Assembly: GCA_026387335.1 (NCBI GenBank)
Contig: JAPLLX010000001.1
Span: 170,620-234,619, forward strand
Source of the DNA: Candidatus Omnitrophota bacterium
Lineage (GTDB): Bacteria; Omnitrophota; Gorgyraeia; Gygaellales; Profunditerraquicolaceae
Direction: 5' to 3'
DNA length: 64,000 nucleotides
In this document: positions 1-64,000 of the stretch, piece after piece
Numbering within the stretch: position 1 is the first letter of the stretch
Layout of the letters: each line of letters opens with the position of its first letter
Position numbers and translations under genes: made by a program
Notes under the pieces: generated by a model
Told to the model about the DNA's origin: nothing
What the model saw: the letters and a program-made list of their open reading frames with translations, nothing else
Databases searched by the model: none

Positions 1-678
1 GAAGATTTTCGCGGTAAGGACATTCTTGAATGTGGTTGCGGCGGAGGGCAACACACTTTTTTTATTGCCCCTTACGCCAGGAATATTACCGCTGTGGATT
101 TGAATACGGTTAATATAGCGAGAAAAAGGAACGCAGGCTTAGCTAATGTGAAATTCGTAGAAGCCGATATAATGAGTATGGATTTAGGAAGAACCTTTGA
201 TATTGTTTTTTCAATCGGCGTTGTACATCATACTGATAATCCCGACAAGGCTTTTGAAAACCTTAAAAAACACTTACGGCCTGGAGGGAAATTACTCTTA
301 TGGGTATATTCAGAAGAAGGAAATTTTCTGATTAAGTATATAGTGGAACCAATGAGGAAGTTGTTACTCCGCCGTATGAATAGAAATGCTCTTTTTCAAT
401 GTGCTAAGGTCTTGACATTTTTAATGTATCTTCCGGTATATTCGATATATCTGCTACCGTTAAAATTTTTTCCGTATTATGAATATTTCAAAAATTTTCG
501 AAAGCTTACGTTTTATAGGAATTGTCTTAATGTATTTGATAAATTGAACGCGCCGCAAGTCACTTTTATTAATAGAAAAAGGGTTGAGGGCTGGTTTAAT
601 TCGCGAGACTTTAAAAACACGCAGATAAGTAGTTATCGTGGCGTCAGTTGGCGGGCGTCAGGGATAAAAAATGGCTAA
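1..678 (+). CDS. class I SAM-dependent methyltransferase (5' end outside window)
   Basis: Frame 1 is open from nt 1 (EDFRGKDILECGCGGGQ... = motif I G-x-G-x-G). It continues into the listed ORF 94..678. Stop at 676-678. Confidence 0.7.
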   Translation, partial: EDFRGKDILECGCGGGQHTFFIAPYARNITAVDLNTVNIARKRNAGLANVKFVEADIMSMDLGRTFDIVFSIGVVHHTDNPDKAFENLKKHLRPGGKLLLWVYSEEGNFLIKYIVEPMRKLLLRRMNRNALFQCAKVLTFLMYLPVYSIYLLPLKFFPYYEYFKNFRKLTFYRNCLNVFDKLNAPQVTFINRKRVEGWFNSRDFKNTQISSYRGVSWRASGIKNG

Positions 679-2074
679 AATTTTACTTTTAAACCCTAAT
701 TATTATTACGATATTTTTAACCAGTCAAAAGTTCGCTCTGCGGTTTCTCGGGGCACTACTCCGTTGGGGTTGGTATGCATAGCCGCATCGTTAATAAAGG
801 ATGGCCATGGGGTCAGAATTTTAGACCTTAATCTTACGGATAATCCGGATGAATTTCTTCAGAGAGCGATTAAGGATGATAAACCTGATTTTGTGGGGAT
901 TACTTCTACGACGCCGTTAATTAAAAAAGCGTATCATTTATCCTCTTTGATAAAAGCGATAGACAAAAGTATTACCATTATTGTTGGCGGTGCGCATCCC
1001 TCCGCGCTCCCGGAAGACGTTTTGAAAGAAAGTAGTATTGATTGTGTTGTGCAAGGGGAAGGAGATTTCATATTTAGCTTAATTGTAAAAGAAGGCCTTT
1101 CTCGGAGCATCCCTAATATATTTTATAAAAATAATGGGATGATTGTTTCCTCCTGCATTCATAACGATATTATCAAAGATTTGGATCGGTTACCTTTTCC
1201 TGCCTATGAGCTATTGAATATAAATAGATACTATCAGCCGCGTATTTCAAGCCGAAGAGCGCCGCTTGGGTATCTTGAGACTTCCCGAGGCTGTTACGGT
1301 AAATGTATATTCTGCAATAAAAATATACACGGTTATCAAATGAGGATGAAATCTGTTTCGCGCGTGGTAGACGAAATGGACAGAATGCTTGGGCTCGGCT
1401 TTAGGGAAATACAAATTATTGATGACCTTTTTACCGCAGATATGAATAGGGCATATGCTATTTGCGAGGAGATAATGCGGCGCAATCTAAAATTCCCATG
1501 GTATCCGCGAGGAGGAATTCGGGTGGATAGGGTTAATGAAAAGCTGTTGAAAATTATGAAGCGCGCTGGTTGTTACCGTATTCCTTTTGGTATAGAGTCA
1601 GGTAGCCAGAGAATCATTGATATTGTCGGTAAGAAGATTTCCCTTGAGCAAGCTCAAAGAGCGGTTACTTTGGCTAAGAAAGCCGGGCTTGAAACAGAAT
1701 GTTACTTTATGTTGGGGCTTCCCGGCGAATGCGAAGATGACTTGAAGAAGACTATAGAGTTTTCCGTTAAGCTTAATCCGGACTACGTAAAATTTGCCAT
1801 AACAATACCATTACCCGGAACTCGGATGTTTGATGATATGTCTAGCCGTGGGCAAATCAAGACAAAGGATTGGGATAAGTACAATTTCTCGGTTTCTCCG
1901 AAAGAGCTTTATGAACACGATAGTCTTTCTTGGAAAACAATAGATAAATACTATAATATCTCGCACCGAAAATTTTACTTTCGTCTAAGCTATTTATTAA
2001 AAATGTTTTTCAAAACATTAGCAAATGGTACGCTGTTATCACATGCGAGGGCATTTTTACAGACAGATTGGTAA
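671..2074 (+). CDS. cobalamin (B12)-binding radical SAM protein (class B radical SAM, putative methylase)
   Basis: N-terminal B12-binding-like region followed by CxxxCxxC (SRGCYGKCIFC). ATG at 671 overlaps the upstream stop by 8 nt. Confidence 0.75.
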   Translation: MAKILLLNPNYYYDIFNQSKVRSAVSRGTTPLGLVCIAASLIKDGHGVRILDLNLTDNPDEFLQRAIKDDKPDFVGITSTTPLIKKAYHLSSLIKAIDKSITIIVGGAHPSALPEDVLKESSIDCVVQGEGDFIFSLIVKEGLSRSIPNIFYKNNGMIVSSCIHNDIIKDLDRLPFPAYELLNINRYYQPRISSRRAPLGYLETSRGCYGKCIFCNKNIHGYQMRMKSVSRVVDEMDRMLGLGFREIQIIDDLFTADMNRAYAICEEIMRRNLKFPWYPRGGIRVDRVNEKLLKIMKRAGCYRIPFGIESGSQRIIDIVGKKISLEQAQRAVTLAKKAGLETECYFMLGLPGECEDDLKKTIEFSVKLNPDYVKFAITIPLPGTRMFDDMSSRGQIKTKDWDKYNFSVSPKELYEHDSLSWKTIDKYYNISHRKFYFRLSYLLKMFFKTLANGTLLSHARAFLQTDW

Positions 2075-2100
2075 ATAATCCTAACTTAAGGAGGTTTTTG

Positions 2101-2973
2101 ATGCTTAGCGTGATCATCCCCGTATATAATGAAGAAAAAGCAGTAGTAAAGATTTTACATGAGCTCCAAGTTTTTTTGGATGAAGAATTTAAGGAATACG
2201 AAATCATTGTAGTCGATGATGGCTCGACTGATACAACGGGTGAAAAGATTAGGAATGTGAAAATTAAGGGTCTTTCCTTTATTACTCATGTTGAAAATGC
2301 AGGGTATGGCAAGTCTTTGTTAGAAGGTATACTAGTGGCAAAATACAATTGTATTGCGATTATTGACGGAGATGGTTCTTATAATGTAAAAGATTTAAAA
2401 AAGCTTTGTAATTTTTTCCCTCAATACGATATGGTTGTGGGGGAGCGTCAGGGCCAGGAATATCGGCGAGGCGTATGGAAGCGGCCTGCGCGAATGCTTT
2501 TTAAAATGCTGGCCGAATACGCTTCGGGACGCAGCATCCCGGATGTGAATTCAGGGTTACGTATTTTTAAAAAGGATATTGCTTTAAGCTTTCAGGATTC
2601 TTTATGTACAGGATTTTCTTTTACAACCACCTTAACACTGATTTTCTTACTAAATCACTATTTTGTGAAGTATGTTCCAATCCAGTATGCAAAGCGAGAA
2701 GGTAAGACAAAAGTGAAGCATGTTCGTGATACTCTACGCGCAGGCCAGATCATTATCGAAGCAGTTCTTTATTACAATCCTCTAAAACTTTTTTTACTTA
2801 TTGCTTTTTGTAATGCTATTTTTGGTATCGTTGTTGGGGTAATAAATAATATGTTTTTTAAACTTGATTTTCTTTCAGTGGCTGCGGCTCTCTGTATAGC
2901 AAGTTTTATTCCAGTCTTTTGTATTGGGTTCATTGCAGACCAGCTTAGGAAGATATATAATGTTAATAAGTGA
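2101..2973 (+). CDS. glycosyltransferase family 2
   Basis: LSVIIPVYNEE ... VVDDGSTD ... DGDG motifs. ATG 2101 is preceded by AAGGAGG, so it is preferred over the ORF-track start 2068. Confidence 0.75.
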   Translation: MLSVIIPVYNEEKAVVKILHELQVFLDEEFKEYEIIVVDDGSTDTTGEKIRNVKIKGLSFITHVENAGYGKSLLEGILVAKYNCIAIIDGDGSYNVKDLKKLCNFFPQYDMVVGERQGQEYRRGVWKRPARMLFKMLAEYASGRSIPDVNSGLRIFKKDIALSFQDSLCTGFSFTTTLTLIFLLNHYFVKYVPIQYAKREGKTKVKHVRDTLRAGQIIIEAVLYYNPLKLFLLIAFCNAIFGIVVGVINNMFFKLDFLSVAAALCIASFIPVFCIGFIADQLRKIYNVNK

Positions 2974-3023
2974 CAGAAGTAGCATACCTAAAAGCAGGTA
3001 ATAATAAGAGAAGGGGAGGGGTA

Positions 3024-4076
3024 ATGAATAAGAAGGTAATTCCAATTATTGTCTTTTTAATCTGTGTATATGCTTTATTTCTTAGGTTAGGTAATATTTC
3101 TAACTTTCCATTTTGGGCTGATGAAATATACGGATTAAACCAAATGAAAGGCTCCTTTATTAACTTAGTAATGTCAGCACCAAATAATGAAATCGGTTCT
3201 TATTTGTTAGGAGACCACTATTTAATATATCCGTTTTTTAAGGTTTTTGGTTACAACAGAGTTGGATTAGCGTTTCCGCATATTCTTGCAACTATTTTAG
3301 GGTTTTTTATCCTGTATCTTATATGCAGATTGTATTTTAAAACCATATGGGGATATTTAGTAGCTTTTATTATAGTTTGTTTTAATCAAACTCTAATCTA
3401 CCATTCCATAGAAATCAGGCCATATGCCGTAATTCCTACGTTGGCATTAGGGGTTTTTTATTTTACCCACATTTTATTAAAAGAAGGGGCACCGATAGCT
3501 GCTTATAAAAAATGGCTGATTGGAATTTTCTTCATTATTACAATATTATTCCATGTTTATGGCATATTGATTGTTTCTCTTCCAATATTGTTTTTATTAT
3601 TTTCAAATGCAAAAATGAATAATTTTATTATAATTGCCCGGAAGTTATTTTGTTTTTTATTTATTATATTTTGCATAACTCTTCCTGTATGGTGTATTAG
3701 TGTTTTTGGCAAACATTGGATCCATCCAGAACTTCCAGTTTTTGAATATATACCAGATCCACTTTTAAACGTAGTGGGTTTCCTAAAAGGTATCTTTGGA
3801 AATTTAATAGGGAGTAAAGGATTATATTTTCTTTTAGCAGGAGTTTTATTCCCCTTTATTTTTTCTTTCCCGGAAAGGACAAAACAGATTAAGTTTTTAT
3901 TAATAATGGTAATTTTACCTATAGGGCTTATTCTTTCACAGGACATAAGAGAAAAATATTGGTTTTTGCAACGTCAGTTTATTTGGGTTATGCCTTATTT
4001 TGCTTTTTTCTTGGGCTGGGTGTGGGATTCTATGGCGCAGTTATTTATAAAAAATTTACCAACAAGAAGGGGGTAA
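3024..4076 (+). CDS. polytopic membrane protein, GT-C-like (ArnT/PMT-type) glycosyltransferase candidate
   Basis: Many hydrophobic helices. ATG 3024 is preceded by GGGGAGGGG. The extracytoplasmic-loop motif WADEIYG resembles GT-C proteins. Confidence 0.55.
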   Translation: MNKKVIPIIVFLICVYALFLRLGNISNFPFWADEIYGLNQMKGSFINLVMSAPNNEIGSYLLGDHYLIYPFFKVFGYNRVGLAFPHILATILGFFILYLICRLYFKTIWGYLVAFIIVCFNQTLIYHSIEIRPYAVIPTLALGVFYFTHILLKEGAPIAAYKKWLIGIFFIITILFHVYGILIVSLPILFLLFSNAKMNNFIIIARKLFCFLFIIFCITLPVWCISVFGKHWIHPELPVFEYIPDPLLNVVGFLKGIFGNLIGSKGLYFLLAGVLFPFIFSFPERTKQIKFLLIMVILPIGLILSQDIREKYWFLQRQFIWVMPYFAFFLGWVWDSMAQLFIKNLPTRRG

Positions 4077-4120
4077 TTTTCCCCCGAAAAAGTGTATACG
4101 GCGAAGAGCTAAGGGAAGGC

Positions 4121-4912
4121 ATGACGCAAAAGGAAGTGTTTGAAAAGATATATAGTGAAGAACGACTTGATCATTTCAGTTTTCATGATAGCAAGGATCC
4201 ACTTACCAGATACCTTCGCGATAGAAGATTGAATATTGCTTTAAGTGAGATTAAAAAAAATGCCAAGGATTTCAATTGCGATTGGAAAATTCTAACGGTC
4301 TGTGATGGCGTGGGAGGAGAAGGGACTTTTTTTGCGAATTTAGGGTTCAATTCAGTAACTGTTTCTGACATTTCTCAAAATGCTTTGAATTATTGCGTAA
4401 AACGCGACCCTCGATTAAAGACTTTATTATTAAATGCAGAAGATACGGAATTAACCGAAGCAACATTTGATTTAGTTGTAGTGCAAGATGGGCTTCACCA
4501 TTTAAAAAGGCCATTTTTAGGATATACGGAGATGCTCAGGATCGCAAGGAAAGCGGTCATTGTTATTGAACCGCATACTGGTGTTGTAGCTCGAATTTTT
4601 GGGACGGTTTGGGAGAAGCATTATGGTGAAGTGAATTACGTTTTTCGTTGGAACTACTTTATTTTGAGGCAAATCACAAATAGTTATTTGTTAAAATCGG
4701 ATTTTTCTATCAAATTTATTCGCCTATGGGATCATAACTTAGTTATGGGAAAAATAGCGAAAATTTTTGGAGGAGGGAAAGCGGGGTTATTTATTGTTAA
4801 GATCGTTTATTCTATTTTAAATTCTATTTTCTCAGGGTTTGGCAATATGATGATAGGGATTGTAATCAAAGAAAACAGTGTGATAAAAGAGATTATTAAT
4901 GAAAATAGATAA
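4121..4912 (+). CDS. class I SAM-dependent methyltransferase
   Basis: DGVGGEGTFFANLGF (motif I). ATG 4121 is preceded by AGGGAAGG. The upstream extension to 3959 overlaps the preceding gene and was rejected. Confidence 0.65.
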   Translation: MTQKEVFEKIYSEERLDHFSFHDSKDPLTRYLRDRRLNIALSEIKKNAKDFNCDWKILTVCDGVGGEGTFFANLGFNSVTVSDISQNALNYCVKRDPRLKTLLLNAEDTELTEATFDLVVVQDGLHHLKRPFLGYTEMLRIARKAVIVIEPHTGVVARIFGTVWEKHYGEVNYVFRWNYFILRQITNSYLLKSDFSIKFIRLWDHNLVMGKIAKIFGGGKAGLFIVKIVYSILNSIFSGFGNMMIGIVIKENSVIKEIINENR

Positions 4913-6359
4913 AATTTTGCTAATTGTGCCTCCGGCATTAACTTTTAAAGTTTATCGGGATATAAGCCCTATGCCGCCAATGGGGCTTGGTTATCTTGCT
5001 TCGGTAATAGAAAATATGGGGATAGAAGTAAGGATCTTGGATTGTTTAATATCGGATTGGAATAAAGAAGAAGCTGTTAATGGGGATTTGATTCAGGTAG
5101 GTTTATCGGAGAAAGAAATAGCTGAGCGAATTTTAGATTTTAATCCAGATTTGATCGGATTAAACTGTCAATTTTCCAGGCAGCATAGAACGTATAGTAA
5201 AGTATTCTCTTTAATAAAAAAAATTAGCCCTAAATGCGTAATCGTCGCGGGAGGAGCGCATACAACGGTATGCCCGAAAGAGGTACTAAGCGAACAGGAT
5301 TGTGATTATGTAATTATTGGAGAAGCCGAGAATTCTTTTAAGGAGTTAATAGAGTACTTAAAATTAGATAAGGATATAGGCACGATTGATGGCTTGGGAT
5401 GGAAACAAGATAGAAAACTAAATATTAACCTAAAGAATAAATGGATTTCTGATCTGGACACCTTACCTTTTCCGGCGTATCATCTCATGGATTTAGAAAA
5501 ATATTTTAAGCTTGAATTATCCCATGGGTTCCGTCATAGAGAAAAATTCAGCCCTATAATTACATCCAGAGGCTGTATTGCCAAATGCACATTTTGCAGC
5601 GCAAATAAAGTTTGGGGTAATAAATACAGGACCAGGTCAATAGATAACGTTATTAAAGAGATGAGGTTATTGAAAGATAAGTACGGAATCCAGGAGTTAA
5701 TGTTTGAGGACGATAATGTTACAGCCGACCCTAAAAGAGCAAAAGAACTATTTTCCAGAATGGTTGAGGAAGAACTAGATTTTATTTGGGATACTCCCAA
5801 TGGTGTAGGGATATGGTCAATGGATGAAGAGATGTTGGATTTAATGAAACAATCGGGCTGTGTTAACGTTAATTTCCCGGTTGAAAGCGGTTCTCAGAGA
5901 GTCTTAACCGAGGTAATTAGGAAACCATTGAAACTTACTAAGGTCAGGAAATTAACTGACTATTGCAGGAAAATAAAGCTAGGTTACGGGATGTTCTTTG
6001 TTGTCGGGCTACCGGGAGAAACCAAAAAAGATATTTGGCGTTCATTTCGGTTTGCTGTTTCTTGTAAAGTTCGTGCGCCGTTTTTTTCCGTTGCAACTCC
6101 TTATCCGGGCACAGCCCTCTTTGAACAATGCAAAAACGATTCGCTTTTTAGCAGAGAATTTTCATTTGATGATCTTTTTATAAGGAGTTATTTAATTAAG
6201 ACAAAAGAGTGGGACGGGGATGAATTAAAAAAAATATTACGAAAGGGGTTATTTTACTTAAAAATAAGTAAATTAATTTATGATCCAATTGGATTTTTAA
6301 AATTAGCTTTTAAAAAGCTTAAAAGAATTACTAAAACATATTTTTTAAAAACGACTTAA
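4899..6359 (+). CDS. cobalamin-binding radical SAM protein (second paralog)
   Basis: SRGCIAKCTFCS CxxxCxxC motif. Architecture is similar to 671..2074. Confidence 0.75.
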   Translation: MKIDKILLIVPPALTFKVYRDISPMPPMGLGYLASVIENMGIEVRILDCLISDWNKEEAVNGDLIQVGLSEKEIAERILDFNPDLIGLNCQFSRQHRTYSKVFSLIKKISPKCVIVAGGAHTTVCPKEVLSEQDCDYVIIGEAENSFKELIEYLKLDKDIGTIDGLGWKQDRKLNINLKNKWISDLDTLPFPAYHLMDLEKYFKLELSHGFRHREKFSPIITSRGCIAKCTFCSANKVWGNKYRTRSIDNVIKEMRLLKDKYGIQELMFEDDNVTADPKRAKELFSRMVEEELDFIWDTPNGVGIWSMDEEMLDLMKQSGCVNVNFPVESGSQRVLTEVIRKPLKLTKVRKLTDYCRKIKLGYGMFFVVGLPGETKKDIWRSFRFAVSCKVRAPFFSVATPYPGTALFEQCKNDSLFSREFSFDDLFIRSYLIKTKEWDGDELKKILRKGLFYLKISKLIYDPIGFLKLAFKKLKRITKTYFLKTT

Positions 6360-6361
6360 TA

Positions 6362-7594
6362 ATGGACCAACTTCTTCAAGAAATGGATTCAGGGAAGAGC
6401 AAGTATTGGCCATATATAGACAAAATATTGATTTCGTTCTTTCTGATAACTTATCTGTTTATCGTTGCAACATTCTTTCTGGGAAAGATGTTTGATTCTT
6501 TTTATAAGCCGTTTTGGACAGATGAAATTGTCGGACTAGGTACAGCTAGAGCTTATAGCTATATCCATATGTTGTTTAAGGGAGCATCTGGACAAGCCAG
6601 TCCAGCTCCTTTAGATTTTTTTGTGTGTAAAATACTGGACCAAATTAAGGAAAAGATCTCTTATTTTGGTTTTACTCCGGAAGTTTATTTTCGTTTATTT
6701 GCTAATGGAATTACAGCACTCAGTGTATTAGTAATAATGTTTGTGTTTAAAAACGAAATAGAAAATAACAAAAGTAATATTGCCCTTAAAGCAACGCAAT
6801 TATTTTTACTTTTATGCCTACCAATCGCTTATTTATTCCAACGGCAGGTTTATTACTATGCCGCTGAGACGAGGCCGTATGCTTTATGGAACTCACTTTT
6901 TATGATTGCGTTAGCTGTCAGTTTGCTGGAGGGAAAAAATAAAAAGTTTTTCTTTTTTTCATTAGTATTGCTTGCTTTTTCAGCTACGGCAGTAATTTTT
7001 CAGATCATCGCTGTAGCAGTTGCTTATTTTATAGCACAGCTAATAAATGAAGACAATTTTAAAAATATTTTCAAGAACGAAATTAAATTGTTAGCAGTGC
7101 CTTTTTTTATTGTTCTATATTATTGCTTGCAGGTCGAAAGTAGCAATGTGGTTTCTGTGGGTGGTACGTTCGGTGATTTTATAGAATTATGGAAGCACAA
7201 AGCAGTGACGATCCCTATTATGTTTTCAGCAATCGCCGTATGTTACCTGAAGAAGGAAAATAGAAAATATGCGCTAGCTGCGTTAACTTTTCTTATCCTT
7301 TTTCTAATGGGGCCGTTAATATTCTTGTTTACTCGGTTGAAAGGTTATTTTTACGCTGAAAGGCAGTTTATCTACTATGAATTAACAACAGCCGTTTTTA
7401 TCCTGACATTAATAAAATGCATCCCTGCTTACATAAAAAATGTTAAGTCAAGGTTCAGGGTGAATATTATTCTGATTATTTTTTGTTTAATCGGCGCTTC
7501 TTTTACTTTTAGGCCAAAACTAATTAAAAAATTTAATAGAACAGAGGCCAATGCGCTAAAGGTATTATTCACTGATTTTACTAATTCTAAATAA
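6362..7594 (+). CDS. polytopic membrane protein, GT-C-like
   Basis: At least 10 predicted TM helices. WTDEIVG motif is similar to 3024..4076. Confidence 0.5.
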   Translation: MDQLLQEMDSGKSKYWPYIDKILISFFLITYLFIVATFFLGKMFDSFYKPFWTDEIVGLGTARAYSYIHMLFKGASGQASPAPLDFFVCKILDQIKEKISYFGFTPEVYFRLFANGITALSVLVIMFVFKNEIENNKSNIALKATQLFLLLCLPIAYLFQRQVYYYAAETRPYALWNSLFMIALAVSLLEGKNKKFFFFSLVLLAFSATAVIFQIIAVAVAYFIAQLINEDNFKNIFKNEIKLLAVPFFIVLYYCLQVESSNVVSVGGTFGDFIELWKHKAVTIPIMFSAIAVCYLKKENRKYALAALTFLILFLMGPLIFLFTRLKGYFYAERQFIYYELTTAVFILTLIKCIPAYIKNVKSRFRVNIILIIFCLIGASFTFRPKLIKKFNRTEANALKVLFTDFTNSK

Positions 7595-7708
7595 AATTTT
7601 ATTAAGGAGAAGTCGTTGCGCTACAGGCCTTATCCGTTTTTCTGTCCTGCGCTGCCTGTTCGATAAGCTACGTAAGGCAGAACAAATATCCTCGTTAAGC
7701 TTAATAAG

Positions 7709-8503
7709 ATGAATTGTAATTATCCTAAGAACATATCTTCAATAATGATTTTGGGGACACGGGTTGATGCTGTCCAAATTCCATATATCATTCAATATAT
7801 GGAAGACTGTATCGCTAAAAATATTCATCATAATTATATTATTGTCGCTAATGTCGATACTATAATGCAAAGTAAGCATAATCCCAAAATACAGGAGGCG
7901 GTCAATGCGAGCAGCTTATCAATTCCGGATGGGTTTCCTTTACTAATTATGCAGAGATTACATGGTAATCCACTAAAAAAAAGGGCGTACGGCCCGGATT
8001 TAATGAATGGGTTTCTGAAAATAACTGGAGAAAAAAAATATTCGCATTTCTTCTATGGCGCCACTGAGGACACGCTGGATAATTTAACTAAAAAATTGAA
8101 GGTTTTATTTCCTGGAATAAGGATAGCGGGCGCGTATTCGCCGCCTTTTAGACCACTTACTTTAGATGAGGATGCGAAGATCGTAGAGATGATTAATAAG
8201 GCTGCTCCCAGCGTGTTATGGGTGGGGATAGGTTGTCCTAAACAAGAGCTGTGGATGTATGAACACAGGGAACAACTGAGCGTTCCTGTTATGCTTGGAG
8301 TAGGCGCAGCTTTTGATTTTTTGGCAGGAGTTAAGCCGCAAGCTCCGCGTTGGATAAGGGATAATGGTTTTGAGTGGTTTTTTAGGCTTATTACGGAACC
8401 TAAACGTTTATGGCGCAGGTATTTAATGAATTACCCGCTCTTTGTTTATCATGTGTTAGTAGAATTAGTCTCCAAGCCTATAAAATCATTATTAAATAAG
8501 TAA
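7709..8503 (+). CDS. WecB/TagA/CpsF family glycosyltransferase (GT26)
   Basis: N-terminal ILGTRVDAV and overall WecG/TagA-like sequence. Confidence 0.75.
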   Translation: MNCNYPKNISSIMILGTRVDAVQIPYIIQYMEDCIAKNIHHNYIIVANVDTIMQSKHNPKIQEAVNASSLSIPDGFPLLIMQRLHGNPLKKRAYGPDLMNGFLKITGEKKYSHFFYGATEDTLDNLTKKLKVLFPGIRIAGAYSPPFRPLTLDEDAKIVEMINKAAPSVLWVGIGCPKQELWMYEHREQLSVPVMLGVGAAFDFLAGVKPQAPRWIRDNGFEWFFRLITEPKRLWRRYLMNYPLFVYHVLVELVSKPIKSLLNK

Positions 8504-8524
8504 AATTGTGATAAAATAAAGGTT

Positions 8525-9919
8525 ATGCATAAACTAAACAAGCGGGTTCGTATTGCTTATTTTTTTGTAGATATCGCGTTTATAATCATTTCATTTTATG
8601 AGGTATTCAAGCTTAACTTTGGTTTAATTCAATTTAATCCGGAGGATATCAAGTTATATCTGTCAGTTTACTTCTTTTGGGGCGTTGTTCTGGTTTTTTT
8701 ATTACATAACGCTTATCTTCACCATACCAATCGTTATCTAAGTGTCTCAGGAGAATGGTTGAAGGTAGGTAGATGTGTTTTATTGGCTTCTATTTTAACC
8801 GCATTGTTTATCTTTGTCCTTAAGTTAGATATTTTCTCACGCGCGGTTTTTATAGAATCAAGCTTTGCGTTATTATTAAGCCTTTCTGCTTGGAGAACGA
8901 TAAAACGGCTCTGTGTCCGTTATTTAATCCGAAAGGGATATGCTAATTATAATATTTTGATAATAGGCGCCGGAAATGCGGGTTTAGCGCTTGCGGATGA
9001 AACTAAAGCCTTTCCTTACTTAGGGATAAAGGCAGTCGGATTTCTGGATGATGTAAGGGTGGGTGAAAGAAACGGAATTAAGATTTTAGGCAAAATTAAC
9101 GATATTGAACAGGTTGTGAAAAATTATTTTATTGATGAAATTTACGTTACTATTCCTTCTGAGCGTAGAATTTCCGGAGAGATAATCCAAAAAGGTACAA
9201 AATTAGGCAAAACGGTGAGGGTTGCTGCCGAGCATTTTGGTCTACCATACAGCCAAGTAAGGCTAAATTATATCGGTGCTATCCCTTTATTGACTTATTT
9301 TGAGGAAAGTGGATACAGGACAAGAAACATGGTTAAGAGATTGTTGGATATTTTTATCTCCGTTTCAATTTTGGTATTATTTCTGCCTTTATTTGTATTA
9401 ATTGCCTGTTTAATTAAAATAGAAAGCTACGGACCAGTATTTTATATCTCAAAACGAAGTGGAAGAAAAGGGGTAATTTTTGATTTTTATAAGTTCCGTT
9501 CCATGATTAAGGGAGCGGATAGTCATAAGGAATCCTTAAAGAGTAAATCTGAAGTAGAGGGACCGATTTTTAAAATCCGTAACGACCCTCGTTTGACTAA
9601 AGCGGGTAGATTTTTACGTAAATACAGCTTAGATGAATTGCCCCAGTTAATAAATGTTTTAAAAGGCGACATGAGTTTGGTTGGTCCCCGTCCTTTTCCC
9701 GTTGAAGAAAGCAATAATATAGAATATAAGCATATACCGCGATTGAATATCCGGCCGGGGATTACAGGTTTAGCGCAAATAAAAGGCAGGTCGGATTTAA
9801 AATTCAGCCAGTGGATGCGTTGGGATATTTGGTATGTTAAGAATTGGTCTTTAGGTTTAGACATAAAGATACTTTTTTGGACCATCCCGGTAGTCTTTAA
9901 GGGGAAGGGAGCGTATTAA
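8525..9919 (+). CDS. polyprenyl-phosphate hexose-1-phosphate transferase (WbaP/exopolysaccharide sugar transferase family)
   Basis: N-terminal TM helices and a C-terminal catalytic domain carrying the signature DELPQLINVLKGDMSLVGPRP. Confidence 0.85.
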   Translation: MHKLNKRVRIAYFFVDIAFIIISFYEVFKLNFGLIQFNPEDIKLYLSVYFFWGVVLVFLLHNAYLHHTNRYLSVSGEWLKVGRCVLLASILTALFIFVLKLDIFSRAVFIESSFALLLSLSAWRTIKRLCVRYLIRKGYANYNILIIGAGNAGLALADETKAFPYLGIKAVGFLDDVRVGERNGIKILGKINDIEQVVKNYFIDEIYVTIPSERRISGEIIQKGTKLGKTVRVAAEHFGLPYSQVRLNYIGAIPLLTYFEESGYRTRNMVKRLLDIFISVSILVLFLPLFVLIACLIKIESYGPVFYISKRSGRKGVIFDFYKFRSMIKGADSHKESLKSKSEVEGPIFKIRNDPRLTKAGRFLRKYSLDELPQLINVLKGDMSLVGPRPFPVEESNNIEYKHIPRLNIRPGITGLAQIKGRSDLKFSQWMRWDIWYVKNWSLGLDIKILFWTIPVVFKGKGAY

Positions 9920-11113
9920 TTGAAAGATGAATTCTATAATTTCTTCAAGTTTATTAGCGAGTACGCGTTATATGGTTTGTTATTTTTTTTGTCAATTTCA
10001 AACGCTTTGGTTGAGACTTTTGTAGGTTTGGCAGTTTTTGGTTTTGTCGGACGCAAAGCAATAAGGCCGGACTTTAAGTATCTTAAGTCCTTACCGAATT
10101 TATTTCTTCTACTGTTTTTATTTTTTAGCGCGCTTTCTTTGTTTAATAGCGGAGCGTATCTTAAAATAAGCCTGAACGCTTTACTTGGAAAGTGGATGCA
10201 ATATCTCGGAATTTGTATCATTATCCAAGATGGCATATATGACCAAAAAATAATTAGGCGTGGGGTGTTTATCTTTTTGCTTGGTGCCGCCTTAGTAGTT
10301 CTTTCTGGGTTAAGCCAGTATTTTTTTAACATTGAATTCTTGCGAAATAGAAGTATCGCAGTTTTAAGCAACGGCCTGCATGCCGCGACATCTTCTTTTA
10401 GCCACTACAATGCTTTTGGCGGGTATTTGGTAGTTGTTCTATCTCTTGTCTCCGCTTTATTGTTAGCGAATAATTATTCTCGCCTTAAAACTAACAGTTT
10501 ATCAGCTTTAGCCATCTTATCAACCACGGCAATTATTTTGACTTTTTCTCGCGGTAGCTGGTTAGCTATGTTTATTTCGTTTATTTTTATGACTATTCTT
10601 TCTGAGAGAAATCTTAAGCGGTTAATTCCTGTTTTTCTTGTGATTATTATTTTATTTCTATTCCCCATCTTCCATGAAAGGTTATTTCTTACTTTTAAGG
10701 CCGGCGGTGATAGCGATAGGTTTAGGTATTGGCTGGTAGCATGGAAAATGATTAATGAACATCCATTTTTTGGAATGGGCTTAGGGACGTTTATGGCCAA
10801 TTTCCCAAAATTTCTACCGACTGCAAATATTTCATATGCGCACAATTGTTATTTGCAGATTTGGGCTGAAACAGGTATTTTTGCCTTATTTAGTTTTGGG
10901 GGTTTTATAGTTTCAGTTGTTTATTTTGGTATTAAAAGGTTTATTGATTCCAAGGATTTTGTATTGCTCGGATTATTGTCCGGAGTCGTGGGCTTCTTGT
11001 TACATAGTTTTTTTGAAACGAATTTATATTCTTTACGCCTTGCTATTTTATTCTGGGTTTGGGTTGGCTTGATTATTGTGAGAACGCGAAATGAACAACT
11101 GCCAAAAACATAG
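9920..11113 (+). CDS. O-antigen ligase/Wzy-family membrane protein
   Basis: Polytopic, with the Wzy_C-like motif TFSRGSWLAM. TTG start is adjacent to the upstream stop. Confidence 0.65.
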   Translation: MKDEFYNFFKFISEYALYGLLFFLSISNALVETFVGLAVFGFVGRKAIRPDFKYLKSLPNLFLLLFLFFSALSLFNSGAYLKISLNALLGKWMQYLGICIIIQDGIYDQKIIRRGVFIFLLGAALVVLSGLSQYFFNIEFLRNRSIAVLSNGLHAATSSFSHYNAFGGYLVVVLSLVSALLLANNYSRLKTNSLSALAILSTTAIILTFSRGSWLAMFISFIFMTILSERNLKRLIPVFLVIIILFLFPIFHERLFLTFKAGGDSDRFRYWLVAWKMINEHPFFGMGLGTFMANFPKFLPTANISYAHNCYLQIWAETGIFALFSFGGFIVSVVYFGIKRFIDSKDFVLLGLLSGVVGFLLHSFFETNLYSLRLAILFWVWVGLIIVRTRNEQLPKT

Positions 11114-12401
11114 TTTAGGTATTAAGAGGTATTTTTATCAGCTGCTTTTTAGGTACCTGTCGGTATTTATCCGTCCTGATAATCCGGTAATTGAAATAAA
11201 CCCGGAATCATTCCCGGTAAGCGCTTATTTTAAGAATTCAAAACAGATTTCTTCGGATCAAGATTTGGGGCAATTATTAAATAAGACCCCCGAATATTTG
11301 ATTCTAAATGGGACCGTCCATTACGAAAGGGAGATTTTGTCCTATTTTCGTAAATTAAAAAGTTCTCTGAGCCCTAAAACTAGAGTAATTATTTTGTATT
11401 ATAGTAGTTTGTGGAAACCGCTAGCAAGGCTTGCTTCTTTTTTGGGGATACGTTCCAGGACGCCTGAACAAAATTGGGTTGACCACGATGATATCTTAAA
11501 TATTTTGTCGTTAGCTGATTTTGAGCCGGTACTTATTGATAGAAAGATTATCCTCCCTTTCTATATTCCCATATTAAGCAATTTAATTAATCGTTATTTA
11601 GCCCCGCTTCCATTAATTCGTTCTTTTTGCCTTGTAAATATACTTGTGGCTAGGCCGCTTATAAGAAGTAGAAGAAATGATCTATCTGTATCAGTCATTG
11701 TTCCCGCCAAGAATGAAGCTGGGAACATTGAGAATATAGTCAAAAGGTTGCCAAAGATGGGTTCGGCAGATGAAGTAGTTTTTGTTGAGGGACATTCTAA
11801 AGATAACACCTGGCAGGAAATTAAAAGGGTGGAAGAGGCATATGGTAAGGTTTTAAACATAAAATGCGTTAAGCAGGATGGGAAGGGTAAGGCCGATGCC
11901 GTAAGAAAGGGCTTTGAATGCGCCTCAAAGGATATCTTTATGATTTTAGACGCTGATTTATCTGTCGCTCCCGAAGCTCTCGAGGATTTTTATAAAGCCA
12001 TGTGTGAAGATAAAGCTGAGTTCTTAAACGGAAGCAGGCTGGTTTATCCTCACGATGGCAAGGCTATGCGATTTTGCAATATGGTTGGCAATAAATTCTT
12101 TGCGGCAGTTTTTTCTTTTCTTGTTGGACAGAGGTTTAAGGATACATTATGCGGTACAAAGGCTATCTCCGGAGAAAATTACAGGAAAATCGCCTTAAAT
12201 AGAAGTTTTTTTGGCGAATTTGACCCGTTTGGTGATTTTGATCTGATTTTAGGCGCAACGCGGCTTTGCCTTAAAATCCGGGAGATACCGGTGAGGTATT
12301 ATGAAAGGACCTACGGAAGTACTAATATAAACCGCTGGAGACACGGGTTTATTCTTTTGAAGATGGCTTTATTTTCGGCGAGGAAATTAAAGTTTATTTA
12401 A
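11091..12401 (+). CDS. glycosyltransferase family 2 with N-terminal extension
   Basis: SVSVIVPAKNEAGNIENIV ... ILDADLS ... GSRLVYP. Confidence 0.7.
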   Translation: MNNCQKHSLGIKRYFYQLLFRYLSVFIRPDNPVIEINPESFPVSAYFKNSKQISSDQDLGQLLNKTPEYLILNGTVHYEREILSYFRKLKSSLSPKTRVIILYYSSLWKPLARLASFLGIRSRTPEQNWVDHDDILNILSLADFEPVLIDRKIILPFYIPILSNLINRYLAPLPLIRSFCLVNILVARPLIRSRRNDLSVSVIVPAKNEAGNIENIVKRLPKMGSADEVVFVEGHSKDNTWQEIKRVEEAYGKVLNIKCVKQDGKGKADAVRKGFECASKDIFMILDADLSVAPEALEDFYKAMCEDKAEFLNGSRLVYPHDGKAMRFCNMVGNKFFAAVFSFLVGQRFKDTLCGTKAISGENYRKIALNRSFFGEFDPFGDFDLILGATRLCLKIREIPVRYYERTYGSTNINRWRHGFILLKMALFSARKLKFI

Positions 12402-12454
12402 ACAGTAGGTCATTATTAGCTAGTATATGAATGTCTAAGAAAAATATTTAGCCC

Positions 12455-13399
12455 ATGGATAAGAAGCGAATTTATCTTGTAACTGGTGCAAGCGGTTTCG
12501 TCGGCGCTTGCCTGGTGAGGAGACTGATTTCCAGGAATGAGATAGTTCATATCATTGTAAGAAATAATTCCAATCTTTGGAGGGTTAATGATATCCTTCG
12601 TAAGATTAATGTGCATATATGCGATTTAACGGAGTTTAATAAATTAGCAAGAATAATCCGTAAGACTAAACCGAATGTTATCTATCATTTAGCTACCTAT
12701 GGTGCGTATTCCAGTCAGAATGACACAGATTTGTGTATAGATACAAATGTTAATGGTACGCGTAATTTATTGAATGCTGCTTCAGCGGTCGACTATGAGT
12801 TATTTGTTAACACTGGGAGCTCGTCTGAGTATGGTTTTAAGAAAAAACCGATGAAGGAAACTGATTTACTTGAGCCGGCGAGTTACTATGCCGTAGCTAA
12901 GAGCGCGCAGACCCTCTTGTGTTCATATTTTGCAAAGGAGAATAGTAAGCCTATAGCTACGCTTAGATTGTTTTCTGCGTATGGGCCTTATGAGGGCGGT
13001 AGCAGGTTTATTCCTACGCTCCTGAAAGCTTTGTATAACGGTAAAAAAATGAATTTGGTCTCTCCAGAGATTTCTAGAGATTGGATTTATGTTGAGGATA
13101 TAGTAGACGCGTATTTAATGATAGATAAGCTTAAGAAATTTAAAGGGGAAATTTTTAATATTGGTACCGGGAGGCAGAAGAATATAGAGGAAGTAGTAGG
13201 GCTGTCTTCTAAGATAACCGGTAAGACTACGGTTTTTAATTGGCAGGGCATGAATAATAGGATCTGGGATACTGATTATTGGGTTGCTGATATGAGTAAA
13301 ACAAAGAAACTTTTAAAGTGGCGTCCGAAAGTAGATTTGAAAGAAGGGATTTTACTTACTTGGAGTTGGCTTAGGGATAATTTACATCTTTATGTTTAA
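12455..13399 (+). CDS. NAD-dependent epimerase/dehydratase (SDR); possible NDP-4-keto-deoxyhexose reductase
   Basis: VTGASGFVGACLVRRL Rossmann motif. Paralog of 23165..24118 (about 45% identity by eye). Confidence 0.7.
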   Translation: MDKKRIYLVTGASGFVGACLVRRLISRNEIVHIIVRNNSNLWRVNDILRKINVHICDLTEFNKLARIIRKTKPNVIYHLATYGAYSSQNDTDLCIDTNVNGTRNLLNAASAVDYELFVNTGSSSEYGFKKKPMKETDLLEPASYYAVAKSAQTLLCSYFAKENSKPIATLRLFSAYGPYEGGSRFIPTLLKALYNGKKMNLVSPEISRDWIYVEDIVDAYLMIDKLKKFKGEIFNIGTGRQKNIEEVVGLSSKITGKTTVFNWQGMNNRIWDTDYWVADMSKTKKLLKWRPKVDLKEGILLTWSWLRDNLHLYV

Positions 13400-14149
13400 T
13401 TGCTGAAAACCCAGCGCATTAAGAATATGAATACAGCAAAGCTTAATACTGGACAAAAGAGAACAAGAAGAAGGATAATTGAGATCAGCTATGAATCTAA
13501 ACTTGCTCATCTCGGATCTTGCTTAAGTGTTGTGGATATAATAGAGGCTATATATCTAATTAAAAAGCAGGATGAGCGTTTTATTCTCTCAGGAGGGCAT
13601 GCGGGAATAGCTTTGTATGTTATTTTAGAGAAGCACGGTTTTATTAAACCCGAAGTAATTCCTGCTCTTCATATCCATCCGGACAGAAACATTAATTTAG
13701 GCATAGATTTTTCAACGGGAAGCTTAGGCCAGGGGCTGCCTGTGGCGGTTGGGATGGCTTTGTCTAATAGAAATAGACGTATTTTTTGTGTAATTACCGA
13801 CGGAGAATGCGCGGAGGGAAGTATCTGGGAAGCTTTAAGGATAACATCTGAAAATAAAATATGCAATCTTATTACTATAGTTAACGCAAACGGATGGGGA
13901 GCGTATGATCCGGTTTCTTCCGTATCGCTTTTAAAGCGTATTAAGGCCTTTGGTTTAAATACGATAGAAGTAGACGGGCATAATATAAAGGGAATAACTG
14001 ATGTAATTGAGAAAGCCGTAAAGAATGGCCCTTCAGTGATTTTTGCAAAGACAAGCGTAGAGCAATTCAACTTTTTAAAAGGTCAGGATGCGCATTATTA
14101 TGTAATGGATGAAAATGATTATAAAAGCGCGATGGAGATTTTAAAGTGA
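13400..14149 (+). CDS. transketolase N-terminal (TPP-binding) subunit
   Basis: Split-transketolase N-terminal section motifs (SKLAHLGSCLSVVDIIEA, GSLGQGLPVAVGMA). TTG start at 13400; an alternative ATG at 13427 is possible. Confidence 0.7.
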   Translation: MLKTQRIKNMNTAKLNTGQKRTRRRIIEISYESKLAHLGSCLSVVDIIEAIYLIKKQDERFILSGGHAGIALYVILEKHGFIKPEVIPALHIHPDRNINLGIDFSTGSLGQGLPVAVGMALSNRNRRIFCVITDGECAEGSIWEALRITSENKICNLITIVNANGWGAYDPVSSVSLLKRIKAFGLNTIEVDGHNIKGITDVIEKAVKNGPSVIFAKTSVEQFNFLKGQDAHYYVMDENDYKSAMEILK

Positions 14150-14649
14150 ACGATAATTACTCAACCGTAAGAATGAGGAGATATTTTGTTGATATTTTAC
14201 ATAAGAAAATGTCGGAATATAGAGATATTTGGGTTGTAACCGGTGACCTGGGATATAAAATGTGGGATGAAATCAGGAGAGATTATCCGGGCCGGTTTAT
14301 AAACGTGGGAGCTGCTGAACAGGCTATGATAGGGGTTGGTATAGGGTTGGCCTTAGAAGGCAAGATTCCCTTTGTTTATTCAATATCCCCATTTCTTTTA
14401 TATAGGCCTTTTGAGACTATTAGAAATTACATAAACGAGGAAAAGATTCCGGTGAAATTAGTTGGTTCGGGAAGAGATAAGGATTATATTCATGACGGTT
14501 TCTCTCACTGGGCGCAGGAGGATAGAGATATAATGAAGATTTTGAATAATATAAACGCCAGATGGCCGGAAACTAATGAAGATTTACCCGAGATAATAAA
14601 TGAAATGATTAGAAGAAATTCCCCGTATTATTTAAACCTTAAGAAATAG
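14146..14649 (+). CDS. transketolase C-terminal subunit, pyrimidine-binding domain only
   Basis: Pyr-domain motifs (VGAAEQAMIGVGIGLALEGKIPFVYS). GTGA overlap with the upstream gene. It lacks the usual C-terminal domain. Confidence 0.65.
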   Translation: MNDNYSTVRMRRYFVDILHKKMSEYRDIWVVTGDLGYKMWDEIRRDYPGRFINVGAAEQAMIGVGIGLALEGKIPFVYSISPFLLYRPFETIRNYINEEKIPVKLVGSGRDKDYIHDGFSHWAQEDRDIMKILNNINARWPETNEDLPEIINEMIRRNSPYYLNLKK

Positions 14650-14665
14650 TTATTTAGGAGAAAAT

Positions 14666-15601
14666 ATGAAGAAAATTTCAGCAGTAGTAGCCTGTTATAA
14701 TGACGAAAGAGCCATTCCGCATATGCATAAGAGATTGACCGATGTTTTTAGGAAAATAGGGGTTAATTATGAAATAATATTTGTTAATGACGGTAGTCCT
14801 GATAATACGGAAGTTTTATTGCGTGATCTTGTAAGAAGCGACCCGCACACAATCGGAGTAAACCATTCCCGTAATTTTAATTCTCAGATGGCTTTTACAA
14901 GCGGTATGGATATCGCTAATGGTGATGCGGTAGTTCTGTTAGATGGGGACTTGCAGGATCCGCCGGAGATTATTGAGCAATTTTATAACAAGTGGCTGGA
15001 GGGTTACGATATTGTATACGGAGTGAGGGTGAAACGAGAGGCTCCCTTATTTATGCAAGTAGCATATAAACTATTTTATTACATTTTTCACAAACTTTCT
15101 TATGTGAAAATACCTCTAAACGTCGGAGACTTCTCACTCATGGATAAAAAGGTGATTGAGGTAATGAAATTATTTCCCGAGAGAGACAGGTTTCTTAGAG
15201 GCCTAAGGGCATGGACGGGTTTCCGAAATACAGGCATCCCGTATATCAGGCCGGAGAGGATGTTCGGTAGGACAACGAATAATATTTTCCGGAATTTAAA
15301 CTGGGCGACAAAAGGAATTTTCTCTTTTTCATACGTACCACTTGAATTAATGACATTTTTCTCTTTCTTTGTGTTTATTCTTGCCTTATCCGGAATAATT
15401 TTTCAGATTATCGCAAGAATTCTAGAGCCGAATATTCCGCATGGAATTACAACCGTATTAGTTGTCGTGTTATTTATTGGCGCTATTCAGTTACTGGGGA
15501 TAAGTGTATTAGGTCAATATATCGGTAGGATATTCGAAGAAGTGAAACAGAGGCCTAAGTATATTGTTAAGAGTGTATTCCGTAATGAAGGAAAAGTATG
15601 A
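14666..15601 (+). CDS. GT2 polyprenyl-phosphate glycosyltransferase (GtrB/ArnC/DPM1-like)
   Basis: GT2 core motifs plus two C-terminal TM helices. This is the typical GtrB architecture. Confidence 0.75.
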   Translation: MKKISAVVACYNDERAIPHMHKRLTDVFRKIGVNYEIIFVNDGSPDNTEVLLRDLVRSDPHTIGVNHSRNFNSQMAFTSGMDIANGDAVVLLDGDLQDPPEIIEQFYNKWLEGYDIVYGVRVKREAPLFMQVAYKLFYYIFHKLSYVKIPLNVGDFSLMDKKVIEVMKLFPERDRFLRGLRAWTGFRNTGIPYIRPERMFGRTTNNIFRNLNWATKGIFSFSYVPLELMTFFSFFVFILALSGIIFQIIARILEPNIPHGITTVLVVVLFIGAIQLLGISVLGQYIGRIFEEVKQRPKYIVKSVFRNEGKV

Positions 15602-17679
15602 TTAATCTGATAGTAGTGAATGCAATCGTAATCTTTAGCTCTTGGATAATTGCAAGAAAGTATTTTGGCGTGCGTTTATTTAGTGAATTAATTTTAGTTT
15701 GGTTTATATTGTTCTTTGCTCAAATAGTCTTAGTTGAGATGATATTGGGAATTTTCAATCTGCTCTTTTTTAAGAATGTCTTTTCCGTACACCTGTTAAT
15801 TCTTATATTTATATTGTTGATAAGCCGCAAGAGAAGAATTGCCGAGTTTTTAAAACCTGATTTAGAATTTTTTGTAAATAGCAAATTGCTTTTTTTTGCC
15901 TTCTCTGTATTTGCAGCATTTTTCTTAGTGAGAATAGTTATTAATTTAATGACACCGGCTGTGTTCCCTGACGGATTGCAAATCTATTTATCTTTTCCTG
16001 CAACTTGGATTAAAAGCGGAAATTTGGATAATCCGGTAAATATATTCGGAGCATCGCCTATATTAAACGCAAAATTCTTGCAAACCAGTGCGACTTCTTA
16101 TTATCCTATTAATGGCCAGCTATTCTTTGCCTGGCTTATGTTGCCATTAAGAAGTTCATTCTTAGCAAATATTGGGCAGGCCCCATTTTACATAACAGGT
16201 ATAGCAGTTTTTTATTCAATATTAAGGAAATATGATTTAAATAGAACGATTGCCCTCTTAAGCGGCTTTCTTTGGGCCCTTATCCCTAATATTTTTAAAC
16301 AATTTAGGAATGGCGCTCAAATTGACATCATTTGTTCAGTCTTGGTGCTTTTGTTTTTTTACACAATTTTATTGCTTAAACTGAATTTTACTTTTAAGAA
16401 CGTAATCTTGTTTGGTATATCGGCGGGGCTTTTAATTGGAACTAAGGTTATTAATATTGTATGGTTTGCTGCTTTTCTACCTTTTACCTGTTATGTGTTA
16501 TTTAATGGGATAAAGGAAAACAAGCTTACAATGAGCAAGGTATTAAATTTTACAGGAGTCATTGCTTTAATGGTTATTTTATTCGGTGGTTTCATATATA
16601 TAAAAAATTATATTTTTACTGGTAACCCTCTGTTTCCTGTGAGCTTAAAAGTTTTCGGTGTCACTATCTTTAATGGTTTGCTTGATAACGCCGCATATGG
16701 AATGCAAATTGCCAGCGGAGATAAATTTGATTTAATGAGAATAATTTTTAAAGAAGGTTTAGGTGCGCAATTTTTAGTTTTAGTTTTACCCGGTTTGTTT
16801 CTGCCGGTAGTATTTTTTGCGTATTTAAGAAGAAAGTGCCAGCCTTTTGGAGAGTACGTGCTGATTTTTATCACACCGCTTATAATGTTTTTCTTATATT
16901 ACTTTCTTGTTAATGTGTACGTAGTCAGGTATCTTTTTCCGTTTATAAGTATGGGGTTGATAACTGCCGTTATTTTTATAAGCAGGTTACCTCGCGGAGA
17001 GAGATATTTGACATTGGTTTCATTTATAGCAATTTTTGTTTCAGCTTCCGAATTAGCTCATAGATATGAACTTATTACTTCGCTTTTGCTTTCTTTGATA
17101 TTCTTTATAGCATTAGTAGCATATAAAAAACAATTCATTTCATTTTATAAGAGCAAAGCATTTACTAAGAAGATGATTATTTTATTATCCGTGGTGTTAA
17201 TATTTCTAGGTTACCTAAATGAAAAATATAATAAAGAGGCATATGACCGCTATCCTCTAAGTTTCAGCAAGAAGGAAGCATCGCAGAGAGATATAGCTAG
17301 AGGTTGGAAGGCTCTCAATGACTTAACCGGGCCAGGCGCGCGAGTTGCTTATACCGGCAGGCAGGAGTTTTACCCTTTATTCGGCACGCGGCTTAAGAAT
17401 TATGTAGTCTATGTGTCTATTAATGAAAAAGAAGTTTCTCCTTATAATGAATTTGATGGGTTATTCCGGCAAACCAAGGATTTCCTTGCCTGGAGGATAA
17501 ATTTAAAGAGAGAAAAAATTGAGTATTTATTTATAGCGCATCCATTTTTTAATAGCCGTGAATCGGAAGATCCTGCTAAATTTCCAGTTGAAGATGAATG
17601 GGCTGTTGCGCATCCCGAAGATTTTAAGCTTTTATACAATAATTCATTAGCTCATATATATAAAATTTTAATTAAATAA
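15598..17679 (+). CDS. large polytopic membrane protein, GT-C-like partner of the GtrB-like GT2
   Basis: 693 aa with many TM helices followed by a soluble C-terminal domain. ATGA overlap with the upstream GtrB-like gene. Confidence 0.55.
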   Translation: MINLIVVNAIVIFSSWIIARKYFGVRLFSELILVWFILFFAQIVLVEMILGIFNLLFFKNVFSVHLLILIFILLISRKRRIAEFLKPDLEFFVNSKLLFFAFSVFAAFFLVRIVINLMTPAVFPDGLQIYLSFPATWIKSGNLDNPVNIFGASPILNAKFLQTSATSYYPINGQLFFAWLMLPLRSSFLANIGQAPFYITGIAVFYSILRKYDLNRTIALLSGFLWALIPNIFKQFRNGAQIDIICSVLVLLFFYTILLLKLNFTFKNVILFGISAGLLIGTKVINIVWFAAFLPFTCYVLFNGIKENKLTMSKVLNFTGVIALMVILFGGFIYIKNYIFTGNPLFPVSLKVFGVTIFNGLLDNAAYGMQIASGDKFDLMRIIFKEGLGAQFLVLVLPGLFLPVVFFAYLRRKCQPFGEYVLIFITPLIMFFLYYFLVNVYVVRYLFPFISMGLITAVIFISRLPRGERYLTLVSFIAIFVSASELAHRYELITSLLLSLIFFIALVAYKKQFISFYKSKAFTKKMIILLSVVLIFLGYLNEKYNKEAYDRYPLSFSKKEASQRDIARGWKALNDLTGPGARVAYTGRQEFYPLFGTRLKNYVVYVSINEKEVSPYNEFDGLFRQTKDFLAWRINLKREKIEYLFIAHPFFNSRESEDPAKFPVEDEWAVAHPEDFKLLYNNSLAHIYKILIK

Positions 17680-19076
17680 TGAAAATAGCGCTTGTATATC
17701 CACCGTCCCAGGAATTAAACCTTAAGGGGTATCCTTTAGGGCTGGCATACCTATCGGCCTCTTTAAAAAGAAAACATAAGGTGGATGTATATGATTATAA
17801 TGGCAGGGAGTTTAAGAAGAGCTTGAATTTGTTTTTTAATTCTGTCAGACAATCTAAGCCTGATTTAGTGTCAGTTTCTTTTAATTCCTTTAACCGCTGG
17901 GCTGCGTATAAAATAATTAATAAGGTTAAAAATATCAATAAGGATATTATTGTTGTTTTGGGAGGGGTTCATCCCTCTACAATGTATACCCAGATTTTTC
18001 AAAATTTCTTTGATGATATTGATTTTATTATTCAGTCAGAAGGCGAGAGCTCACTGTATAAGTTATGCAGTGCTTTAGAAACAGGATCAGATTACAAAGA
18101 AATAAGCGGATTAGTTTATAAAGACGGTGACAAAACTTTTAAAGCAAATCCTGTTACCCAGATTGCCGCTAATCTTGATGATTTACCTCTTCCGGATTAT
18201 TCATATGCTTCTCAAAGGATAATGGAGAGCGGGTCCGCGTATCTTATTACTTCCCGGGGATGCCCGGTTAACTGTTCTTTTTGCTCAACTTCTTCTTTTT
18301 GGGGACAGAACGTTAGGATGAATTCTCCGGAAAGAGTGGGAGAGGAAGTGGATTATGTAAAAAGTTTAGGCGCCAAGAGAATCTTTTTTCATGATGATAC
18401 TTTTAATCTCGGGATTGAGAGGACCATTAAGCTGGCCGAGATACTGAAAAATAAGAAAATTGAATATGCTGTTTCTTGCCGGGTAAAGCCCGTGAATGAA
18501 GAAATGGTCGCCAGATTAGTTGAGTCTGGCTGCAGGCATATAACCTGGGGGGTAGAGAGCCTATCCGATAAGATATTGCAGACAATTGATAAGAAGATTA
18601 CTAAAGAAGAAGCGAAGAATGCTTTTGATATCTGCTCTAAATATACTGATAGATTGACTACCAGCGGATTTTTCTGTGTCGGAATCCCGGGTGAAGCTGA
18701 AGAAACAATCAATGAAACAGTTGATTATTTGAATAAATTTATCAAGTCTACCCATGGGCCGGGAGCGTCTATGCTCTATATTTTGCCTGGGACAAAGATT
18801 TACAGGGAGTTGGTTAAGTCTGGGGAGTTTGACGAAAGCATATGGATAAAGACCAATTCAGTTTATTATTATACTGAAGAACATAGTATGAAGGTTTTAA
18901 ATAGATGGAGGAAGAGAGTCAATTCTAGTGGGATAAGGTTGCCATCCAACCTTAAATATTTTTGGGATTATGCCTTGGTTAATAAGGAAGATAATGCGGG
19001 CAGGTTAAGAAAAGCGCTTCGTAAGAATGTCAGGAAAATAACCAGATTTATAAATATGCTGCGCAACAGATACTAG
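17679..19076 (+). CDS. cobalamin-binding radical SAM protein (third paralog)
   Basis: TSRGCPVNCSFCS CxxxCxxC motif. N-terminal B12-binding-like region. Confidence 0.75.
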   Translation: MKIALVYPPSQELNLKGYPLGLAYLSASLKRKHKVDVYDYNGREFKKSLNLFFNSVRQSKPDLVSVSFNSFNRWAAYKIINKVKNINKDIIVVLGGVHPSTMYTQIFQNFFDDIDFIIQSEGESSLYKLCSALETGSDYKEISGLVYKDGDKTFKANPVTQIAANLDDLPLPDYSYASQRIMESGSAYLITSRGCPVNCSFCSTSSFWGQNVRMNSPERVGEEVDYVKSLGAKRIFFHDDTFNLGIERTIKLAEILKNKKIEYAVSCRVKPVNEEMVARLVESGCRHITWGVESLSDKILQTIDKKITKEEAKNAFDICSKYTDRLTTSGFFCVGIPGEAEETINETVDYLNKFIKSTHGPGASMLYILPGTKIYRELVKSGEFDESIWIKTNSVYYYTEEHSMKVLNRWRKRVNSSGIRLPSNLKYFWDYALVNKEDNAGRLRKALRKNVRKITRFINMLRNRY

Positions 19077-19104
19077 GCGTTTATAATAGAAAGAAAGGTT
19101 TGGA

Positions 19105-20139
19105 ATGAGAGAAAGTGTGTTAAAATTATTAAGATGTCCGGCCTGCAAAAGCAACTTATTGTCCTTACGCAAAGAAACCGTCAATGAGATTGAGACTAGA
19201 ACCGGCAGGATTGTGTGTAATAATTGCAGCGCAGATTATAAGATTGAAGATGGGATAATTAATTTTCTCCATAATGCCAATGAGGGAGTTTTGCGTGAAA
19301 GAAAGGCTATGGATGACGATGAGTACATTGTTGATGAAAGTGGCATTAAATATAGAATATCAAATGAAACGATAGAAAAGTTTAAAGATAAATTTCTTGC
19401 TTTGCCCGAAGGAGATGGTTCGTATTTCTTCAAGGCTAACGGAAGTTTTCAGACCACTGCCGAAGCATCAGGTAGATTTTATTCCGCATTAGCGGACCTA
19501 AACCTTAGCGGAAAGGAAAGTGTATTAGAGGTAGGCTCATGTTTTTCTTACGCCTCTTTTAATTTTGCTAAAAAAGGATGTAGTGTAGTCGCTACGGATA
19601 TAAGCAACTACTTAAAGGCCTCTAACCTTTTTATAAAGCAGGCGTATTTTGAAAGAATATTTTCGGATATGCACTATATACCATTTATGGATAATTCATT
19701 TGACATTGTGTTTGGTTCAGCGATTCTTCATCACAGTAAAGACTTGAAAAAAGTTTTTAGCGAGATATACAGGGTTTTAAAGCCAGGAGGCAGGCTTTTT
19801 GTGATTAACGAAGCATGTAGAGGGGTTTTAGAAAAAGTCCATCCAGTTTTTAAGAAAATGGAAGAAAAAGGTTTCGCGGACACCTCTTATACTATTCCGC
19901 AATTTATTAAGGGAGCCAAAGCCGGTGGTTTTAGAAAGGTAAAGGCTATATTTTCGTCCTTAGCCGATGATTATATCTTGAGGCGTAAAAACAGGAATCC
20001 TGACGAGCGCACCTTTAAGCTGGAATTAGCTAACTTTTTTAAGAAACACAGAAGATTAGAGCGTTTAGTATCTTTTTTTATGATACTGCCGAGATTATTA
20101 TTCAGGCCGAAAAGCTGGAAGCTTATTTGCTATAAATAA
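19105..20139 (+). CDS. SAM-dependent methyltransferase with N-terminal Trm112-like zinc ribbon
   Basis: CPACKSN ... CNNCSADYKIEDGIINF, then the MTase motif VLEVGSCFSYASFNFAKKGCSVVATDIS. Confidence 0.7.
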   Translation: MRESVLKLLRCPACKSNLLSLRKETVNEIETRTGRIVCNNCSADYKIEDGIINFLHNANEGVLRERKAMDDDEYIVDESGIKYRISNETIEKFKDKFLALPEGDGSYFFKANGSFQTTAEASGRFYSALADLNLSGKESVLEVGSCFSYASFNFAKKGCSVVATDISNYLKASNLFIKQAYFERIFSDMHYIPFMDNSFDIVFGSAILHHSKDLKKVFSEIYRVLKPGGRLFVINEACRGVLEKVHPVFKKMEEKGFADTSYTIPQFIKGAKAGGFRKVKAIFSSLADDYILRRKNRNPDERTFKLELANFFKKHRRLERLVSFFMILPRLLFRPKSWKLICYK

Positions 20140-20161
20140 TAATCAGAAAACGGAGAGATAA

Positions 20162-21409
20162 ATGACTTTGCGCGAGAAGATTTTAGTTGTATGTGAGAAG
20201 ATGATTTATTGGGGGATAATCCTTATACCGTTTGTGGTAAGTTTCTCTTCAGCCGCGGTAAATATCTTTATCGGTTTTGTAATTGTAGGATTCTTGGCTA
20301 AGAGGATAATCTTACGGGATCGCTCGTTCATTAAAACTCCCGTAAGTATCCCGTTTCTTTTGCTTATCGCAATCGCGTTGGTTTCCTTTATAAATTCAGT
20401 GAATATAAAATCCAGTATCCAAGGCATTGAAAAACTACTTAAATACGGCTTTTTGTTTCTGATTATGGTTGCGGAAATTAAAGATAAAAAACATGTTCAA
20501 AGGATAGTCGTAGCTATTATTGCCGGTTTGTTCCTGGCCTCAGCGGATGGTTTTTACTCGCTTATTTTCGGTAAAGATCTGTTTAACGGAGAGCCTCCGC
20601 AGTTTGTAATCGGTTTATCCCGGATAAGGGCAGCTTTTCCGCATACAAATATCTTCGGTGGCTATCTTACATTGTTTTTGGCGCTTCCCATATCATTAGC
20701 GCTGTATTATTTAAAAGGCCGTAAAAAGGTATTAGTAAGCATAGTCTCAGCTTTTGTGCTTTACGCCTTGATTTATACGTTTTCACGCAGCGCCATTTTG
20801 GGGGCATGGGTGGCAGTGCTTTTTATGGCATTAATAAAAAAGGATAAAATTATCCTTTTATTACTTCTATTATCGGTTATTTTATTGCCAATACTTATCC
20901 CGCGAAATATCGCGAATTGGGCAAGTAAGCAGGCATCTGTCTGGCAGATTGTTTTTGACGATACAAGGCTTAGTATATACCGGACATCTTTAAATATGAT
21001 TCAACATCACCCTATGATAGGGGTAGGGGTAAATACCTACTGCCTTAATTTCCAAAAGTATAAAGTGTATGAGAGCGAAGATTATACCGGCGATACCCAA
21101 TGGTACGCTCACAATATTTATTTGCATATGGCAGGTGAAATAGGCTTAACCGGATTGTTAATATTCATTTGGTTGCTTTTCATAGTTTTTAAGTATTGGG
21201 CTTATTTTTACCGTAGGGTTAACGGCGATGAATTCCTTAAGACTTGCAGTTTGGGTATTACCGCTGGCCTTGTAGCATTCCTTATTAACGGAATGACTGA
21301 AACAAATCTGTATTATTCTAAGATCGCGACATTTTTCTGGTTTCAAATCGGTTTATTACTGGCAATCATTAAATTAAAAAGAGGTGATTATGAAAAACGA
21401 AAAAATTAA
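20162..21409 (+). CDS. O-antigen ligase/Wzy-family membrane protein (second copy)
   Basis: Polytopic, with TFSRSAILGAW. RBS GGAGAG upstream. Confidence 0.65.
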   Translation: MTLREKILVVCEKMIYWGIILIPFVVSFSSAAVNIFIGFVIVGFLAKRIILRDRSFIKTPVSIPFLLLIAIALVSFINSVNIKSSIQGIEKLLKYGFLFLIMVAEIKDKKHVQRIVVAIIAGLFLASADGFYSLIFGKDLFNGEPPQFVIGLSRIRAAFPHTNIFGGYLTLFLALPISLALYYLKGRKKVLVSIVSAFVLYALIYTFSRSAILGAWVAVLFMALIKKDKIILLLLLLSVILLPILIPRNIANWASKQASVWQIVFDDTRLSIYRTSLNMIQHHPMIGVGVNTYCLNFQKYKVYESEDYTGDTQWYAHNIYLHMAGEIGLTGLLIFIWLLFIVFKYWAYFYRRVNGDEFLKTCSLGITAGLVAFLINGMTETNLYYSKIATFFWFQIGLLLAIIKLKRGDYEKRKN

Positions 21410-22187
21410 GGTAGTTATTTTATGCGGCGGCAGAGGAACGCGTTTAAGAGAAGAGACTGAGATAAGGCCGAAACCGTTGGTAGAAATCGGCAGTAGACCG
21501 ATTTTGTGGCATATCATGAAGACTTATTCTCATTATGGTTTTAAGGATTTTGTGTTATGCCTGGGGTATAAAGGCGACCTTATTAAAGATTATTTCTTAA
21601 ACTATGAAGCAATGAATAACGATTTTACCATTAATTTAGGCAACCGCAGTAATGTTATCTTTCATAATTCACATCTTGAAAAAGATTGGAACGTAACCCT
21701 GGTAAATACGGGAGCTCATGCGCAGACAGGTGCCCGGATAAAAAGAATTGAAGAGTATATTGACAGCGAAACTTTTATGGTTACATATGGAGACGGGGTT
21801 GGCGATATAAATATTAAGGAATTGCTCGAGTTTCATAGAGAAAATAAGAGTATTGGCACATTGACGGGTGTTCATCCATCTTCGCGATTTGGCGAGCTTT
21901 TGGTGAAAGGAAAGAATATTGTTGAATTTAATGAAAAGCCCCTGGTAAGTCAGGGTTTTATAAACGGAGGGTTTTTCATATTTAATAGAGAATTATTTCA
22001 TTATTTAAGTAATGAAGATAAATGTACGCTTGAACATGAGCCGCTAGGAAAGCTATCTAGAGATGGAAAACTTTCTGTTTATAAGCATGATGGTTTTTGG
22101 CAGTGTATGGATACTCAGCGTGAGCTTGACATATTGAATGATCTCTGGAAGCAAGGAAAGGCCCCTTGGAAGATTTGGAAGGATTAA
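21390..22187 (+). CDS. rfbF: glucose-1-phosphate cytidylyltransferase
   Basis: KVVILCGGRGTRLREETEIRPKPLVEIGSRPILWHIMKTYSHYGF is the canonical RfbF/DdhA signature. ATG 21390 is preceded by AGAGGTG. Confidence 0.9.
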   Translation: MKNEKIKVVILCGGRGTRLREETEIRPKPLVEIGSRPILWHIMKTYSHYGFKDFVLCLGYKGDLIKDYFLNYEAMNNDFTINLGNRSNVIFHNSHLEKDWNVTLVNTGAHAQTGARIKRIEEYIDSETFMVTYGDGVGDINIKELLEFHRENKSIGTLTGVHPSSRFGELLVKGKNIVEFNEKPLVSQGFINGGFFIFNRELFHYLSNEDKCTLEHEPLGKLSRDGKLSVYKHDGFWQCMDTQRELDILNDLWKQGKAPWKIWKD

Positions 22188-22190
22188 TAT

Positions 22191-23165
22191 ATGCCTAAGA
22201 GTTTTTGGAAAAATAAGAAGGTTTTGGTTACAGGTTATGAAGGGTTTCTTGGATCTTGGTTAGCAAAGACTTTAGTCGAGTTAGGCTCAAGGGTAGTCGG
22301 TATCGATATAATCAAAGACAGGCCACATTCAGTGTTGGAAGGCTACAGGAAAAGACTGGTTTCTATAAAGGCAGATGTATCAAATTTAAGCTTAGTCCGA
22401 AAAACGGTAATTGAGCATAGGCCCTCTGTAATCTTTCATCTTGCGGCAGAGGCTATAGTTGGACGCGCAAACATAGATCCAGTTAGGGCTTTTAAATCAA
22501 ACATTGAGGGGACTTGGAATATACTGGAGGCTTCAAGGGGTATGAAATTTATTGATTCGATAGTTGTAGCTTCCAGCGATAAAGCTTACGGCCCACATAG
22601 AGACCTGCCTTATTATGAAGATACAACAGCTTTAAAAGGCGATCATCCTTATGATGTTTCCAAAAGTTGCGCTGATCTTCTGTGCAATGCTTATTTTGTT
22701 TCTTTTAAATTGCCTGTATGTGTTACCAGATGCGGTAATATATACGGTCCGGGAGATAACAATTTCTCCAGGCTTATGCCGGATTTATTCAGGTCAATCG
22801 CAAGAAACAAAACCTTTATGATAAGGAGTGATGGAGCATTTACGCGCGATTATATTTATGTTGAGGATGTAATCAGTGGTTATATTTTACTCGGTGAGAA
22901 GATGAAGAGTAAGAATTTAGCTGGCCAGTCGTTTAATCTAAGTAACGAGAAGCCATTATCGGTAATTTCGATGGTTAAAACTGTTTATAAGCTGGCAGGT
23001 AAAAAGCCAAACTATAAAATACTTAATTCAACTTGCAATGAAATAAAAGACCAATATTTATGCTCATCAAAAGCAAAACGGATTCTTAGCTGGAAAGCAA
23101 GATACGAGTTATCCAAAGGATTAAACAAGGCAATGGGTTACTATATGAACAGGTTTAGCAGATAA
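22191..23165 (+). CDS. rfbG: CDP-glucose 4,6-dehydratase
   Basis: FWKNKKVLVTGYEGFLGSWL is the N-terminal signature of RfbG/DdhB. Confidence 0.85.
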   Translation: MPKSFWKNKKVLVTGYEGFLGSWLAKTLVELGSRVVGIDIIKDRPHSVLEGYRKRLVSIKADVSNLSLVRKTVIEHRPSVIFHLAAEAIVGRANIDPVRAFKSNIEGTWNILEASRGMKFIDSIVVASSDKAYGPHRDLPYYEDTTALKGDHPYDVSKSCADLLCNAYFVSFKLPVCVTRCGNIYGPGDNNFSRLMPDLFRSIARNKTFMIRSDGAFTRDYIYVEDVISGYILLGEKMKSKNLAGQSFNLSNEKPLSVISMVKTVYKLAGKKPNYKILNSTCNEIKDQYLCSSKAKRILSWKARYELSKGLNKAMGYYMNRFSR

Positions 23166-24118
23166 TGAATATAAATGGAAAAAACATTCTTATAACAGGT
23201 GCAACTGGTTTTGTTGGTGCCAATCTCGTCCGGTATTTTATAAATAAAAAAGCAAGGGTTAACATTTTTAAGAGAAAACAATCAGAATTATGGAGAATCA
23301 ATGATATAAAAAACAAATTTTTTTCGCACGATGTTAATCTTTTAAACCATGCGGATGTTAAGAGGGCAGTAAAAATAATTAAGCCGGAAGTAGTAATTCA
23401 TACCGCAACTTATGGCGGGCACGTAACCCAGCGAAATATTCCGCTTATCTTTAAGACTAATTTTGATGCAACGATAAATCTCTTAGATTCTTCCCTTAAG
23501 TCAGGAGCCGGTATTTTTATTAACACAGGATCAAGTTCAGAATATGGCCTCAAAAATTGCCCTATGAAGGAAACGGATGTGCTTAAGCCTATAACACCTT
23601 ACGGAGCTTCCAAGGCACTGGCGACAATTTATTGTCAATACGCGGCTAAGAAATTCAGTGTGCCTGTCGTAACGCTAAGATTATTTTCTCCGTATGGTTA
23701 TTATGATGACGTAAACAGGGCAGTTAGCTATTTGATTTTATCATGCCTCAGGAAAACTCCGCTGAATATTAAATCTCCTGATTCCGTAAGGGATTTTGTA
23801 TTTATTGAAGATGTAATAGAATCTTACGGGAATGTTTTAAGGAATAGTAGTAATTTATCCGGGGAAATATTTAATATAGGCTCGGGCAAGCAGTACTCTA
23901 TAAAATATTTGGCGGAGAAGATTGCGAGATTAACCGGTATGAATGCGCAGCTATCTTTCCAGAAGAAGAATAAAACTCTGATGACTGAGCCAAAAACCTG
24001 GGTAGCTGATTGCTCTTTATCTTTTAAGGAACTCGGCTGGAGTCCTAAATTTAATATTGAGGGCGGACTTAAGAAAACAATAAATTGGTTTAGGAGCAAT
24101 ATTGGTTTGTATTCTTAG
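23165..24118 (+). CDS. SDR epimerase/dehydratase-family protein; candidate CDP-sugar 4-reductase (YerF/RfbS-like)
   Basis: ILITGATGFVGANLVRYF; paralog of 12455..13399. It sits between rfbG and the YerE-like gene. Confidence 0.65.
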   Translation: MNINGKNILITGATGFVGANLVRYFINKKARVNIFKRKQSELWRINDIKNKFFSHDVNLLNHADVKRAVKIIKPEVVIHTATYGGHVTQRNIPLIFKTNFDATINLLDSSLKSGAGIFINTGSSSEYGLKNCPMKETDVLKPITPYGASKALATIYCQYAAKKFSVPVVTLRLFSPYGYYDDVNRAVSYLILSCLRKTPLNIKSPDSVRDFVFIEDVIESYGNVLRNSSNLSGEIFNIGSGKQYSIKYLAEKIARLTGMNAQLSFQKKNKTLMTEPKTWVADCSLSFKELGWSPKFNIEGGLKKTINWFRSNIGLYS

Positions 24119-24121
24119 CAT

Positions 24122-25915
24122 ATGAAATCTTCCGACTATATAATAAATTTTTTAAGCAAAAATAAAGTGACTCATGTTTTTGAGGTTTGCGGCGGTGCCA
24201 TCACGCATTTACTTGATTCGATGTATGGCAGGAAAGATATTGCTGCTGTGTCTATGCATCATGAGCAGGCAGCGGCGTTTGCTGCAGAAGGATATTCTAG
24301 GGCCAGTGGAAACATAGGTGTGGCTATGGCTACAAGCGGGCCAGGCGCAACAAATCTGATAACCGGTATTGGCAGCGCTTTTTTTGATTCAACCGCTACC
24401 CTGTTTATAACCGGTCAGGTAAACACATATGAATTTAAATTCAAAAAACCGATAAGGCAAAAAGGTTTTCAGGAGGCGGATATTGTAAGTATTGTTAGGC
24501 CTATTGTTAAAGAAGCGCATCTTATTGATAAACCGGAAAAAATTGTAAAAAACCTCAGAAAGGCTTTTTATACAGCAAAATCCGGAAGGCCGGGCCCTGT
24601 TCTTTTAGACATACCTATGGATATACAGCGTTTTAATTTGCCTTATAAGCGTGCGGATAAAGTTTATAATCTTAAATATATAAATTCCAGGCCTAGTTCT
24701 AAAGCGATCAGTCAAATAATAAGGCTTTTATCTATTGCTTCTCGACCAGTAATTATTTCCGGAGGCGGAGTGGGAATTTCCGGAGCAAGACAAGAATTGT
24801 TGTTATTATTAAGGAAAACCGGTATACCTGTTGTTGCTTCTTTGATGGGGTTGGATTCTTGCCCGCACGATATAGCAAATTACTGCGGGATGCTGGGAAC
24901 GTACGGCAACCGATATGCAAATTTGACTGTGGCTAATTCAGATTTAGTATTAGCTTTAGGCACTAGATTAGATACAAGGCAGACTGGCACAGTTTCTTCA
25001 ACATTTGCGCGTGGAGCAAAATTGATTCATATAGATATAGATCAATTTGAACTAAATAACAAGATTAAGGCGGATATTGGTTTAGTTTGCGATGTTAAGT
25101 TGTTTCTCGCAGCTTTAAATAAAAGTTTAACGAAATACAATAAAGCGCGTATATTGCCATGGATCAGTAAGACATTAGAATTTGAATGTAAATACCGGTC
25201 ATGGGTTAATCAGGAGGGCAACAATATAGCTCCAAATCTATTTATGCATATCCTTTCCGGATTTCTGCCCTCGGATGCTATAGTCTGCTTAGATGTTGGG
25301 CAGCATCAGATGTGGGCAGGGCAATCACTTGAGCTGAAAGAGAAGCAGATGTTGATTACGCAGGGGGGTATGGCTTCTATGGGATCCAGCCTACCTATGG
25401 CAATCGGCGCTTCTTTTGCCCAGCCGAATAGGCCTGTAGTTGTAATAACAGGTGACGGTGGATTCCAGTTAAATATCCAGGAGTTGGAAACTTTGCGTTG
25501 CCATAATCTTCCTGTTAAAATAATTCTGCTTAATAATAAAGGATACGGTATGATCCGTCAGTTCCAGCGGCAATATTTCGGGAGTAGATTTCAGTCTACA
25601 GTTAAAGGTTACAGCCAGCCTGATTTTAAGAAAGTAGTTTCAGCTTTCGGCATACCGGCAAGTCGGGTCGAAGGTATTGCTAGTTTAAAAAGTAAACTTA
25701 AGGAATTATTTAAGAGTAACAAGCCGGAATTTCTAGAAGTGATGATAGGTAAAAATAATTTAGTGCTTCCTAAGTTAGCTGTAAACAGGCCGATAGAGGA
25801 TCAGGATCCCCAACTTTCTTTTAATGAGTTAAAAAGCAATATGTTTATAAAGGCGCTGCCAAGAGTAGCCAATAGTTATGATAGAAAGAAGAATAAGAAA
25901 AAAAATATTCGATAA
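24122..25915 (+). CDS. thiamine-diphosphate-dependent acetolactate-synthase-like enzyme (YerE-like branched-sugar synthase candidate)
   Basis: ALS large-subunit-like three-domain protein of 597 aa, carrying TPP-binding GDGGFQ...NN. It is embedded between CDP-dideoxyhexose genes. Confidence 0.7.
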   Translation: MKSSDYIINFLSKNKVTHVFEVCGGAITHLLDSMYGRKDIAAVSMHHEQAAAFAAEGYSRASGNIGVAMATSGPGATNLITGIGSAFFDSTATLFITGQVNTYEFKFKKPIRQKGFQEADIVSIVRPIVKEAHLIDKPEKIVKNLRKAFYTAKSGRPGPVLLDIPMDIQRFNLPYKRADKVYNLKYINSRPSSKAISQIIRLLSIASRPVIISGGGVGISGARQELLLLLRKTGIPVVASLMGLDSCPHDIANYCGMLGTYGNRYANLTVANSDLVLALGTRLDTRQTGTVSSTFARGAKLIHIDIDQFELNNKIKADIGLVCDVKLFLAALNKSLTKYNKARILPWISKTLEFECKYRSWVNQEGNNIAPNLFMHILSGFLPSDAIVCLDVGQHQMWAGQSLELKEKQMLITQGGMASMGSSLPMAIGASFAQPNRPVVVITGDGGFQLNIQELETLRCHNLPVKIILLNNKGYGMIRQFQRQYFGSRFQSTVKGYSQPDFKKVVSAFGIPASRVEGIASLKSKLKELFKSNKPEFLEVMIGKNNLVLPKLAVNRPIEDQDPQLSFNELKSNMFIKALPRVANSYDRKKNKKKNIR

Positions 25916-27194
25916 TATAAGAGAATTATACAAAATTTCTTGTTGTGTCAATAAGAAAGCCGTTGTCAATCGTCCCATTCCTTATGCGGGCAGGGTGTAT
26001 AACGAGAAGGAGATTATCAACCTGGTGGATGCGTCTTTAGATTTTTGGTTGACCGCGGGTAGATATACGCAAAAATTTGAGAATTTATTATCCAGGTTTC
26101 TTAAGGTTAAATATGTTTCTTTTGTAAACTCTGGATCTTCAGCCAACTTATTAGCTATATCAGCGCTTACTTCTACAAAACTTAAGGACAGAAGGCTGAA
26201 ACCCGGTGATGAGGTGATTACTACTGCCAGTTGTTTTCCTACAACTTTGGCTCCGATTATACAAAATAGATTAGTGCCAGTATTCATAGATGTTGGTTTG
26301 GGAAATTACAATATAGAGGTTAAAAAGATTGAAAAAGCGATAAGTAAGAAGACTAAGGCGATATTCATAGCGCACGCCTTAGGTAATCCCTCCGATATTA
26401 AGACTATTTTAGATATATCCAGAAAATATAAGTTGTGGTTGGTAGAGGATAACTGTGATGCGCTGGGCTCTAAATATAATAATAAATATACCGGAACATT
26501 CGGCCATATTGCTACTTTAAGCTTTTATCCCGCGCATCATATAACTACTGGCGAGGGCGGCGCAGTAATAACTAACGATGGAGCCTTAAGCAGAATCGTT
26601 AATTCTTTTCGCGATTGGGGACGTGATTGTTGGTGTGAATCAGGTTATGATAATTCGTGCAAAAAAAGGTTCAGCTGGAAATTTGGGGAATTACCTTTTG
26701 GGTATGACCACAAGTATGTTTATTCTCATATAGGCTATAATCTTAAGGCCACAGATATGCAGGCAGCTGTAGGAGTGGAGCAGATAAAGAAGCTGCCAGG
26801 TTTTATCAGGAGAAGAAAAGAGAATTTCTTATTGCTATACAATGGGCTTAAGAGCCATGAGCATAGCTTAATACTCCCGGAATGGGAAAAAGGCGCTGAT
26901 CCTGCATGGTTCTGTTTTCCGATTACGGTTAAGGAGCGCGCAAGTTTTAAAAGAGAAGAGCTTACTGCATTTCTTGAGAAATCAGGAGTTCAGACAAGGT
27001 TAATTTTTGCCGGTAACGTGTTAAGACAACCTGCTTTTATGAACATAAAACACCGAGTTACTGGGGGGTTAGACAATACAGATATAGTTATGAAAAATTC
27101 ATTTTTCATAGGAGTTTACCCGGGGATTGAGCGAAAAGATACCCTGTATATAATTAGTCAATTTAATGCTTTCTTTAAGGAGCAAAGTAGATGA
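25878..27194 (+). CDS. rfbH: CDP-4-keto-6-deoxyglucose 3-dehydrase (E1)
   Basis: DegT-fold protein in which the PLP-lysine is replaced by histidine (SFYPAHHITTGEGG). It carries an exact C-X57-C-X1-C-X7-C [2Fe-2S] motif (NCDALG...DCWCESGYDNSC). Both are diagnostic of E1/DdhC. Confidence 0.85.
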   Translation: MIERRIRKKIFDNIRELYKISCCVNKKAVVNRPIPYAGRVYNEKEIINLVDASLDFWLTAGRYTQKFENLLSRFLKVKYVSFVNSGSSANLLAISALTSTKLKDRRLKPGDEVITTASCFPTTLAPIIQNRLVPVFIDVGLGNYNIEVKKIEKAISKKTKAIFIAHALGNPSDIKTILDISRKYKLWLVEDNCDALGSKYNNKYTGTFGHIATLSFYPAHHITTGEGGAVITNDGALSRIVNSFRDWGRDCWCESGYDNSCKKRFSWKFGELPFGYDHKYVYSHIGYNLKATDMQAAVGVEQIKKLPGFIRRRKENFLLLYNGLKSHEHSLILPEWEKGADPAWFCFPITVKERASFKREELTAFLEKSGVQTRLIFAGNVLRQPAFMNIKHRVTGGLDNTDIVMKNSFFIGVYPGIERKDTLYIISQFNAFFKEQSR

Positions 27195-27874
27195 AATTAA
27201 CAATTTTGGTTACTGTTTACAACGAGAAAGCTACTATACTTAAGGCAATCGAAGAGGCCAAAGGAATCCAGGTAGATAAGGAAGTTATTGTTATCGATAA
27301 TTGCTCAACGGACGGAACACGGGAGATCCTTAAGTCTCTGAATGATCAATCTATCCAGGTAGTCTATCAACCTTTAAATTACGGCTATGGCATGTCGGTA
27401 ATTACCGGGATGAGATTGGCTAAAGGCGAATATATGTATGTGCATAATTCCGATTTAGAGTATGATCCGGAATGCGTTTATAGAATGCTTAGCTTAGCTG
27501 AAAATGAAAATCTCGATGCTGTCTTTGGCTCTCGCTTGTCTTCCCGTAAGCAAGATTCAAGGTTTAAGATTCTCAAAGAGAGGCCCTTTTATTTAGGGAC
27601 TATGATTACAACAACACTGATCAATATTCTTTATAACAAGAATTTTACGGATATAATCGGCAATAGATTCTACCGTACGGATTCATTAAGAAAAGTAAGT
27701 CCTCAAATTTCTGGTATTGGTTTTGATTTTGAAGTGGTTAGTAAATTGTGCAAATACAGGTTTAATGTAAATGAAGTCCCGGTTAAATATTCTCCCAGGA
27801 CCTTGGGGAAGAAAATAAAAGTTTATGATATTGTGCCTGCACTGATGACAATATTAAAAGTTAAGTTCTTTTAG
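27191..27874 (+). CDS. short glycosyltransferase family 2 protein
   Basis: LTILVTVYNE ... VIDNCSTDGTRE. Confidence 0.65.
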   Translation: MKLTILVTVYNEKATILKAIEEAKGIQVDKEVIVIDNCSTDGTREILKSLNDQSIQVVYQPLNYGYGMSVITGMRLAKGEYMYVHNSDLEYDPECVYRMLSLAENENLDAVFGSRLSSRKQDSRFKILKERPFYLGTMITTTLINILYNKNFTDIIGNRFYRTDSLRKVSPQISGIGFDFEVVSKLCKYRFNVNEVPVKYSPRTLGKKIKVYDIVPALMTILKVKFF

Positions 27875-27883
27875 GATAAAATA

Positions 27884-28447
27884 ATGAAGCTGACAATAGT
27901 TATCCCAGTTCATAACCATAAAGATAATATACTTAAGACAATTGAAGAAGCTAAAAATATCCAGTTGGATAAGGAAATTATCGTGGTAGATAATTGCTCA
28001 ACGGACGGAACACGGGAAATTCTTAAAACCTTAAGCGGTAACGCGGTAAAGATTGTTTATCAGTCTAGGAATTACGGTTATGGGATGTCGGTTGTAACTG
28101 GAATGAATTTAGCGCAAGGCGAGTATTTGTTTATTCATAACCCTGAACTTGGAAACGATTTTAAACGTGTATATGAAATGTTGGATTTGGCGGAAAAAGA
28201 GAGTTTGGATGCTGTTTTTGAGCCTAGGCTGCTCGGTAAGAACTTCGGAATGGTTATCTATGCCGCGCTGGTTAGCCTTTTTTGCGGCAGAGATTTTAGC
28301 GATATAAACGGAAACAGGCTTTACAGGACAGCTTCTTTAAGGAAACTAGACCCCAAAGCCTCAAATATTGGTTTTAATTTTAAGGTGACCAGAAAATTAT
28401 GCAGAGATGGATTTAAGGTGAAGGAAGTTCCGGTAGGAAGAGGATGA
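27884..28447 (+). CDS. short GT2 paralog, C-terminally truncated relative to 27191..27874
   Basis: Same N-terminal motifs as the neighbour. It ends about 40 aa early and has an ATGA overlap with the next gene. Possibly degenerate. Confidence 0.5.
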   Translation: MKLTIVIPVHNHKDNILKTIEEAKNIQLDKEIIVVDNCSTDGTREILKTLSGNAVKIVYQSRNYGYGMSVVTGMNLAQGEYLFIHNPELGNDFKRVYEMLDLAEKESLDAVFEPRLLGKNFGMVIYAALVSLFCGRDFSDINGNRLYRTASLRKLDPKASNIGFNFKVTRKLCRDGFKVKEVPVGRG

Positions 28448-29562
28448 AAAATAAAAAACTCTTAATTGCTATTTTGACAGTTGCTGTTTTAATAAAATTC
28501 GGCTTATTTACTTTTGCGACGCTTCGGGTTCCTCAGAGCAAGTTTGACGGGGATTCCGAAAATTATTTAAATACCGCTTCAATGCTATATTCTAAAGCTG
28601 CGTTTGCGACTCAAGATAGCAATGGTAATCTTAGCCCCCATGTGCTGAGGACCCCCGGTTATCCTGTTTTTCTCGCTATCACGCATAATTTAATGAAGAT
28701 TCCTTTAAGCGGAGTGCTTTTCTTACAGGTTTTATTGACAATCCTGGTTGCTGGGATTGTTTATAAAACCTCGCTACAGATAGACAGCCGTATTGCTTTT
28801 TTAAGCGCGATAATTATATTGTTTGATCTGCCGATAACGGTCTTTTCCTTAAAGATTTTAACTGAGACCCTATTTTTATTATTAGTTTCAATTTTTATTT
28901 ATACGTTTATCAGGTATTTAAAAACAGGAAAAACCGGATTTATCCTGTTATCTTCTTGGCTGCTGGCTATGGCTACCTATACTCGGCCGATCAGCTATTT
29001 TTTAGGTGGAGCAACCGCTATTTTCATAGTTTATGCGAATGTGCTTAAGAATTTTAAAAGGGTTTTTACGCAGGCCTTGATTTTTCTGGTGATAGTTTAC
29101 AGTTTAATTGGCCTATGGCAAATCAGGAATTACCGGTGTTGCGGTGAAAAGTTTATCACTACTATCGCTAGATCTAACTTTCACTACTACGGATTAATTA
29201 AGGAGCCCCAGAGTAAACTTGATTACGCGTATGAATCCTGGCGGTCCTTTCTTTCTCTAATGACCCGGCCGGGGACACTGAAGTATTTCAATTCTAAGCC
29301 GTTAGCAATTACTGCTAAAGTATTAGCTTATCCCTGGATGGCTCTTTGGATGGTTGGTTTCTTGGTGGGTGTCTATAAAATAAGAAGGAATGTTTATTAT
29401 CAATTTCTGCTGCTGGTTATTCTCTATTTTGTCGGAGTCTCTGTTTTTAACCTCTCTTCGGCAGTTTCCGAGAGGTTCAGGGTGCCGATAGTGCCATGTA
29501 TAGCCATTATCTCCGCTTATGGCTGGTCAAACCTTTTAAATGGGGCTTTTAAGAAGAAGTGA
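28444..29562 (+). CDS. polytopic membrane protein, GT-C-like
   Basis: About 10 TM helices, with no recognisable soluble catalytic motif. Confidence 0.5.
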   Translation: MKNKKLLIAILTVAVLIKFGLFTFATLRVPQSKFDGDSENYLNTASMLYSKAAFATQDSNGNLSPHVLRTPGYPVFLAITHNLMKIPLSGVLFLQVLLTILVAGIVYKTSLQIDSRIAFLSAIIILFDLPITVFSLKILTETLFLLLVSIFIYTFIRYLKTGKTGFILLSSWLLAMATYTRPISYFLGGATAIFIVYANVLKNFKRVFTQALIFLVIVYSLIGLWQIRNYRCCGEKFITTIARSNFHYYGLIKEPQSKLDYAYESWRSFLSLMTRPGTLKYFNSKPLAITAKVLAYPWMALWMVGFLVGVYKIRRNVYYQFLLLVILYFVGVSVFNLSSAVSERFRVPIVPCIAIISAYGWSNLLNGAFKKK

Positions 29563-31016
29563 ACATTCTGGGCTTATCTTGCTTTTATCATGATAGCGCC
29601 GCCTGTTTAACCCGCGATGGAGAGATTACCGCAGCCGCTCAGGAAGAACGTTTTAGCCGCAAAAAATACGACCCTCGTTTTCCTACCCAGGCAATTAACT
29701 GGTGCCTTAAATATAACAATGTTAGTTCCCGCGCTTTAGACCGTATAGCTTGCTGTGGAAATAACCTAAGTCTAATTTTTAATCCAAAAGTAAAATTCTA
29801 TAGCCCCCGGGATGCATACCTGGCTGCGGCTTATTATCCTTCGCCCTTTAAAGAAGCGCTTATTCTGGTTAATGATGTTGATACTGGAGTTATCTTTGGC
29901 CGGAGCGAGGGAGAGAGAATCAGTTTAGTTAAAAATTCCATTTTTAAGTATCCTTTAGGCAAGGTTTATGCGCGAGTTAGCCGTTATTTAGGGTTTGGCG
30001 GATATGGCGATGAATTTAAAGTAATGGGTTTAGCTGCTTATGGTAAGCCAATATATAAAGAGAGATTGCTTCCCGCTTCGGCTTCGCCCCGCGGTCGCAA
30101 TGACATAACACAATTCCATATGGATGTTGCCGCTTCCTTACAGGTGGTAATGGAAGAAGAGGTTTTAAAGATTACCGAATATTTATCCGGGCTTAAAATG
30201 AGCGGTAACCTTTGTTTATCTGGAAATATGGCTTTAAATTGCCTGATTAACGCTAAGATTATAAAACAGGGTCTATTTAAAAATATCTGGATTCAACCTG
30301 CCAGCGCTAACGCCGGATGCGCTCTTGGCGCGGCCCTATTAGCCTGGTATGAGAAGAATAAGCGTAATGATGGCCCTGGAATGGACAAGATGAGCGGTAG
30401 TTTTCTTGGCCCGGATTATAATGAAGATTATATTGAGAATTTTTTAAGAAACGAAGGTATTCTTTATAAGAAATTGTACCATACGGATATTGCAAAAATT
30501 GCGGCAGGGTTGATTGCTCAAGGTAAGGTAGTCGGGTGGTTCCAGGGAAGGGCGGAATTTGGGCCCCGGGCCTTGGGGAACCGTTCTATTCTTGGGGATA
30601 GCCGCGACTTACGTATGCATAAGAAGCTTAACCTTGAGGTAAAAAGGCGCGAGGCTTTCCGGCCGTTTGCTCCGACTGTATTGTGGGAGAAAGCGGGTGA
30701 TTATTTTGAATTAGACAGAGAGGATCCGTTTATGCTGTTTACCGCTCAGGTAAAAGAGGAGAAGAAGGCTGAAATTCCCGCGGTAGTCCATATTGATGGC
30801 TCAAGCCGCGTCCAGACTATAAAAAAAGAAAACAATCCTTTGTATTATGATTTAGTAAATGAATTCTATCAAATTACGGGTTGCCCTGTTATAATAAATA
30901 CGTCGTTTAATAGCGGGCCTGAACCGATGGTTTTAAGCCCCGAAGACGCTTACCGCTGCTTTAAGTCATCGGCGATTGATTGTTTAGTTTTAGGGCGTTA
31001 CTTAGTAGAGAAATGA
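29559..31016 (+). CDS. carbamoyltransferase (NodU/CmcH family)
   Basis: N-terminal NILGLSCFYHDSAACLTRDGEI. GTG start in a GTGA overlap. Confidence 0.85.
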   Translation: MNILGLSCFYHDSAACLTRDGEITAAAQEERFSRKKYDPRFPTQAINWCLKYNNVSSRALDRIACCGNNLSLIFNPKVKFYSPRDAYLAAAYYPSPFKEALILVNDVDTGVIFGRSEGERISLVKNSIFKYPLGKVYARVSRYLGFGGYGDEFKVMGLAAYGKPIYKERLLPASASPRGRNDITQFHMDVAASLQVVMEEEVLKITEYLSGLKMSGNLCLSGNMALNCLINAKIIKQGLFKNIWIQPASANAGCALGAALLAWYEKNKRNDGPGMDKMSGSFLGPDYNEDYIENFLRNEGILYKKLYHTDIAKIAAGLIAQGKVVGWFQGRAEFGPRALGNRSILGDSRDLRMHKKLNLEVKRREAFRPFAPTVLWEKAGDYFELDREDPFMLFTAQVKEEKKAEIPAVVHIDGSSRVQTIKKENNPLYYDLVNEFYQITGCPVIINTSFNSGPEPMVLSPEDAYRCFKSSAIDCLVLGRYLVEK

Positions 31017-31921
31017 TGAAGAATATTTTAGCTATACGTAATGATAGGTTTGGGGAGTTTTTACTCAATATTCCGGCGTTTAGGGCACTTAAAGAAAGTT
31101 TTCCTGGCTCCTTGCTTACTTTGGCGGTAAGCCCAGCGGTTAAAGAGCTAGCGGAATGCGTAGAATATGCTGACCAAGTAGTTATTTGGGATGATGATTT
31201 TGAGAAAAATTTAAGGAAGCAGAAATTTGATACTTGCGTTGTTTTAAATCCTACAAAAGAAGCGCACTGGATAAGTTTTTGGGCGGGGATCCCTAAGCGG
31301 GTTGGTTATAATAGGAAATGGGGCATTTTATTGACCCATAAAATACAGGATAATAAAAACTTAGGCCTCAAGCATGAAGTTGAGTATAATTTGGATTTAG
31401 TTGGTCTAATTGGCGCAAAAACTAGCGATAAGATAGTTCGCTTAGGTAAGTTGCCGCAATATAATAAACCTGAGTATGTGGGAGCGATTGCCGTGCACCC
31501 TTTTACAAGTGATACGCTTAAGCAATGGCCCATTGATAAGTTTAGGCAATTAATAAAACGCTTATCTGAAGAGGCTGGGGTAAAAGTGTTGGTTGTCGGT
31601 AGGGATGAAGTCATCGGCAGAGAATATTTTGATAACCTAGGTAGTAGTATTATAAACTTGGTTAACAGGACCTCGCTTGTTGAATTGGCCCAGATCCTTA
31701 AACAATGCAAGTTATTGGTAACTTGTGACAGCGGGCCGATGCATTTGGCCGCGGCAGTGGGGATACCAGTGGTGGCGTTATTTCGAAATGATTTAGCGGG
31801 TAAAACGCCTAAGCGCTGGGGGCCTTGGGGCAAGAGGCATGTGGTGATTGAAAAAGGCCAACTTACAGATATAAGCGTTGAAGAAGTACTTGACAAAGCC
31901 AAATATATCAGGTATAGTTAG
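31013..31921 (+). CDS. glycosyltransferase family 9 (heptosyltransferase-like)
   Basis: ILAIRNDRFGEFLLNIPAFRALKESFP is the GT9 N-terminal signature. ATG overlaps the upstream stop. Confidence 0.75.
   Translation: MMKNILAIRNDRFGEFLLNIPAFRALKESFPGSLLTLAVSPAVKELAECVEYADQVVIWDDDFEKNLRKQKFDTCVVLNPTKEAHWISFWAGIPKRVGYNRKWGILLTHKIQDNKNLGLKHEVEYNLDLVGLIGAKTSDKIVRLGKLPQYNKPEYVGAIAVHPFTSDTLKQWPIDKFRQLIKRLSEEAGVKVLVVGRDEVIGREYFDNLGSSIINLVNRTSLVELAQILKQCKLLVTCDSGPMHLAAAVGIPVVALFRNDLAGKTPKRWGPWGKRHVVIEKGQLTDISVEEVLDKAKYIRYS
31890..31918 (+). promoter_or_regulatory. sigma-70-like promoter TTGACA-17-TATAGT for the AbiEi-like gene
   Basis: TTGACA at 31890-31895, a 17-nt spacer, and TATAGT at 31913-31918. 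The -10 lies inside the palindrome. Confidence 0.55.
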
Positions 31922-31947
31922 TTAACAGTTTTGTTAACTAACTATAC
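31912..31947. promoter_or_regulatory. perfect 16-bp inverted repeat (36-bp palindrome) GTATAGTTAGTTAACA-gttt-TGTTAACTAACTATAC; candidate autoregulatory operator or terminator
   Basis: Read directly. It overlaps the -10 and ends 4 nt before the ATG at 31952. Confidence 0.7.
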
Positions 31948-31951
31948 TCAG

Positions 31952-32545
31952 ATGAACTACACAAAAATTAAGTTATTAAATAAGCTTTACTTTAGCTACC
32001 GGGATATTTCAAGGGTGTTTGGCATATCTCCTGGCTCAGGGCGCGTTGCGGCTACAAGGTTGGTAAAAAGCGGCGACATCACCAGAGTTAAGAGGGATTT
32101 TTATATATTAAGCCAGAGATGGAGCTCTTCTTCTCTGGAAGACCGGTTTATTTTAGCTAACCTACTCCAAGTCCCTTCCTATATATCACTTATGACCGCT
32201 TTAAGTTATTATGAGATCACTACTCAGGTGCAGCGAGATTTTATAGAATCTGTGGGTTACTATAGGACTAAGCTGGTTGAAGTTAAGGAAAGTAGTTTCA
32301 ATTACAGTAAAATAAATAGAAAATTATATTTTGGGTTCGCAAAAATTAAGGGATTTTTTATCGCTAGCCCGGAAAAGGCGTTTCTTGACGCGATCTATCT
32401 TAAGTCTTTAAAAAAATATAATTTTGACCTTACGTCTATTGATCCTAGCAAGTTGAATATTAAGCGGATTAAACTAATGTCCGGAAAATATCCGTTATTA
32501 ACCAGGAAACTATTATTAAAATATGGATATCTTAAGAAAACATGA
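31952..32545 (+). CDS. AbiEi-like antitoxin / winged-HTH transcriptional regulator
   Basis: N-terminal wHTH signature ISRVFGISPGSGRVAATRLVKSGDITRVKRDFYIL. It is immediately upstream of the NTase gene. Confidence 0.6.
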   Translation: MNYTKIKLLNKLYFSYRDISRVFGISPGSGRVAATRLVKSGDITRVKRDFYILSQRWSSSSLEDRFILANLLQVPSYISLMTALSYYEITTQVQRDFIESVGYYRTKLVEVKESSFNYSKINRKLYFGFAKIKGFFIASPEKAFLDAIYLKSLKKYNFDLTSIDPSKLNIKRIKLMSGKYPLLTRKLLLKYGYLKKT

Positions 32546-33191
32546 AATATTTGAGATAGAGGTCCTGGAAAAGCTCAAGAATGGAGATTTCTTGAGGCCG
32601 CTTATTTTTATCGGCGGCACAATGCTTAGGCTTTGTTATGAGCTGAGCCGCTATTCCACGGATCTTGATTTCTGGTTTGTTAAAAAAACAGACCAAAAGG
32701 GTTATTTTAATAAACTCAAAAGTTATTTGAGCGGGTTTTATGAAGTTACTGACGCGCAGTTAAAGTTTAATAGCTTGCTTTTAGAGCTACGCAGTAAGAA
32801 TTATCCCAAGCGGCTTAAAATTGAAATCAGGAAAGAGCTTAGGGAGTGTGATATTCAGGAAAGAATCGCCTTTTCAAAATATAGCACTAACCAAGTTGTT
32901 TTAAGGGTGATTGTCCTGGAAGAAGCAATGAAGTATAAGATTATGGCGGCTTTAGATAGAAAAGATATAAGAGATTTTTTTGATTTGGAGTTTTTGCTGC
33001 GGCAAGGTGTTGAGCTTAAGGCCAAAAGCAGTGATTTAGAAGCCTTGAGGGATATTGCAGAGGGTTTTAAAGATAAGGATTATAAGGTCGTTTTAGGCTC
33101 GCTTTTGGAGGCAGATTTGCGTAATTATTACGTGAAGAATAAATTTGAATTCTTAATAGCGAAGATAGATAACTTGGGGAAGAAAATATGA
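32523..33191 (+). CDS. AbiEii/AbiGii-family nucleotidyltransferase (putative type IV TA toxin)
   Basis: FIGGTMLRLCYELSRYSTDLDFWF is the Pol-beta NTase G[GS]...DhD motif of the DUF1814/AbiEii family. Confidence 0.65.
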   Translation: MDILRKHEIFEIEVLEKLKNGDFLRPLIFIGGTMLRLCYELSRYSTDLDFWFVKKTDQKGYFNKLKSYLSGFYEVTDAQLKFNSLLLELRSKNYPKRLKIEIRKELRECDIQERIAFSKYSTNQVVLRVIVLEEAMKYKIMAALDRKDIRDFFDLEFLLRQGVELKAKSSDLEALRDIAEGFKDKDYKVVLGSLLEADLRNYYVKNKFEFLIAKIDNLGKKI

Positions 33192-34582
33192 ATTACGCGG
33201 TGATTTTAGCAGGAGGGGTGGGAAGCAGATTCTGGCCTTTTTCGCGTGAGCTCGAGCCAAAGCAGTTTATGCGCCTGATTGGCGAAGAAAGCCTGCTGCA
33301 GTCCACATTTAAGCGCCTGAAGGGCATAGTTACGCCCAAGAATACCTTTATTATTACAAATGATATCTATTTTTATGAATTATTAAATCAGATAAAGGGC
33401 TATGGGATACCGGAAGGCAATATTATCCTGGAGCCTGAAGGAAAAAATACCGCTCCGGCAATCGGCCTTTGCGCGAAATTAATCTCTAAACTTGATAAAA
33501 ACGCAACTTTAATAGTTTTGCCAGCTGACCATTATATAAAAGGCCTGTTTAATTTTAAGAGAGCTATTAAAAATGCGATTGAAGCGGCGCGCAATGATTT
33601 ATTAGTTACTATTGGGATTAAGCCGAATAAGCCTTCAACAGCGTATGGGTATATAAAAATAAAGTCAAAAGTCAAAAGTCAAAAGTCAAAAGTCTATTCC
33701 GTGGAGAAATTTCTGGAGAAGCCGGGTTTAGATAAAGCGAAAAAATACTTAAAAGATAAAAGTTTCTTCTGGAACAGCGGGATGTTTATCTGGAAGGCGG
33801 ATATATTTTTAGGAGAGGTAAAGAAATATTTGCCGGATTTGTTCAAACGTCTGGATTCCATAAAATCAGTAAATGATATTAAGAAAATCTGGCCGAAGAT
33901 AAAATCAATCTCGGTTGATTATGGGATAATGGAGCATTCTAAGAAGATCGCGCTTATTCCGGCAAACTTTTATTGGACGGATTTGGGAAGTTGGGATGCG
34001 CTGGCGGAAATATTGCCGAAAGATAAGAAGGGGAATATTACTAACAGCGATACTTTGAATGTGGATAGCCAGGGCGTATGCGTATTTTCCAGAGGCAACA
34101 GGTTGGTTTCAACCATCGGTGTTAATAATATGGTTATCGCGGATACCCCAGATGCTTTGTTAGTTTGTGACAGGAATAGGACTCAGGATGTGAAACAGCT
34201 GGTGGAGAGGTTAAAGACGCTTAAGCGTAAAGAGCATCAGGTGCATTTGACTGAACGTAGGCCTTGGGGGTCGTTTACTGTTTTGCAGGAGGGGCCAGGT
34301 TTTAAGATCAAGCTTATTGAGCTTGCGCCAAAAAAACGCCTTAGTCTACAAAGACATAAAAATCGCGCTGAGCATTGGGTAGTAGTTTCCGGTATGGCCA
34401 AGACAACTCGCGCCGGCAAGGTTTCATTTGTGCGCAGTAATGAGAGTGTGTATATACCTAAGGGTAGGAAGCATCGCTTGGAAAATCCTTTGCGTATACC
34501 TTTGAAGATTGTGGAAGTGCAAACAGGCGCGTATTTGGAAGAGGATGATATTGAGAGATTTGAGGATGATTTTAAAAGGTAA
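33188..34582 (+). CDS. manC: mannose-1-phosphate guanylyltransferase / mannose-6-phosphate isomerase (bifunctional ManC)
   Basis: N-terminal NTP-transferase domain (ILAGGVGSRFWPFS) and C-terminal cupin PMI domain. ATGA overlap with the upstream NTase gene. Confidence 0.8.
   Translation: MNYAVILAGGVGSRFWPFSRELEPKQFMRLIGEESLLQSTFKRLKGIVTPKNTFIITNDIYFYELLNQIKGYGIPEGNIILEPEGKNTAPAIGLCAKLISKLDKNATLIVLPADHYIKGLFNFKRAIKNAIEAARNDLLVTIGIKPNKPSTAYGYIKIKSKVKSQKSKVYSVEKFLEKPGLDKAKKYLKDKSFFWNSGMFIWKADIFLGEVKKYLPDLFKRLDSIKSVNDIKKIWPKIKSISVDYGIMEHSKKIALIPANFYWTDLGSWDALAEILPKDKKGNITNSDTLNVDSQGVCVFSRGNRLVSTIGVNNMVIADTPDALLVCDRNRTQDVKQLVERLKTLKRKEHQVHLTERRPWGSFTVLQEGPGFKIKLIELAPKKRLSLQRHKNRAEHWVVVSGMAKTTRAGKVSFVRSNESVYIPKGRKHRLENPLRIPLKIVEVQTGAYLEEDDIERFEDDFKR
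33661..33694 (+). repeat. heptanucleotide tandem repeat (AAAGTCA/AAAAGTC) x about 4.9, inside the manC coding sequence
   Basis: Read directly: aaagtcaaaagtcaaaagtcaaaagtcaaaagtc. It encodes KSKVKSQKSKV. Confidence 0.8.
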
Positions 34583-34595
34583 ACCAGATTATTAG

Positions 34596-34624
34596 TTGAC
34601 ATAAGTTATACAACAATATATATT
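34596..34624 (+). promoter_or_regulatory. sigma-70-like promoter TTGACA-17-TATATT
   Basis: TTGACA at 34596-34601 and TATATT at 34619-34624. It overlaps an inverted repeat. Confidence 0.55.
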
Positions 34625-34646
34625 ACTATATACATTGTTGTATAAC
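34605..34646. promoter_or_regulatory. inverted repeat GTTATACAACAAT ... ATTGTTGTATAAC (13 bp perfect, extendable to 19 bp with 1 mismatch); candidate operator
   Basis: Read directly. It lies between the -35 and the RBS of the small gene. Confidence 0.6.
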
Positions 34647-34659
34647 AGGAGTGTGTTAT

Positions 34660-34980
34660 ATGAGAGGCTTAATTAAGGGTGTGTTGTCAGAAGAATTGGG
34701 TAACTCTCTGCGTATGAAAAAAAGATATGTAGAGGAGCTCGATAAGCTTCCTAAGGGGTGCCTCTCCCGTAAAAAAATTAAAGGACACTATTATTTTTAT
34801 TTAGTTCAAAGACATAAAGGTAAGTTTCTATACAATTATAAGGGTAGGCTTTCGCCCGATGAAGTTAAAAAACATAAGTCTTTACAGCTTAAGCGCGCGG
34901 GTTACCGTAAGTCTTTAAGCAAACTAAATAAACAGATTAAGTTTTTACGGAGTACTTTACGTGGAAAACAGCCAGTATAA
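34660..34980 (+). CDS. small basic protein (possible antitoxin/DNA-binding partner)
   Basis: ATG 34660 lies 8 nt after AGGAG. 106 aa, Lys/Arg-rich. Confidence 0.45.
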   Translation: MRGLIKGVLSEELGNSLRMKKRYVEELDKLPKGCLSRKKIKGHYYFYLVQRHKGKFLYNYKGRLSPDEVKKHKSLQLKRAGYRKSLSKLNKQIKFLRSTLRGKQPV

Positions 34981-35641
34981 ATTATGTACAGAAGTCTTAA
35001 AAAGGCTGGATGGTTCTGGGATATTAAAACACTTAGTTCTTATTGGAAGCTGGTGCGTTCCTTTTTATAAAGAATATTTTTCAGATGTAGAGTATTCTAC
35101 TTCTATAACAACCAGAGATCTCGATTTCTTTGTTCCCCTACCGCTTGTAACAAAAAACAAAATTGATATTGAGAAATTGTTAGATGGACTTGGTTTTGTC
35201 ATTGATTTTAAGGGTTCTGACGGTTACATTAAGTTATACCATCCTGAGCTTATTCTAGAGTTTCTGGTTACGGAAAAAGGCGTGGGTTTAAATAAGCCTT
35301 ATAAATTGGATCAACTTGGGATTAATGCCCAGCCTTTACGGTTTCTTAATTTACTTACAGCGAAACTTATAAATGTTATGGTTGAAGGAATTAGAATTAA
35401 TTTGCCTCATCCCGCCCTTTTTGCTTTACACAAGTTGATTGTATCAGATAGAAGGATAAAAAAGGACAAAAAAGTCAAAGATTTAGATACGGCAATTAGA
35501 ATAATAAGGGCATTGCTTGATAAAGGCGAAGCTAATAAATTGAAATTTTTCTTTATGGGTTTTACTCCTAAGTTGCGTAACAGAATTACGGCTGTATTGA
35601 AAGATGACGGCCAATTAGATTTAGTGGATGTGCTTATATGA
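34961..35641 (+). CDS. nucleotidyltransferase-fold protein (second NTase, TA-toxin-like)
   Basis: LIGSWCVPFY ... TTRDLDFFVP carries the NTase G-S ... D-x-D motif. Confidence 0.5.
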   Translation: MENSQYKLCTEVLKRLDGSGILKHLVLIGSWCVPFYKEYFSDVEYSTSITTRDLDFFVPLPLVTKNKIDIEKLLDGLGFVIDFKGSDGYIKLYHPELILEFLVTEKGVGLNKPYKLDQLGINAQPLRFLNLLTAKLINVMVEGIRINLPHPALFALHKLIVSDRRIKKDKKVKDLDTAIRIIRALLDKGEANKLKFFFMGFTPKLRNRITAVLKDDGQLDLVDVLI

Positions 35642-36708
35642 TAAAATTGTTAATTATTAACCCTTTTGGCATCGGAGATGTTTTATTCACCACGCCGGTA
35701 ATCAAGGCGATAAAGGAAAAATACGGGAATAGTTTTATCGGTTACTGGTGTAATCGCAGAGTGCGGCCATTATTGGAAGCAAACCCTGGAATCAACAAGC
35801 TTTTTGATTTAAACCGGGGGGATCTTAAAAAAATATACCAAGAATCATTTTTTAGCGGGCTTGGGGAAACTTTAAAGCTCGGATGGGAGATTAAAAAAGG
35901 TAACTTTGACATTTGTTTTGACTTTTCGCTGGACTACCGCTATAGTTTATTTGCAAAAATAATCGGCATACGCAAAAGAATAGGTTTTAATTATAAGGGC
36001 CGGGGCAGGTTTCTTACGGATAGAGTTGATTTAGATGGTTATAGCGCTAAGCATGTTGTGGAGTATTATCTGGGGTTGCTTAGCTTTCTGGGTATAGAAA
36101 CAGAAGATAAATCTTTGGATTTGATTGTTTCTTCTGTTGCTCAAACAAAGGCTCAGAATATACTTAGCTCAAAAGGGATTGAAAGAGGCGACTTGTTGGT
36201 TGGTATTGCTCCCGGAGCCGGCGGGAGTTGGGGTAAGGACGCAAGTTACAAGCATTGGCCGCCATTAAAGTTCGCCCAGGTAGCGGATAAACTTATGGAT
36301 AAATTTAAAGTAAAAGTAGTAATTCTGGGAGATGAAACCGAACAGCCAATTTCGGATGTAATTATTAATTCTATGCGCCAAAAACCCATAGATTTGACCG
36401 GAAAGATTAAGCTGGAGGTACTCCCGGCAATAATCAAAAGTTTAAACCTTTTGCTATCCAATGACGGCGGACCGATGCATATGGCCGTTGCTTTAGGTAT
36501 AAAAACTGTTTCGGTATTCGGGCCGGTGAGCGAGCGGGTTTACGGGCCGTATCCGGATAGCCGCAACCACGTAGTTTTAAAATGGGATATGGAGTGCCGG
36601 CCATGCTATAAGAATTTTAGGCTACCCGTTTGCGATAAAGATAAGGAATGCTTGAGGCAGGTGAGCGCTGATGCGGTGTTTGATGCAGCGGAAAGGTTGT
36701 TAAGTTAA
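35638..36708 (+). CDS. glycosyltransferase family 9 (heptosyltransferase-like), second copy
   Basis: IINPFGIGDVLFTTPVIKAIKE is the GT9 signature. Confidence 0.75.
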   Translation: MIKLLIINPFGIGDVLFTTPVIKAIKEKYGNSFIGYWCNRRVRPLLEANPGINKLFDLNRGDLKKIYQESFFSGLGETLKLGWEIKKGNFDICFDFSLDYRYSLFAKIIGIRKRIGFNYKGRGRFLTDRVDLDGYSAKHVVEYYLGLLSFLGIETEDKSLDLIVSSVAQTKAQNILSSKGIERGDLLVGIAPGAGGSWGKDASYKHWPPLKFAQVADKLMDKFKVKVVILGDETEQPISDVIINSMRQKPIDLTGKIKLEVLPAIIKSLNLLLSNDGGPMHMAVALGIKTVSVFGPVSERVYGPYPDSRNHVVLKWDMECRPCYKNFRLPVCDKDKECLRQVSADAVFDAAERLLS

Positions 36709-36717
36709 GAGGGATTA

Positions 36718-37836
36718 ATGAAAATATCTGCGTTAGATCTTAAGAGACAAATTGCGCCGATTCGCCAGGAAATAGACGCGGCGATAAAAGGGGTAATTGA
36801 TAATACCAGTTTTATCCTTGGAGCTCAGGTTGAAAAGTTTGAGCAGCATATTGCGCAATATTCTGGGGCAAAATACGCAATTGGGGTTTCCAATGGAACT
36901 GATGCTCTAGCGCTGGCTTTGATGGCGTTGGGGATTAAAGCCGGAGACGGGGTGATCTGCCCTACGTTTACCTACTACGCTACGGCAGGGGCAGTGGCCA
37001 GTATCGGGGCGCGGCCGGTTTTTGCGGATATTGACAGGGATACTTATAACATTTCTATAGAGAGCGTTGAGAAGATTTTAACTAAGAAAAATAAACTTAA
37101 AATAAAAGCAATTATCCCGGTGCATCTTTACGGCCAATGCGCGGATATGGACGGGATTCTAAAGTTGTCCCGTAAATATAAATTAAAGGTTATTGAAGAC
37201 GCGGCTCAAAGCTTTGGCGCGGAGTATCGAGGTAGGAAAGCCGGCACGTTGGGAGATTGCGGCGCAGTGAGTTTTTATCCGGGTAAAAACCTTGGCGCTT
37301 TCGGGGATGCTGGATTAATTTTAACAAATAATAAAGCTGTCGCTGAAAAATTAAAAATCCTGCGTAATCAAGGAAATGAGAATAAATATTATCATTTAGT
37401 TTTAGGTAGGAATAATCGTATGGATACAATTCAGGCAGTTGTACTGGATGTAAAGCTGAAGTATTTGGATGCCTGGAATAAAAGAAGGCTGGAGATCGCG
37501 CAGTATTATAATAAAAATCTGGCGGGAGTAGCGATAAAGACCCCGTTTGTGCCTAGCTATACCACGCATATTTATCATCAGTATACATTGAGGGCATTTA
37601 AATCCAACAAGAAATTCATGGATTATTTACAGGAAAAAGGGATTGACTCGCGCGTATTTTATCCGATGCCGCTACATTTACAGATTTGTTTTAAGTATTT
37701 AGGATATAAAAGAGGGGATTTTCCGGAAGCTGAAAAAGCCGCGGGGCAGATTCTGACTCTGCCTATTGACCCGGAACTTAGCCGTAAGGAATTAGATTAT
37801 ATTGTTCAAACTGTGAAGGAGTATATGCATGGTTAA
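36718..37836 (+). CDS. DegT/DnrJ/EryC1/StrS-family PLP-dependent sugar aminotransferase
   Basis: SFYPGKNLGAFGDAG, with the catalytic Lys retained. Confidence 0.8.
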   Translation: MKISALDLKRQIAPIRQEIDAAIKGVIDNTSFILGAQVEKFEQHIAQYSGAKYAIGVSNGTDALALALMALGIKAGDGVICPTFTYYATAGAVASIGARPVFADIDRDTYNISIESVEKILTKKNKLKIKAIIPVHLYGQCADMDGILKLSRKYKLKVIEDAAQSFGAEYRGRKAGTLGDCGAVSFYPGKNLGAFGDAGLILTNNKAVAEKLKILRNQGNENKYYHLVLGRNNRMDTIQAVVLDVKLKYLDAWNKRRLEIAQYYNKNLAGVAIKTPFVPSYTTHIYHQYTLRAFKSNKKFMDYLQEKGIDSRVFYPMPLHLQICFKYLGYKRGDFPEAEKAAGQILTLPIDPELSRKELDYIVQTVKEYMHG

Positions 37837-38581
37837 TTTATCGGTTGTCGTATTGACTAAGAATGAAGAGTCTTGTATTGCCGAGTGCTTAGAGTCAGTG
37901 AAGTGGGCAAATGAAATTATTGTGGTAGATGATGAGAGTACGGATAAGACTGTTGAGATTGTCAAAAGATATACCACTAAAATTTTTCATCGCAAGATGG
38001 GTATTGAAGGAAAACACCGGAATTGGGCGTATGAACAGGCAGCTAATTTGTGGGTATTAAGCTTGGATGCTGACGAAAAGGTCACTCCGGAATTAAAAAT
38101 TGAAATTGAAGAAGCGATTAAGTCCCAGGAATTTATTGCATTTGATATACCGTTGCGTAATTACATCGGCAACTATTGGGTAAAATATGGCGGATGGTAT
38201 CCGGCGTCCAAGGTAAGGCTTTTTAGGAAGGATAAGTTTAAGTATGAAGAAGCAGAGGTCCACCCTCGGATAATCCTGGATGGAAAATGCGGCCACTTAA
38301 AAAGCGATATTATCCACAAGGGTTATCCGGATCTAGAGCATTTTATGAATAGTGTTAACCGGCAGTCAACCTTAGAGGCGAAGAAATGGATAAATACCGG
38401 ACGGAAAATGACTTTACTCTGGATTACCTGGCGCACAGTGGATAGATTTTTTAGGAGATATTTTGGCAAAAAAGGGTATAAAGACGGAATATATGGGTTT
38501 GTGATTGCTTATTTTGATTCATTGTATCAGATATTAAGTTACGTCAAGTTCAGAGAAATGCAGAAACAATTAAAAAAATGA
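37829..38581 (+). CDS. glycosyltransferase family 2
   Basis: LSVVVLTKNEE ... IIVVDDESTD ... LDADE. Confidence 0.7.
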   Translation: MVNLSVVVLTKNEESCIAECLESVKWANEIIVVDDESTDKTVEIVKRYTTKIFHRKMGIEGKHRNWAYEQAANLWVLSLDADEKVTPELKIEIEEAIKSQEFIAFDIPLRNYIGNYWVKYGGWYPASKVRLFRKDKFKYEEAEVHPRIILDGKCGHLKSDIIHKGYPDLEHFMNSVNRQSTLEAKKWINTGRKMTLLWITWRTVDRFFRRYFGKKGYKDGIYGFVIAYFDSLYQILSYVKFREMQKQLKK

Positions 38582-39114
38582 AAGTTGTGTTTTTAGATAG
38601 AGATGGGGTAATTAATAAGTATCCGGGTGATAAGCTGTACGTCACTTCGTTAAAAAAGTTTTGTTTTTTGCCCGGCGCAAAGAAAGCAATTGCCAAATTA
38701 ACAAAAGCCGGTTTTAAAATATTTATTGCTTCTAATCAGGCAGGTATTGGAAGAGGAATATACGCTAAGCGCACGCTGGCTGCGATTACCGCTAAGATGC
38801 TCTCAGGGATTGAGAAGGCCGGTGGCAAAATTACTAAAGTTTATTATTGCATACATCGTAAGGACGAAGGTTGCCTGTGTCGCAAACCTAAGCCAGGATT
38901 GCTTAAAAAGGCCTCCAAAGAATTCAAATTCAGCCTTAAAAATTCCTATTTTATAGGCGATACTATCCGCGATGTGCTTACTGCGCATGCAGCAGGTTGT
39001 AAATCCATTCTGGTGTTAAACGGTAAGGAAAAACTGGTAAATCAAAAGAACTGGGAAGCAAAGCCGGATTTTGTGTTTAAAGACCTCTTGGAAGTAGCGA
39101 AATTTTTAATTTAA
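38578..39114 (+). CDS. gmhB: D-glycero-D-manno-heptose 1,7-bisphosphate 7-phosphatase
   Basis: HAD-IIIA motifs FLDRDGVIN, ASNQAGIGRG, the Zn-binding CLCRKPKPG loop, and GDTIRD. Confidence 0.8.
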   Translation: MKVVFLDRDGVINKYPGDKLYVTSLKKFCFLPGAKKAIAKLTKAGFKIFIASNQAGIGRGIYAKRTLAAITAKMLSGIEKAGGKITKVYYCIHRKDEGCLCRKPKPGLLKKASKEFKFSLKNSYFIGDTIRDVLTAHAAGCKSILVLNGKEKLVNQKNWEAKPDFVFKDLLEVAKFLI

Positions 39115-39156
39115 AACGAGATTGCTTCGGGCACTTTGCGCCCTCGCAATGACGAG

Positions 39157-40248
39157 ATGAAGGTATTGATTACTTATGCTTCTGCCGGAGCTGGCCATCG
39201 CAGGGTAGCCGAAGCAGTATATAATTATTTTAAGGAAAACCGGCCGGAAGTTGAATTAAAGATAGTTGATATACTGGCGCAAACCAATGCCTTATTCAGG
39301 TTTGATTATACCAAAGGTTATACATTTCTTATAAGGCATGCGGTTGCATTGTGGCACTTCGCATTTTGGCTGACTGAGTTTAAGGTTTTTAGGCCTTTAA
39401 CGCGTTTAATCGCCTCCACGATCAACTCCATCAATACGCGCGGTTTTGTTTCATATTTAGTCAGCGAAAACCCGGATTATATAATCTCCACGCATTTCCT
39501 GCCTTCAGAAATCGCCGGCCGCCTAAAATTAAAAAATAAGATAAGCTCAAAGTTAGTTACCATAATTACGGATTTTGGAGTGCATCCATTCTGGATAGCT
39601 AAAGGCACTGATTTTTACGTCGTGGCATCGGATTTTACTAAAGATAGGCTTTTAGCCGAAGGCGTGCCGGAAGATAAGGTAAAGGTATTTGGCTTGCCTT
39701 CCGACGCTAAATTCTTAAAACAGTTTGACAGGCTGGCTTTGGGCAATAAGCTGGGAATTCAGGTGGATAAATTCACGGTTTTACTTATGACGGGATCTTT
39801 TGGCACTGGCCCGCTTGAGGATATTGCCGAATTATTAGCTCCCGAGGCGCAGGTTATCCTTGTGTGCGCGGGTAATAAAAAGTTATACGCAAGATTAACC
39901 GCCAGAAACCTAGCCAATGTAAAGGTTTTTGGATTTGTAAATAACGCCGAAGAGCTTATGGCGGTTTCCGATGTTATTGTAACTAAGCCCGGCGGCTCCA
40001 CTATCGCTGAGATACTTAATATGGAGCTGGCCCCGATATTTATATCTATGATCCCCGGCCAGGAAGAAGCAAACGTCCGGGCCTTAAAACAATTCGGGAT
40101 AGGCGCTAGCCCTAAAGGTATCCCTGAGGTAAAGGATTTAATCCTAGATTTAAAAAACCACCCTGAAAAACTTAAGGAAATAAAAGAAAGAATCCAAAAA
40201 ATAAAGAAGCCTTTCAGCTGCCAGGAGTTATCCGGTGTTATACGCTAA
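39157..40248 (+). CDS. GT28-family glycosyltransferase (MGDG synthase/UgtP/MurG-like)
   Basis: N-terminal VLITYASAGAGHRRVAEAV and a C-terminal GT-B domain. Confidence 0.65.
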   Translation: MKVLITYASAGAGHRRVAEAVYNYFKENRPEVELKIVDILAQTNALFRFDYTKGYTFLIRHAVALWHFAFWLTEFKVFRPLTRLIASTINSINTRGFVSYLVSENPDYIISTHFLPSEIAGRLKLKNKISSKLVTIITDFGVHPFWIAKGTDFYVVASDFTKDRLLAEGVPEDKVKVFGLPSDAKFLKQFDRLALGNKLGIQVDKFTVLLMTGSFGTGPLEDIAELLAPEAQVILVCAGNKKLYARLTARNLANVKVFGFVNNAEELMAVSDVIVTKPGGSTIAEILNMELAPIFISMIPGQEEANVRALKQFGIGASPKGIPEVKDLILDLKNHPEKLKEIKERIQKIKKPFSCQELSGVIR

Positions 40249-42076
40249 AATAGTGGTGGGGCTAGCAGTCAGCGGCCCGTTTGATTATATTGTCCCTGAG
40301 GCAATAAAAGAAAAAATTAAAGTAGGCGTAAGGGTCTGGGTTAGCTTCGGAACCCGGCGCATAGTTGGTTATGTGGTGGGGTTAGCCAAAAAGAGCGGGG
40401 TTAAGAATTTAAAACCGGTATTAGAGCTGATTGATGAGCAGCCATTGTTAACTGAGAAGTTACTTTTACTGACTAAGTGGATAGCGGATTACTATTGTTG
40501 CTCTTGGGGCGAGGCAATTGAAACAGCGATACCTGAGGATTTAAGAAAGGGAAAGAAAACAGGGGACGCTTCGGGGGTTTTAAAAGTAGAAACTACCGAA
40601 GCGTCCCCTTATCTTTTAATTCATGATTTGGATGGCCAGGCGCGCTGGGATGTGTATATAGCTGAGATAAAAAAGGCCTTAGATAGTAAGTTATCAGCGA
40701 TACTCTTGTTACCGGATGTGCCTTATGTATTTAAGGCTCGCGATACAATTGAGAAGCGTTTGGGAATAAATGCCCGGATCTTATACCGTAAGCAGCCAAA
40801 AGAATTAGAAGAGTGGGTCAAACTTAAGGACAATGAACCCAAGGTCGTTGTGGGCACGCGCTCAGCAGTTTTTGCGCCGTTAAGTAATTTAGGCCTGATG
40901 ATTATAGACGATGAAGAGGATTCGGTCTATAAACAGGAACAGGCGCCGCATTATCACGCCCGGGAAGCAGGATTAACCCGCTCTAAATTAGAGGGTTTTA
41001 AGCTGATTTTAGGGAGCAGTGCGCCTTCGTTAGAAAGTTTTTATTTAAGCAAGAAACAAAAAGCTAAATATACGCTTATTCCCAGGAGAAAAGAGTTTCC
41101 CGAAGTTAAAATTATTGATACGCGGCGTTTACCTTTTCAAGCGGGAAAGAAAAAAGCTATTTTGTCCCGCTTGCTGGAAGATTCTATCTATTCTGTTTTA
41201 AATGAAAAAGGTAAGACACTTTTATTTCTTAACCGCCGGGGTTTTGCTACAAGCGCAACCTGTCATAATTGCGGAAAAGTCCTTAAATGCCCGCGCTGTA
41301 GTATAAATTTAGTTTATCATTTTAAAGAAGATTTGTTAGGTTGCCACTATTGTAATTTTAAGATGCAACCTCCAAAGATATGTCCGGAATGTAATTCCGG
41401 TTATATTAAATTTTCCGGAGCAGGGACAGAGAAGATAGAGAGCGAGCTCGCCCGTATATTTCCGCAGGCCAGGATCAATATATTGGATGAGAATAATTTA
41501 AATCCGCAGAATTCCGATATAGCAATAGCCACGAGCAGTGTTATCAGACAGGCTGGGTTAGAGTTTGACCTTATAGGCGTTTTAGGGATAGATAACGCCT
41601 TAAACCGCGTGGACTTTCGTTCTACGGAGAAAGTCTCCGGTTTATTATCCGGGCTAATCAGCCTGACGCGCAAGAAATTTCTGATTCAGACCGGCTTGCC
41701 TGCGCACCATTGTTTTCAAGCGCTGCTAAAAAAAGACGCCAATTTCTTCTATGAAGAAGAGCTAAAGCAAAGAAGGCAGCTGGGATTTCCGCCATATAAA
41801 CATATGGTTTTAGTAAAATTGCGGGCTAAAATTGAGGATAAGGTCAAAGATGCCGCAGAGTCATTATGCGCTAACTTAAGAGAAATAAACAAAAGTAAAG
41901 ATATTGAAATAGTTGCGGTTAATCCGTCTAACCCGGCTAAGCTAAGAGGGAATTATCATTGGCAGGTGTTGCTACGCTGTAGCAAGGTAATTGCGGCCAG
42001 CGCGTTCTTAAGAAATAGTTTAAAAAATTTCCGGCATTCGGGTATAATAGTAACCGTAGATGTTGATCCATTATAA
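40235..42076 (+). CDS. priA: primosomal protein N' (replication restart helicase PriA)
   Basis: Helicase motifs and a Cys4 zinc-finger cluster (CHNCGKVLKCPRC ... CHYCNF ... CPEC). Confidence 0.85.
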   Translation: MLYAKIVVGLAVSGPFDYIVPEAIKEKIKVGVRVWVSFGTRRIVGYVVGLAKKSGVKNLKPVLELIDEQPLLTEKLLLLTKWIADYYCCSWGEAIETAIPEDLRKGKKTGDASGVLKVETTEASPYLLIHDLDGQARWDVYIAEIKKALDSKLSAILLLPDVPYVFKARDTIEKRLGINARILYRKQPKELEEWVKLKDNEPKVVVGTRSAVFAPLSNLGLMIIDDEEDSVYKQEQAPHYHAREAGLTRSKLEGFKLILGSSAPSLESFYLSKKQKAKYTLIPRRKEFPEVKIIDTRRLPFQAGKKKAILSRLLEDSIYSVLNEKGKTLLFLNRRGFATSATCHNCGKVLKCPRCSINLVYHFKEDLLGCHYCNFKMQPPKICPECNSGYIKFSGAGTEKIESELARIFPQARINILDENNLNPQNSDIAIATSSVIRQAGLEFDLIGVLGIDNALNRVDFRSTEKVSGLLSGLISLTRKKFLIQTGLPAHHCFQALLKKDANFFYEEELKQRRQLGFPPYKHMVLVKLRAKIEDKVKDAAESLCANLREINKSKDIEIVAVNPSNPAKLRGNYHWQVLLRCSKVIAASAFLRNSLKNFRHSGIIVTVDVDPL

Positions 42077-42135
42077 TGACCAATGACCAAATCCCAATGC
42101 CGAATGAAATTCCAATGATTCAATATCCAATATGA
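42076..42135 (+). CDS. 19-codon mini-ORF (MTNDQIPMPNEIPMIQYPI) exactly bridging the priA stop and the fmt start
   Basis: The ATG overlaps the priA TAA (TAATG). Its TGA overlaps the fmt ATG (ATGA). It contains repeated CCAATG. Confidence 0.35.
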   Translation: MTNDQIPMPNEIPMIQYPI

Positions 42136-43082
42136 AAATAATATTTTTTGGCAGCGCACATTTTGCGGTTCCGGCATTAGAGGCTTTGATAAAAAGCCCT
42201 TATGAAGTTTGTTGCGTGGTGACCCAGCCTGATAAAAAGAAGGGCAGGGATATGCATTTGGCTGCGACCGATATAAAGGCTGCGGCGAAACTGGCGGGAT
42301 TAAAAGTTTTCCAGCCGGAAAGTGTAAATTCTCCTGAAGCGCTGAATTACCTGAAGAGTTTCTCTGCCGATTTATTGGTTATTGTCGCTTACGGCCAGAT
42401 TTTATCCCAAGAAGTATTAGATATACCTAAGGTTATACCCATCAATATACATGCTTCACTTTTGCCGAAATACCGGGGAGCCGCTCCTATAAATTGGGCT
42501 ATAATTAATGGCGAGAGCTCTACAGGCGTAACTATTATTAAGGTAATCCGTAAGATGGATACCGGGCCCATAATCGCGCAAAAAGAAGTTTCTATAAACA
42601 AAGACGATGACGCAATAACCCTAGAGGAAAAACTACGCTCGCTGGGCGCGGAGTTATTAATGGCTGCGCTTAAGGATATAATGAATAAAACATTTAAATT
42701 AATTGAGCAGGATGAAGCCCAAGCGGTAATGGCGCCTAAATTAAAAAAGGTTAACGGTTATATTGATTGGGCCAGGCCCGCTAGTGAAATCAATAATCTA
42801 GTAAGAGGATGTCTACTCTGGCCAGGCGCTTTTACATATTATAAAGGGAAGCTGCTTAAGATTTTTAAGGCTGAATTCGGGCCAGATTTAAGCTGCAAAA
42901 ATAAAATTCAGCCTGGAGAAGTCGCGCAAATCACAGAGCCTAAAAACGAGATAGTTGTAGCAACCGCTAGAGGCTTTCTGATGATTGAAGAGCTGCAATT
43001 AGAGGCTGGTAAGAGAATGAGCGCTAAGGAATTTGTCCACGGCCATAAAATTAAGGCCGGCGACCTCTTTGGGAAAAAGTAG
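42132..43082 (+). CDS. fmt: methionyl-tRNA formyltransferase
   Basis: IIFFGSAHFAVPALEAL ... HASLLPKYRGAAPINWAIING. Confidence 0.9.
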   Translation: MKIIFFGSAHFAVPALEALIKSPYEVCCVVTQPDKKKGRDMHLAATDIKAAAKLAGLKVFQPESVNSPEALNYLKSFSADLLVIVAYGQILSQEVLDIPKVIPINIHASLLPKYRGAAPINWAIINGESSTGVTIIKVIRKMDTGPIIAQKEVSINKDDDAITLEEKLRSLGAELLMAALKDIMNKTFKLIEQDEAQAVMAPKLKKVNGYIDWARPASEINNLVRGCLLWPGAFTYYKGKLLKIFKAEFGPDLSCKNKIQPGEVAQITEPKNEIVVATARGFLMIEELQLEAGKRMSAKEFVHGHKIKAGDLFGKK

Positions 43083-43110
43083 TTGCATAATGGTCTTGTT
43101 ATGTTATAAT
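43083..43110 (+). promoter_or_regulatory. sigma-70 promoter TTGCAT-16-TATAAT ending 8 nt before the ATG (leaderless-mRNA candidate)
   Basis: TTGCAT at 43083-43088 and TATAAT at 43105-43110. ATG at 43119, with no SD. Confidence 0.5.
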
Positions 43111-43118
43111 TTCAGCTT

Positions 43119-44144
43119 ATGCCAGAACTAAGAAAAGATCCGATTATCGGCAGGTGGGTAATTATTGCTACTGAGCGCGCTAAAAGGCCCGATCAATTCA
43201 GCAGTAAGCAGGAAGAATTGCCTCCTGATAAGTCTTGCCCTTTTTGCGAAGGTTCAGAATCCCAGACTCCCCCGGAAATTTATTCCATAAGGCCAACGAA
43301 TACTGCGCCCAATACACCCGGCTGGGAATTAAGGGTCGTGCCCAGCATCGCCCCGTTTTTAAGGATAGAGGGCGAGCTTGACCGAAGAGGTAAGGGCCTT
43401 TATGACATGATGAACGGTATCGGCGCGCACGAGATCATCGTGGAGACGAACCAGCATATCGCTAATATGAGCGATTTAAGCGCTGAGCAGATAGCTAAGG
43501 TTTTAAAGTGCTATTCCGATAGAATCACGGATTTAGAGAAAGACAAACGTTTTAAATATGCTCTGGTGTTTAAGAATTACGGGAAAAGCGCCGGGGGCAG
43601 TTCTTTAAAGCATTCCCGCTCCCAACTTATTGCTACACCCGTAAACCCCAAGCGCGTAAAGGAAGAACTTGCCGGTTCCAAACAATATTTTGATTATCAT
43701 GAAAGATGTATATTCTGCGATTTAATCCGGCAGGAGATTGAACAGAAAGACCGCATAGTCCTGGATTTGGATGGTTTTATCGCTATTACGCCGTTTGCGG
43801 CGAGGTTTCCTTTTGAAATCTGGATACTCCCTAAAAAACACTGTTGTGATTTTACTTGTCTGGATGCAGAATCCATAAAAAATTTAGGCAAGGTTATGAA
43901 AATAGTCCTTTCTAAACTTAAGAAAGGATTAAATGACCCGCCGTATAATTATGTTATTCATACCGCGCCTTTTCGCAGGCAGAAGGCCGGCTACTGGAAG
44001 ACGGTAGATCAGGATTATCACTGGCACATTGAGATTATGCCCCGTCTGACGCGCGTTGCCGGTTTTGAATGGGGAACGGGATTTTATATCTGTCCGCTTC
44101 CACCGGAAGACGCCGCTACTTTTTTAAGAGGAGTAGAAGTATAA
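43119..44144 (+). CDS. GalT-family (HIT superfamily) nucleotidyltransferase-like protein, catalytic His replaced (KHSRSQ)
   Basis: CPFCEG zinc motif is conserved. The HxHxQ motif is degenerate: the nucleophile His is replaced by Arg. Confidence 0.7.
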   Translation: MPELRKDPIIGRWVIIATERAKRPDQFSSKQEELPPDKSCPFCEGSESQTPPEIYSIRPTNTAPNTPGWELRVVPSIAPFLRIEGELDRRGKGLYDMMNGIGAHEIIVETNQHIANMSDLSAEQIAKVLKCYSDRITDLEKDKRFKYALVFKNYGKSAGGSSLKHSRSQLIATPVNPKRVKEELAGSKQYFDYHERCIFCDLIRQEIEQKDRIVLDLDGFIAITPFAARFPFEIWILPKKHCCDFTCLDAESIKNLGKVMKIVLSKLKKGLNDPPYNYVIHTAPFRRQKAGYWKTVDQDYHWHIEIMPRLTRVAGFEWGTGFYICPLPPEDAATFLRGVEV

Positions 44145-44145
44145 A

Positions 44146-45147
44146 ATGGGTGAATTAAGGAGAGATCCGGTTGTGGGCAGGTGGGTGATCGTAGATACTG
44201 ATCATCCCAGCGCGCCGAGCGACTTTCAATATGAACAGTATATTCAAAAAGGAGGAGTTTGTCCTTTTTGCTACGGTAACGAAGCGATGACTCCGCCGGA
44301 AATTGACGCGATCCGCGAGCCGGGGACGCAAGCCAATACTTCAGGGTGGCAGGTGCGGGTTGTCCCGAATAAATTCCCGGCGCTACAGGTGGAAGGGGAA
44401 TTAAATAGAAGGCCGCAGGGGATATATGATATGTCCAGCGGAATAGGCGCGCATGAAGTACTGGTAGAGACGCCGTATCATGCCAAGGATATCTGTGATT
44501 TATTGCCGCAGGAGGTTGAAAATTATTTAAAGATGTGCTGCCGCCGGGCGATAGATCTAGCTAAAGATAAACGCTTTAAGTATCTTATGTTTTTTAGGAA
44601 TTTCGGTTCAGCTGCAGGGGCATCGTTAGAGCATCCGCATACCCAGATTGTCGCGCTTCCGATGGTGCCTAAGAACGCGTTAGAGGAAATACACGGGGCC
44701 AAGAATTATTTTGAGTACCGCGAAAGATGCATATTTTGCGATATTATCCGGCAGGAAACTCAGGAAAAAGAACGCATAATCCTGGAGAATAAATATTTTA
44801 TATCATTTTGTCCGTTTGTTTCGCGTTTTCCGTTTGAAATCTGGATAATGCCGAAAAAGCACAGCGGGCATTTTTGCTATATGACCCAGGAAGAAATCCA
44901 GGCCTTGGCTGAAGTTTTGAAAGAAACAATAGCTAAAATAAAAAAAGTATTTATTAATTTGTCTTACAATTATATTATTCATTCTGCACCAATCAATGGC
45001 GATGGGGAAATGGAGTATTACCATTGGCATATTGAATTCATGCCTAAGCTTACGCAGGTTGCCGGTTTTGAATGGGGGACGGGATTTTATATTGACCCCA
45101 CCTCTCCGGAATTAGCCGCCAAGCACTTAAAGGCGATAAAAGAATAA
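44146..45147 (+). CDS. galT: galactose-1-phosphate uridylyltransferase-family enzyme (intact HPHTQ)
   Basis: CPFCYGNE, GAHEVLVE and EHPHTQIVA motifs are all present. Confidence 0.7.
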   Translation: MGELRRDPVVGRWVIVDTDHPSAPSDFQYEQYIQKGGVCPFCYGNEAMTPPEIDAIREPGTQANTSGWQVRVVPNKFPALQVEGELNRRPQGIYDMSSGIGAHEVLVETPYHAKDICDLLPQEVENYLKMCCRRAIDLAKDKRFKYLMFFRNFGSAAGASLEHPHTQIVALPMVPKNALEEIHGAKNYFEYRERCIFCDIIRQETQEKERIILENKYFISFCPFVSRFPFEIWIMPKKHSGHFCYMTQEEIQALAEVLKETIAKIKKVFINLSYNYIIHSAPINGDGEMEYYHWHIEFMPKLTQVAGFEWGTGFYIDPTSPELAAKHLKAIKE

Positions 45148-45179
45148 AACCAATATATTAATCAAAAGGAGGAAACAAA

Positions 45180-46232
<1,053 letters not shown>

Positions 46233-46233
46233 T

Positions 46234-46299
46234 AAATAGGGACAGCGACCGTTTTTTCTAATACTATATACACGAAAAAAACGGTCGCTGTCCCTATTT
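46234..46299. repeat. hairpin repeat element copy A: 24-bp perfect terminal inverted repeats AAATAGGGACAGCGACCGTTTTTT / AAAAAACGGTCGCTGTCCCTATTT with a 17-nt loop
   Basis: Read directly. It lies downstream of gap and upstream of the 746-aa gene. A T-rich tract on both sides suggests a bidirectional terminator. Confidence 0.8.
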
Positions 46300-46305
46300 A
46301 TTTCT

Positions 46306-48546
46306 ATGGCGCTTCTATCTACTATTTTTATTATCGGTTTAAGCGGCTTAATCGCTCAGATTATTATCCTGCGCGAGCTTCTGGTCAATTTTTCCGGTAA
46401 TGAGTTAACCGTAGGCATTATTCTGGCTAACTGGGTTATTCTGGAAGCCGCCGGTGTTTTTTTCCTCGGAAAAGCTATAGAGAGGATTAAGAATAAATTA
46501 AGCGTTTTTATAGCTTTAAATATACTCTTCGCGTTGATCCTGCCGTTTACTATTTACTTTGCGCGCACGTTTAAGGCGTTTACAGGCCTACCTTTTATAG
46601 AAGCGGTTTCTTTACCCGTTATATTCTTCTCTTCGTTGGCGATAATCTTTCCAGCGGCATTTTTACATGGCGCGCTCTTTAGCTGCGCTTGTAAGGAACA
46701 TTCCTTAATAACCAACAACTCTGAACGCTCAATAAGGATGGTTTATGCCTGGGAGGCCCTTGGGACAATATTCGGCGGGATAATTCTGGTATTTTTACTC
46801 ATACCGCGCCTGACTTCATTTCAAATAGTGCTTATTATTTCCTTCCTAAATATTATTTTGTCCATTTTTCTTACCCGGGCTAAGAAAAGATATTTTTATC
46901 TGTGCGTTATTACGTTTTTATGCGTTTTATTTTCCGCTAAAGCCGCGGGTTATTTGCAAAGAGCCTCAATTGATAAACAATGGCAGGGCCAGTTTATCCT
47001 GGATTATCGGAATTCTAATTACGCTAATATTACCGTAACCAAAAAACTTAACCAGTACACCTTTTTCTATAACGGAGTGCCGGCGATTACTACTCCTTTC
47101 CCGGATAAGCAATTTGTCAGCGACTTCGCCAACTTACCGTTATTATTTCATGACTCGCCGCAGGATATCCTGATTGTAGGTTCCGGTATCGGAGGCTTAA
47201 TCGCAGAGTCCCTGAAACACCCCCTCAAAAGCCTGGATTATGTTGAAATTGACCCCTTGATTATCAAGTTACTTAAAGAATACCCTACGTCTTTAAGCGA
47301 AGCTGAGCTCGCTGACAGCAGAGTAAATATTATTAATACCGACCCCCGGCTGTTCTTAATGACCAGCAAAAAATCTTACGATGTGATTTTGATAGGGCTA
47401 TCGGCTCAAGCGGATTTATCCAGTAACCGGTTTTTTACGGAAGAGTTTTTTAAGAGGGCTAAGATGAGACTAAATCCCAAAGGTATAATCGCTTTGTGGA
47501 TGCCAGGTTCATTGACCTACCTGAGCAGTGAGTTAAAAGATCTGAATAACTGCGTATGGAATAGTTTAAGGCTTTCTTTTAAATATACGCGCGTCATTCC
47601 TGGAGATTACAACATATTTATCGCTTCTGAGGCAGACGGGATAATGCTGGTTAATCCTACTTTATTATCCGAGAGGCTAATGAAGCGCGGTGTCGCGCAG
47701 GGGATACTCATTCCGGATTATCTTCAAGAGCGCTTAAGCCAGAGGTGGCTGGATTGGTTTAATCAGGAACTTAGGTTAGCCACAAAGGAGAGTAATCAGG
47801 ACCTGCGGCCCGCGGCAGTATATGCAACCTTAAAGATTATAAATAAGAAGTTCTCTCCCGGATTTAGCCGGGTATTTAGTTATCTTGGCTATGTTAATTT
47901 AAAATTATTATTCCTTATAATTTTTCTGATGAGCTTAGGGGTAATGGTTGTCTCTAAAATTAAACGTGATCCAAAAATCCCGGTTGCCTACGCGATTTTT
48001 ACAACCGGATTTTTCGGAATGCTGGCTAACCTGCTTTTATTATTTGCTTACCAGGTTTCTTACGGGTGCTTGTATCAGATGATAAGTATATTAACCGCGG
48101 TATTTATCTTTGGAGCCGCAATAGGGGTTATTTTACTTTCTCCGGCGTTTAGCCGGCTAAAGAAACCGGGATCAATTTTAATTATAATGGAAGCCTTAAT
48201 AATTAGTTTTATATTTATACTGGGGTCAGTTATTACCAGAGGCAACGTTATTTTAAACAATTCAGCTGCAATTTTCTATTGCCTATTGTTTATTGCGGGC
48301 TTACTTATGGGCCTGGAATTTCCTTTAGCCGCCAAGATATACCTAAAAGATAATAGGGATAACGCAGGCGCTGTTTCAGGGTTGCTTTATGCCAGCGATC
48401 TTATTGGCGGGTGGTTAGCCGGAATATTCGGGGGAGTCGTATTTTTGCCCGTGTTAGGCTTTTTTAATACCTGCCTGCTTATGGTTATGTTGAAGCTGAG
48501 CAGCCTTCTTGTGTTAATAAATAGGGACAGCGACCGTTTTTTCTAA
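46306..48546 (+). CDS. membrane protein fused to a spermidine-synthase-like (aminopropyl/methyltransferase-fold) domain
   Basis: N-terminal and C-terminal TM bundles flank a SpeE-like domain (ILIVGSGIGGL ... VEIDPLIIKL). Confidence 0.65.
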   Translation: MALLSTIFIIGLSGLIAQIIILRELLVNFSGNELTVGIILANWVILEAAGVFFLGKAIERIKNKLSVFIALNILFALILPFTIYFARTFKAFTGLPFIEAVSLPVIFFSSLAIIFPAAFLHGALFSCACKEHSLITNNSERSIRMVYAWEALGTIFGGIILVFLLIPRLTSFQIVLIISFLNIILSIFLTRAKKRYFYLCVITFLCVLFSAKAAGYLQRASIDKQWQGQFILDYRNSNYANITVTKKLNQYTFFYNGVPAITTPFPDKQFVSDFANLPLLFHDSPQDILIVGSGIGGLIAESLKHPLKSLDYVEIDPLIIKLLKEYPTSLSEAELADSRVNIINTDPRLFLMTSKKSYDVILIGLSAQADLSSNRFFTEEFFKRAKMRLNPKGIIALWMPGSLTYLSSELKDLNNCVWNSLRLSFKYTRVIPGDYNIFIASEADGIMLVNPTLLSERLMKRGVAQGILIPDYLQERLSQRWLDWFNQELRLATKESNQDLRPAAVYATLKIINKKFSPGFSRVFSYLGYVNLKLLFLIIFLMSLGVMVVSKIKRDPKIPVAYAIFTTGFFGMLANLLLLFAYQVSYGCLYQMISILTAVFIFGAAIGVILLSPAFSRLKKPGSILIIMEALIISFIFILGSVITRGNVILNNSAAIFYCLLFIAGLLMGLEFPLAAKIYLKDNRDNAGAVSGLLYASDLIGGWLAGIFGGVVFLPVLGFFNTCLLMVMLKLSSLLVLINRDSDRFF

Positions 48547-48583
48547 TACTATATACGCGGAAAAATGGTCGCTGTCCCTATTT
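48519..48583. repeat. hairpin repeat element copy B (about 95% identical to copy A, loop included)
   Basis: The left arm is identical. The right arm has 2 mismatches. The element encodes the last 9 codons and stop of the 746-aa gene. Confidence 0.8.
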
Positions 48584-48624
48584 AATCTATTGTTTTTGGG
48601 TATTGCGGTGGTATAATAAATTTT

Positions 48625-49233
48625 GTGACTGATTTAGATTTCGTCCAGAAATGCGTCAAAGGGGACAGCCAATCCTGGGATGAATTCTTAAAACGTTATT
48701 CCCGCCTGATATATAAGTATATCCACAGCGTATTAAACTCTAAGAACATTCTTGCCTCTAACCCTGACCATATAGACGATATATTTCAGGGTTTTTTCTC
48801 TTCTTTGATCCAAGACGACTATAAAAAACTAAAAAGCTTTAGAGGTATAAATGGCTGTAGCCTGGCCAGCTGGTTAAGGCTGCTTACTATAAATTTCACC
48901 CTGGATTATCTGCGTAGGGTTAAACCGGCATTTTCTCTGGAAGCTGAGAATGACGAAGGTTTTAGCCTTAAGGATACACTAGCTGATGGTTCAATTTCCG
49001 TGCCTGAGCTGCTTGCCCAGGAAGAAATGTTAAAGAGCCTGGAGGATTGCCTGGACGGTTTAAGCCTGCAAAGCAGGTTTCTTATAGAGTTAAATATTAA
49101 TCAAGGCGTAAAGCTGGAGGCCTTAAAAGATTTATTTAAACTTTCCCGCGGGGCCATAGATATGCAGAAGAAGAGGATTATTGATAAACTAAGAGAGTGT
49201 TTTAGGAGTAAAGGTTTTAAGTTAGATTTTTAA
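48625..49233 (+). CDS. ECF-type RNA polymerase sigma factor (sigma-70 family)
   Basis: Region 2 and region 4 architecture, 202 aa. GTG start lies 8 nt downstream of TGGTATAAT (extended -10 at 48609-48617). Confidence 0.7.
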   Translation: MTDLDFVQKCVKGDSQSWDEFLKRYSRLIYKYIHSVLNSKNILASNPDHIDDIFQGFFSSLIQDDYKKLKSFRGINGCSLASWLRLLTINFTLDYLRRVKPAFSLEAENDEGFSLKDTLADGSISVPELLAQEEMLKSLEDCLDGLSLQSRFLIELNINQGVKLEALKDLFKLSRGAIDMQKKRIIDKLRECFRSKGFKLDF

Positions 49234-49272
49234 GGCGCTTGCGTCTATTATACTAAGGAGGGGACTATCAAT

Positions 49273-49977
49273 ATGCCGGATAAGTTAGAGGTTTTAATTA
49301 AAAAAGTTTACAACAGATGGAAGAGGCGCTCTAGGGTTAACGATGCTCATCCTGATGAAGAGGCCATGGCTTGTTTTTTTGATGGTTGCTTAAGCTATGA
49401 AGAAAGCGAGCGGATAAAAGCCCATTTAGCTGCTTGTGATGATTGCGCTCATCTTTTTGCTCTTAGCTTAAACGCTGAAAGTTCCGCTGAATTAAAAGAG
49501 GTGCCTGAAGAGCTGCTAAACAGGGTGCTGGAGTTATTGAAATCAAATGATAAGCCGTCGATCCTGGATATTGTTTTACGGCTCAAAGAGAATATGCTTG
49601 AGATAATCAATGCCAGCGGAGATATTCTTTTAGGCCAGGAGTTAATTCCCGTACCGCTATTACGCAGCCGTAAAATCCGGGATTTTAAGGAGGAAGTCAC
49701 TATATTCAAGGATTTTAAGAATATTCGATTAGAGGTGCGGATAGAAAATAAGGATGGAAAATTCTTTAACTTAATGACCAGGGCTATTTTTAAGCCTGGC
49801 GCGCTACCCTTTAAAGGCTTAAGGGTTACTCTCTTTAAGGATGGTTTGGAATTAGAATCCTACCTTAGCGATTCGGGTTCGGTTAATTTTGAGCATGTTG
49901 CCTTGGGTAAATATGAGTTAGAGCTGAGCAACGATAGCGGTAAGTTCGCTTCAGTGGTTTTAGATATTAAGGCCTAA
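49273..49977 (+). CDS. soluble zinc-binding (ZAS-type, HxxxCxxC) anti-sigma factor candidate
   Basis: HLAACDDC motif. No TM segment. RBS AAGGAGG. Confidence 0.55.
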   Translation: MPDKLEVLIKKVYNRWKRRSRVNDAHPDEEAMACFFDGCLSYEESERIKAHLAACDDCAHLFALSLNAESSAELKEVPEELLNRVLELLKSNDKPSILDIVLRLKENMLEIINASGDILLGQELIPVPLLRSRKIRDFKEEVTIFKDFKNIRLEVRIENKDGKFFNLMTRAIFKPGALPFKGLRVTLFKDGLELESYLSDSGSVNFEHVALGKYELELSNDSGKFASVVLDIKA

Positions 49978-49985
49978 ATAAAAGA

Positions 49986-52205
49986 ATGCCAGAAGAAAAG
50001 ACCCTTATTTTGGAGATTAGCCGCCAGGTTGACCTGCTGAAGATGAGCCTTTTTGAGGCCAACGACTCTCCGGCAACCCTAAAGCAATATAGCCAGCACA
50101 AAGTCGATCTTAGCCAGATTGATCGGCTCTGCGCCGAGGTCACTTCAGTATTAAATAAGGTTGTCTTACAGGATAGCGCTTTAATTAGAAGCTTACAGAA
50201 AACAGGACAGGCCCTCTGGGATCATCTTTTAAGCCGTTCGGTTAAAGAGAGGTTAAAATCATCCCTCTCTGCCAACTTAGCGCTGACCATTGATGAAGAG
50301 CTGATTAATATTCCCTGGGAACTGCTTTATGATGGAGATAATTTTCTCTGCCTGAAATTTAACTTAGGAAGGCTGGTTAGGACGAAAAGCCAGGCTAGCC
50401 GGGTGCAATACCGCTCGGCTACGCATATTTTTAAGATGTTAATTTTGGCCAATCCGACCAATGATTTAAAATGCGCTTATCAGGAAGGCCTAAGCATTAA
50501 AAACCAGTTTGACCGTAAGCGTTCAAACATACACGTTGATTTTAAATCCACAAATATAGATAAGTTATACCTAAAGAAGAACCTTTGCGACTATGACATT
50601 ATACATTTTGCCGGGCATGGCGAGTATGACCAGTATAACCAGAAAAATAGCGGATGGGTCTTAAGCGACGGGAAATTTAATATACAGGATATTTTAAGCA
50701 TGGGGCAGGCTGTTTCTTTGCCGGCGTTGGTTTTTTCTAATGCCTGTAATTCGGCGCAAGGTAACGCCAGCGGTATAATTGAGGCGGATTATCAGAAGAG
50801 ATATTATTCCTTTGCTTCGGCCTTCCTTTTTTCAGGAGTCAGGCATTACATCGGCTCAATACGCAAGATTGATGATTTCGCCAGCCTGGCTTTCGCCAAA
50901 GAATTTTATCACCATTTAATCTTCGGGAAATCTGTCGGTGAAAGTTTGCGTTTAAGCAGGATCAAGTTAGTCCGGGATTATGGGCTCATCTCTTTACATT
51001 GGGCGAATTACCTGCTTTATGGAGACCCGGCTTTTTTTCTCTTTAAGCCCAAAGACAAAGCGTTTAAGAGCAGGGATAAAATAAGGGTAAGGCTAAACCG
51101 GAAATGGCTGGCCGGGTTTTTAATTTTAGCCGCCGGCATAGGGTTAGGTCTATGTCTCTTTATGTTTTTACCTACGCTTAATCCAAATGCCTACCGTTTA
51201 TTCTTGAAGTCCAGGGATTTATTTAGCAAAGGCGATAACCAGCAAGTTATCCAGCTGGCTGACCGGATTATTAAGAAAGACCCGGACTTCCGGGATATTT
51301 ACCGGTTGCTTGGCGATACTTACCTTAGGCTGGGGAATAAGGAGAGGGCCTTAAAATATTATTTTGACTACGCGCTTTTAGCGGAGAAGAAGCGGGATTT
51401 TAAGTGTTTAGCCGCAGGCTATATTGAAATTGGCTGGCTTTACCAACTGCAAGGTGAATACCTTAAGGCAGCTGATTTTTATAATAAGGCCCTGGAATTG
51501 GCGCGCAAGAACAATGATAAATTAAATGAAGCCGTAGCCATGCGTAAGCTGGCTGTATGGCATATAGATAAGGATGAAAACGATTTGGCCTTAAGTCTTT
51601 TAACCAAAAGCGCCGAGATTAACCGCGAAAGGCAGTATTCTTATGAGCATCGCTATAACCTGGCTTGCGATTATTTTGATATCGGATTGGTTTTTTCCAA
51701 TAAGGAGGATTTTAAAGCCGCGGATGAGTTTTACCGCAAAAGCCGGGTGATTTTTGAGAGACTTAAAATTAAGAATGGTTTAAGCGATTATTATTTTAAT
51801 CTTGGGGAATTGTGTTTATTTGAAAAACAGTATCAAAAGGCCAAAGATTATTACTTAGCCGGGCTAAGGATAGATTTGAGCCAGGGGAATAAATTGAACC
51901 TGCCTTCGGATTATAACATGATCGGCGAGCTGTATCTTGAGATGGATATGCTACTGGAAGCTAAACTTGCCTTGGAAGAGTCGCTAAATGCCGCAAAAGA
52001 GATCCAGGCGCAGCCGGAAGTGGCCGCGGCGTATCATAATTTAGGTTTGTTGTATAAGAAACTGGGAAAAAAGAATAAGGCCAAGGAATTCTTGCGGCTG
52101 GCGCAGGAAATTTACAGTATTATTGACCCCTTGGCTTATAAAGAGGTAAAAAATGAGATTTTAGGCCTGGATGGGGCAAACCTGCCGGACTTGACAAAGC
52201 CTTAA
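49986..52205 (+). CDS. CHAT-domain (caspase-like) protease fused via one TM helix to C-terminal TPR repeats
   Basis: His in HFAGHGEYD and Cys in FSNACNSAQG form the catalytic dyad. TM helix FLILAAGIGLGLCLFMFL. Several TPR repeats follow. Confidence 0.75.
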   Translation: MPEEKTLILEISRQVDLLKMSLFEANDSPATLKQYSQHKVDLSQIDRLCAEVTSVLNKVVLQDSALIRSLQKTGQALWDHLLSRSVKERLKSSLSANLALTIDEELINIPWELLYDGDNFLCLKFNLGRLVRTKSQASRVQYRSATHIFKMLILANPTNDLKCAYQEGLSIKNQFDRKRSNIHVDFKSTNIDKLYLKKNLCDYDIIHFAGHGEYDQYNQKNSGWVLSDGKFNIQDILSMGQAVSLPALVFSNACNSAQGNASGIIEADYQKRYYSFASAFLFSGVRHYIGSIRKIDDFASLAFAKEFYHHLIFGKSVGESLRLSRIKLVRDYGLISLHWANYLLYGDPAFFLFKPKDKAFKSRDKIRVRLNRKWLAGFLILAAGIGLGLCLFMFLPTLNPNAYRLFLKSRDLFSKGDNQQVIQLADRIIKKDPDFRDIYRLLGDTYLRLGNKERALKYYFDYALLAEKKRDFKCLAAGYIEIGWLYQLQGEYLKAADFYNKALELARKNNDKLNEAVAMRKLAVWHIDKDENDLALSLLTKSAEINRERQYSYEHRYNLACDYFDIGLVFSNKEDFKAADEFYRKSRVIFERLKIKNGLSDYYFNLGELCLFEKQYQKAKDYYLAGLRIDLSQGNKLNLPSDYNMIGELYLEMDMLLEAKLALEESLNAAKEIQAQPEVAAAYHNLGLLYKKLGKKNKAKEFLRLAQEIYSIIDPLAYKEVKNEILGLDGANLPDLTKP

Positions 52206-52220
52206 AAAATATGTTATACT
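52191..52220 (+). promoter_or_regulatory. sigma-70-like promoter TTGACA-18-TATACT upstream of the riboswitch
   Basis: Read directly. The -35 lies within the last codons of the CHAT gene. Confidence 0.45.
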
Positions 52221-52257
52221 TTTTTAGTTGATATTTGACAATTTAAACCTGACCTAA

Positions 52258-52345
52258 TGAAAAGGCTAACCAGCAGCAATGCTGGGGCGCAAAACTTCCG
52301 GACCCGCCAAAGGCGGGCTAGCGGGGTTGCCAAAAGGAGCTAACC
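52258..52345 (+). ncRNA. c-di-GMP-I (GEMM) riboswitch aptamer candidate
   Basis: GGCUAACC, a 4-bp hairpin with a GCAA tetraloop, GGGGCGCAAAAC, the P3 hairpin CCCGCC-AAAG-GCGGG, and CUAGCGGGGUUGCC. This closely parallels the Vc2 pattern GGCAAACC-[GNRA hairpin]-GGGACGCAAAGCC ... GGUAGCGGGGUUACC. Confidence 0.6.
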
Positions 52346-52372
52346 CTAAAATTAATCCTTTTAGGGTTTTTT
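52342..52372 (+). terminator. intrinsic terminator (riboswitch expression platform)
   Basis: AACCCTAAAA-ttaatcc-TTTTAGGGTT followed by TTTTTG. It overlaps the 3' strand of the aptamer. Confidence 0.6.
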
Positions 52373-52445
52373 GTTGCAGAGGGCAACACACCGAACCATC
52401 CGATAGGTTTGGGTGACCCTGGAGGAGGGCGCAAAGGAGGCTAAG

Positions 52446-52553
52446 ATGAGGCGAATGCATAGAAAGTTAATGCGCAAACCAGCAAGAAGGCACCATAAGA
52501 GGCAGCCAAGCTTTATCCAGGCTATAAGGCTATATTTAGGCATGCCAGCGTAA
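52446..52553 (+). CDS. 35-aa highly basic small protein (MRRMHRKLMRKPARRHHKRQPSFIQAIRLYLGMPA)
   Basis: Consensus SD AAAGGAGG sits 5 nt upstream of the ATG. The ORF lies in the GC-rich island downstream of the riboswitch and is not in the ORF track because it is under 60 aa. Confidence 0.4.
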   Translation: MRRMHRKLMRKPARRHHKRQPSFIQAIRLYLGMPA

Positions 52554-52556
52554 AAT

Positions 52557-52609
52557 AAATAGGGACAGCGACCGTTTTTCTATGGGAAAAACGGTCGCTG
52601 TCCCTATTT
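52557..52609. repeat. hairpin repeat element copy C (same 23-bp arms, 7-nt loop)
   Basis: Read directly. It lies immediately after the small ORF stop. Confidence 0.8.
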
Positions 52610-52618
52610 AAAGTGGCC

Positions 52619-52646
52619 TTGAAAATCAGGGCTGATGTGTTATACT
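52619..52646 (+). promoter_or_regulatory. sigma-70-like promoter TTGAAA-16-TATACT
   Basis: Read directly. The predicted TSS is at the GGCAAGGGG stem. Confidence 0.45.
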
Positions 52647-52733
52647 TAGTTTAGGCAAGGGGTAAACTACCAGCGGGCAGGCAATGCCCGGTAAAAAACA
52701 AAGAAAAATAGAATTCCCCTTGCCAGTTTTATT

Positions 52734-52769
52734 TTCCCCGTATTGAAAAAATGCGGGGATTTTTTTTAA
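52734..52769 (+). terminator. strong intrinsic terminator/attenuator in the leader of the BNR-repeat gene
   Basis: CCCCG-tattgaaaaaatg-CGGGG followed by T8. Confidence 0.6.
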
Positions 52770-52816
52770 GTTAGATTTCTCTACCTCCCGCGTCTATTGA
52801 AGCAGGAGGTGGTAAA

Positions 52817-54367
52817 ATGAAAAAAGTTATAGTAGTTTTAGCAGCGCTGGTTTTGGTGAGCGGGAAGGCCTGGTCGTCAGAGCCTGAGTGGCAGGAGGTA
52901 AGCAGGGGCATAGTTAACGTAAGAAGCGTTTTAGTCAGTCCGGATAACCCTAAAGTAATTTATGCCGGAGCGGATAAAGGGGTATTTAGAACTGAAGACG
53001 CGGGTAATACTTGGCGGAATATCCTTTCAGTCCGCGGGGATAGCCGCGCGGTTAATTATCTGATTTTTGATGCCCAGAATAAAAATGCCCTCTACGCGGC
53101 AACCGGAAACGGTCTCTATTTTAGCGAAAACGCTGGCCAAAGATGGAACAGGATTTTTAAAGGTAAGAATTCATTTGAAAATGAGTGCGTATTCGTAACC
53201 ATAATACCTCAAGGCATGTATCTGGGGACAAAATCCGGTTTGTTCGTTAGTAAAGATAGGGGCCGCTCCTGGTATAAGGAAGCAGGAAAATTAGGGGCAA
53301 GCAGAATATTTAATATTAGCGTTGTTTATAAGGAGCCGGAGCAGCTTTATGTTTCCTGCAGTGATGGGGTATTTAAAACCGTTGATAGCGGGATGACCTG
53401 GGAAAGAATTTTTATCGCGCATCCGGTAGAAAACGGCTTAGAGCAGGAAGAAGAAACTGAAGACCGCGATGAAGATGAACGGCATTCTGAGATAAGGTAT
53501 GTAGCCATAGATCCGCAAAGTCCGGATAATCTATACTTGGCGACCAGCCGCGGAGTATACAAGAGTAAAAACAGGGGCGCGGGTTGGGAATTATTATCCG
53601 AATACGGATTACTCAGCCGCGACACCCAATTTTTATTATTTTCGGATAAATCATCCGGGTTCTATGCAATGAGTAAGTCAGGAGTTTTTATGTATAAGGA
53701 TGACGCCTGGAGAGAACTTTCTTTTAACCTTGCTTCCGGTAGCATTAATTTCTTACTATTGGATAAAGATATGAATTTATACGCCTGTAGCGATAAGGGA
53801 TTATTTAAGACTAGTTTAAGCTATACAAGTTCGTTTGAGGTTCCGGATATAATTTCGGGGTATTCCAACGGAGAGCCCGGGATTGAAGAGGTGCAAAAAC
53901 AGGCAATTAAATACGCTGAGGTAGAGCCCAGTAAAATAATTAATTGGAGGAAGCAGGCGCAGAAAAAAGCTATATTTCCCAAGGTAAGTATGGGTCTGGA
54001 AAGAAATACCGGCGACCTCTGGCACTGGGAGGGCGGTTCAACCACTAAAGATTGCGATGATACTTTAAGGCGCGGACGGGATACGCTGGATTGGGATGTT
54101 ACTTTAAGCTGGGATTTAAGCGAGTTGGTCTGGAATAGCGACCAGACCTCTATTGATACGCGCTCACGGCTGATGGTGCAGCTAAGGGACGACATACTTG
54201 ACGAAGTGAATAAAACATATTTTGAGCGTATTCGGGTTAAGATGGAGATGGATAGTTTACAGATTGAGGATAGAAAGAAGCGCTTTGAAAAAGAATTACG
54301 GGTCAGGGAGTTGACCGCTTCGCTGGACGCCCTTACCGGCGGCTATTTCTCAAGCCATACGCGCTAA
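52817..54367 (+). CDS. secreted BNR/Asp-box repeat beta-propeller protein (Ycf48/sialidase-like repeats)
   Basis: Signal peptide MKKVIVVLAALVLVSGKAWS. At least 5 repeats of S/T-x-D-x-G-x-T/S-W. RBS AGGAGGTG. Confidence 0.7.
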   Translation: MKKVIVVLAALVLVSGKAWSSEPEWQEVSRGIVNVRSVLVSPDNPKVIYAGADKGVFRTEDAGNTWRNILSVRGDSRAVNYLIFDAQNKNALYAATGNGLYFSENAGQRWNRIFKGKNSFENECVFVTIIPQGMYLGTKSGLFVSKDRGRSWYKEAGKLGASRIFNISVVYKEPEQLYVSCSDGVFKTVDSGMTWERIFIAHPVENGLEQEEETEDRDEDERHSEIRYVAIDPQSPDNLYLATSRGVYKSKNRGAGWELLSEYGLLSRDTQFLLFSDKSSGFYAMSKSGVFMYKDDAWRELSFNLASGSINFLLLDKDMNLYACSDKGLFKTSLSYTSSFEVPDIISGYSNGEPGIEEVQKQAIKYAEVEPSKIINWRKQAQKKAIFPKVSMGLERNTGDLWHWEGGSTTKDCDDTLRRGRDTLDWDVTLSWDLSELVWNSDQTSIDTRSRLMVQLRDDILDEVNKTYFERIRVKMEMDSLQIEDRKKRFEKELRVRELTASLDALTGGYFSSHTR

Positions 54368-54449
54368 AACTCCTTGCAATTCCTACCTAGTTATGATAAT
54401 TTAATTAAGCTTTCCGCATTAATAATCTTTTAACTTGAGGATAAAAGAT

Positions 54450-54773
54450 ATGAGTATTCTGCATTTTAGCGATGGCAACTTTAAGAAAGAAGTCTTGGAA
54501 TCCAAGGTCCCGGTTATGGTTGATTTTTGGGCGAATTGGTGCGGGCCCTGCAAAATGATCGCTCCGCTAGTTGAAGAGTTAGCCAAGGAATACGCCGGCA
54601 AAATGAAAATCGGCAAGCTGGATGTTGACACTAACCCTAAAAGCGCTGCAGCCTACGGTATTATGTCAATTCCTAGCCTGATATTTATTAAGAACGGCAA
54701 GGTCATGGACCAGGTTACTGGTGCCCTGAATAAGGCGGCCTTAAAGAAAAAAATAGAAGAAAACCTAGAATGA
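54450..54773 (+). CDS. trxA: thioredoxin
   Basis: WANWCGPCKMIAP. RBS GAGGA sits 8 nt upstream. Confidence 0.9.
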   Translation: MSILHFSDGNFKKEVLESKVPVMVDFWANWCGPCKMIAPLVEELAKEYAGKMKIGKLDVDTNPKSAAAYGIMSIPSLIFIKNGKVMDQVTGALNKAALKKKIEENLE

Positions 54774-55858
54774 AGAAAATATTCATCGCTGCTACCAAGC
54801 AGAATGATGGTAAGACCACGGTTTCATTAGGCTTAATCCGCAATTTCCAGAATATCTTTAAAAAAGTATGTTTCATTAAGCCGATCGGCCAGCGTTACCT
54901 GGAAGAAGAAGGCCTGAAAATTGACGAAGATTCTGTCCTGATCGAGGAAGTCTGCGGCATAAAGTGCGGGCTAAAAGATATGAGCCCGATTGCCGTAGAA
55001 AAAGGATTTACAGAGAGGTATATCGCCTCTCCCAATAAAGAATCCATTAGCCGGCAGATTAAAGATTCGTTTCGCCGGGTTTCTAAAGGACAGAATTTAG
55101 TTATTGTTGAAGGGACGGGCCACGCCGGAGTAGGTTCGGTTTTTGACCATTCTAACGCTACAGTCGCGAAATTGCTGGGTTCAAAAGCAATATTGATCTC
55201 TTCCGGAGGAGTAGGCCGGCCGATTGATGAGATTATTCTGAATAAAGCGCTCTTTGAACGGGAAGGCGTTAAGCTCTTAGGTGTAATCATTAATAAGGTC
55301 CTTCCGGATAAATTTAACAAAATCAATGATCTGGTCAGGAGGGGATTAAAGAGGAAAGGCGTAGATGTTTTAGGGGTAATTCCTTATAACCCTATGCTTT
55401 CACGCCCGACCATTGAGCAGATCCTGGAAGAAACAGGTTTTGAGATTTTGTGCGGTAAGGAATATTTGGAGTCATACGTTTCTCAGGTCATTGTCGGGGC
55501 AATGGAGCCGCGCGACGCAGTAAAATATATCGTTGAAGATAGCCTGGTGATTACGCCCGGAGATCGGGAAGATATGATTATGACTGTTTTAAGCTGTTTT
55601 CGAGAGAAAAACGCTAAAAGGCTTAAGGCTAGCGGTATAGTTTTATCCGGAGGGATAACACCGGAACAGCCGATAATGAATTTATTATATAAAGCCCAGA
55701 TTCCGATTTTACTGGCTAAGTCCGATACCTATGATGTGGCAACTTCTATTCATGATTTAACCGTAAAGATCCGGCCGCGGGATAAGGAAAAAATTAACGC
55801 GGTAGTGAAATTGATTAAGGATAACGTAGACTTAAATAAAATATTGAAAGGGATGTAA
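54770..55858 (+). CDS. phosphotransacetylase N-terminal-domain-like protein (P-loop/DRTGG domains) encoded separately
   Basis: N-terminal MKKIFIAATKQNDGKTTVSLGL (CobQ/Pta N-terminal P-loop-like). ATGA overlap with trxA. Confidence 0.6.
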   Translation: MKKIFIAATKQNDGKTTVSLGLIRNFQNIFKKVCFIKPIGQRYLEEEGLKIDEDSVLIEEVCGIKCGLKDMSPIAVEKGFTERYIASPNKESISRQIKDSFRRVSKGQNLVIVEGTGHAGVGSVFDHSNATVAKLLGSKAILISSGGVGRPIDEIILNKALFEREGVKLLGVIINKVLPDKFNKINDLVRRGLKRKGVDVLGVIPYNPMLSRPTIEQILEETGFEILCGKEYLESYVSQVIVGAMEPRDAVKYIVEDSLVITPGDREDMIMTVLSCFREKNAKRLKASGIVLSGGITPEQPIMNLLYKAQIPILLAKSDTYDVATSIHDLTVKIRPRDKEKINAVVKLIKDNVDLNKILKGM

Positions 55859-55861
55859 AAG

Positions 55862-56794
55862 ATGAACGCAATTGAACAGATCCGCCAGAGGGCAAGAAAA
55901 AAGATAAAATCCATCGTGCTTCCGGAATATAATGATCCGCGCGTAATTGAGGCAGCGCGTATTATTCAGGGAGAGGGTTTGGCTAAGGTTACGCTTTTTA
56001 CCAAGGAGATGGTGGATAATCAAGAGAGAGAGCGCTATATTCAGGAATATTATGAAACATATAAGGCAAAAGATATTGATATTTCGCAGGTGAGAAAACT
56101 TTTTGAAGCGGATACGCTTTATTATACCGCGATGATGACTACAGAGGGTAAGTTTGACGGATTGGTTGCTGGAGCCGCGCACACAACTCCGGATATGGTC
56201 AGGGCTTCTATGCGCTGTATCGGGATAGACGAGCGTATCACCATAATTTCCAGTTGTTTTATTATGGATGTCCCGAATTGCCCTTATGGGGAATCCGGGA
56301 CTTTTGTATTCGCGGATTGCGGCGTAATACCGGATCCAAATTCGCGACAATTATCCCGTATCGCCCTTTCGGCCGCGGAATTAGCCGGAAAGGTTTTGGA
56401 GATTACCCCGCGTATAGCTTTTTTAAGTTATTCCACTAAAGGCTCAGCCAGAGCTAAATCCGCTGAGAAAATTGCCGAGGCGCTCTCTATGCTTAAAGAG
56501 CTGGCTCCCGGAATGCTGGCGGATGGAGAGATGCAGGTGGATGCGGCGATTGTCCCGGACGTAGCCAAAATAAAATATCCGGATAGCCCGCTAGGTGGAA
56601 AAGCGAATGTTTTAATATTTCCTAATTTAGAGGCAGGCAATATTGGCTATAAATTAACCCAGCGGCTCTCTGGAGCCAGGGCATTAGGGCCGTTGCTTCT
56701 GGGCCTAAATAAGCCGGCTAGCGATTTATCGCGCGGATGCTTAGTTGAAGACGTTGTGGATTGCGTAGCGGTAACAGCAATAAGGGCGCAATAA
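55862..56794 (+). CDS. pta: phosphate acetyltransferase (catalytic PTA_PTB domain)
   Basis: IVLPEYNDPRVIEAARII ... SRGCLVEDVV. Confidence 0.85.
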   Translation: MNAIEQIRQRARKKIKSIVLPEYNDPRVIEAARIIQGEGLAKVTLFTKEMVDNQERERYIQEYYETYKAKDIDISQVRKLFEADTLYYTAMMTTEGKFDGLVAGAAHTTPDMVRASMRCIGIDERITIISSCFIMDVPNCPYGESGTFVFADCGVIPDPNSRQLSRIALSAAELAGKVLEITPRIAFLSYSTKGSARAKSAEKIAEALSMLKELAPGMLADGEMQVDAAIVPDVAKIKYPDSPLGGKANVLIFPNLEAGNIGYKLTQRLSGARALGPLLLGLNKPASDLSRGCLVEDVVDCVAVTAIRAQ

Positions 56795-56795
56795 A

Positions 56796-57851
56796 ATGAA
56801 TATACTCGTAATTAATAGCGGAAGTTCATCCATAAAATATAAGCTCTTTAAGATGCCCCAGAAAAAACTTTTAACTAAGGGCGTAATCGAGCATATTGGC
56901 GAAGAGGGCTCGGATATCCAGGATCACTATACCGGACTAAAGCTTATTTTAAGTAAAGTTAATTCCGTTGACGCTGTGGGGCATAGGGTAGTTCACGGAG
57001 CAGAGAGTTTTAAGAAACCGGCGTTAATTAATCCTTTGGTTATTAGAAAAATCCGGCAGTGTTGCGCCATAGCGCCGTTGCATAATCCGGCAAACCTGGC
57101 CGGGATACTTGCCTGCAATAAGTTACTGGCAGGCATAAAACAGGTCGCGGTATTTGATACCGCCTTCCACCAAAGCCTTCCGGATTACGCTTATATTTAC
57201 GGACTCCCTTATGAATATTATACTAAGCTTTGTATACGCAAATACGGTTTTCACGGAACCAGCCATGAATATGTGGCCCACGAAGCCGCGCGCCTATTAA
57301 AGTCGCCCATAAATAAATTAAAATTAATCACCTGTCATTTAGGTAATGGCAGTAGTATTACCGCTGTAGATAGAGGCAAATCCATAGATACGAGTATGGG
57401 TTTTACTCCTTTAGAAGGCCTGGTTATGGGGACGCGCTGCGGAGACGTGGATCCGGCCTTAATTACCCATATCATGAAAAAGAAAAAACTGGATATTGCC
57501 GCAATGAATACTTTGTTAAACCGGGAAAGCGGGCTTAAGGGGATATCCGGCATAAGCAATGATGTGCGTATTTTGGAAGAAAAGTCTAAGCTGGGGAATA
57601 AACGCGCGAGGCTGGCGCTAGAAATATTTATTTATCGCATCAAAAAATATATTGGCGCTTATACGGGAATTATGTCCGGCTGCGATGCCCTTGTTTTTAC
57701 CGGTGGTATCGGAGAAAACCAGAAGAGGGTAAGGGGAAAAATTATCCGGGGCCTCTTTAGCCACCTGAAGAAAAAGCCCAAAATACTTATTATTCCGACT
57801 AATGAAGAGCTAATGATAGCTAAACAGACTTATTTGTTGATCAATGGTTAA
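56796..57851 (+). CDS. ackA: acetate kinase
   Basis: ILVINSGSSSIKYKLF ... HLGNGSSITA. Confidence 0.85.
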   Translation: MNILVINSGSSSIKYKLFKMPQKKLLTKGVIEHIGEEGSDIQDHYTGLKLILSKVNSVDAVGHRVVHGAESFKKPALINPLVIRKIRQCCAIAPLHNPANLAGILACNKLLAGIKQVAVFDTAFHQSLPDYAYIYGLPYEYYTKLCIRKYGFHGTSHEYVAHEAARLLKSPINKLKLITCHLGNGSSITAVDRGKSIDTSMGFTPLEGLVMGTRCGDVDPALITHIMKKKKLDIAAMNTLLNRESGLKGISGISNDVRILEEKSKLGNKRARLALEIFIYRIKKYIGAYTGIMSGCDALVFTGGIGENQKRVRGKIIRGLFSHLKKKPKILIIPTNEELMIAKQTYLLING

Positions 57852-57933
57852 AGCGCTAAAGCGGTATGGAATAGTTTTGTTTATTTTAAGCTTAGGCTGC
57901 GTAATTTCCGGCTACGCCAAGGAGGTGGGTCAC

Positions 57934-58443
57934 ATGAAAAAAGCGGTCATGATTATTGCCCACGACGGTTTTCGCGACGAGGAGTTACTGGATACTAAAG
58001 CAGTTTTAGAAAAAAATGGCGTAGAAGTCCAGGTCGCTTCAACCGCACTTGGCTTGGCCAGGGGTAAACTGGGGGCGCAGGTGAGCCCCGATATGCTATT
58101 TAACGCTATAAAGGTAAAAGATTTTGACGCCATTATATTTGTAGGCGGCCCGGGCGCGCTGGATTATTGGAATAACGCTTTAGCGCATAAACTGCTTAAG
58201 GAGTCTGTTTCTTTAGGCAAAGTCACTGCCGGGATTTGCAGCGCGGTCGTTACCTTGGCCAAGTCAGGAATACTTAAAGAAAAGCGGGCAACGGTTTTTC
58301 CCGGGGATTTTCAGGAGCTAATTGATAATGGAGCAAAATATACCGCCAGCCACGTAGAGATAGATGGCGATATTATAACGGCTGACGGGCCTTATGCCGC
58401 TAAAGATTTTGGAGAGGCAATTGTTAAGGCGTTAAAAAAATGA
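57934..58443 (+). CDS. DJ-1/PfpI-family protein
   Basis: ATG 57934 is preceded by GGAGGTGGG. GICSAV nucleophile-elbow-like motif. The extension back to 57844 overlaps ackA and is not preferred. Confidence 0.7.
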   Translation: MKKAVMIIAHDGFRDEELLDTKAVLEKNGVEVQVASTALGLARGKLGAQVSPDMLFNAIKVKDFDAIIFVGGPGALDYWNNALAHKLLKESVSLGKVTAGICSAVVTLAKSGILKEKRATVFPGDFQELIDNGAKYTASHVEIDGDIITADGPYAAKDFGEAIVKALKK

Positions 58444-58447
58444 CAAT

Positions 58448-58522
58448 AGGGACGGTTCTCAACTCAAAGCTAAAGTGTCCCCTAACAGGGGACACTTTGA
58501 GATTGGCTTGAGAACCGTCCCT
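58448..58522. repeat. nested palindromic element (15-bp outer stem AGGGACGGTTCTCAA/TTGAGAACCGTCCCT enclosing a 12-bp inner hairpin AAAGTGTCCCCT/AGGGGACACTTT); shares the AATAGGGAC start with the other hairpin elements
   Basis: Read directly. Intergenic between the DJ-1 gene and panD. Confidence 0.7.
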
Positions 58523-58541
58523 GACTGACGAGGAGAATAAA

Positions 58542-58892
58542 ATGTTAAGGACAGTTTTAAAATCTAAAATTCACCGGGCTATAGTCACTGAAGCAAATCT
58601 TTATTATGAGGGCAGCATCACTATTGATAGCAAGTTAATGCGGGCGGCGGATATTCTGGAGCATGAAAAGGTCGAGGTTTTAAATCTGAATAATGGCCAG
58701 CGCCTGGAAACTTACGCTATTAAAGGAAAACCGGGAAGCGGAGTAGTCTGCCTTAATGGTCCTGCAGCCCGCGGAGCCTGCAGCGGCGATACAGTGGTTA
58801 TACTTACTTATGTCAGCGCTGAAGATAAAGAAGCAATAAAAATAAAACCCAAAATAATTAAAGTAGATGAAAAAAACCGGATTAAGAGTTAG
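58542..58892 (+). CDS. panD: aspartate 1-decarboxylase
   Basis: [38 protein letters not shown]. Confidence 0.9.
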
Positions 58893-59415
58893 AAAATTTG
58901 GAGATTTGGTTTTAAGAAAAAAGTCAGTTCCGGTAAAAAAGATCACCCCTGAGCATGGCGAGTTCTTAAGTAAAATGGCCCAGCTTATGTATGAGGATGA
59001 AGGCGTAGGGTTAGCCGCGCCTCAGGCAGGGTTAAATCAGGCCATGATTGTGGTGGATATAGGAAAAGGGCTGTATAAATTAATCAATCCCAAGATTACT
59101 AAACAGCAGGGTGCGCAGGTAAATAAAGAGGGTTGCCTAAGTGTCCCCGGGGTATGCATTAATGTAAGGCGCGCGAAGAGAATTAAATTAGAGGCTCTCG
59201 ATGAAAGCGGCCAGCCCTTAAATATTGAAGCTGAAGGGTTGCTCGCCTGCGTCTTTCAGCATGAAATTGACCACCTGCGCGGAAAACTTATCGTGGATTA
59301 CGCGTCATTATTAGAAAAGATTAAATTCGCTAAAATCCTTAAGGAATTAAAAAAGCACGCTAAAGATGAAAAGTTGCCTGAATCAAAAACAGAATCTTGC
59401 AGTCTGCAATTGTAG
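58867..59415 (+). CDS. def: peptide deformylase
   Basis: EGCLSVPG and QHEIDHLRG metal-binding motifs. Confidence 0.85.
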
Positions 59416-59424
59416 TTCTTACCG

Positions 59425-60279
59425 ATGAATCGCCTACCTTCCTGGTTAAAACAGGATATTCCGGACGACTTTGCTCGCGCTACAGCCGATAATATCCGTA
59501 AGTTAAAGTTAGATACTGTCTGTCAGGAGGCAAGGTGTCCGAATATAAATGATTGTTTCAGCCGCAAGCATGTTACTTTTATGATCCTGGGAAAATCCTG
59601 CACCAGGAATTGCAAGTTCTGTAATATTTCCGGGGACACTTTACGCTTGTTTCCAGAACCGTCCCTAGATGAACCTAAACGAATCGCAGAAGCAGTAAAG
59701 GTTTTAGGATTAAAATATGTGGTAATAACTTCGGTAACCCGGGATGATTTAAGCGACGGAGGTTCTGGCCAATTTATTAAGACAATAGAGGCAATACGCG
59801 GATTAGACGGCGGTATCCGGATCGAAGTCTTAATCCCGGATTTTCTGGGGAAACTTGAAAGTTTAAATTCTATCGTTAAGGCCGCTCCGTTTGTTTTGGC
59901 CCATAATCTTGAGACAATCCGCAGATTATATAGTATAATAAGGCCCCAGGCAGATTATGCTCGTTCATTAATGCTGTTGAAAAAAGCAAAAGAAATTAAC
60001 TGTAATCTTACTACCAAGTCTTCGCTTATGCTTGGCTTGGGTGAGACAGAAGAGGAAGTAGTGGCTTCCTTAAAAGATTTGCGTAACTGCGGCTGCGCTA
60101 GCCTAACTTTAGGCCAGTACCTTGCGCCATCTGCTCAACATTACCCGGTAATAGAATTTGTTCCTCCGGAGCAATTCCGGAAATACGCGGATATTGCCAA
60201 AGGATTAGGCTTTCAGAATGTTTTATCCGCCCCGAAAGTGAGAAGTTCTTATCGGGCAGGAGAATTAAGCTATGCATGA
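59425..60279 (+). CDS. lipA: lipoyl synthase
   Basis: CPNINDC and CTRNCKFC cluster motifs. Confidence 0.9.
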   Translation: MNRLPSWLKQDIPDDFARATADNIRKLKLDTVCQEARCPNINDCFSRKHVTFMILGKSCTRNCKFCNISGDTLRLFPEPSLDEPKRIAEAVKVLGLKYVVITSVTRDDLSDGGSGQFIKTIEAIRGLDGGIRIEVLIPDFLGKLESLNSIVKAAPFVLAHNLETIRRLYSIIRPQADYARSLMLLKKAKEINCNLTTKSSLMLGLGETEEEVVASLKDLRNCGCASLTLGQYLAPSAQHYPVIEFVPPEQFRKYADIAKGLGFQNVLSAPKVRSSYRAGELSYA

Positions 60280-61183
60280 TTTAATAATTATCGGAGCCGG
60301 CCCGGCAGGCCTGACCGCGGCTTTATATGCCGGAAGGTTTAAACTGGATACTCTGATCTTTGAGAAAATGTCGGCGGGTGGGCAAATCTTACTTTCTCCG
60401 ACCATCGAAAACTACCCCGGGTTTCCCGAGGGGATCTCTACTTTTAGCCTGGTGGATAAATTTAAAAAACAGGTGGAAGATTTAGGTTTACGGATAGAAG
60501 AAAAAGAGGTAGTAGAGATTATTCCTGAGGACAAGTTTTATCAGGTTAAAACAACAGACGGTATTTTCCAAACCAAGGCAATTGTCATCGCCAGCGGAGC
60601 GTGTTCTAAAAGATTGGATGTCAAAGGCGAAAATGAATTTATCGGCCGCGGTGTTTCTTACTGCGGGACTTGCGACGGGCCTCTTTTTAAGAATAAAGAT
60701 ATCGTGGTGGTTGGCGCCGGGGACCGGGCAGTTGAAGACGCTATTTTTCTGGCTAGTTACGCCAAATCCATACACCTGGTGCACCGCCGGTCAGAATTCC
60801 GGGCGGCAAAAATTTTAGTAGAGAGGCTTAAAGGAAATCCTAAAGTAAGATTTGTATTAGATAGCGTAGTGGAAGAGATTACCGGCAGTAATAAGGTAAA
60901 TGCGGTTAAGGTTAAAAATATTAAGACGCTTGAAGAGTCAGTGATCAACTGTGACGGAGTTTTTATATTCGTGGGCATAATCCCGGAAACCGGCTTTACA
61001 AAAAATATATTGGAAAAAGATGAATTAGGGTTTATAATTACAGCTTCAGAAATGCGCACTTCCCGGGAAGGTATATTTGCCTGCGGTGATTGCATAAGAA
61101 AAACTTTATACCAGGTCATCAATGCCTGCGGCGACGCCGCTACTGCCGTAGATTCAGCGCATAAGTACCTGTTAAAACTATGA
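60272..61183 (+). CDS. trxB: thioredoxin-disulfide reductase
   Basis: IIGAGPAGLTAALYAGR, redox-active CGTC, and GDRAVEDA. Confidence 0.85.
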   Translation: MHDLIIIGAGPAGLTAALYAGRFKLDTLIFEKMSAGGQILLSPTIENYPGFPEGISTFSLVDKFKKQVEDLGLRIEEKEVVEIIPEDKFYQVKTTDGIFQTKAIVIASGACSKRLDVKGENEFIGRGVSYCGTCDGPLFKNKDIVVVGAGDRAVEDAIFLASYAKSIHLVHRRSEFRAAKILVERLKGNPKVRFVLDSVVEEITGSNKVNAVKVKNIKTLEESVINCDGVFIFVGIIPETGFTKNILEKDELGFIITASEMRTSREGIFACGDCIRKTLYQVINACGDAATAVDSAHKYLLKL

Positions 61184-62970
61184 AAAAATTCCCCACACAT
61201 AATAAGAAACTAAGAGATTGGGTGGCCAAGATGGCCAAGCTTTGCCAGCCGCTGGATATTGTTTGGATTAATGGAACAGACGCCCAGAAGTTAATTTTAG
61301 AGAAAGAGGCTATTGAGTCAGGCGAGTTGATCCAATTGAATAAAGAGAAGCATCCTGACTCTTTCCTGCATCGCACAGCCATTGATGATGTTGCCCGCAC
61401 CGAGCATCTCACTTTTATCTGCACCAAAAAGAAAGCAGACGCCGGACCGAATAATAACTGGATGGCCCCAACTGCCGCCTATAGGAAGGCCAAGGCTATA
61501 TTTAAAGGCTCTATGCGGGGCAGGATAATGTATGTTATTCCTTTTTCTATGGGCCCGGTCGGTTCAAGGTTCTCTAAGATCGGGGTTGAACTTACGGATT
61601 CGCGTTATGTAGTCCTAAATATGCTCATTATGACCCGCGCCGGCGAGGCAGTTTTAAGGCAGTTGGAGAAGGAAGATAATTTTACCAAGTGTTTGCATTC
61701 TAAGGCCGAGTTGGATATTAATAAAAGGCTGATTTTACATTTTCCCGAAGATAATACTATTTGGAGTGTGGGTTCAGGTTACGGCGGAAATGTCCTCCTG
61801 GGGAAAAAATGTTTGTCTTTGCGTATCGCTAGTTTCCTGGCCCGGCGCGAGCACTGGCTGGCAGAACATATGCTGATCATGGGTATTGAAGAGCCCAACG
61901 GCCATATTGAATATATTGCCGCGGCTTTCCCCAGCGCTTGTGGCAAGACGAATTTAGCCATGCTTGTCCCTCCGGAAGGCCTGAAAGTGAAAGGCTACCG
62001 GATCTGGACAGTCGGAGACGATATTGCCTGGATGCGCGTGGATTCTGATGGCGCGCTTTGGGCGATCAATCCGGAGTCCGGGTTTTTTGGCGTCGCTCCC
62101 AACACAAATTCCGAAACTAACCCGAATATGGTCGCTACAATAAAGAAGGGGGCAATTTTTACCAATGTCCTGCTTAAACCGGATAAGACTGTCTGGTGGG
62201 AAGGCGCCGACGGCGAGATTCCGGCTAACGGTATTGACTGGCAGGGCCGGGCTTGGAAGCCGGGCTTGAAAGATGCTACTGGTAAGCCTATTCTGGGAGC
62301 GCATCCCAATAGCAGATTTACTGTTCCGATCATTAATTGTCCTTCAGCCTCGTTTCGCTTAGAGCAGCATCACGGGGTTCCCATATCCGCGATTATCTTT
62401 GGCGGCCGCAGGCAACAGGTGGCGCCGCTGGTTTATGAAACATTTAACTGGCAGCATGGCGTCTTTGCCGGGGCGACTATGGCCTCTGAACGCACAGCAG
62501 CTCAGGTGGGAGAACTGGGAGAGGTGCGTAGAGATCCCCTGGCCATGCTTCCGTTCTGCGGTTACAATATGGCGTATTATTTCAGGCATTGGCTGGATAT
62601 GGGTAAGCGTATGCCTAAGGCTCCGAAGATATTCCATGTCAATTGGTTTCGGACTGATGATAAAGGGAAATTTTTGTGGCCCGGTTTCACCGAGAATTTA
62701 AGGGTCCTGGAATGGATACTCGACCGTTGCAACAATAGAGTAGAGGCATTTAAAACTCCCATAGGCTATGTGCCGTATCCGGCGGATATTGATATGACCG
62801 GGCTTAATCTTTCAGGAGGGACGCTGGAAAAATTATTAGAAGTCCGTAAAACTGACTGGCTGGAAGAATTAAAAGGGATCAAAAAATTCTTTTCACAGTT
62901 CAAGCAGGATTTACCTGCGGAATTATGGCAGGAATACACCGCGCTGGCTAGCCGCCTTAAGACCTCATGA
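61180..62970 (+). CDS. pckG: phosphoenolpyruvate carboxykinase (GTP)
   Basis: FPSACGKTNLAML kinase-1a P-loop. 596 aa. Confidence 0.9.
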   Translation: MKKFPTHNKKLRDWVAKMAKLCQPLDIVWINGTDAQKLILEKEAIESGELIQLNKEKHPDSFLHRTAIDDVARTEHLTFICTKKKADAGPNNNWMAPTAAYRKAKAIFKGSMRGRIMYVIPFSMGPVGSRFSKIGVELTDSRYVVLNMLIMTRAGEAVLRQLEKEDNFTKCLHSKAELDINKRLILHFPEDNTIWSVGSGYGGNVLLGKKCLSLRIASFLARREHWLAEHMLIMGIEEPNGHIEYIAAAFPSACGKTNLAMLVPPEGLKVKGYRIWTVGDDIAWMRVDSDGALWAINPESGFFGVAPNTNSETNPNMVATIKKGAIFTNVLLKPDKTVWWEGADGEIPANGIDWQGRAWKPGLKDATGKPILGAHPNSRFTVPIINCPSASFRLEQHHGVPISAIIFGGRRQQVAPLVYETFNWQHGVFAGATMASERTAAQVGELGEVRRDPLAMLPFCGYNMAYYFRHWLDMGKRMPKAPKIFHVNWFRTDDKGKFLWPGFTENLRVLEWILDRCNNRVEAFKTPIGYVPYPADIDMTGLNLSGGTLEKLLEVRKTDWLEELKGIKKFFSQFKQDLPAELWQEYTALASRLKTS

Positions 62971-63860
62971 CTAAAAATACGCTCTTAAATACTGATTTTA
63001 AGGATTTAAAGTTATTCCGCAAGGGTAAGGTCAGGGATGTTTATGATTTAGGCGATAAACTGTTGATTGTTTCAACAGACAGGATATCCTGTTTTGATGT
63101 GGTTTTGCCCTGCGCTATACCGCAAAAAGGAGAGGTTTTATCCAGCCTTTCCTGTTTCTGGTTTTCCTTCCTGAAAGATCTAATCCCCAATCATTTTATT
63201 ACTGCCGATATAAATGAATATCCTCAAGAACTAAAGAAATACAAAAGTGTATTAACCGGCCGCTCAATGCTGGTACTAAATTGCAAACCGCTTCCCGTAG
63301 AATGCATTGTCAGGGGTTATCTTTCGGGTTCCGGATGGAAGGAGTATCAAAAAGAGCAGGCGGTCTGCGGGATAAAGCTTCCGGCCGGGTTAAAAGAATC
63401 CGCTAAGCTTCCCCTTACGCTATTTACGCCTTCCACTAAAGCGGATGTAGGCCATGACCAGAATGTCAATCAGGGAGAGATAGAAAAGTTAATCGGCAAA
63501 GAAATAACCGCTAAAATATCTAAAGCCAGCCTAGACATTTATGAAAAAGCCAGCGCCTACGCTTTAAAGAGAGGCATAGTTATTGCCGATACAAAATTTG
63601 AATTTGGGTTCTCTAACGGTAAGGTTATTTTAATTGATGAAGTATTGACCCCGGATTCATCGCGTTTTTGGCCGTTGGATCAGTATAATGAGGGCCGGTC
63701 CCAGCCAAGTTTTGATAAGCAATTCGTCCGTGACTATCTGGAAACATTGGACTGGAATAAGACTCCTCCGGCCCCGGATTTACCCGCGGATATAATCGCT
63801 AAAACCACCCAGAAATACTTAGAGGTTTACCGGAAATTAACCGGTAATGAACTTAAATAA
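62967..63860 (+). CDS. purC: phosphoribosylaminoimidazole-succinocarboxamide synthase
   Basis: GKVRDVYDLGDKLLIVSTDRISCFD. Confidence 0.9.
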   Translation: MTKNTLLNTDFKDLKLFRKGKVRDVYDLGDKLLIVSTDRISCFDVVLPCAIPQKGEVLSSLSCFWFSFLKDLIPNHFITADINEYPQELKKYKSVLTGRSMLVLNCKPLPVECIVRGYLSGSGWKEYQKEQAVCGIKLPAGLKESAKLPLTLFTPSTKADVGHDQNVNQGEIEKLIGKEITAKISKASLDIYEKASAYALKRGIVIADTKFEFGFSNGKVILIDEVLTPDSSRFWPLDQYNEGRSQPSFDKQFVRDYLETLDWNKTPPAPDLPADIIAKTTQKYLEVYRKLTGNELK

Positions 63861-64000
63861 TGAAAATCATTAAGAAAATATTTTCCATATTATTAAGAGT
63901 TGGGATAAGTATAATTTTGTTAGTCTTATTGTTCAGGCAGGCTGACGAGAAGAGCCTTTTAGCGGTTATTAAGGGTATTCATAAACCGCTTTTAGGTTTA
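63860..64000 (+). CDS. membrane protein, 5' fragment (continues past window end)
   Basis: The ATG overlaps the purC TAA. Hydrophobic N-terminus ISIILLVLLF. Confidence 0.4.
   Translation, partial: MKIIKKIFSILLRVGISIILLVLLFRQADEKSLLAVIKGIHKPLLGL

Follow-up and report, generated by a model that had tools for sequence, protein, structure and literature searches.

Three radical SAM enzymes with B12-binding domains as candidate sugar-tailoring enzymes in a surface-glycan locus of Candidatus Omnitrophota

Introduction

What are three radical SAM enzymes with B12-binding domains doing side by side with methyltransferases, glycosyltransferases and polytopic membrane proteins in the genome of an uncultivated bacterium? 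The question is raised by a stretch of 64,000 nucleotides (the window) from a metagenome-assembled genome of Candidatus Omnitrophota. The original prediction, made from the letters alone, saw there a triplicated module within one glycan operon and expected an extensively C- and O-methylated lipid-linked glycan. Profile searches, synteny among related loci, structure models and the literature have been brought to bear on this expectation; curated families and a literature search yielded no match to the arrangement, in line with the earlier view that it is not a recognised characterised pathway, and no paper on such radical SAM glycan cassettes was found in that search.

The surface-glycan locus

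Bases 1 to ~40.2 kb of the window, together with at least 10 kb upstream, are best explained as a single LPS/O-antigen-type surface-glycan locus. The surface-glycan assignment is borne out by the gene content: the locus encodes WecG and an initiating phosphoglycosyl transferase, two proteins of the Wzy_C type, numerous GT2s, heptosyltransferases of family GT9 and cassettes for nucleotide sugars. The assembly genes include the following.

7709 to 12401, + strand: core assembly genes, i.e. WecG/TagA-type transferase, initiating phosphoglycosyl transferase (Bac_transf), Wzy_C and GT2 (Pfam 207, 223, 84 and 83 bits)
20162 to 21409, + strand: second Wzy_C, O-antigen ligase/polymerase family (Pfam Wzy_C 72 bits)

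The core block is also kept in a related Omnitrophota locus (L010). The two Wzy_C proteins of the window are 28% identical to each other, and the second has an orthologue downstream of RS_C (below) in two further loci, L050 and L051. Forty consecutive genes lie on the + strand with gaps of 114 bp at most, and overlaps of 4-14 nt between genes of the locus suggest that their translation is coupled. Promoter and terminator scans of the locus, however, gave background level only, and a single operon is not demonstrated. Toxin-antitoxin genes are inserted in the locus. No GtrA-type flippase gene was found in the window, which has no room for one because its largest intergenic gap is 114 bp.

Since the orthologues of all three radical SAM genes always lie within glycan clusters in the related loci examined, the sequence data support their being a functional part of the glycan locus. 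The arrangement is not rare: 57 of 129 related loci have at least two radical SAM genes of the B12-binding type, and 19 of 129 have at least three, within 21 kb or less. The locus is uncharacterised yet common among uncultivated anaerobes, and it points to an unstudied route for the chemical decoration of surface sugars. The relatives are all metagenome-derived, and therefore there is no glycan structure with which to compare.

Three separate radical SAM families

671 to 2074, + strand: RS_A, B12-binding-domain radical SAM enzyme, 467 aa (PF02310 78.5 bits, PF04055 76.6 bits)
4899 to 6359, + strand: RS_B, B12-binding-domain radical SAM enzyme, 486 aa (PF04055 82 bits, PF02310 77 bits)
17679 to 19076, + strand: RS_C, B12-binding-domain radical SAM enzyme, 465 aa (PF04055 92.6 bits, PF02310 63.6 bits)

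The Pfam check that had been proposed for these proteins finds both domains in all three, and their description as B12-binding radical SAM enzymes stands: PF02310 (B12-binding) scores 63.6-78.5 bits against a cut-off of 32.1, and PF04055 (Radical_SAM) 76.6-92.6 bits against 29.5. Concern that the genes might be pseudogenes is answered by their intactness, each protein having a single CxxxCxxC motif (CYGKCIFC at residue 208 of RS_A, CIAKCTFC at residue 226 of RS_B, CPVNCSFC at residue 195 of RS_C) and having the full length of its orthologues (467, 484-491 and 465 aa, respectively). The N-terminal domains align with those of the cobalamin enzymes OxsB, TokK, QCMT and BchE. Curated NCBIfam cut-offs are reached by none of the three, whose scores fall far below.

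The modules are not a triplication but three cassettes unrelated to one another. Pairwise identity among the radical SAM enzymes is 25-31%, as against 55-90% between each of them and orthologues in other genomes, and for this reason they are to be seen as three families inherited separately. The methyltransferases MT1, MT2 and MT3 are 24-29% identical, a similarity confined to the SAM-binding fold, and pairwise BLAST detects no similarity among the membrane proteins MEM1-MEM4 save a short stretch common to MEM1 and MEM2 (FW[AT]DEI[YV]GL after TM1, E 0.019).

Adjacency to methyltransferases

1 to 678, + strand: MT1, class I SAM methyltransferase, NodS / Methyltransf_11-like (Methyltransf_11 71 bits, NodS 39 bits)
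4121 to 4912, + strand: MT2, weak match to class I methyltransferases, one TM helix at the C-terminus (Methyltransf_11 35.8 bits, Methyltransf_25 32.3 bits)
19105 to 20139, + strand: MT3, class I methyltransferase of 344 aa with a fused Trm112-type zinc ribbon (Methyltransf_11 69 bits, Trm112p 24.1 bits)

Each radical SAM gene does have a class I methyltransferase gene as its immediate neighbor, as originally described: the overlap is 8 nt between MT1 and RS_A and 14 nt between MT2 and RS_B, and MT3 follows RS_C after 28 nt. Under random ordering of the 40 genes this triple adjacency has p ~7.5e-4. The zinc ribbon ascribed to one methyltransferase is found in MT3, whose N-terminal Trm112p domain exceeds the 22-bit cut-off and has its CxxC/CxxC pairs at Cys11/14/38/41; MT3 scores 49 bits against Trm112_arch (cut-off 77).

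The RS_A cassette

2068 to 2973, + strand: GT2 of the polyprenyl-phosphate sugar synthase type, with a C-terminal pair of TM helices (Glycos_transf_2 91 bits)
2970 to 4076, + strand: MEM1, GT-C-like glycosyltransferase of 368 aa, polytopic with 8 predicted TM (PMT_2 23.1 bits, E 9e-5)

Orthologues of RS_A that are 54-78% identical occur in Nitrospirae, Planctomycetota, Thermodesulfobacteriota and Omnitrophota. Among 12 such loci with at least 3 kb on either side, a second B12-type radical SAM gene is present in all 12, a GT2 orthologue adjoins RS_A in 11, an MT1 orthologue (250-446 bits) lies within 4 kb in 10, mostly directly upstream, AsnB is likewise found in 10, and 9 of the loci have a polytopic membrane protein (annotated YfhO or PMT_2 in L052-L054). 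As judged by these homologies the cassette that is kept across phyla consists of an AsnB-like amidotransferase, a NodS-like methyltransferase, RS_A, a membrane-anchored GT2, a second B12-type radical SAM enzyme and a large polytopic transferase. MT1 lacks its 5' end because the window begins within the gene, which in full encodes 258 aa; a full-length copy in L001 (9232-10008) is preceded by an Asn_synthase-family gene. The GT2, with TM segments at 228-246 and 271-289, resembles AglJ, dolichyl-P-hexose transferase, ArnC and PgfS, all of its best NCBIfam matches being polyprenyl-P glycosyltransferases, below cut-offs.

The RS_C block

14666 to 15601, + strand: PgfS/ArnC-like GT2, polyprenyl-phosphate sugar synthase type, with a C-terminal pair of TM helices (NCBIfam PgfS 235 bits, ArnC-type 152 bits, below cut-offs)
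15598 to 17679, + strand: MEM3, GT-C glycosyltransferase, 693 aa, at least 12 TM and a C-terminal soluble domain (homologue and jackhmmer matches)

RS_C has ~110 orthologues of 59-91% identity, nearly all of exactly 465 aa, beyond which the next relatives fall to ~45%; those with a source name are all labelled Omnitrophota or Omnitrophota candidate species. RS_C belongs to a block found across Omnitrophota, in which it follows a GT2 and a GT-C of ~690 aa and mostly has the Trm112-methyltransferase as well; GT2, GT-C and RS_C are 61-64% identical in L050 and L051. In both of these loci the MEM3 orthologue has a GT2 directly upstream. This MEM3 orthologue lies directly upstream of RS_C in L050, where no Trm112-methyltransferase stands beside RS_C; in L051 two methyltransferase genes separate it from RS_C, the one immediately upstream of RS_C being an MT3 orthologue (480 bits). 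The GT2 of the window has TM segments at 231-249 and 264-282, and its matches, like those of the GT2 at 2068, are confined to polyprenyl-P sugar transferase families. These two membrane-anchored GT2 genes, part of two of the modules, were missed in the original prediction.

The phylum-wide distribution of RS_C, and its closeness to core-type genes (GT9 heptosyltransferases, a GmhB-like HAD and an MGDG-synthase-like GT28) and to PriA, would also suit a different substrate, i.e. the radical SAM and methyltransferase pairs would modify not a sugar but a lipid, in the manner of HpnP/HpnR, GDGT methylases and ladderane-type enzymes; the target could be the polyprenyl carrier, the acyl chains of lipid A or some membrane lipid. 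RS_C and RS_A indeed score 128-144 bits against a "lipid biosynthesis B12-binding/radical SAM" family, but this is far under its cut-off of 360 and no higher than matches to unrelated families. No lipid-synthesis genes are adjacent, and the conserved immediate neighbors are sugar-loading GT2, GT-C, amidotransferase and nucleotide-sugar enzymes. We regard lipid modification as improbable and sugar as the better candidate substrate.

Membrane proteins

6362 to 7594, + strand: MEM2, membrane protein of 410 aa without relatives in known families, polytopic with 8 predicted TM (no family match)
27191 to 29562, + strand: two short GT2 genes (27191-27874 and 27884-28447; Pfam 107 and 77 bits), then MEM4 (28444-29562), GT-C of PMT_2 / GT39 type (Pfam)

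All four membrane proteins named in the original prediction as GT-C-like are polytopic, with 8-12 predicted TM segments, and three of them, MEM1, MEM3 and MEM4, are by homology PMT_2-like GT-C proteins; MEM2 has no family match. MEM4 scores 32.8 bits against PMT_2, above the cut-off of 26.1, and is annotated "glycosyltransferase family 39" at source. MEM1 is slightly under the same cut-off and is reached from MEM4 by jackhmmer at 1e-44. MEM3 itself has no direct Pfam match; it is reached from MEM4 at 8e-50, and its family comprises 1907 proteins at E <= 1e-3, with a PMT_2 match in 14 of 44 homologues and a PMT match in 5 of 44. MEM2 matches nothing in Pfam or NCBIfam and is not reached by jackhmmer from MEM4; its 90% cluster has two members only, and its single-sequence AlphaFold (AF2) model (pLDDT 45) is unusable. 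The genes at 27191-29562 form a fourth GT2 and GT-C pair, one without a radical SAM enzyme.

RS_B and its neighbors

Orthologues of RS_B (59-65% identical) are found in many bacterial phyla and in Methanoperedens/Methanosarcinales. They neighbor a DegT aminotransferase in 25 of 30 loci, a 4,6-dehydratase in 20 and a cytidylyltransferase in 14, and a ~150-aa cupin stands beside them in 12 of 23. Because the family elsewhere lies within this NDP-amino-6-deoxyhexose cassette, the most likely substrate of RS_B would be a nucleotide sugar. In the window the usual DegT and dehydratase neighbors are absent and the local partners, MT2 and MEM2, are orphans. The MT2 reading frame is open from 3959, with a start at ~4022 in other gene calls, and in the fetched loci it has no homologues beyond copies of the same region (L001, L003, L004) except for a 19-bit match in L081; it thus appears to be lineage-specific. 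MEM1 orthologues occur near RS_B orthologues in three Omnitrophota loci (L010, L011, L033).

The linkage of radical SAM enzyme, methyltransferase and membrane transferase, which recurs for RS_A and RS_C in many other uncultivated microbes, is accordingly not conserved for RS_B, a methyltransferase and a GT-C each being found in 1 of 30 loci by a single-sequence phmmer search that may undercount. Such a lack of conserved partners, the shuffling of cassettes among relatives (L010, L055) and the inserted toxin-antitoxin genes could mean that the adjacency is incidental packing of unrelated steps in a large mosaic locus. We consider this very improbable: the neighbors of RS_A are kept across phyla and those of RS_C within Omnitrophota at the identities given above, and both the low probability of chance adjacency and the gene overlaps argue against it.

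Proposed chemistry

The reading to which we incline, at slightly better than even, is that RS_A, RS_B and RS_C are cytoplasmic tailoring enzymes for sugars of an LPS-like glycan, most likely acting by class-B methyl transfer, with RS_A and RS_C working in side-branch cassettes. From the observations above we infer substrate, cobalamin use, methyl transfer and an order of steps as follows. In the RS_A and RS_C cassettes polyprenyl phosphate would be charged with a sugar by the membrane-anchored GT2 on the cytoplasmic side, and the GT-C enzyme would later move this sugar onto the glycan on the outer side; the logic of GtrB/GtrC, CsbB/YfhO or ArnC/ArnT appears the best explanation of these pairs. 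The radical SAM enzymes and their methyltransferase partners must act in the cytoplasm, since they use SAM and have no TM segments except one C-terminal helix in MT2. The sugar would be modified before flipping, either as a nucleotide sugar, on which RS_B would act, or as a polyprenyl-phosphate-linked monosaccharide, with the AsnB-like amidotransferase joining RS_A and MT1 in the tailoring. The [4Fe-4S] cluster would cleave SAM, the resulting 5'-deoxyadenosyl radical would abstract a sugar hydrogen and methylcobalamin would give the methyl group; the class I methyltransferase would then add an O- or N-methyl. The predicted product is a set of heavily methylated, hydrophobic branch sugars. Points that weigh against this reading are the NCBIfam scores far under cut-off, the orphan partners of RS_B in the window, the lack of room for a GtrA-type flippase and the RS_C gene of L050 that has no Trm112-methyltransferase beside it.

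Class-B methyl transfer seems the most likely chemistry, most characterised B12-type radical SAM enzymes being methylases (PMC12931638), and GenK and GenD1 offer precedent for C-methylation of sugars (PMC4039129, PMC4340712). Of the methylated glycan originally predicted, the glycan context is upheld; C-methylation is plausible from family statistics but unproven, given that the nearest structure is that of AprD4, a dehydratase of sugars that works free of cobalamin. It is possible, if rather unlikely, that at least some of the three tailor sugars other than by methylation, i.e. by deoxygenation through AprD4-type 1,2-diol dehydration, by ring contraction of the HpnJ/OxsB type or by epimerisation, methyl groups coming only from the adjacent class I enzymes. 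AprD4, which acts on an aminoglycoside sugar, is the top sequence match among solved structures for RS_A and RS_B (104 bits with the RS_A family profile). The AF2 model of RS_A (pLDDT 87) has TsrM, AprD4 and MgmA/QCMT as its best structural matches, with the highest TM-score (0.72-0.74) to AprD4. The best NCBIfam matches of RS_A are HpnJ (177 bits), a putative ring-contracting enzyme on hopanoid-linked glucosamine (PMC13459092), and BchE (168 bits), both far under cut-off. An aminotransferase with a 4,6-dehydratase, as found beside RS_B orthologues, is the layout of radical deoxygenation; the DesI/DesII route is arranged in this way. Against these points stand the strong PF02310 scores and the cobalamin-enzyme matches of the N-terminal domains, whereas the alignments to AprD4 cover the radical SAM core only.

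Comparison with known systems

GenK and GenD1 of gentamicin biosynthesis are likened to the present enzymes by description: they methylate unactivated sugar carbons alongside class I N-/O-methyltransferases (PMC4039129, PMC4340712, PMC5819394). However, they belong to actinomycete aminoglycoside secondary metabolism, act on free pseudo-oligosaccharides and have no GT2/GT-C or polyprenyl context. AprD4 (PDB 6fd2, apramycin 1,2-diol dehydratase) shares with RS_A and RS_B the two-domain fold at ~20% identity and acts on a sugar, as they would, but it binds no cobalamin and dehydrates instead of methylating (PMC12931638); the NCBIfam AprD4 model (cut-off 500) gives RS_A and RS_B 97-101 bits and RS_C 67 bits, over the radical SAM core only.

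QCMT/MgmA (PDB 9ccb), which C-methylates a glutamine of methyl-coenzyme M reductase, is a true sp3 C-methylase that depends on B12 and has a similar size (~450 aa). Among solved relatives it ranks first for RS_C and second for RS_A and RS_B; it differs in its protein substrate, and TIGR04014 gives 108-129 bits against a cut-off of 360. Among curated families the P-methyltransferases Sden_1168 and PhpK are the top matches, the former for RS_B at 292 bits and the latter for RS_C at 153 bits, about half or less of the respective cut-offs of 575 and 600, and no PEP mutase or other phosphonate genes were seen in the window or related loci.

GtrA/GtrB/GtrC, CsbB/GtcA/YfhO, ArnC/ArnT and PgfS/PgfM likewise combine a GT2 having C-terminal TM helices with an adjacent polytopic GT-C and decorate a pre-made surface polymer (PMC5836110, PMC8035078). 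Unlike the locus described here, they handle an unmodified or simply modified sugar and have no radical SAM enzyme, methyltransferase or amidotransferase; the GtrA flippase of the Gtr system has no counterpart in the window. HpnI-HpnK-HpnJ, which converts hopanoid glucosamine to a cyclitol ether, provides the precedent for a B12-type radical SAM enzyme remodelling an aminosugar placed on a lipid by a neighboring glycosyltransferase (PMC13459092). RS_A is far from the HpnJ cut-off of 578 and hopanoid genes are absent from the window; polyprenyl phosphate would serve as the lipid, and from it the GT-C enzyme would pass the sugar on.

Organization of the glycan locus

From base 1 to 42,076 the window consists of 40 consecutive genes on the + strand, with intergenic gaps of at most 114 bp and frequent stop/start overlaps of 4-14 nt. 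The surface-glycan locus takes up bases 1 to ~40.2 kb and ends before priA; its genes, all +, include a WecG/TagA-type transferase, an initiating phosphoglycosyl transferase (Bac_transf), two Wzy_C proteins, many GT2 genes, two GT9 heptosyltransferases, one carbamoyltransferase, ManC, a GmhB-like HAD protein and a CDP-sugar cassette. Exact-sequence look-up places MCX5695221, MCX5695225 and MCX5695236, from a Candidatus Omnitrophota (Omnitrophica) MAG, among the window's proteins. On the basis of identical contigs from other samples, the locus extends at least 10 kb further upstream, with, in order, GT2, GT2, epimerase, a 515-aa weak Wzy_C-like protein, GT4, epimerase, a 438-aa GT-C, an AsnB-like amidotransferase and then full-length MT1 (258 aa). 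The original prediction took the genes for a single operon; the promoter and terminator scans on this point gave counts at the shuffle level and are uninformative. The genes of main concern, named by their handles, are the following.

1-678, +, MT1, class I SAM methyltransferase beside RS_A
671-2074, +, RS_A, radical SAM (rSAM) protein with B12-binding domain
2068-2973, +, GT2 glycosyltransferase
2970-4076, +, MEM1, polytopic membrane protein
4121-4912, +, MT2, class I SAM methyltransferase beside RS_B
4899-6359, +, RS_B, rSAM protein with B12-binding domain
6362-7594, +, MEM2, polytopic membrane protein
14666-15601, +, GT2 glycosyltransferase
15598-17679, +, MEM3, polytopic membrane protein
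17679-19076, +, RS_C, rSAM protein with B12-binding domain
19105-20139, +, MT3, class I SAM methyltransferase beside RS_C
28444-29562, +, MEM4, polytopic membrane protein

In the complete-looking CDP-sugar cassette at 21384-27194, the glucose-1-phosphate cytidylyltransferase scores 344 bits with TIGR02623, above cut-off, and the three-domain acetolactate-synthase-like ThDP enzyme 510 bits, slightly short of its cut-off of 538; the other members are two SDRs, one of them CDP-glucose 4,6-dehydratase-like, and RfbH, the CDP-6-deoxy-4-hexulose 3-dehydrase (683 bits). Its layout resembles that of the YerE/yersiniose route, which leads to a two-carbon-branched 3,6-dideoxyhexose. Also inside the locus, at 12455-14649, an SDR epimerase/dehydratase gene precedes a transketolase split into an N-terminal ThDP part (249 aa) and a pyrimidine-binding part (just 167 aa), which may add a further two-carbon branch to a keto-sugar.

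Two adjoining short GT2 ORFs of 227 and 187 aa (27191-28447), the second spanning just positions 1-112 of the 168-position domain, and the carbamoyltransferase (29559-31016), which has 485 aa vs 563-607 aa in relatives and an N-terminal domain matched piecewise, are candidates for truncation or decay. Midway through the locus, a GT9 gene and ManC are separated by an inserted AbiEi/AbiEii type IV toxin-antitoxin pair (31931-33191), and an NTP_transf_8 nucleotidyltransferase with a small upstream ORF nearby (34651-35641) may be another such pair. Two tandem GalT/HIT-like paralogues downstream of fmt (43119-45147) are not part of the glycan locus, and a zf-HC2 anti-sigma-like protein followed by a CHAT-protease/TPR protein (49273-52205) also lies beyond it.

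Three distinct families of radical SAM proteins

In all three rSAM proteins an N-terminal Rossmann-type B12-binding domain (PF02310) precedes the radical SAM core (PF04055), and both domains score above the Pfam gathering cut-offs in each, as the original prediction had anticipated. Each protein carries one CxxxCxxC motif of the SAM-cleaving [4Fe-4S] type, at residue 208 in RS_A, 226 in RS_B and 195 in RS_C, and the motif is invariant across the family alignments of RS_A and RS_B. Pseudogene status was rejected for all three, because each equals its orthologues in length and the motifs are intact.

The modules had been described as triplicated, but recent triplication is rejected: the rSAMs are mutually 25-31% identical, and other lineages hold far closer orthologues of each. 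The identity among MT1, MT2 and MT3 (24-29%) is confined to the SAM-binding fold. RS_A orthologues of 54-78% identity occur in Nitrospirae, Planctomycetota, Thermodesulfobacteriota and Omnitrophota, and those of RS_B (59-65%) in many bacterial phyla and in Methanoperedens/Methanosarcinales archaea. RS_C has ~110 cluster representatives at 59-91% identity, nearly all of exactly 465 aa, beyond which identity falls abruptly to ~45%; all representatives with a source name are labelled Omnitrophota or Omnitrophota candidate species. Since each rSAM has its closer relatives elsewhere, three separate families are joined in one mosaic locus. An arrangement with several B12-rSAM genes is far from unique: among 129 related loci, sampled on condition of already holding one such gene, 57 have at least two and 19 at least three within 21 kb or less.

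Methyltransferases and membrane proteins

Each rSAM gene adjoins a different class I methyltransferase gene, in agreement with the original prediction, an outcome with p ~7.5e-4 for a random order of the 40 genes. The Trm112-like zinc ribbon attributed to one methyltransferase is found on MT3 as an N-terminal CxxC...CxxC (Cys11/14/38/41); MT3 scores 24.1 bits with PF03966 (Trm112p, cut-off 22), 69 bits with Methyltransf_11, and 49 with NCBIfam Trm112_arch, under the cut-off of 77.

The four membrane proteins beside these genes, earlier called GT-C-like, are all polytopic, and GT-C homology is found for MEM1, MEM3 and MEM4 but not for MEM2. The first three have 8-12 predicted TM segments; MEM4 scores 32.8 with PMT_2, above the cut-off of 26.1, of which MEM1 falls just short at 23.1, and local jackhmmer started from MEM4 finds MEM3 (8e-50) and MEM1 (1e-44). 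The MEM3 family numbers 1907 proteins, and of 44 homologues sampled from it 14 match PMT_2 and 5 match PMT; the MEM3 family profile gave noise only against PDB sequences. MEM2, with 8 TM segments, resembles MEM1 in an FWTDEIVG stretch; it has no Pfam or NCBIfam match, is not reached by the MEM4-seeded search, and compares with the MEM3 family profile at a probability of <1%; its single-sequence AlphaFold (AF2) model has a pLDDT of 45.

Two GT2 genes that did not figure in the original prediction, 2068-2973 and 14666-15601, directly precede the GT-C genes MEM1 and MEM3. Each encodes two C-terminal TM helices, and their family matches are exclusively polyprenyl-phosphate sugar transferases (AglJ, Dol-P-hexose transferase, ArnC, PgfS). 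Multi-component transmembrane glycosylation has as its signature a GT2 bearing C-terminal TM helices and, after it, a GT-C: a sugar is loaded onto polyprenyl phosphate on the cytoplasmic side, flipped across the membrane and passed to a surface polymer outside (PMC5836110, PMC8035078). Both window pairs conform to this GtrB/CsbB-type GT2 plus GT-C arrangement. No small 4-TM ORF of the GtrA/GtcA flippase type was found among the 40 back-to-back genes; such a gene could lie elsewhere.

Conserved neighbourhoods in other genomes

Neighbouring ORFs were classed by phmmer, with the window proteins as queries, in 38 genome loci of RS_B relatives, 80 metagenome loci of RS_A relatives and individual contexts. 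The RS_A cassette is well conserved across phyla. In the 12 loci with an orthologue of 600 bits or more and no less than 3 kb on either side, same-strand neighbours within 4 kb include a second B12-rSAM in 12, a GT2 orthologue in 11, an MT1 orthologue and an AsnB-like gene in 10 each, and a large polytopic membrane protein in 9; the latter is labelled YfhO or PMT_2 by Pfam in loci L052-L054. In loci L052-L082 (e.g. L062, ~4000-13000) the cassette always has the second, distinct B12-rSAM family (479-491 aa, ~160-210 bits to RS_A) directly after the GT2. That family is missing from the window, where MEM1, MT2 and RS_B occupy the corresponding position.

The order GT2, ~690-aa MEM3 orthologue, RS_C is kept in two Omnitrophota loci, L050 and L051 (61-64% identity), the Trm112-methyltransferase orthologue (480 bits) being present in L051 and absent from L050. 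In L050 the RS_C block is 2-8 kb from GT9, DegT, GT2, HAD, MGDG-synthase and priA genes, the same genes that close the window's locus, and RS_C thus belongs to a conserved, core-proximal part. In the window, additional cassettes have been inserted after the Wzy_C gene (20162) and before the GT9 gene (30980).

RS_B keeps different company. Within 6 kb of RS_B in 30 orthologue loci there is a DegT aminotransferase in 25, a CDP-glucose-4,6-dehydratase-like SDR in 20 and a glucose-1-phosphate cytidylyltransferase-like gene in 14, with a ~150-aa RmlC/FdtA-like cupin in 12 of the 23 loci whose downstream sequence extends far enough; a methyltransferase was detected in 1 of the 30, as was a GT-C. These counts place RS_B normally in an NDP-amino-6-deoxyhexose cassette. 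In the window it lies apart from such genes, flanked by the lineage-specific MT2 and MEM2. No cultivated carrier, through which RS_B could be tied to a known glycan structure, was found among the genome hits, all 38 being metagenome-derived and uncultivated (nearly all labelled MAG). Bacterial RS_B proteins are 61-62% identical to those of ANME-2d/Methanosarcinales (L017, L025, L031, L034; Methanosarcinales / Methanoperedens), whose loci keep the aminotransferase, dehydratase and cytidylyltransferase cassette of bacteria, a pattern implying that a cassette for nucleotide-sugar tailoring has passed between the domains.

Fusion proteins in related loci, namely GT2 + Radical_SAM of 687 aa (the Omnitrophota locus L010, 3561-5624), methyltransferase + GT2 of 483 aa (L053, 1034-2485) and NTP_transferase + GT2 of 527 aa (L050, 4331-5914), physically tie sugar activation, sugar transfer and SAM chemistry together.

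Because sugar-handling neighbours are conserved, two other readings lose likelihood: that a lipid is the target of the rSAM/methyltransferase pairs, and that the adjacency of rSAM, methyltransferase and membrane protein is incidental, are both improbable.

Chemistry of the radical SAM proteins

No window rSAM reaches the NCBIfam cut-off of HpnJ, BchE, Sden_1168, PhpK, QCMT, HpnR, BzaD, AprD4 or the ladderane type; the best scores are HpnJ 177 (cut-off 578) for RS_A, Sden_1168 292 (575) for RS_B and PhpK 153 (600) for RS_C. Membership in the hopanoid, BchE or ladderane groups was rejected on these scores and on mismatched context. Phosphonate P-methylation, to which the Sden_1168 and PhpK hits pertain, was rejected on sub-cut-off scores and the lack of PEP mutase genes: neither PEP mutase nor phosphonopyruvate decarboxylase was found around RS_B orthologues or in the window, where the scan took in nearly every + strand ORF of 100 aa or more. 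The window's ThDP enzyme, at 24122, belongs to the three-domain acetolactate-synthase type.

The closest solved structures are AprD4 (6fd2) and QCMT/MgmA (9ccb). When the AlphaFold model of RS_A (pLDDT 87) was superposed over its whole length on TsrM, AprD4, MgmA, OxsB, CysS and TokK, the top TM-score, 0.72-0.74, was to AprD4. No sequence motif is known to separate cobalamin-binding from cobalamin-free members. The fold is shared by AprD4 and ArsL homologues, which lack cobalamin, and AprD4 dehydrates a sugar diol (PMC12931638); its rank as best structural match would suit rSAMs that tailor sugars by chemistry other than methylation. This is possible but rather unlikely, since the AprD4 alignments are limited to the radical SAM core, whereas the N-terminal domains of the window rSAMs align with those of the cobalamin-binding OxsB, TokK, QCMT and BchE.

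Proposed function

The rSAMs, the methyltransferases and the AsnB-like enzyme have no TM segments, except for one C-terminal helix in MT2, and as TM-free, SAM- or ATP-dependent enzymes they would act before flipping, on a nucleotide sugar or a lipid-linked monosaccharide. There is precedent for both the site and the reaction. In the HpnI/HpnK/HpnJ system a B12-type rSAM remodels a lipid-linked aminosugar supplied by the neighbouring glycosyltransferase (PMC13459092), and GenK and GenD1 are B12-rSAMs that C-methylate sugars beside class I methyltransferases (PMC4039129, PMC4340712, PMC5819394). On the basis of the GT2/GT-C signature, action before flipping and these precedents, we favour, with modest confidence, a scheme in which branch sugars would be tailored in the cytoplasm and then attached by the GT-C enzymes, the rSAMs C-methylating and the methyltransferases O/N-methylating them to give methyl-rich decorations on an LPS-like glycan. 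Tailoring of glycan sugars in GT2/GT-C cassettes is the firmer part of this scheme, and C-methylation by the rSAMs the less certain part.

More tentatively, the cassette of AsnB, NodS-like methyltransferase, B12-rSAM, membrane-anchored GT2, second B12-rSAM and YfhO/PMT_2-type GT-C might constitute a new extracytoplasmic glycan-decoration system, in which a monosaccharide attached to polyprenyl phosphate would be remodelled between the GT2 and GT-C steps by C-methylation or by an HpnJ-like ring contraction to a carbocycle; this we consider doubtful. If true, the LPS of Omnitrophota and of many further uncultivated anaerobes would bear sugars that are amidated and methylated and either branched or carbocyclic; for the archaea (Methanoperedens), only the RS_B nucleotide-sugar cassette is concerned.

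Significance and relation to known systems

The original prediction did not recognise the arrangement as a characterised pathway, and a full-text literature search for B12-rSAMs in LPS, capsule, EPS or S-layer loci found no paper. The searched literature also held no relevant paper on B12-rSAM enzymes in YfhO/CsbB contexts, which is not proof of absence, and by term search two 2026 reviews, on B12-dependent radical SAM enzymes (PMC12931638) and on radical SAM enzymes in lipid modification (PMC13459092), name no B12-dependent member for cell-surface glycans or polyprenyl-linked sugars.

B12-dependent radical SAM enzymes are among the largest and least characterised enzyme groups, and the three orthologous families defined here, each with conserved partners, provide testable targets for new sugar chemistry: RS_A with amidotransferase, methyltransferase, GT2 and GT-C; RS_C with GT2 and GT-C across Omnitrophota; and RS_B with an NDP-aminosugar cassette, at ~60% identity between bacteria and Methanoperedens archaea. 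They could account for unusual methylated or branched envelope sugars in uncultivated anaerobes; sugars of this sort are relevant to phage and host recognition in Omnitrophota, which are host-attached and ultra-small. Cobalamin dependence of the enzymes, if real, would make the envelope dependent on vitamin B12 as well. On the proposed reading the locus combines two known kinds of system, GtrB/GT-C-type decoration and class-B rSAM sugar tailoring, an uncharacterised combination that recurs widely in uncultivated anaerobes and lends itself to experiment.

Follow-up and report, generated by a model that had tools for sequence, protein, structure and literature searches.

A portable cassette of an SDR reductase, a two-subunit mini-transketolase and a GtrB-type transferase in an Omnitrophota surface-sugar gene cluster, with a phage-borne core

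A surface-sugar gene cluster of an uncultured Candidatus Omnitrophota bacterium carries an extended SDR followed by a minimal two-subunit transketolase (mini-TK). Together with a GtrB-type transferase, these genes form a widespread, portable and mobile cassette, the core of which (SDR and mini-TK) is also borne by phages. The mobile nature of the cassette and the phage-borne relatives of its core go beyond the first-pass annotation of this DNA. Judged from the encoded sequences, the product is most likely a carbon-branched sugar that is put on the cell surface through a lipid carrier.

The window, by which we mean the whole 64-kb stretch of DNA analysed, contains on the + strand the three open reading frames that the first-pass annotation had described, namely the SDR and the two transketolase subunits. 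That annotation had taken the unit to end at 14649, but genes for the GtrB-type transferase and a GT-C-fold protein follow, to 17679. The five tightly packed genes at 12455-17679 (SDR, TK-N, TK-Pyr, GtrB-type and GT-C-fold) are a single module. The features referred to below are:

12455-13399, + strand: extended SDR, the reductase partner of the mini-transketolase, 314 aa (Pfam Epimerase, 1.4e-48)
13427-14149, + strand: transketolase PP-domain (ThDP diphosphate-binding) subunit, TK-N, 240 aa (Pfam Transketolase_N and DXP_synthase_N; PDB 6yak)
14146-14649, + strand: Pyr-domain-only transketolase subunit, TK-Pyr, 167 or 158 aa (Pfam Transket_pyr; PDB 6yaj)
14666-15601, + strand: GtrB-type polyprenyl-phosphate glycosyltransferase, fourth gene of the cassette, 311 aa (PDB 5ekp; ArnC)
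15598-17679, + strand: polytopic membrane protein, predicted GT-C-fold glycosyltransferase, 693 aa (AlphaFold model, Foldseek)
17679-19076, + strand: B12-binding radical SAM (rSAM) enzyme (Pfam)
19105-20139, + strand: class I methyltransferase with a Trm112-like zinc ribbon (Pfam)
21384-22187, + strand: glucose-1-phosphate cytidylyltransferase (NCBIfam TIGR02623, 344 bits, above cutoff)
22191-23165, + strand: CDP-glucose 4,6-dehydratase-like SDR (TIGR02622, 207 bits, below the 278-bit cutoff)
23165-24118, + strand: SDR paralogue of the SDR at 12455-13399 (Pfam)
24122-25915, + strand: ALS/YerE-like ThDP enzyme (acolac_lg, 510 bits, just below cutoff)
25878-27194, + strand: RfbH/E1 3-dehydrase (RfbH NF011936, 683 bits)
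27191-27874 and 27884-28447, + strand: tandem GT2 paralogues, 54% identical to each other (Pfam)
28444-29562, + strand: PMT_2 GT-C protein (Pfam)

Paralogy between the SDR at 12455-13399 and the one at 23165-24118, which had been proposed earlier, is borne out: the two are 39% identical over 308 residues (E 4e-79), and the latter, which lies beside the YerE-like enzyme, groups inside the cassette SDR clade. Identity to the CDP-glucose 4,6-dehydratase-like SDR at 22191-23165 is 28%. Both paralogues directly precede TPP enzymes, as had also been noticed, the mini-TK at 13427-14649 in one case and the acetolactate-synthase-like enzyme at 24122-25915 in the other. The cassette SDR has GxxGxxG, catalytic GSSSEYG and YxxxK motifs, and after strand beta2 it carries a basic rather than an acidic residue (IVRNN...WR). 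Throughout its family this position is Arg or Lys and an acidic residue is absent, whereas the dehydratases and epimerases of the same loci have Asp. The family has an NADPH-type cofactor motif, as expected for the YerF-like reductase that had been suggested, and the SDR resembles the reductase partner of a ThDP enzyme. No membrane segment is predicted in the SDR or in either TK subunit. Extended SDRs that carry a C-terminal substrate domain typically work on nucleotide sugars.

Pfam scans positive for Transketolase_N and Transket_pyr agree with the earlier description of a two-subunit transketolase whose second subunit is Pyr-only. The TK-N reading frame (13400-14149) matches Transketolase_N (1.7e-16) and DXP_synthase_N (1.2e-12), and among solved structures it is closest to the N-terminal chain of the split transketolase from Carboxydothermus (6yak, 5.7e-28). 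The homologues are 240 aa long and begin at the ATG at 13427, which makes a start at the TTG at 13400 improbable. In its 167-aa version TK-Pyr begins at a GTG that overlaps the TK-N stop codon; the alignment with most relatives begins at residue 10, and translation may instead start at the ATG at 14173 (158 aa). TK-Pyr covers positions 3-168 of the 174 in the Transket_pyr profile (4.3e-17), with no other Pfam match, and aligns with residues 49-191 of the 341-aa C-chain in PDB 6yaj (1e-16), which is its first half only. The transketolase C-terminal domain is absent from TK-Pyr and no downstream ORF encodes one; the chain ends at K167, the equivalent of R520. All 35 Pyr-subunit clusters found at E<=1e-30 are short, with full-length members of ~155-175 aa (at least 35 clusters of Pyr-only subunits, counted at 50% identity). 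Among the NCBIfam transketolase models the best match, NF004559, scores 159 bits for TK-N and 53 bits for TK-Pyr against a cutoff of 488, and the DXS model TIGR00204 gives 40 and 29 bits against 466. The pair presumably forms an alpha2beta2 ThDP enzyme. We also considered and rejected a two-subunit enzyme like sulfopyruvate or phosphonopyruvate decarboxylase, to which there were only faint TPP-motif matches (E 0.002-0.008), with no PEP mutase nearby.

With residues numbered as in E. coli TktA (its sequence compared with its known motifs), all of the ThDP-binding and catalytic residues of that enzyme are present in the mini-TK. TK-N H28, H58, H84, D125, N155 and H223 correspond to TktA H26, H66, H100, D155, N185 and H261 and are invariant in 25 family members, and the PP domain carries the GDG...N ThDP/Mg motif. 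TK-Pyr keeps R11 (R358), E58 (E411), D117 (D469) and H121 (H473), and the last three, including the cofactor-activating glutamate E58, are invariant. In transketolases the C1 hydroxyl of a ketol donor is held by H26, H100 and H261. Of the four canonical phosphate ligands two have changed, S385 to K38 (K/R in the family) and H461 to G109, while R358 is kept and R520 is represented by the terminal K/R; all four are present in L066, a split TK of canonical pattern that is presumably a housekeeping one. Invariant R110 of TK-Pyr lines up with the arginine in the 'DRAG' motif of DXS. On these comparisons the mini-TK is assigned to the transketolase superfamily of ThDP enzymes and looks like an active but altered enzyme. 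With no C-terminal domain, an incomplete set of the four phosphate ligands and scores below the family cutoff, it would not be classed as a canonical EC 2.2.1.1 enzyme.

The GtrB-type protein matches Synechocystis GtrB (5ekp) over residues 4-305 (5.4e-79) and ArnC (3e-41), and consists of a GT2 catalytic domain and then two C-terminal TM helices (two predicted TM segments). The 693-aa protein at 15598-17679, with ~12 or more TM segments and a soluble C-terminal domain, has no Pfam or NCBIfam match. When its AlphaFold model (pLDDT 84.5, pTM 0.88) was compared with the PDB using Foldseek, the top 23 matches were all GT-C proteins (STT3/PglB, ArnT, PMT, Emb, AftA), with probabilities of 0.9-1.0 and a TM-score of up to 0.5, to ArnT. 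We presume from this model that the protein is a GT-C-fold glycosyltransferase that uses a lipid-linked sugar. Its homologues have a GT2 gene directly upstream in all three contexts examined, of ~310 aa and GtrB-like in two and nucleotidyltransferase-fused in the third. In the closest relative of the cassette (78-86% identical) the GT-C homologue is not within 10 kb of the cassette on either side and lies in a YerE-type block, where another GtrB-like gene precedes it. No small membrane ORF of the GtrA/ArnEF flippase type was found on the + strand between 11000 and 29600. Given the GtrB-type and GT-C-fold enzymes encoded downstream, addition of the product most likely takes place outside the cytoplasm, with a lipid carrier as the donor, and a cytoplasmic transferase that builds it into a repeat unit is less expected. 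Characterised GtrB-type enzymes generally use UDP-sugars; the pathways adjoining the cassettes are, by comparison, of the CDP, dTDP or GDP type.

We assessed conservation in 47 non-redundant cellular loci with a close TK-N relative and in 80 retained viral contigs (162 viral contigs carry the Pyr-only family). Among the cellular loci the short Pyr subunit is present in 44/47, an SDR orthologue in 40/47 and a GtrB orthologue, ~48-85% identical and adjoining the TK pair, also in 40/47. The cassette of SDR, TK-N, short TK-Pyr and GtrB spans Patescibacteria, Omnitrophota and other phyla. All 80 viral contigs have TK-N with the short Pyr subunit and 72/80 have the family SDR, which ends <=900 nt upstream of TK-N in 50 of these 72. 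The SDR and mini-TK core lies just upstream of terminase genes in both of the two uncultivated phage contigs checked, and many phage loci have the SDR and TK only. These figures support the earlier view of a second, dedicated TPP system. The short TK family occurs in hundreds of loci, nearly always beside one SDR family, and the E-values, together with a gene order that recurs in >120 other loci, rule out chance. The GTDB species representatives with relatives are all MAGs, none >62% identical. A tblastn search for cultured carriers in PLSDB plasmids and GenBank phages returned only ordinary transketolases (<=38% identity), and no account of the cassette turned up in literature searches combining transketolase with GtrB, YfhO, polyprenyl carriers, O-antigen or Patescibacteria.

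The genes at 21384-27194 can be assigned to the first TPP system, a yersiniose-like pathway. Relatives of the mini-TK have as neighbours genes for NDP-hexose 4,6-dehydratases and RfbH-like 3-dehydrases, enzymes that make 4-keto sugars. A sister-clade operon combines GT, TK-N, TK-Pyr and RmlD-like SDR genes with a 4,6-dehydratase and an RfbH-like dehydrase that is 40% identical to the window RfbH, and the RfbH/DegT family co-occurs in 23/80 viral and 8/47 cellular loci. RmlA, RmlB and RmlD adjoin the closest cassette (L001). The cassette itself encodes no enzyme that forms a keto acceptor, and in most loci none lies within 10 kb. A general dependence on the CDP-3,6-dideoxyhexose pathway was rejected: among the 47 core loci RfbF with RfbG occurs in 2, RfbH in 2 and a YerE-like enzyme in 3. 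In related Omnitrophota a YerE-like ThDP enzyme, aldolases, an SDR and RfbH precede the GT-C and GtrB-like pair, such that a YerE-type branched-sugar pathway appears to take the SDR-TK slot as a functional replacement. The SDR, TK and lipid-carrier pattern recurs with full-length split TKs at two loci, in the order YerE-like enzyme, SDR, TK-N, long TK-C and GT2, with a YfhO-like protein further downstream (L065), and SDR, rSAM, TK-N, long TK-C, GtrB (52% identical) and YfhO-like protein (L070).

In the YerE/YerF and ErwE/ErwF systems the established scheme is ThDP-dependent branching followed by NAD(P)H reduction (PMC9306805). As in these branched-sugar systems of Gram-negative O-antigens (yersiniose A in the case of YerE/YerF), the locus studied here pairs a ThDP enzyme with an adjacent extended SDR, putatively an NAD(P)H-dependent reductase, in a surface-glycan setting, and genes of a CDP-4-keto-3,6-dideoxyhexose pathway (RfbF, RfbG, RfbH) likewise lie nearby in the window. 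The likeness of the SDR to YerF rests on the beta2 motif and on the clade shared with the window's YerE-side SDR. YerE, however, belongs to the ALS/decarboxylase superfamily (TPP_enzyme_N/M/C), as does the enzyme at 24122-25915, whereas the mini-TK is of the transketolase superfamily, with a PP and then a Pyr domain on two chains and no FAD-type middle domain; it also differs from YerE/YerF in having no associated 2-keto-acid-forming aldolase and in being coupled to a GtrB-type lipid-carrier transferase. Transketolase-type sugar branching has been proposed but never demonstrated, including for miharamycin and amipurimycin, and split-gene TKs have been proposed for hydroxyacetyl branching in these and in 13 further Streptomyces clusters (PMC12247030). 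The mini-TK resembles the miharamycin and amipurimycin enzymes in being a two-gene transketolase with a proposed C2 ketol addition to a keto sugar. Those enzymes come from actinomycete nucleoside-antibiotic clusters, whereas the mini-TK is found in surface-glycan loci and phages, in other phyla, and, compared by description, it differs in having no C-terminal domain and in its linkage to GtrB and GT-C.

The PP and Pyr domains and the cofactor-binding and catalytic residues are common to the mini-TK, the Carboxydothermus hydrogenoformans split TK (6yak/6yaj) and the human and E. coli enzymes, but the second subunit of the mini-TK is half the length and identity is <=~30%. DXS has the same domain order, and the mini-TK shows weak matches to its models and the arginine aligned with the DRAG motif. 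Unlike DXS, a single chain with a C-terminal domain, it consists of two chains, scores 40 bits against 466 and has no isoprenoid context. A GtrB/ArnC-like transferase followed by a GT-C-fold enzyme recalls GtrA/GtrB/GtrC, ArnC/ArnT and CsbB/YfhO, and, as in the Arn pathway, soluble enzymes would tailor the sugar before it is loaded on the carrier. In contrast to the GtrABC and Arn systems the module has no gene for a GtrA/ArnEF-type flippase, and in contrast to GtrABC, ArnC-ArnT and CsbB-YfhO the tailoring would be done by a ThDP C-C bond-forming enzyme and a reductase, a combination of which we found no description in the literature searched.

Building on the established gene identities, folds, catalytic residues, synteny, portability and phage-borne core, we infer a scheme in every chemical step, in the order of the steps and in donor (ketol or pyruvate), acceptor, the choice of branching over chain extension and final structure, and we favour it tentatively, at a little under an even chance. 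The mini-TK would make a ThDP-bound C2 carbanion, either as dihydroxyethyl-ThDP, drawn from a ketose phosphate or from hydroxypyruvate, or as hydroxyethyl-ThDP, drawn from pyruvate. This C2 unit would be added to the carbonyl of an NDP-4-keto-(3,)6-deoxy sugar to give a C-4 glycolyl or acetyl branch. The acceptor would come from a 4,6-dehydratase pathway encoded elsewhere, and in this window the CDP pathway of 21384-27194 is a possible source. The SDR would then use NADPH to reduce the new side-chain ketone, as YerF does after YerE, the GtrB-type enzyme would load the finished sugar on undecaprenyl phosphate and, after flipping, the GT-C enzyme would put it on a surface glycan outside the cytoplasm. 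A bolder version, which we regard as possible though rather doubtful, makes the SDR and mini-TK a self-contained mobile branching unit, in which the mini-TK transfers glycolaldehyde to the C-4 carbonyl of a widely available NDP-4-keto-6-deoxy sugar and SDR reduction then gives a 4-C-(1,2-dihydroxyethyl) sugar. In bacteria (Patescibacteria, Omnitrophota and others) the unit would be coupled to GtrB and GT-C and decorate the envelope by way of a lipid carrier; in tailed phages the bare unit beside the terminase genes would draw off one of the host's sugar-nucleotide intermediates, and the host surface would be altered as a result.

With all its catalytic residues canonical, the mini-TK might instead carry out ordinary transketolase chemistry on sugar phosphates, for example supplying sedoheptulose-7-phosphate for an NDP-heptose that the SDR tailors and GtrB loads. 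We consider this unlikely, although the retained R358 equivalent and the basic residue at the R520 position would suit it. Heptose genes beside the TK fit such a role at a few loci: one phage operon (L089) runs SIS (GmhA-like), GHMP kinase, nucleotidyltransferase, SDR, TK-N and TK-Pyr, heptose-pathway genes adjoin the cassette at two other loci (L032, L033), and the window itself holds a GmhB-like HAD phosphatase and two GT9 heptosyltransferases. By jackhmmer co-occurrence, however, GmhA, HddA, HddC or GmhB-like genes accompany the TK in just 2/47 cellular and 6-7/80 viral loci, while the SDR is nearly always adjacent; neither GmhA nor HddA is present in the 64-kb window; phage loci with the SDR and TK alone would be left unexplained; and S385 and H461, kept in canonical TKs including L066, are replaced. 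It is far less probable still, to the point of being scarcely credible, that this is a housekeeping pentose-phosphate transketolase that lies in a glycan locus by chance. Such an enzyme would share the family membership and intact catalytic residues, but the missing C-terminal domain, the two replaced phosphate ligands and the 159 bits against a cutoff of 488 argue against it, as does synteny with the SDR and GtrB in dozens of phyla-spanning loci and in phages. We rejected a housekeeping Tkt since the cassette is conserved and portable and its core occurs in phage contigs; no pentose-phosphate context was seen around the mini-TK in the loci examined.

A further reading keeps the favoured scheme in all but its donor: as in DXS, pyruvate would be decarboxylated and the hydroxyethyl group moved, giving an acetyl and then a 1-hydroxyethyl branch, that is, a yersiniose-type sugar on another scaffold, with no glycolaldehyde transfer. 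In its favour are the DXP_synthase_N match, the NCBI name of relatives ('DXP synthase N-terminal domain-containing protein'), the alignment of R110 with the DRAG arginine and the use of 2-keto acids as donors by all characterised sugar-branching ThDP enzymes (PMC12247030). The best solved relatives are nevertheless transketolases, NF004559 outscores TIGR00204 by 159 to 40 bits, and the equivalents of H26, H100 and H261 are invariant, a feature that does not discriminate strongly; on balance we judge a DXS-like donor improbable. Much less probable is that the SDR and mini-TK act after GtrB, at the membrane and on the polyprenyl-phosphate-linked sugar, in the manner of DprE1/DprE2 or ArnD, enzymes that remodel sugars carried on lipids. 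This would accommodate a cassette with no NDP-keto sugar source of its own, and the finding that GtrB, whose nearest match is a UDP-glucose-using GtrB, is better conserved (up to 85% identical) than any other member. It sits poorly with the viral and marine sister-clade loci examined, which have the SDR and mini-TK without a cassette-type GtrB, with the absence of membrane segments in the SDR and TK, and with an SDR form that is generally one of nucleotide-sugar enzymes.

Carbon branching of sugars by ThDP enzymes is known for ALS-like (YerE) and E1-like enzymes, and the mini-TK points to a large uncharacterised family that is often wired to lipid-carrier glycosylation. Should the chemistry of the favoured scheme be correct, a new enzyme class would join sugar branching, a new surface sugar would be defined in candidate-phyla bacteria, the transketolase C-terminal domain would prove dispensable and an auxiliary phage function acting on host sugar nucleotides would be revealed. 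It would also provide a minimal transketolase for biocatalysis, of ~400 residues in total, that may accept ketones. The bolder version would amount to a type of mobile branching unit that has yet to be demonstrated in any organism.

Two neighbouring blocks of the window bear on the wider locus. The rSAM and methyltransferase genes at 17679-20139 are packed tightly behind the GT-C gene and probably encode further tailoring enzymes that belong with the GT-C block rather than with the TK cassette; at two loci without a TK (L085, L086) an rSAM orthologue (64-75% identical) likewise lies behind a GT-C homologue. The window lacks an orthologue of the zinc-ribbon methyltransferase that often accompanies the cassette. 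A parallel is found in Campylobacter fetus, where rSAM genes, two TK subunits, a methyltransferase and glycosyltransferases occur together (PMC5013579). The GT2 pair and PMT_2 GT-C gene at 27191-29562, which come straight after the yersiniose-like pathway, may be a second lipid-carrier glycosylation module. A GT2 in the 27191-28447 region weakly matches the Dol-P-Man synthase 5mlz over the whole catalytic domain (2.7e-8), and at another locus (L084) a 55%-identical GT2 lies behind RfbH.

The stretch at 12455-14649, which the first-pass annotation had read as a reductase gene followed by a split, minimal transketolase, encodes the following proteins:

12455-13399, + strand: extended SDR of 314 aa (Pfam Epimerase, 1.4e-48)
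13427-14149, + strand: TK-N, the PP-domain subunit, whose ATG at 13427 coincides with the start of its 240-aa homologues (Pfam Transketolase_N and DXP_synthase_N)
14146-14649, + strand: TK-Pyr, the Pyr-domain-only subunit, matched almost end to end by Transket_pyr, with no other match

Among solved structures, TK-N is closest to the N chain of the split transketolase from Carboxydothermus (5.7e-28). The GTG start of TK-Pyr overlaps the TK-N stop codon, its alignment to the C chain of 6yaj (341 aa) does not extend beyond the first half, and no ORF for a C-terminal domain was found downstream of it. The Pfam scan, the 6yaj alignment and the lack of a following ORF thus bear out a two-subunit transketolase whose second subunit is a bare Pyr domain, hereafter mini-TK. 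In an exhaustive HMMER search, Pyr-only proteins formed 35 clusters (50% identity) at E<=1e-30, all of them short and about 155-175 aa when full length; C subunits of the ordinary kind, about 300 aa long, surfaced only below that level.

The SDR had been described as a paralogue of that at 23165-24118, and the two indeed share 39% identity over 308 residues (E 4e-79), as against only 28% between the first and the dehydratase-like SDR at 22191-23165. Each directly precedes a TPP enzyme, as annotated: mini-TK in the first case and, in the second, an ALS-like ThDP enzyme within a CDP-glucose/RfbH cluster, a yersiniose-like pathway at 21384-27194. A neighbour-joining tree built on 81 SDRs drawn from all loci places the second SDR within the clade of SDRs that accompany mini-TK, or at its base; identity is 36-40% with members of this clade and does not exceed 28% with other SDRs. 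Members of this clade carry the motifs GSSSEYG and YxxxK. After strand beta2 they have a basic residue (Arg or Lys) and lack an acidic one, whereas Asp takes this place in dehydratases and epimerases from the same loci. Under the usual SDR cofactor rule, this pattern indicates a reductase that depends on dissociable NADPH, not an enzyme that keeps NAD+ tightly bound. In the established YerE/YerF (yersiniose) and ErwE/ErwF pairs, the ThDP enzyme makes the branch and NAD(P)H then serves to reduce the new side chain (PMC9306805). No E3 (AscD-type [2Fe-2S] flavin reductase) partner for the RfbH (E1) 3-dehydrase occurs among the window ORFs of at least 150 aa, and none is visible in the related Omnitrophota loci L084 and L085.

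We compared the mini-TK family with E. coli TktA, the numbering of which was verified on known motifs. The equivalents of H26, H66, H100, D155, N185, H261, R358, E411, F437, D469 and H473 are invariant across the family, S385 is replaced by K or R and H461 by G, and the last residue, which corresponds to R520, is K or R. The likewise invariant R110 is a DXS-like feature, as it aligns with the arginine of the DXS DRAG motif. S385, H461 and R520 are all retained in the split transketolase of L066, presumably a housekeeping enzyme, which has the full canonical residue pattern; S385 and H461 are also lost in full-length split transketolases of glycan loci (L063-L065, L069). With its catalytic residues kept and S385 and H461 altered, mini-TK looks catalytically competent, with a substrate entrance unlike that of pentose-phosphate transketolases.

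Sixteen nucleotides past TK-Pyr, outside the stretch first annotated, begins a gene for a GtrB-type polyprenyl-phosphate glycosyltransferase (14666-15601; Synechocystis GtrB 5.4e-79, ArnC 3e-41) with two C-terminal TM helices, which together with the SDR and mini-TK we call the cassette. Its end is overlapped by the gene for a polytopic 693-aa membrane protein that had no match in a family search. An AlphaFold model of this protein (30 homologues; pLDDT 84.5, pTM 0.88) was compared with the PDB using Foldseek, and the top 23 matches were all GT-C glycosyltransferases, such as STT3/PglB, ArnT, PMT, Emb and AftA. Across 12455-20139 genes either overlap or have gaps of no more than 29 nt between them, a spacing that suggests one operon. 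We consider it probable that a lipid-carrier route operates in this window.

TK-N relatives of about 240 aa number in the thousands in metagenomes. When GTDB was scanned with one genome for each species, 80 loci emerged, every one from a MAG, with taxa including Patescibacteria/Microgenomates, Omnitrophota, Gammaproteobacteria, Elusimicrobia, Planctomycetota and Actinomycetota. Outside this set, some complete genomes have the cassette too, an example being OY970230.1. A close TK-N (>=200 bits) occurs in 47 non-redundant loci, of which 44 encode the short Pyr subunit, 40 an SDR orthologue and 40 a GtrB orthologue (about 48-85% identity). The cassette often has a fifth member, a zinc-ribbon class I methyltransferase, that is absent from the window, and large multi-TM proteins often lie 3' of GtrB, one such cluster matching the GT-C-related PF10131. 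The closest cassette, in L001, adjoins RmlA, RmlD and RmlB and is 77-86% identical per protein, whereas the GT-C homologue, RfbH and Wzy apparently from the same organism reach only 43-61%; the cassette is thus better conserved than its surroundings.

Relatives at 40-52% identity are also encoded by 162 uncultivated viral contigs in IMG/VR. In the best 80 of these, TK-N and the short Pyr subunit are always present (80/80) and an SDR of the same family occurs in 72, ending at most 900 nt upstream of TK-N in 50; the cassette-type GtrB is found in none of the 80. L089 and L094 are confirmed phage, with a large terminase gene that starts no more than about 1 kb 3' of the Pyr subunit and, in L089, a small terminase gene in between and a major head protein further on. 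In L089, GmhA-like, GHMP-kinase and nucleotidyltransferase genes precede the SDR and mini-TK (L089:4160-10935). Terminase genes also occur in the MAG-derived loci L046 (binned as 'uncultured archaeon') and L048 (binned as 'Cloacimonas', with a major capsid gene as well), the large terminase gene adjoining mini-TK; both are probably phage contigs that were binned into MAGs by mistake. A search of deposited phage genomes found no such SDR plus mini-TK gene. The invariant unit is SDR plus mini-TK, and this travelling together across cellular and viral loci makes a housekeeping transketolase that merely happens to be located here very unlikely. We are confident that the cassette has a dedicated glycan function.

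Gene neighbourhoods offer clues to the acceptor. A marine sister clade has an operon of GT, GT2, TK-N, TK-Pyr, GT, RmlD-like SDR, RfbH-like dehydrase (40% identical to the window's RfbH) and 4,6-dehydratase genes. RfbH/DegT-family proteins occur in 8 of the 47 cellular loci and 23 of the best 80 of 162 viral ones. In related Omnitrophota, a GT2 gene, GtrB-like in L084 and L085, lies directly 5' of the GT-C homologue; the block upstream in these two loci encodes an erwiniose-like branched-sugar pathway (YerE-like ThDP enzyme, HpcH/DmpG-type aldolases, SDR and RfbH), and its slot is occupied by SDR-TK-GtrB in the window. Full-length split transketolases occur in a similar arrangement: L065 has the order YerE-like enzyme, SDR, TK-N, long TK-C and GT2, with a YfhO-like protein further downstream, and L070 the order SDR, rSAM, TK-N, long TK-C, GtrB and YfhO-like protein. 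These contexts point to NDP-4-keto-deoxy sugars as acceptors, with delivery by a lipid carrier. The sets preceding the GtrB-like/GT-C pair (L084:645-6317, L085:1-5534) are erwiniose- or caryophyllose-like, with an HpcH aldolase and, in L085, also a DmpG/HMGL-like aldolase; they suggest long-chain C-branched sugars in Omnitrophota.

In the pathway that we propose, mini-TK would add a C2 unit to an NDP-4-keto sugar, the SDR would reduce the side-chain ketone, GtrB would load the sugar onto undecaprenyl phosphate and the GT-C enzyme would add it to the glycan. This explanation has weak points: all catalytic residues are those of a canonical transketolase, no gene of the cassette would supply the keto acceptor, the module contains no flippase gene, and characterised GtrB-type enzymes are known to use UDP-sugars. 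C-C branching by mini-TK is close to an even call. Pyruvate, used in a DXS-like manner, is a possible donor, and the transketolase could instead simply supply sedoheptulose-7-phosphate, a reading kept alive by the NDP-heptose genes (GmhA, HddA, HddC or GmhB-like) of L032, L033 and L089-type phages, although such genes accompany the transketolase in only a minority of loci.

Transketolase-type sugar branching has itself been proposed only, for miharamycin, amipurimycin and 13 further Streptomyces clusters, and never demonstrated in vitro (PMC12247030). Our literature search found no paper linking a transketolase to GtrB, YfhO or GT-C systems. The proposed branching and then reduction resemble the working mode of YerE/YerF, but the ThDP enzyme YerE belongs to a different superfamily; delivery would work as in Arn- or Gtr-type systems; and mini-TK falls short of canonical transketolases in three defining features (C-terminal domain, full phosphate-ligand set and curated family score). 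The cassette would thus work like YerE/YerF with Arn-/Gtr-type delivery and is a member of neither. By its description, a recombining region of a cultured pathogen, Campylobacter fetus 82-40 (CFF8240_1582-1612), resembles the window in gene content, with several radical SAM genes, two transketolase subunits, a methyltransferase and glycosyltransferases (PMC5013579).

The glycan locus holds two more pairs of a GT2 and a PMT_2-type GT-C membrane protein, GT2 first (2068-4076 and 27191-29562), the latter directly behind the yersiniose-like pathway and with a tandem GT2 duplication (54% identity), which may bring the lipid-carrier side-chain modules of the window to three. The B12-binding radical SAM enzymes at 671-2074, 4899-6359 and 17679-19076 are paralogues (mutual identity 25-31%), and each has a class I methyltransferase nearby, which suggests methylation of unactivated sugar carbons; such radical SAM genes recur near the cassette in other loci and, in L055, between TK-N and TK-Pyr. 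Between an rSAM gene and a WecG/TagA-type transferase, 6362-7594 encodes a 410-aa protein with about nine TM segments and no Pfam or NCBIfam match, which could be a flippase or polymerase. The Wzy_C (O-antigen ligase/polymerase-like) paralogues at 9920-11113 and 20162-21409 are 28% identical, and the second has orthologues at the equivalent position in L084-L086. A NodU/CmcH-type carbamoyltransferase gene (29559-31016), with homologues near the cassette in L032, L038 and L016, suggests an O-carbamoylated sugar. An AbiEi/AbiEii type IV toxin-antitoxin pair (31931-33191) sits mid-locus, with a GT9 heptosyltransferase on one side and a ManC-type gene on the other, and tandem GalT/HIT-like nucleotidyltransferase paralogues (43119-45147; 50% identity) lie between fmt and a GAPDH gene.

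Follow-up and report, generated by a model that had tools for sequence, protein, structure and literature searches.

The window analysed here, a 64-kb stretch of DNA from an uncultured Omnitrophota bacterium, contains a cassette of five genes on the + strand between positions 21390 and 27194. The gene order read in the initial annotation (rfbF, rfbG, an SDR reductase, an ALS-like TPP-dependent enzyme and E1) was recovered with all five ORFs in place. The cassette and its immediate neighbours are as follows.

20162..21409, + strand: Wzy_C / O-antigen ligase-like membrane protein (PF04932), directly 5' of the cassette
21390..22187, + strand: glucose-1-phosphate cytidylyltransferase (RfbF/DdhA), predicted to make CDP-glucose; above the TIGR02623 cut-off
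22191..23165, + strand: short, divergent CDP-glucose 4,6-dehydratase-like SDR, 324 aa; best NCBIfam match TIGR02622, below its cut-off
23165..24118, + strand: NADPH-type extended SDR, 317 aa; PF01370, no equivalog match
24122..25915, + strand: YerE-like ThDP-dependent carboligase with an AHAS-like fold, 597 aa; three ThDP-enzyme domains
25878..27194, + strand: E1 (RfbH/DdhC; CDP-6-deoxy-L-threo-D-glycero-4-hexulose 3-dehydrase), PMP + [2Fe-2S]; NF011936
27191..27874, + strand: small soluble GT2, 227 aa (PF00535)
27884..28447, + strand: second GT2, 187 aa (PF00535), tandem paralogue of 27191-27874
28444..29562, + strand: polytopic GT-C-like membrane protein (PF13231 PMT_2, E = 1e-7)

The E1 gene begins inside the ThDP gene, the two sharing 38 nt. 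The same succession of genes (NTP-transferase, 324-aa SDR, 317-aa SDR, ThDP enzyme and E1) is seen again in a Methanobacterium MAG, in two other Omnitrophota contigs, in GCA_041643235.1 and in a Scalindua-named contig; the five-gene unit sits in quite different neighbourhoods, and the E1 motifs are kept in the recurring loci. The "Scalindua" contig is a metagenome contig that takes its name from its enzyme. The SDR, ThDP and E1 genes are adjacent and strictly ordered in six independent loci, from bacteria as well as archaea.

Some of the flanking genes recur in other Omnitrophota, i.e. a homologue of GT2 27191-27874 lies directly 3' of E1 in the loci L093 (70% identity) and L092 (53% identity), and the Wzy_C gene has a 55% identical counterpart at the same position in L093, with a Wzy_C gene also upstream in L092. 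This GT2 gives weak NCBIfam matches to AglJ, PpgS, ArnC-type and dolichyl-phosphate hexose transferases, and is a candidate for the enzyme that uses the CDP-sugar as donor, with polyprenyl phosphate as a possible acceptor; the product of 27884-28447 is 54% identical to it. The PMT_2 protein, in which a crude Kyte-Doolittle scan finds eight hydrophobic segments, is possibly a periplasmic transferase using a polyprenyl-phosphate-linked sugar, and it is linked to the cassette by adjacency only.

Predicted synthesis of the keto sugar and electron supply of E1

The cytidylyltransferase scores 344.3 bits against TIGR02623 (cut-off 300.25) and is 49% identical to Salmonella RfbF and 46-49% identical to the DdhA proteins of Pseudomonas and Yersinia. 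The earlier naming of the next gene as rfbG is best kept with a qualification. CDP-glucose 4,6-dehydratase (TIGR02622) is the top-scoring NCBIfam family, yet the 206.9 bits obtained are under the cut-off of 278.45, and the protein is a divergent short form with 29% identity to Salmonella RfbG and 27-29% to RfbG/DdhB (E 1e-40 to 1e-44). The dehydratase motifs themselves are present: SSDKAYG lines up with TSDK/TSDKCY of RfbG (the S-D-K motif), YDVSK provides the YxxxK, and beta2 ends in an NAD+-type Asp (GIDIIKD). In L005 and L092-L095 an SDR of this 324-aa form occupies the equivalent place (42-53% identity). The 324-aa SDR is predicted to make CDP-4-keto-6-deoxyglucose.

The assignment of E1 was confirmed. 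The protein reaches 683.5 bits against NF011936 (RfbH; cut-off 423), matches the Yersinia E1 structures 3BCX/3BB8 over residues 7-433 (E = 2.5e-149) and is 49-51% identical to the canonical E1 (DdhC) of Yersinia and Pseudomonas. PAHHITTGEGG begins at residue 218, so that His220 replaces the PLP-binding Lys of aminotransferases, which has been described as a feature of E1 (PMC8987622), and the cysteines C193, C251, C253 and C261 form an exact C-X57-C-X1-C-X7-C pattern. On alignment of 12 E1 proteins the His220 column is invariant, and the four-Cys motif is kept in 11 (the window protein and 10 of its 11 relatives), the exception being a Ryanbacteria protein (L012) in which a single one of the four cysteines remains.

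Canonical clusters encode a dedicated E3 (Fer2 + FAD_binding_6 + NAD_binding_1), and its absence from the 64 kb, as originally reported, was borne out. None of the three Pfam domains occurs in any of the 60 + strand ORFs that are 100 aa or longer, six-frame tblastn searches of the window with Salmonella RfbI (best E 3.0) and with Yersinia and Pseudomonas DdhD (best E 0.56) gave no match, and a ferredoxin-type Cys motif is missing from every window ORF of at least 50 aa. However, this absence is less remarkable than had been implied, since there is no nearby E3 in 14 other sampled E1 or YerE-like loci and since an E1-type enzyme, SpnQ, takes its electrons from general redox systems, either ferredoxin with ferredoxin reductase or flavodoxin with flavodoxin reductase (PMC8987622). 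The rfbFGH loci of Azospirillum and Desulfobaculum likewise have no E3 nearby.

The ThDP-dependent enzyme and the adjoining putative reductase

The best PDB match of the ThDP enzyme is 5AHK (403.7 bits over residues 1-564), while plant AHAS reaches 350. The entry bears the molecule name 'acetolactate synthase II, large subunit'; we take it to be PpYerE of Pseudomonas protegens, in line with its residue 479, which is Val (Ile in the window enzyme). Variants of PpYerE at V479 have been described (PMC12247030). A neighbour-joining tree was built with yerE references from the canonical ddhDABC-yerEF clusters of Pseudomonas simiae and Yersinia aleksiciae, and, on the AHAS side, with E. coli IlvI/IlvB, Arabidopsis AHAS and three Omnitrophota ilvB genes. 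The window enzyme, PpYerE (5AHK) and the two reference yerE products form a clade that is split from AHAS in 200 of 200 bootstraps, and the identity is 40-41% to canonical YerE as opposed to 31-38% to AHAS. Two clade-specific characters were derived in the present analysis. Firstly, a 6-aa loop insertion after GQV, which reads GQVNTYEFKFKKPIRQKGFQE in the window enzyme, is present in all 19 YerE-like sequences and in none of the 25 AHAS sequences. Secondly, the enzyme reads RQFQ where AHAS has RQWQ, and this Phe is found in 18 of the 19 YerE-like sequences and again in 0 of 25 AHAS sequences, which carry Trp except for E. coli IlvB (Gln) and the Arabidopsis chain used (a W574L mutant).

The best NCBIfam match, TIGR00118 (biosynthetic AHAS large subunit), requires 538.35 bits and gives 509.7, the shortfall is at least 250 bits with every PRK-type AHAS model, and the protein is under every NCBIfam AHAS cut-off. 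A tblastn search of the window with IlvH and IlvN of E. coli turned up no homologue (best E 0.76), whereas ilvH is directly 3' in most of 73 control AHAS loci, and other Omnitrophota genomes (L020, L040, L076) have a separate, genuine ilvB-ilvH pair. The ThDP gene is flanked by the genes for CDP-4-keto-3,6-dideoxyglucose (rfbF, dehydratase, E1), as it is in L005, L010-L014 and L092-L097. At its C-terminus the window enzyme is extended by a conserved stretch of about 30 aa, which is missing from canonical YerE. Judged from its sequence, the ThDP enzyme is of the YerE type and not an IlvB, and the grouping with genuine IlvB that would have spoken against the initial annotation was not seen. The other outcome named there as speaking against it, a loss of the E1 motifs on alignment, was not seen either.

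The same annotation had likened the ThDP gene and its neighbour to yerE and yerF. The YerE half of this comparison stands, but the other half holds as a functional analogy only, as in BLASTP the 317-aa SDR is matched by the YerF proteins of P. simiae and Y. aleksiciae at E 0.28-0.33, with nothing at E <= 1e-3. The SDR is not an orthologue of YerF and shows no homology to it beyond the SDR fold, and a YerF-like gene was not found in the 14 related loci. The SDR carries SSSEYG and YGASK and is devoid of the dehydratase Asp; in the alignment its beta2 ends in a conserved Arg instead of Asp, a trait shared with YerF and RfbJ. Its nearest solved structures are 4-epimerases and a CDP-tyvelose 2-epimerase. 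It is 25% identical to the CDP-abequose synthase RfbJ (E = 2e-16), which is outscored by the dTDP-glucose dehydratase RfbB (E = 2e-23), and 39% identical to a paralogue in the window (12455-13399). In L005 and L092-L095 its gene always immediately precedes that of the ThDP enzyme, and the adjacency is kept in six loci. The YxxxK motif, the NADPH-type Arg and this adjacency back the statement that the protein works like YerF, not that it is a YerF, and we infer that it is a branch-carbonyl reductase.

Proposed pathway and alternatives

We consider it probable that the five genes form one conserved module leading from glucose-1-phosphate to a CDP-activated, C-4-branched 3,6-dideoxyhexose, most likely with the 4-C-(1-hydroxyethyl) branch of the yersiniose type. 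RfbF, a clear member of its family, would supply CDP-glucose, and the 324-aa SDR, with the Asp-Lys pair of CDP-glucose 4,6-dehydratases, would convert it to CDP-4-keto-6-deoxyglucose. E1, in which all defining motifs are present, is then expected to strip the 3-OH by means of PMP and [2Fe-2S], giving CDP-4-keto-3,6-dideoxyglucose; because a dedicated E3 is not encoded nearby, the two electrons may come from a general donor, e.g. ferredoxin or flavodoxin, by analogy with SpnQ. As a member of the YerE clade, the ThDP enzyme would decarboxylate a 2-keto acid and add the acyl anion equivalent to the C-4 ketone. The donor is presumably pyruvate, since no aldolase family was detected in the window (Pfam) that could supply a longer one, and the branch would then be C2 (acetyl). 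The 317-aa NADPH-type SDR would reduce the branch carbonyl, the sole carbonyl remaining after branching. Lastly, the conserved 3' GT2 and perhaps the GT-C protein might place the sugar in an LPS-like glycan. This pathway is the most likely reading, with a yersiniose-like CDP-3,6-dideoxy sugar bearing a two-carbon branch for a surface glycan as the most likely product, in agreement with the product initially predicted. The points that count against it are the SDR that is unlike YerF beyond the fold and has epimerases as its nearest solved structures, the sub-cut-off score of the dehydratase and the identity of just about 40% to characterised YerE.

The length of the branch is not fixed by homology, because YerE-like enzymes vary widely in donor preference (PMC12247030). 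The same chemistry could operate with a longer or functionalised 2-keto acid, giving an erwiniose- or caryophyllose-like branch, or the branch could be modified further, and the product would be a new sugar rather than yersiniose. We regard this as unlikely. In its favour, the donor range differs widely among ErwE, MMAR_2332, MyGE and JanthE (PMC12247030; PMC9306805), and the window enzyme, which shares only about 40% identity with canonical YerE, bears the conserved extension that canonical YerE does not have. The same cluster also holds three genes for B12-binding radical SAM proteins and several for methyltransferases. The neighbouring B12-radical-SAM or SAM methyltransferases would be possible modifiers of the branch. 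On the other hand, the 64 kb contain no aldolase or aldehyde dehydrogenase for a hydroxy-keto-acid donor, whereas the erwiniose and caryophyllose clusters have one (longer-branch clusters encode an aldolase; PMC9306805), and the occurrence of the five-gene unit in differing neighbourhoods argues that a central metabolite such as pyruvate suffices.

We see little chance that the 317-aa SDR is instead a C-4 ketoreductase or an epimerase that yields an unbranched 3,6-dideoxyhexose (abequose, paratose or tyvelose-like), with the ThDP enzyme acting on some other substrate. Such a role might be suggested by the detectable likeness to RfbJ and not to YerF, and by the CDP-tyvelose 2-epimerase among the PDB matches; however, the RfbJ likeness is no better than that to other extended SDRs, RfbB being higher, and the missing NAD+-type Asp speaks against an epimerase with tightly bound NAD+. 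Moreover, a C-4 reductase would remove the sole ketone open to a YerE-like enzyme, whose gene is a strictly ordered neighbour of the SDR and E1 genes in the six independent loci.

It is more improbable still that E1 without E3 carries out no 3-deoxygenation, so that the ThDP enzyme branches CDP-4-keto-6-deoxyglucose to a 6-deoxy 4-C-branched sugar. The lack of E3, which is missing from the 14 related loci as well as from the window, and the degenerate cluster of the Ryanbacteria protein would fit, but the complete [2Fe-2S] motif and His220 in the window protein and in 10 of 11 relatives would not be expected if the cluster were never reduced, SpnQ functions with general ferredoxin or flavodoxin systems (PMC8987622), and a nearby E3 is also missing at the Azospirillum and Desulfobaculum rfbFGH loci. 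Finally, the view that the ThDP protein serves branched-chain amino acid synthesis as a true acetohydroxyacid synthase and lies in the glycan cluster by chance can appeal to TIGR00118 as best NCBIfam match and to the name 'acetolactate synthase' given to several family members by JGI and NCBI, but it is effectively refuted by the scores below the TIGR00118 and far below the other AHAS cut-offs, by the tree, by the insertion and the missing Trp, by the window lacking a small subunit, and by the separate ilvB-ilvH pairs of other Omnitrophota.

Comparison with known systems

One of the closest known systems is the route to yersiniose A in Yersinia pseudotuberculosis O:6 and Pseudomonas, encoded by the canonical cluster ddhD-ddhA-ddhB-ddhC-yerE-yerF (PMC4509608), an order that we also find in P. 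simiae and Y. aleksiciae. The two systems have in common the CDP-glucose route with a 46-49% identical cytidylyltransferase, an E1 with identical motifs (49-51% identity), a ThDP enzyme of the same clade (about 40% identity, with the insertion and the Phe), and an NADPH-type SDR that adjoins the ThDP gene. They differ in that the window is without ddhD/E3, its 4,6-dehydratase is short (324 aa versus about 360 aa; 27-29% identity), its reductase is not a YerF orthologue, the genes are ordered SDR, ThDP, E1 rather than E1, YerE, YerF, and the ThDP enzyme has the C-terminal extension. The hosts are also different, i.e. uncultured Omnitrophota, methanogens and similar lineages instead of gamma-proteobacteria. 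Sequence-predicted YerE-like clusters are already known, and E1 without a nearby E3 is common; the cassette is a variant of a known pathway that does without the usual E3 and the usual YerF, and it is also met with in archaea and in further uncultured bacteria.

Other systems resemble the cassette in part. SpnQ, the TDP-4-keto-2,6-dideoxyglucose 3-dehydrase of spinosyn biosynthesis, is also an E1-type PMP + [2Fe-2S] enzyme without a dedicated E3 gene (PMC8987622), but it acts on a dTDP-sugar in actinomycete secondary metabolism, whereas the window encodes an RfbH of the CDP type that scores well over the equivalog cut-off. The erwiniose, caryophyllose and gastriose clusters (ErwE, MMAR_2332, MyGE) combine, as the window does, a ThDP enzyme of the YerE-like kind with an NAD(P)H reductase, and act on CDP-4-keto-3,6-dideoxyglucose in a cell-envelope glycan setting (PMC9306805); they differ in using an aldolase to build a long hydroxy-keto-acid donor. 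Biosynthetic AHAS (IlvB/IlvI/IlvG + IlvN/IlvH) has the same three-domain ThDP fold, GDG...NN and the catalytic Glu at 31-38% identity, but is set apart by its cut-offs, its small subunit, its Trp, the missing 6-aa insertion and its separate clade. PpYerE (5AHK), the best solved-structure match at 41% identity, has no C-terminal extension and carries V479 where the window enzyme has Ile; both contain RPGPVLLDIPMDIQR, the GQVNT.E.K....RQ.GFQE loop and G-M-[VI]-R-x-F-Q.

Gene content of the cassette

The proteins of the cassette are identical to NCBI entries MCX5695240-MCX5695243, which are encoded on a 328,928-bp contig and carry only the public names 'thiamine pyrophosphate-binding protein' and 'NAD-dependent epimerase/dehydratase'. 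Our assignments for the five genes are as follows.

Genes of the cassette (window positions, strand, product)
21390-22187, +, glucose-1-phosphate cytidylyltransferase (RfbF); above the TIGR02623 cut-off, 49% identity to Salmonella RfbF
22191-23165, +, CDP-glucose 4,6-dehydratase-like SDR, 324 aa; best family CDP-glucose 4,6-dehydratase, below the cut-off
23165-24118, +, extended SDR, 317 aa; no equivalog match
24122-25915, +, ThDP enzyme, 597 aa; three ThDP-enzyme domains
25878-27194, +, E1 (RfbH), 438 aa; NF011936 RfbH, 683.5 bits against a cut-off of 423

E1, the RfbH/DdhC 3-dehydrase, aligns residue for residue with the Yersinia E1 structures 3BCX and 3BB8 from position 7 to 433 (E = 2.5e-149), His220 lies within PAHHITTGEGG, and Cys 193, 251, 253 and 261 reproduce the Fe-S spacing C-X57-C-X1-C-X7-C exactly. 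Together with the family matches, these residues bear out in full the five-gene arrangement proposed in the initial annotation. The histidine and the cluster cysteines are the features that set E1 and SpnQ apart from aminotransferases and ColD (PMC8987622). The E1 motifs also proved to be conserved on alignment, as 10 of 11 related E1s have the complete cluster motif. A Candidatus Ryanbacteria MAG (L012) encodes, some 1.2 kb downstream from a YerE-like gene, an E1 homologue (5839-7167) that retains His220 and Cys193 and has Tyr, Phe and Arg at the sites of the other three cluster cysteines; this homologue may act on the CDP route as a ColD-like 3-dehydratase that lacks the cluster.

The 324-aa SDR scores 206.9 bits with the CDP-glucose 4,6-dehydratase model (cut-off 278.45) and is 27-29% identical to RfbG/DdhB. 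Its Ser-Asp-Lys and YxxxK residues align with those of RfbG, and an Asp ends beta2, which is typical of NAD+-retaining enzymes. It is the sole candidate for the 4,6-dehydratase that E1 requires.

The ThDP enzyme, the reductase and the predicted sugar

The initial annotation took the ThDP enzyme to be YerE-like, the main alternative being a genuine IlvB with its small subunit nearby, and several independent lines of evidence support the YerE-like reading. The highest-scoring solved structure is 5AHK, which we take to be PpYerE (403.7 bits, against 350 for plant AHAS and 278 for E. coli IlvB). Residue 479 of 5AHK, read from its aligned sequence, is Val, consistent with the PpYerE variants V479G/A that PMC12247030 cites, and the protein is 83% identical to one of P. 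protegens. The window enzyme reaches none of the cut-offs of the NCBIfam AHAS models. In a neighbor-joining tree of 42 aligned sequences, the YerE-like and AHAS sides are separated in all 200 bootstrap replicates. The YerE-like side comprises the YerE proteins of P. simiae and Y. aleksiciae, PpYerE, ten environmental homologues and seven genome loci that had the window enzyme as their best match; the AHAS side comprises Arabidopsis AHAS, the E. coli enzymes IlvI and IlvB, and 18 genome AHAS loci, of which three come from Omnitrophota. Strain WCS417, for which ddhA-D, yerE and yerF genes have been described (PMC4509608), belongs to P. simiae, and the clusters of P. simiae and Y. aleksiciae used here are both ordered ddhD, ddhA, ddhB, ddhC, yerE, yerF.

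The alignment points the same way. In the loop that follows GQV, an insertion of six residues (GQVNTYEFKFKKPIRQKGFQE in the window) is present in 19 of 19 aligned YerE-like sequences and in none of 25 AHAS sequences, and in 18 of the 19 a Phe replaces the Trp of the AHAS RQWQ segment. A scan of genome contigs with alignment A1, dominated by matches to the generic pattern ATSGPGAT[ND], gave seven YerE-like loci among the 80 listed, a lower bound and not a census of the cassette, the other 73 being AHAS controls; ilvH is immediately downstream in most of these 73 genuine AHAS loci, and no IlvH/IlvN homologue was found in the window (best E = 0.76). Note that identity to canonical YerE is modest (40-41%, versus 31-38% to AHAS), so that the tree, the indel and the genomic context, not raw similarity, carry the YerE-like call. 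A further feature is a C-terminal extension of about 30 residues (approximately 565-597 in the window enzyme, consensus ..DELKxNMxIxxLP..), which is conserved across the environmental YerE-like clade but missing from the Pseudomonas and Yersinia YerE proteins.

The suggestion that the cassette mirrors yerE/yerF thus holds for yerE, but for yerF it is plausible only in terms of function. Canonical YerF of the P. simiae and Y. aleksiciae clusters is a 310-aa PF01370 protein; in BLASTP its best match to the 317-aa SDR and all other SDRs of the window has an E of 0.28-0.33 (none at E <=1e-3), and none of 14 related loci contains a YerF-like gene. Even though the 317-aa SDR is not YerF, a YerF-like role is supported by its position, its motifs and the carbonyl that remains. 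It is directly upstream of the ThDP gene in each copy of the cassette, and it has the Ser/Tyr/Lys triad without the dehydratase Asp. At the Asp site of NAD+-retaining dehydratases and epimerases, the 317-aa SDR and seven relatives, namely the paralogue at 12455-13399 and six orthologues from cassettes, have Arg, in one case Lys, a pattern shared by YerF and by the NADPH-dependent CDP-abequose synthase RfbJ. In SDRs generally, Arg instead of Asp at the end of beta2 is a sign of NADPH use, and we read it here as pointing to NADPH-dependent reductase chemistry. The substrate would be the branch carbonyl, since this is the only one left after YerE-type branching.

Family membership and motifs are established, and from them we infer each of the five catalytic steps of the proposed pathway. 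RfbF would convert glucose-1-phosphate and CTP to CDP-glucose, from which the 324-aa SDR would make CDP-4-keto-6-deoxyglucose; E1 with a one-electron donor would then yield CDP-4-keto-3,6-dideoxyglucose. The YerE-like enzyme would add an acetyl group from pyruvate to give a 4-C-acetyl sugar, and the 317-aa SDR with NADPH would reduce it to a 4-C-(1-hydroxyethyl) sugar. Clusters for longer branches carry an aldolase gene (PMC9306805), and none was found in the window, which is why we prefer pyruvate as the donor.

As to the delivery of the sugar, E1 is followed by tandem small GT2 paralogues at 27191-28447 (+; 227 and 187 aa, 54% identical), the second of which is without the C-terminal part of the first. 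The GT2 directly after E1 is weakly similar to polyprenyl-phosphate sugar synthases (AglJ, PpgS, ArnC-type) and 26% identical to the Y. aleksiciae GT2 located behind yerF and a GtrA-family gene. Together with a downstream eight-segment PMT_2 protein, it hints weakly at delivery via a lipid-phosphate carrier. In Y. aleksiciae (L097, 11632-15264), a GtrA-like gene, a GT2 and a gene for a large DUF7024 membrane protein come after ddhDABC-yerEF, an arrangement that suggests a Gtr-type polyprenyl-phosphate route for adding yersiniose.

The electron donor of E1

The usual reductase partner of E1, E3, was predicted to be missing, and within the 64 kb every scan was empty. There is no Fer2, FAD_binding_6 or NAD_binding_1 protein among the 60 plus-strand ORFs of at least 100 aa, six-frame tblastn of the window with Salmonella RfbI, P. 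simiae DdhD and Y. aleksiciae DdhD gave no match (best E = 0.56), and no ferredoxin-type Cys motif occurs in window ORFs of at least 50 aa. Nor did tblastn find E3 at E <=1 in 14 other loci with E1, a YerE-like gene or both, a sample that takes in the rfbFGH plasmid loci of Azospirillum and Desulfobaculum. E3 is adjacent in the Salmonella, Pseudomonas and Yersinia clusters, so the absence of a neighboring E3 is, in this sample, the rule outside gamma-proteobacterial O-antigen clusters. At the same time, the retention of the cluster motif among related E1s indicates selection on the Fe-S cluster, and the cluster must receive its electrons from some source.

SpnQ is reduced by general ferredoxin/ferredoxin-reductase or flavodoxin/flavodoxin-reductase pairs (PMC8987622), and by this precedent the E1 of the window would draw on a general electron donor. 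A much more speculative idea is that the YerE-like enzyme, described as a flavoprotein in the case of YerE (PMC4753412), is itself the electron source via FAD oxidation of hydroxyethyl-ThDP, as in pyruvate oxidase. This idea would fit the 38-nt overlap of the ThDP and E1 genes, the C-terminal extension and the absence of E3 from all related loci sampled, and if it were true, pyruvate would supply the electrons for 3-deoxygenation as well as the C2 unit for branching. In a milder version, low-potential ferredoxin of these lineages, which are presumably anaerobes, would reduce E1 directly, E3 being a later addition in proteobacteria. We nevertheless consider this reading very improbable. The Pyr_redox_2 protein at 60272-61183 was rejected as a ferredoxin reductase for E1, since its retained CxxC motif (CGTC) and a thioredoxin gene about 5.5 kb upstream (54435-54773) mark it as an ordinary TrxB. 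The consistent absence of E3 turns the reductant of E1 outside enterobacterial O-antigen clusters, for which a general donor has the SpnQ precedent, into a directly testable question.

Recurrence and genomic surroundings

The cassette is conserved as a mobile module: its gene order, NTP-transferase, 324-aa SDR, 317-aa SDR, ThDP enzyme, E1, is found again in five further loci, with orthologue identities of 42% to 75%.

Loci with the conserved gene order
L005, Methanobacterium MAG, GCA_016222945.1
L092, 584-kb ENA contig
L093, Omnitrophica WOR_2, GCA_001805465.1
L094, GCA_041643235.1
L095, marine-sediment contig; ThDP protein named Scalindua by NCBI

L005 (8279-9028) and L095 (4892-5635) have, between the dehydratase and the SDR, a gene for an MBL-fold (Lactamase_B) protein of about 248 aa that is absent from the window, and the L094 cassette is interrupted by a NUDIX-like gene on the opposite strand. 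Remoter YerE-like genes adjoin rfbF, rfbG or rfbH in MAGs of Bacillota, Peregrinibacteria, Ryanbacteria, Sphingobacteriaceae and Micrarchaeia (DPANN) (L010-L014), and at least 120 protein clusters share at least 58% identity with the window ThDP enzyme. In the three Omnitrophota loci a Wzy_C gene precedes the cassette, and the same small GT2 (70% and 53% identical) comes after it.

In bacterial surface glycans, branched 3,6-dideoxy sugars are rare and strongly antigenic components, and to our knowledge the chemical evidence for them has so far come from a few cultured proteobacteria, mycobacteria and one spirochaete. The recurrence in Omnitrophota, Patescibacteria/CPR, one Micrarchaeia archaeon, one Methanobacterium and a Scalindua-named contig suggests that such sugars are widespread on uncultured, probably anaerobic, microbes. 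The concept of YerE-like branching is already established: YerE was characterized in 1998 by Chen, Guo and Liu (cited in PMC9306805), the family has been extended by ErwE, MMAR_2332, MyGE and JanthE, and it has been stated explicitly that acyl-branched sugars are predictable from sequence (PMC9306805). What the cassette adds is the missing E3, a short divergent dehydratase, a non-orthologous reductase, another gene order, the ThDP C-terminal extension and the spread into uncultured lineages including archaea, additions that may in part be catalogued already. It represents a minimal gene set for CDP-yersiniose-like sugars and a source of new ketone-accepting ThDP carboligases, which are sought as biocatalysts for tertiary alcohols (PMC12247030).

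The plus strand carries all real genes of the window, which fits the GC skew, positive over its entire length. From 1 to about 40,200 there is a single large glycan gene cluster with an initiating Bac_transf transferase, WecG, two Wzy_C-like proteins, many GT2 genes, two GT9 heptosyltransferase-like genes, ManC, a carbamoyltransferase, three B12-binding radical SAM enzymes and several methyltransferases, after which come the housekeeping genes priA, fmt, gap, pta-ackA, pckG and purC. G+C is 33-40% over most of the glycan cluster (1-40000) and climbs to 42% near where the cluster ends downstream; the housekeeping part (40000-64000) has 41-45%. The B12-binding radical SAM genes (671-2074, 4899-6359 and 17679-19076, all +) each have one SAM methyltransferase gene nearby (94-678, 3959-4912 and 19105-20139, all +), and C-methylation or other radical tailoring of the cluster sugars is possible; the L094 cassette is likewise flanked by B12-radical-SAM genes.

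The same glycan cluster contains a second putative branching system at 12455-14649 (+), an SDR followed by a split transketolase-like pair.

Genes of the second putative branching system (window positions, strand, product)
12455-13399, +, SDR paralogue, 314 aa; 39% identity to the 317-aa SDR
13400-14149, +, Transketolase_N protein, 249 aa; first half of the split pair
14146-14649, +, Transket_pyr protein, 167 aa; second half of the split pair

The split-gene transketolases proposed so far to branch keto-sugars are all from Streptomycetes and are uncharacterised (PMC12247030). On a Desulfobaculum bizertense plasmid (L009, NZ_CP090010.1, 6036-11033), rfbF, rfbG and rfbH are directly followed by a split transketolase, with a second transketolase-like pair further on, and L094 has a split pair at 18562-19843 near a Bac_transf gene and a DegT aminotransferase; the two loci suggest transketolase-type branching of CDP-4-keto-3,6-dideoxyglucose outside actinomycetes. 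In the Omnitrophota-type cluster of L092, an aldo-keto reductase and a PDH-E1 alpha/beta pair (1140-4037), about 6 kb upstream of the YerE-like cassette, resemble paulomycin Pau7/Pau11/Pau12, which serve C-4 acetyl branching and reduction (PMC4753412).

A few minor observations remain. At the edge of L093 (21532-21746 onward), gene calling gives a Polysacc_synt_2/Epimerase protein of 799 aa that contains an intein (PF14890). Between the GT9 heptosyltransferase-like and ManC genes of the window an AbiEi/AbiEii toxin-antitoxin pair is inserted (31931-33191, +), and a second small ORF with an NTP_transf_8 nucleotidyltransferase (34651-35641, +) likewise lies there. Tandem GalT/HIT-family paralogues (341 and 333 aa, with GalP_UDP_tr_C and DUF4921 matches) are found at 43119-45147 (+), between fmt and gap.
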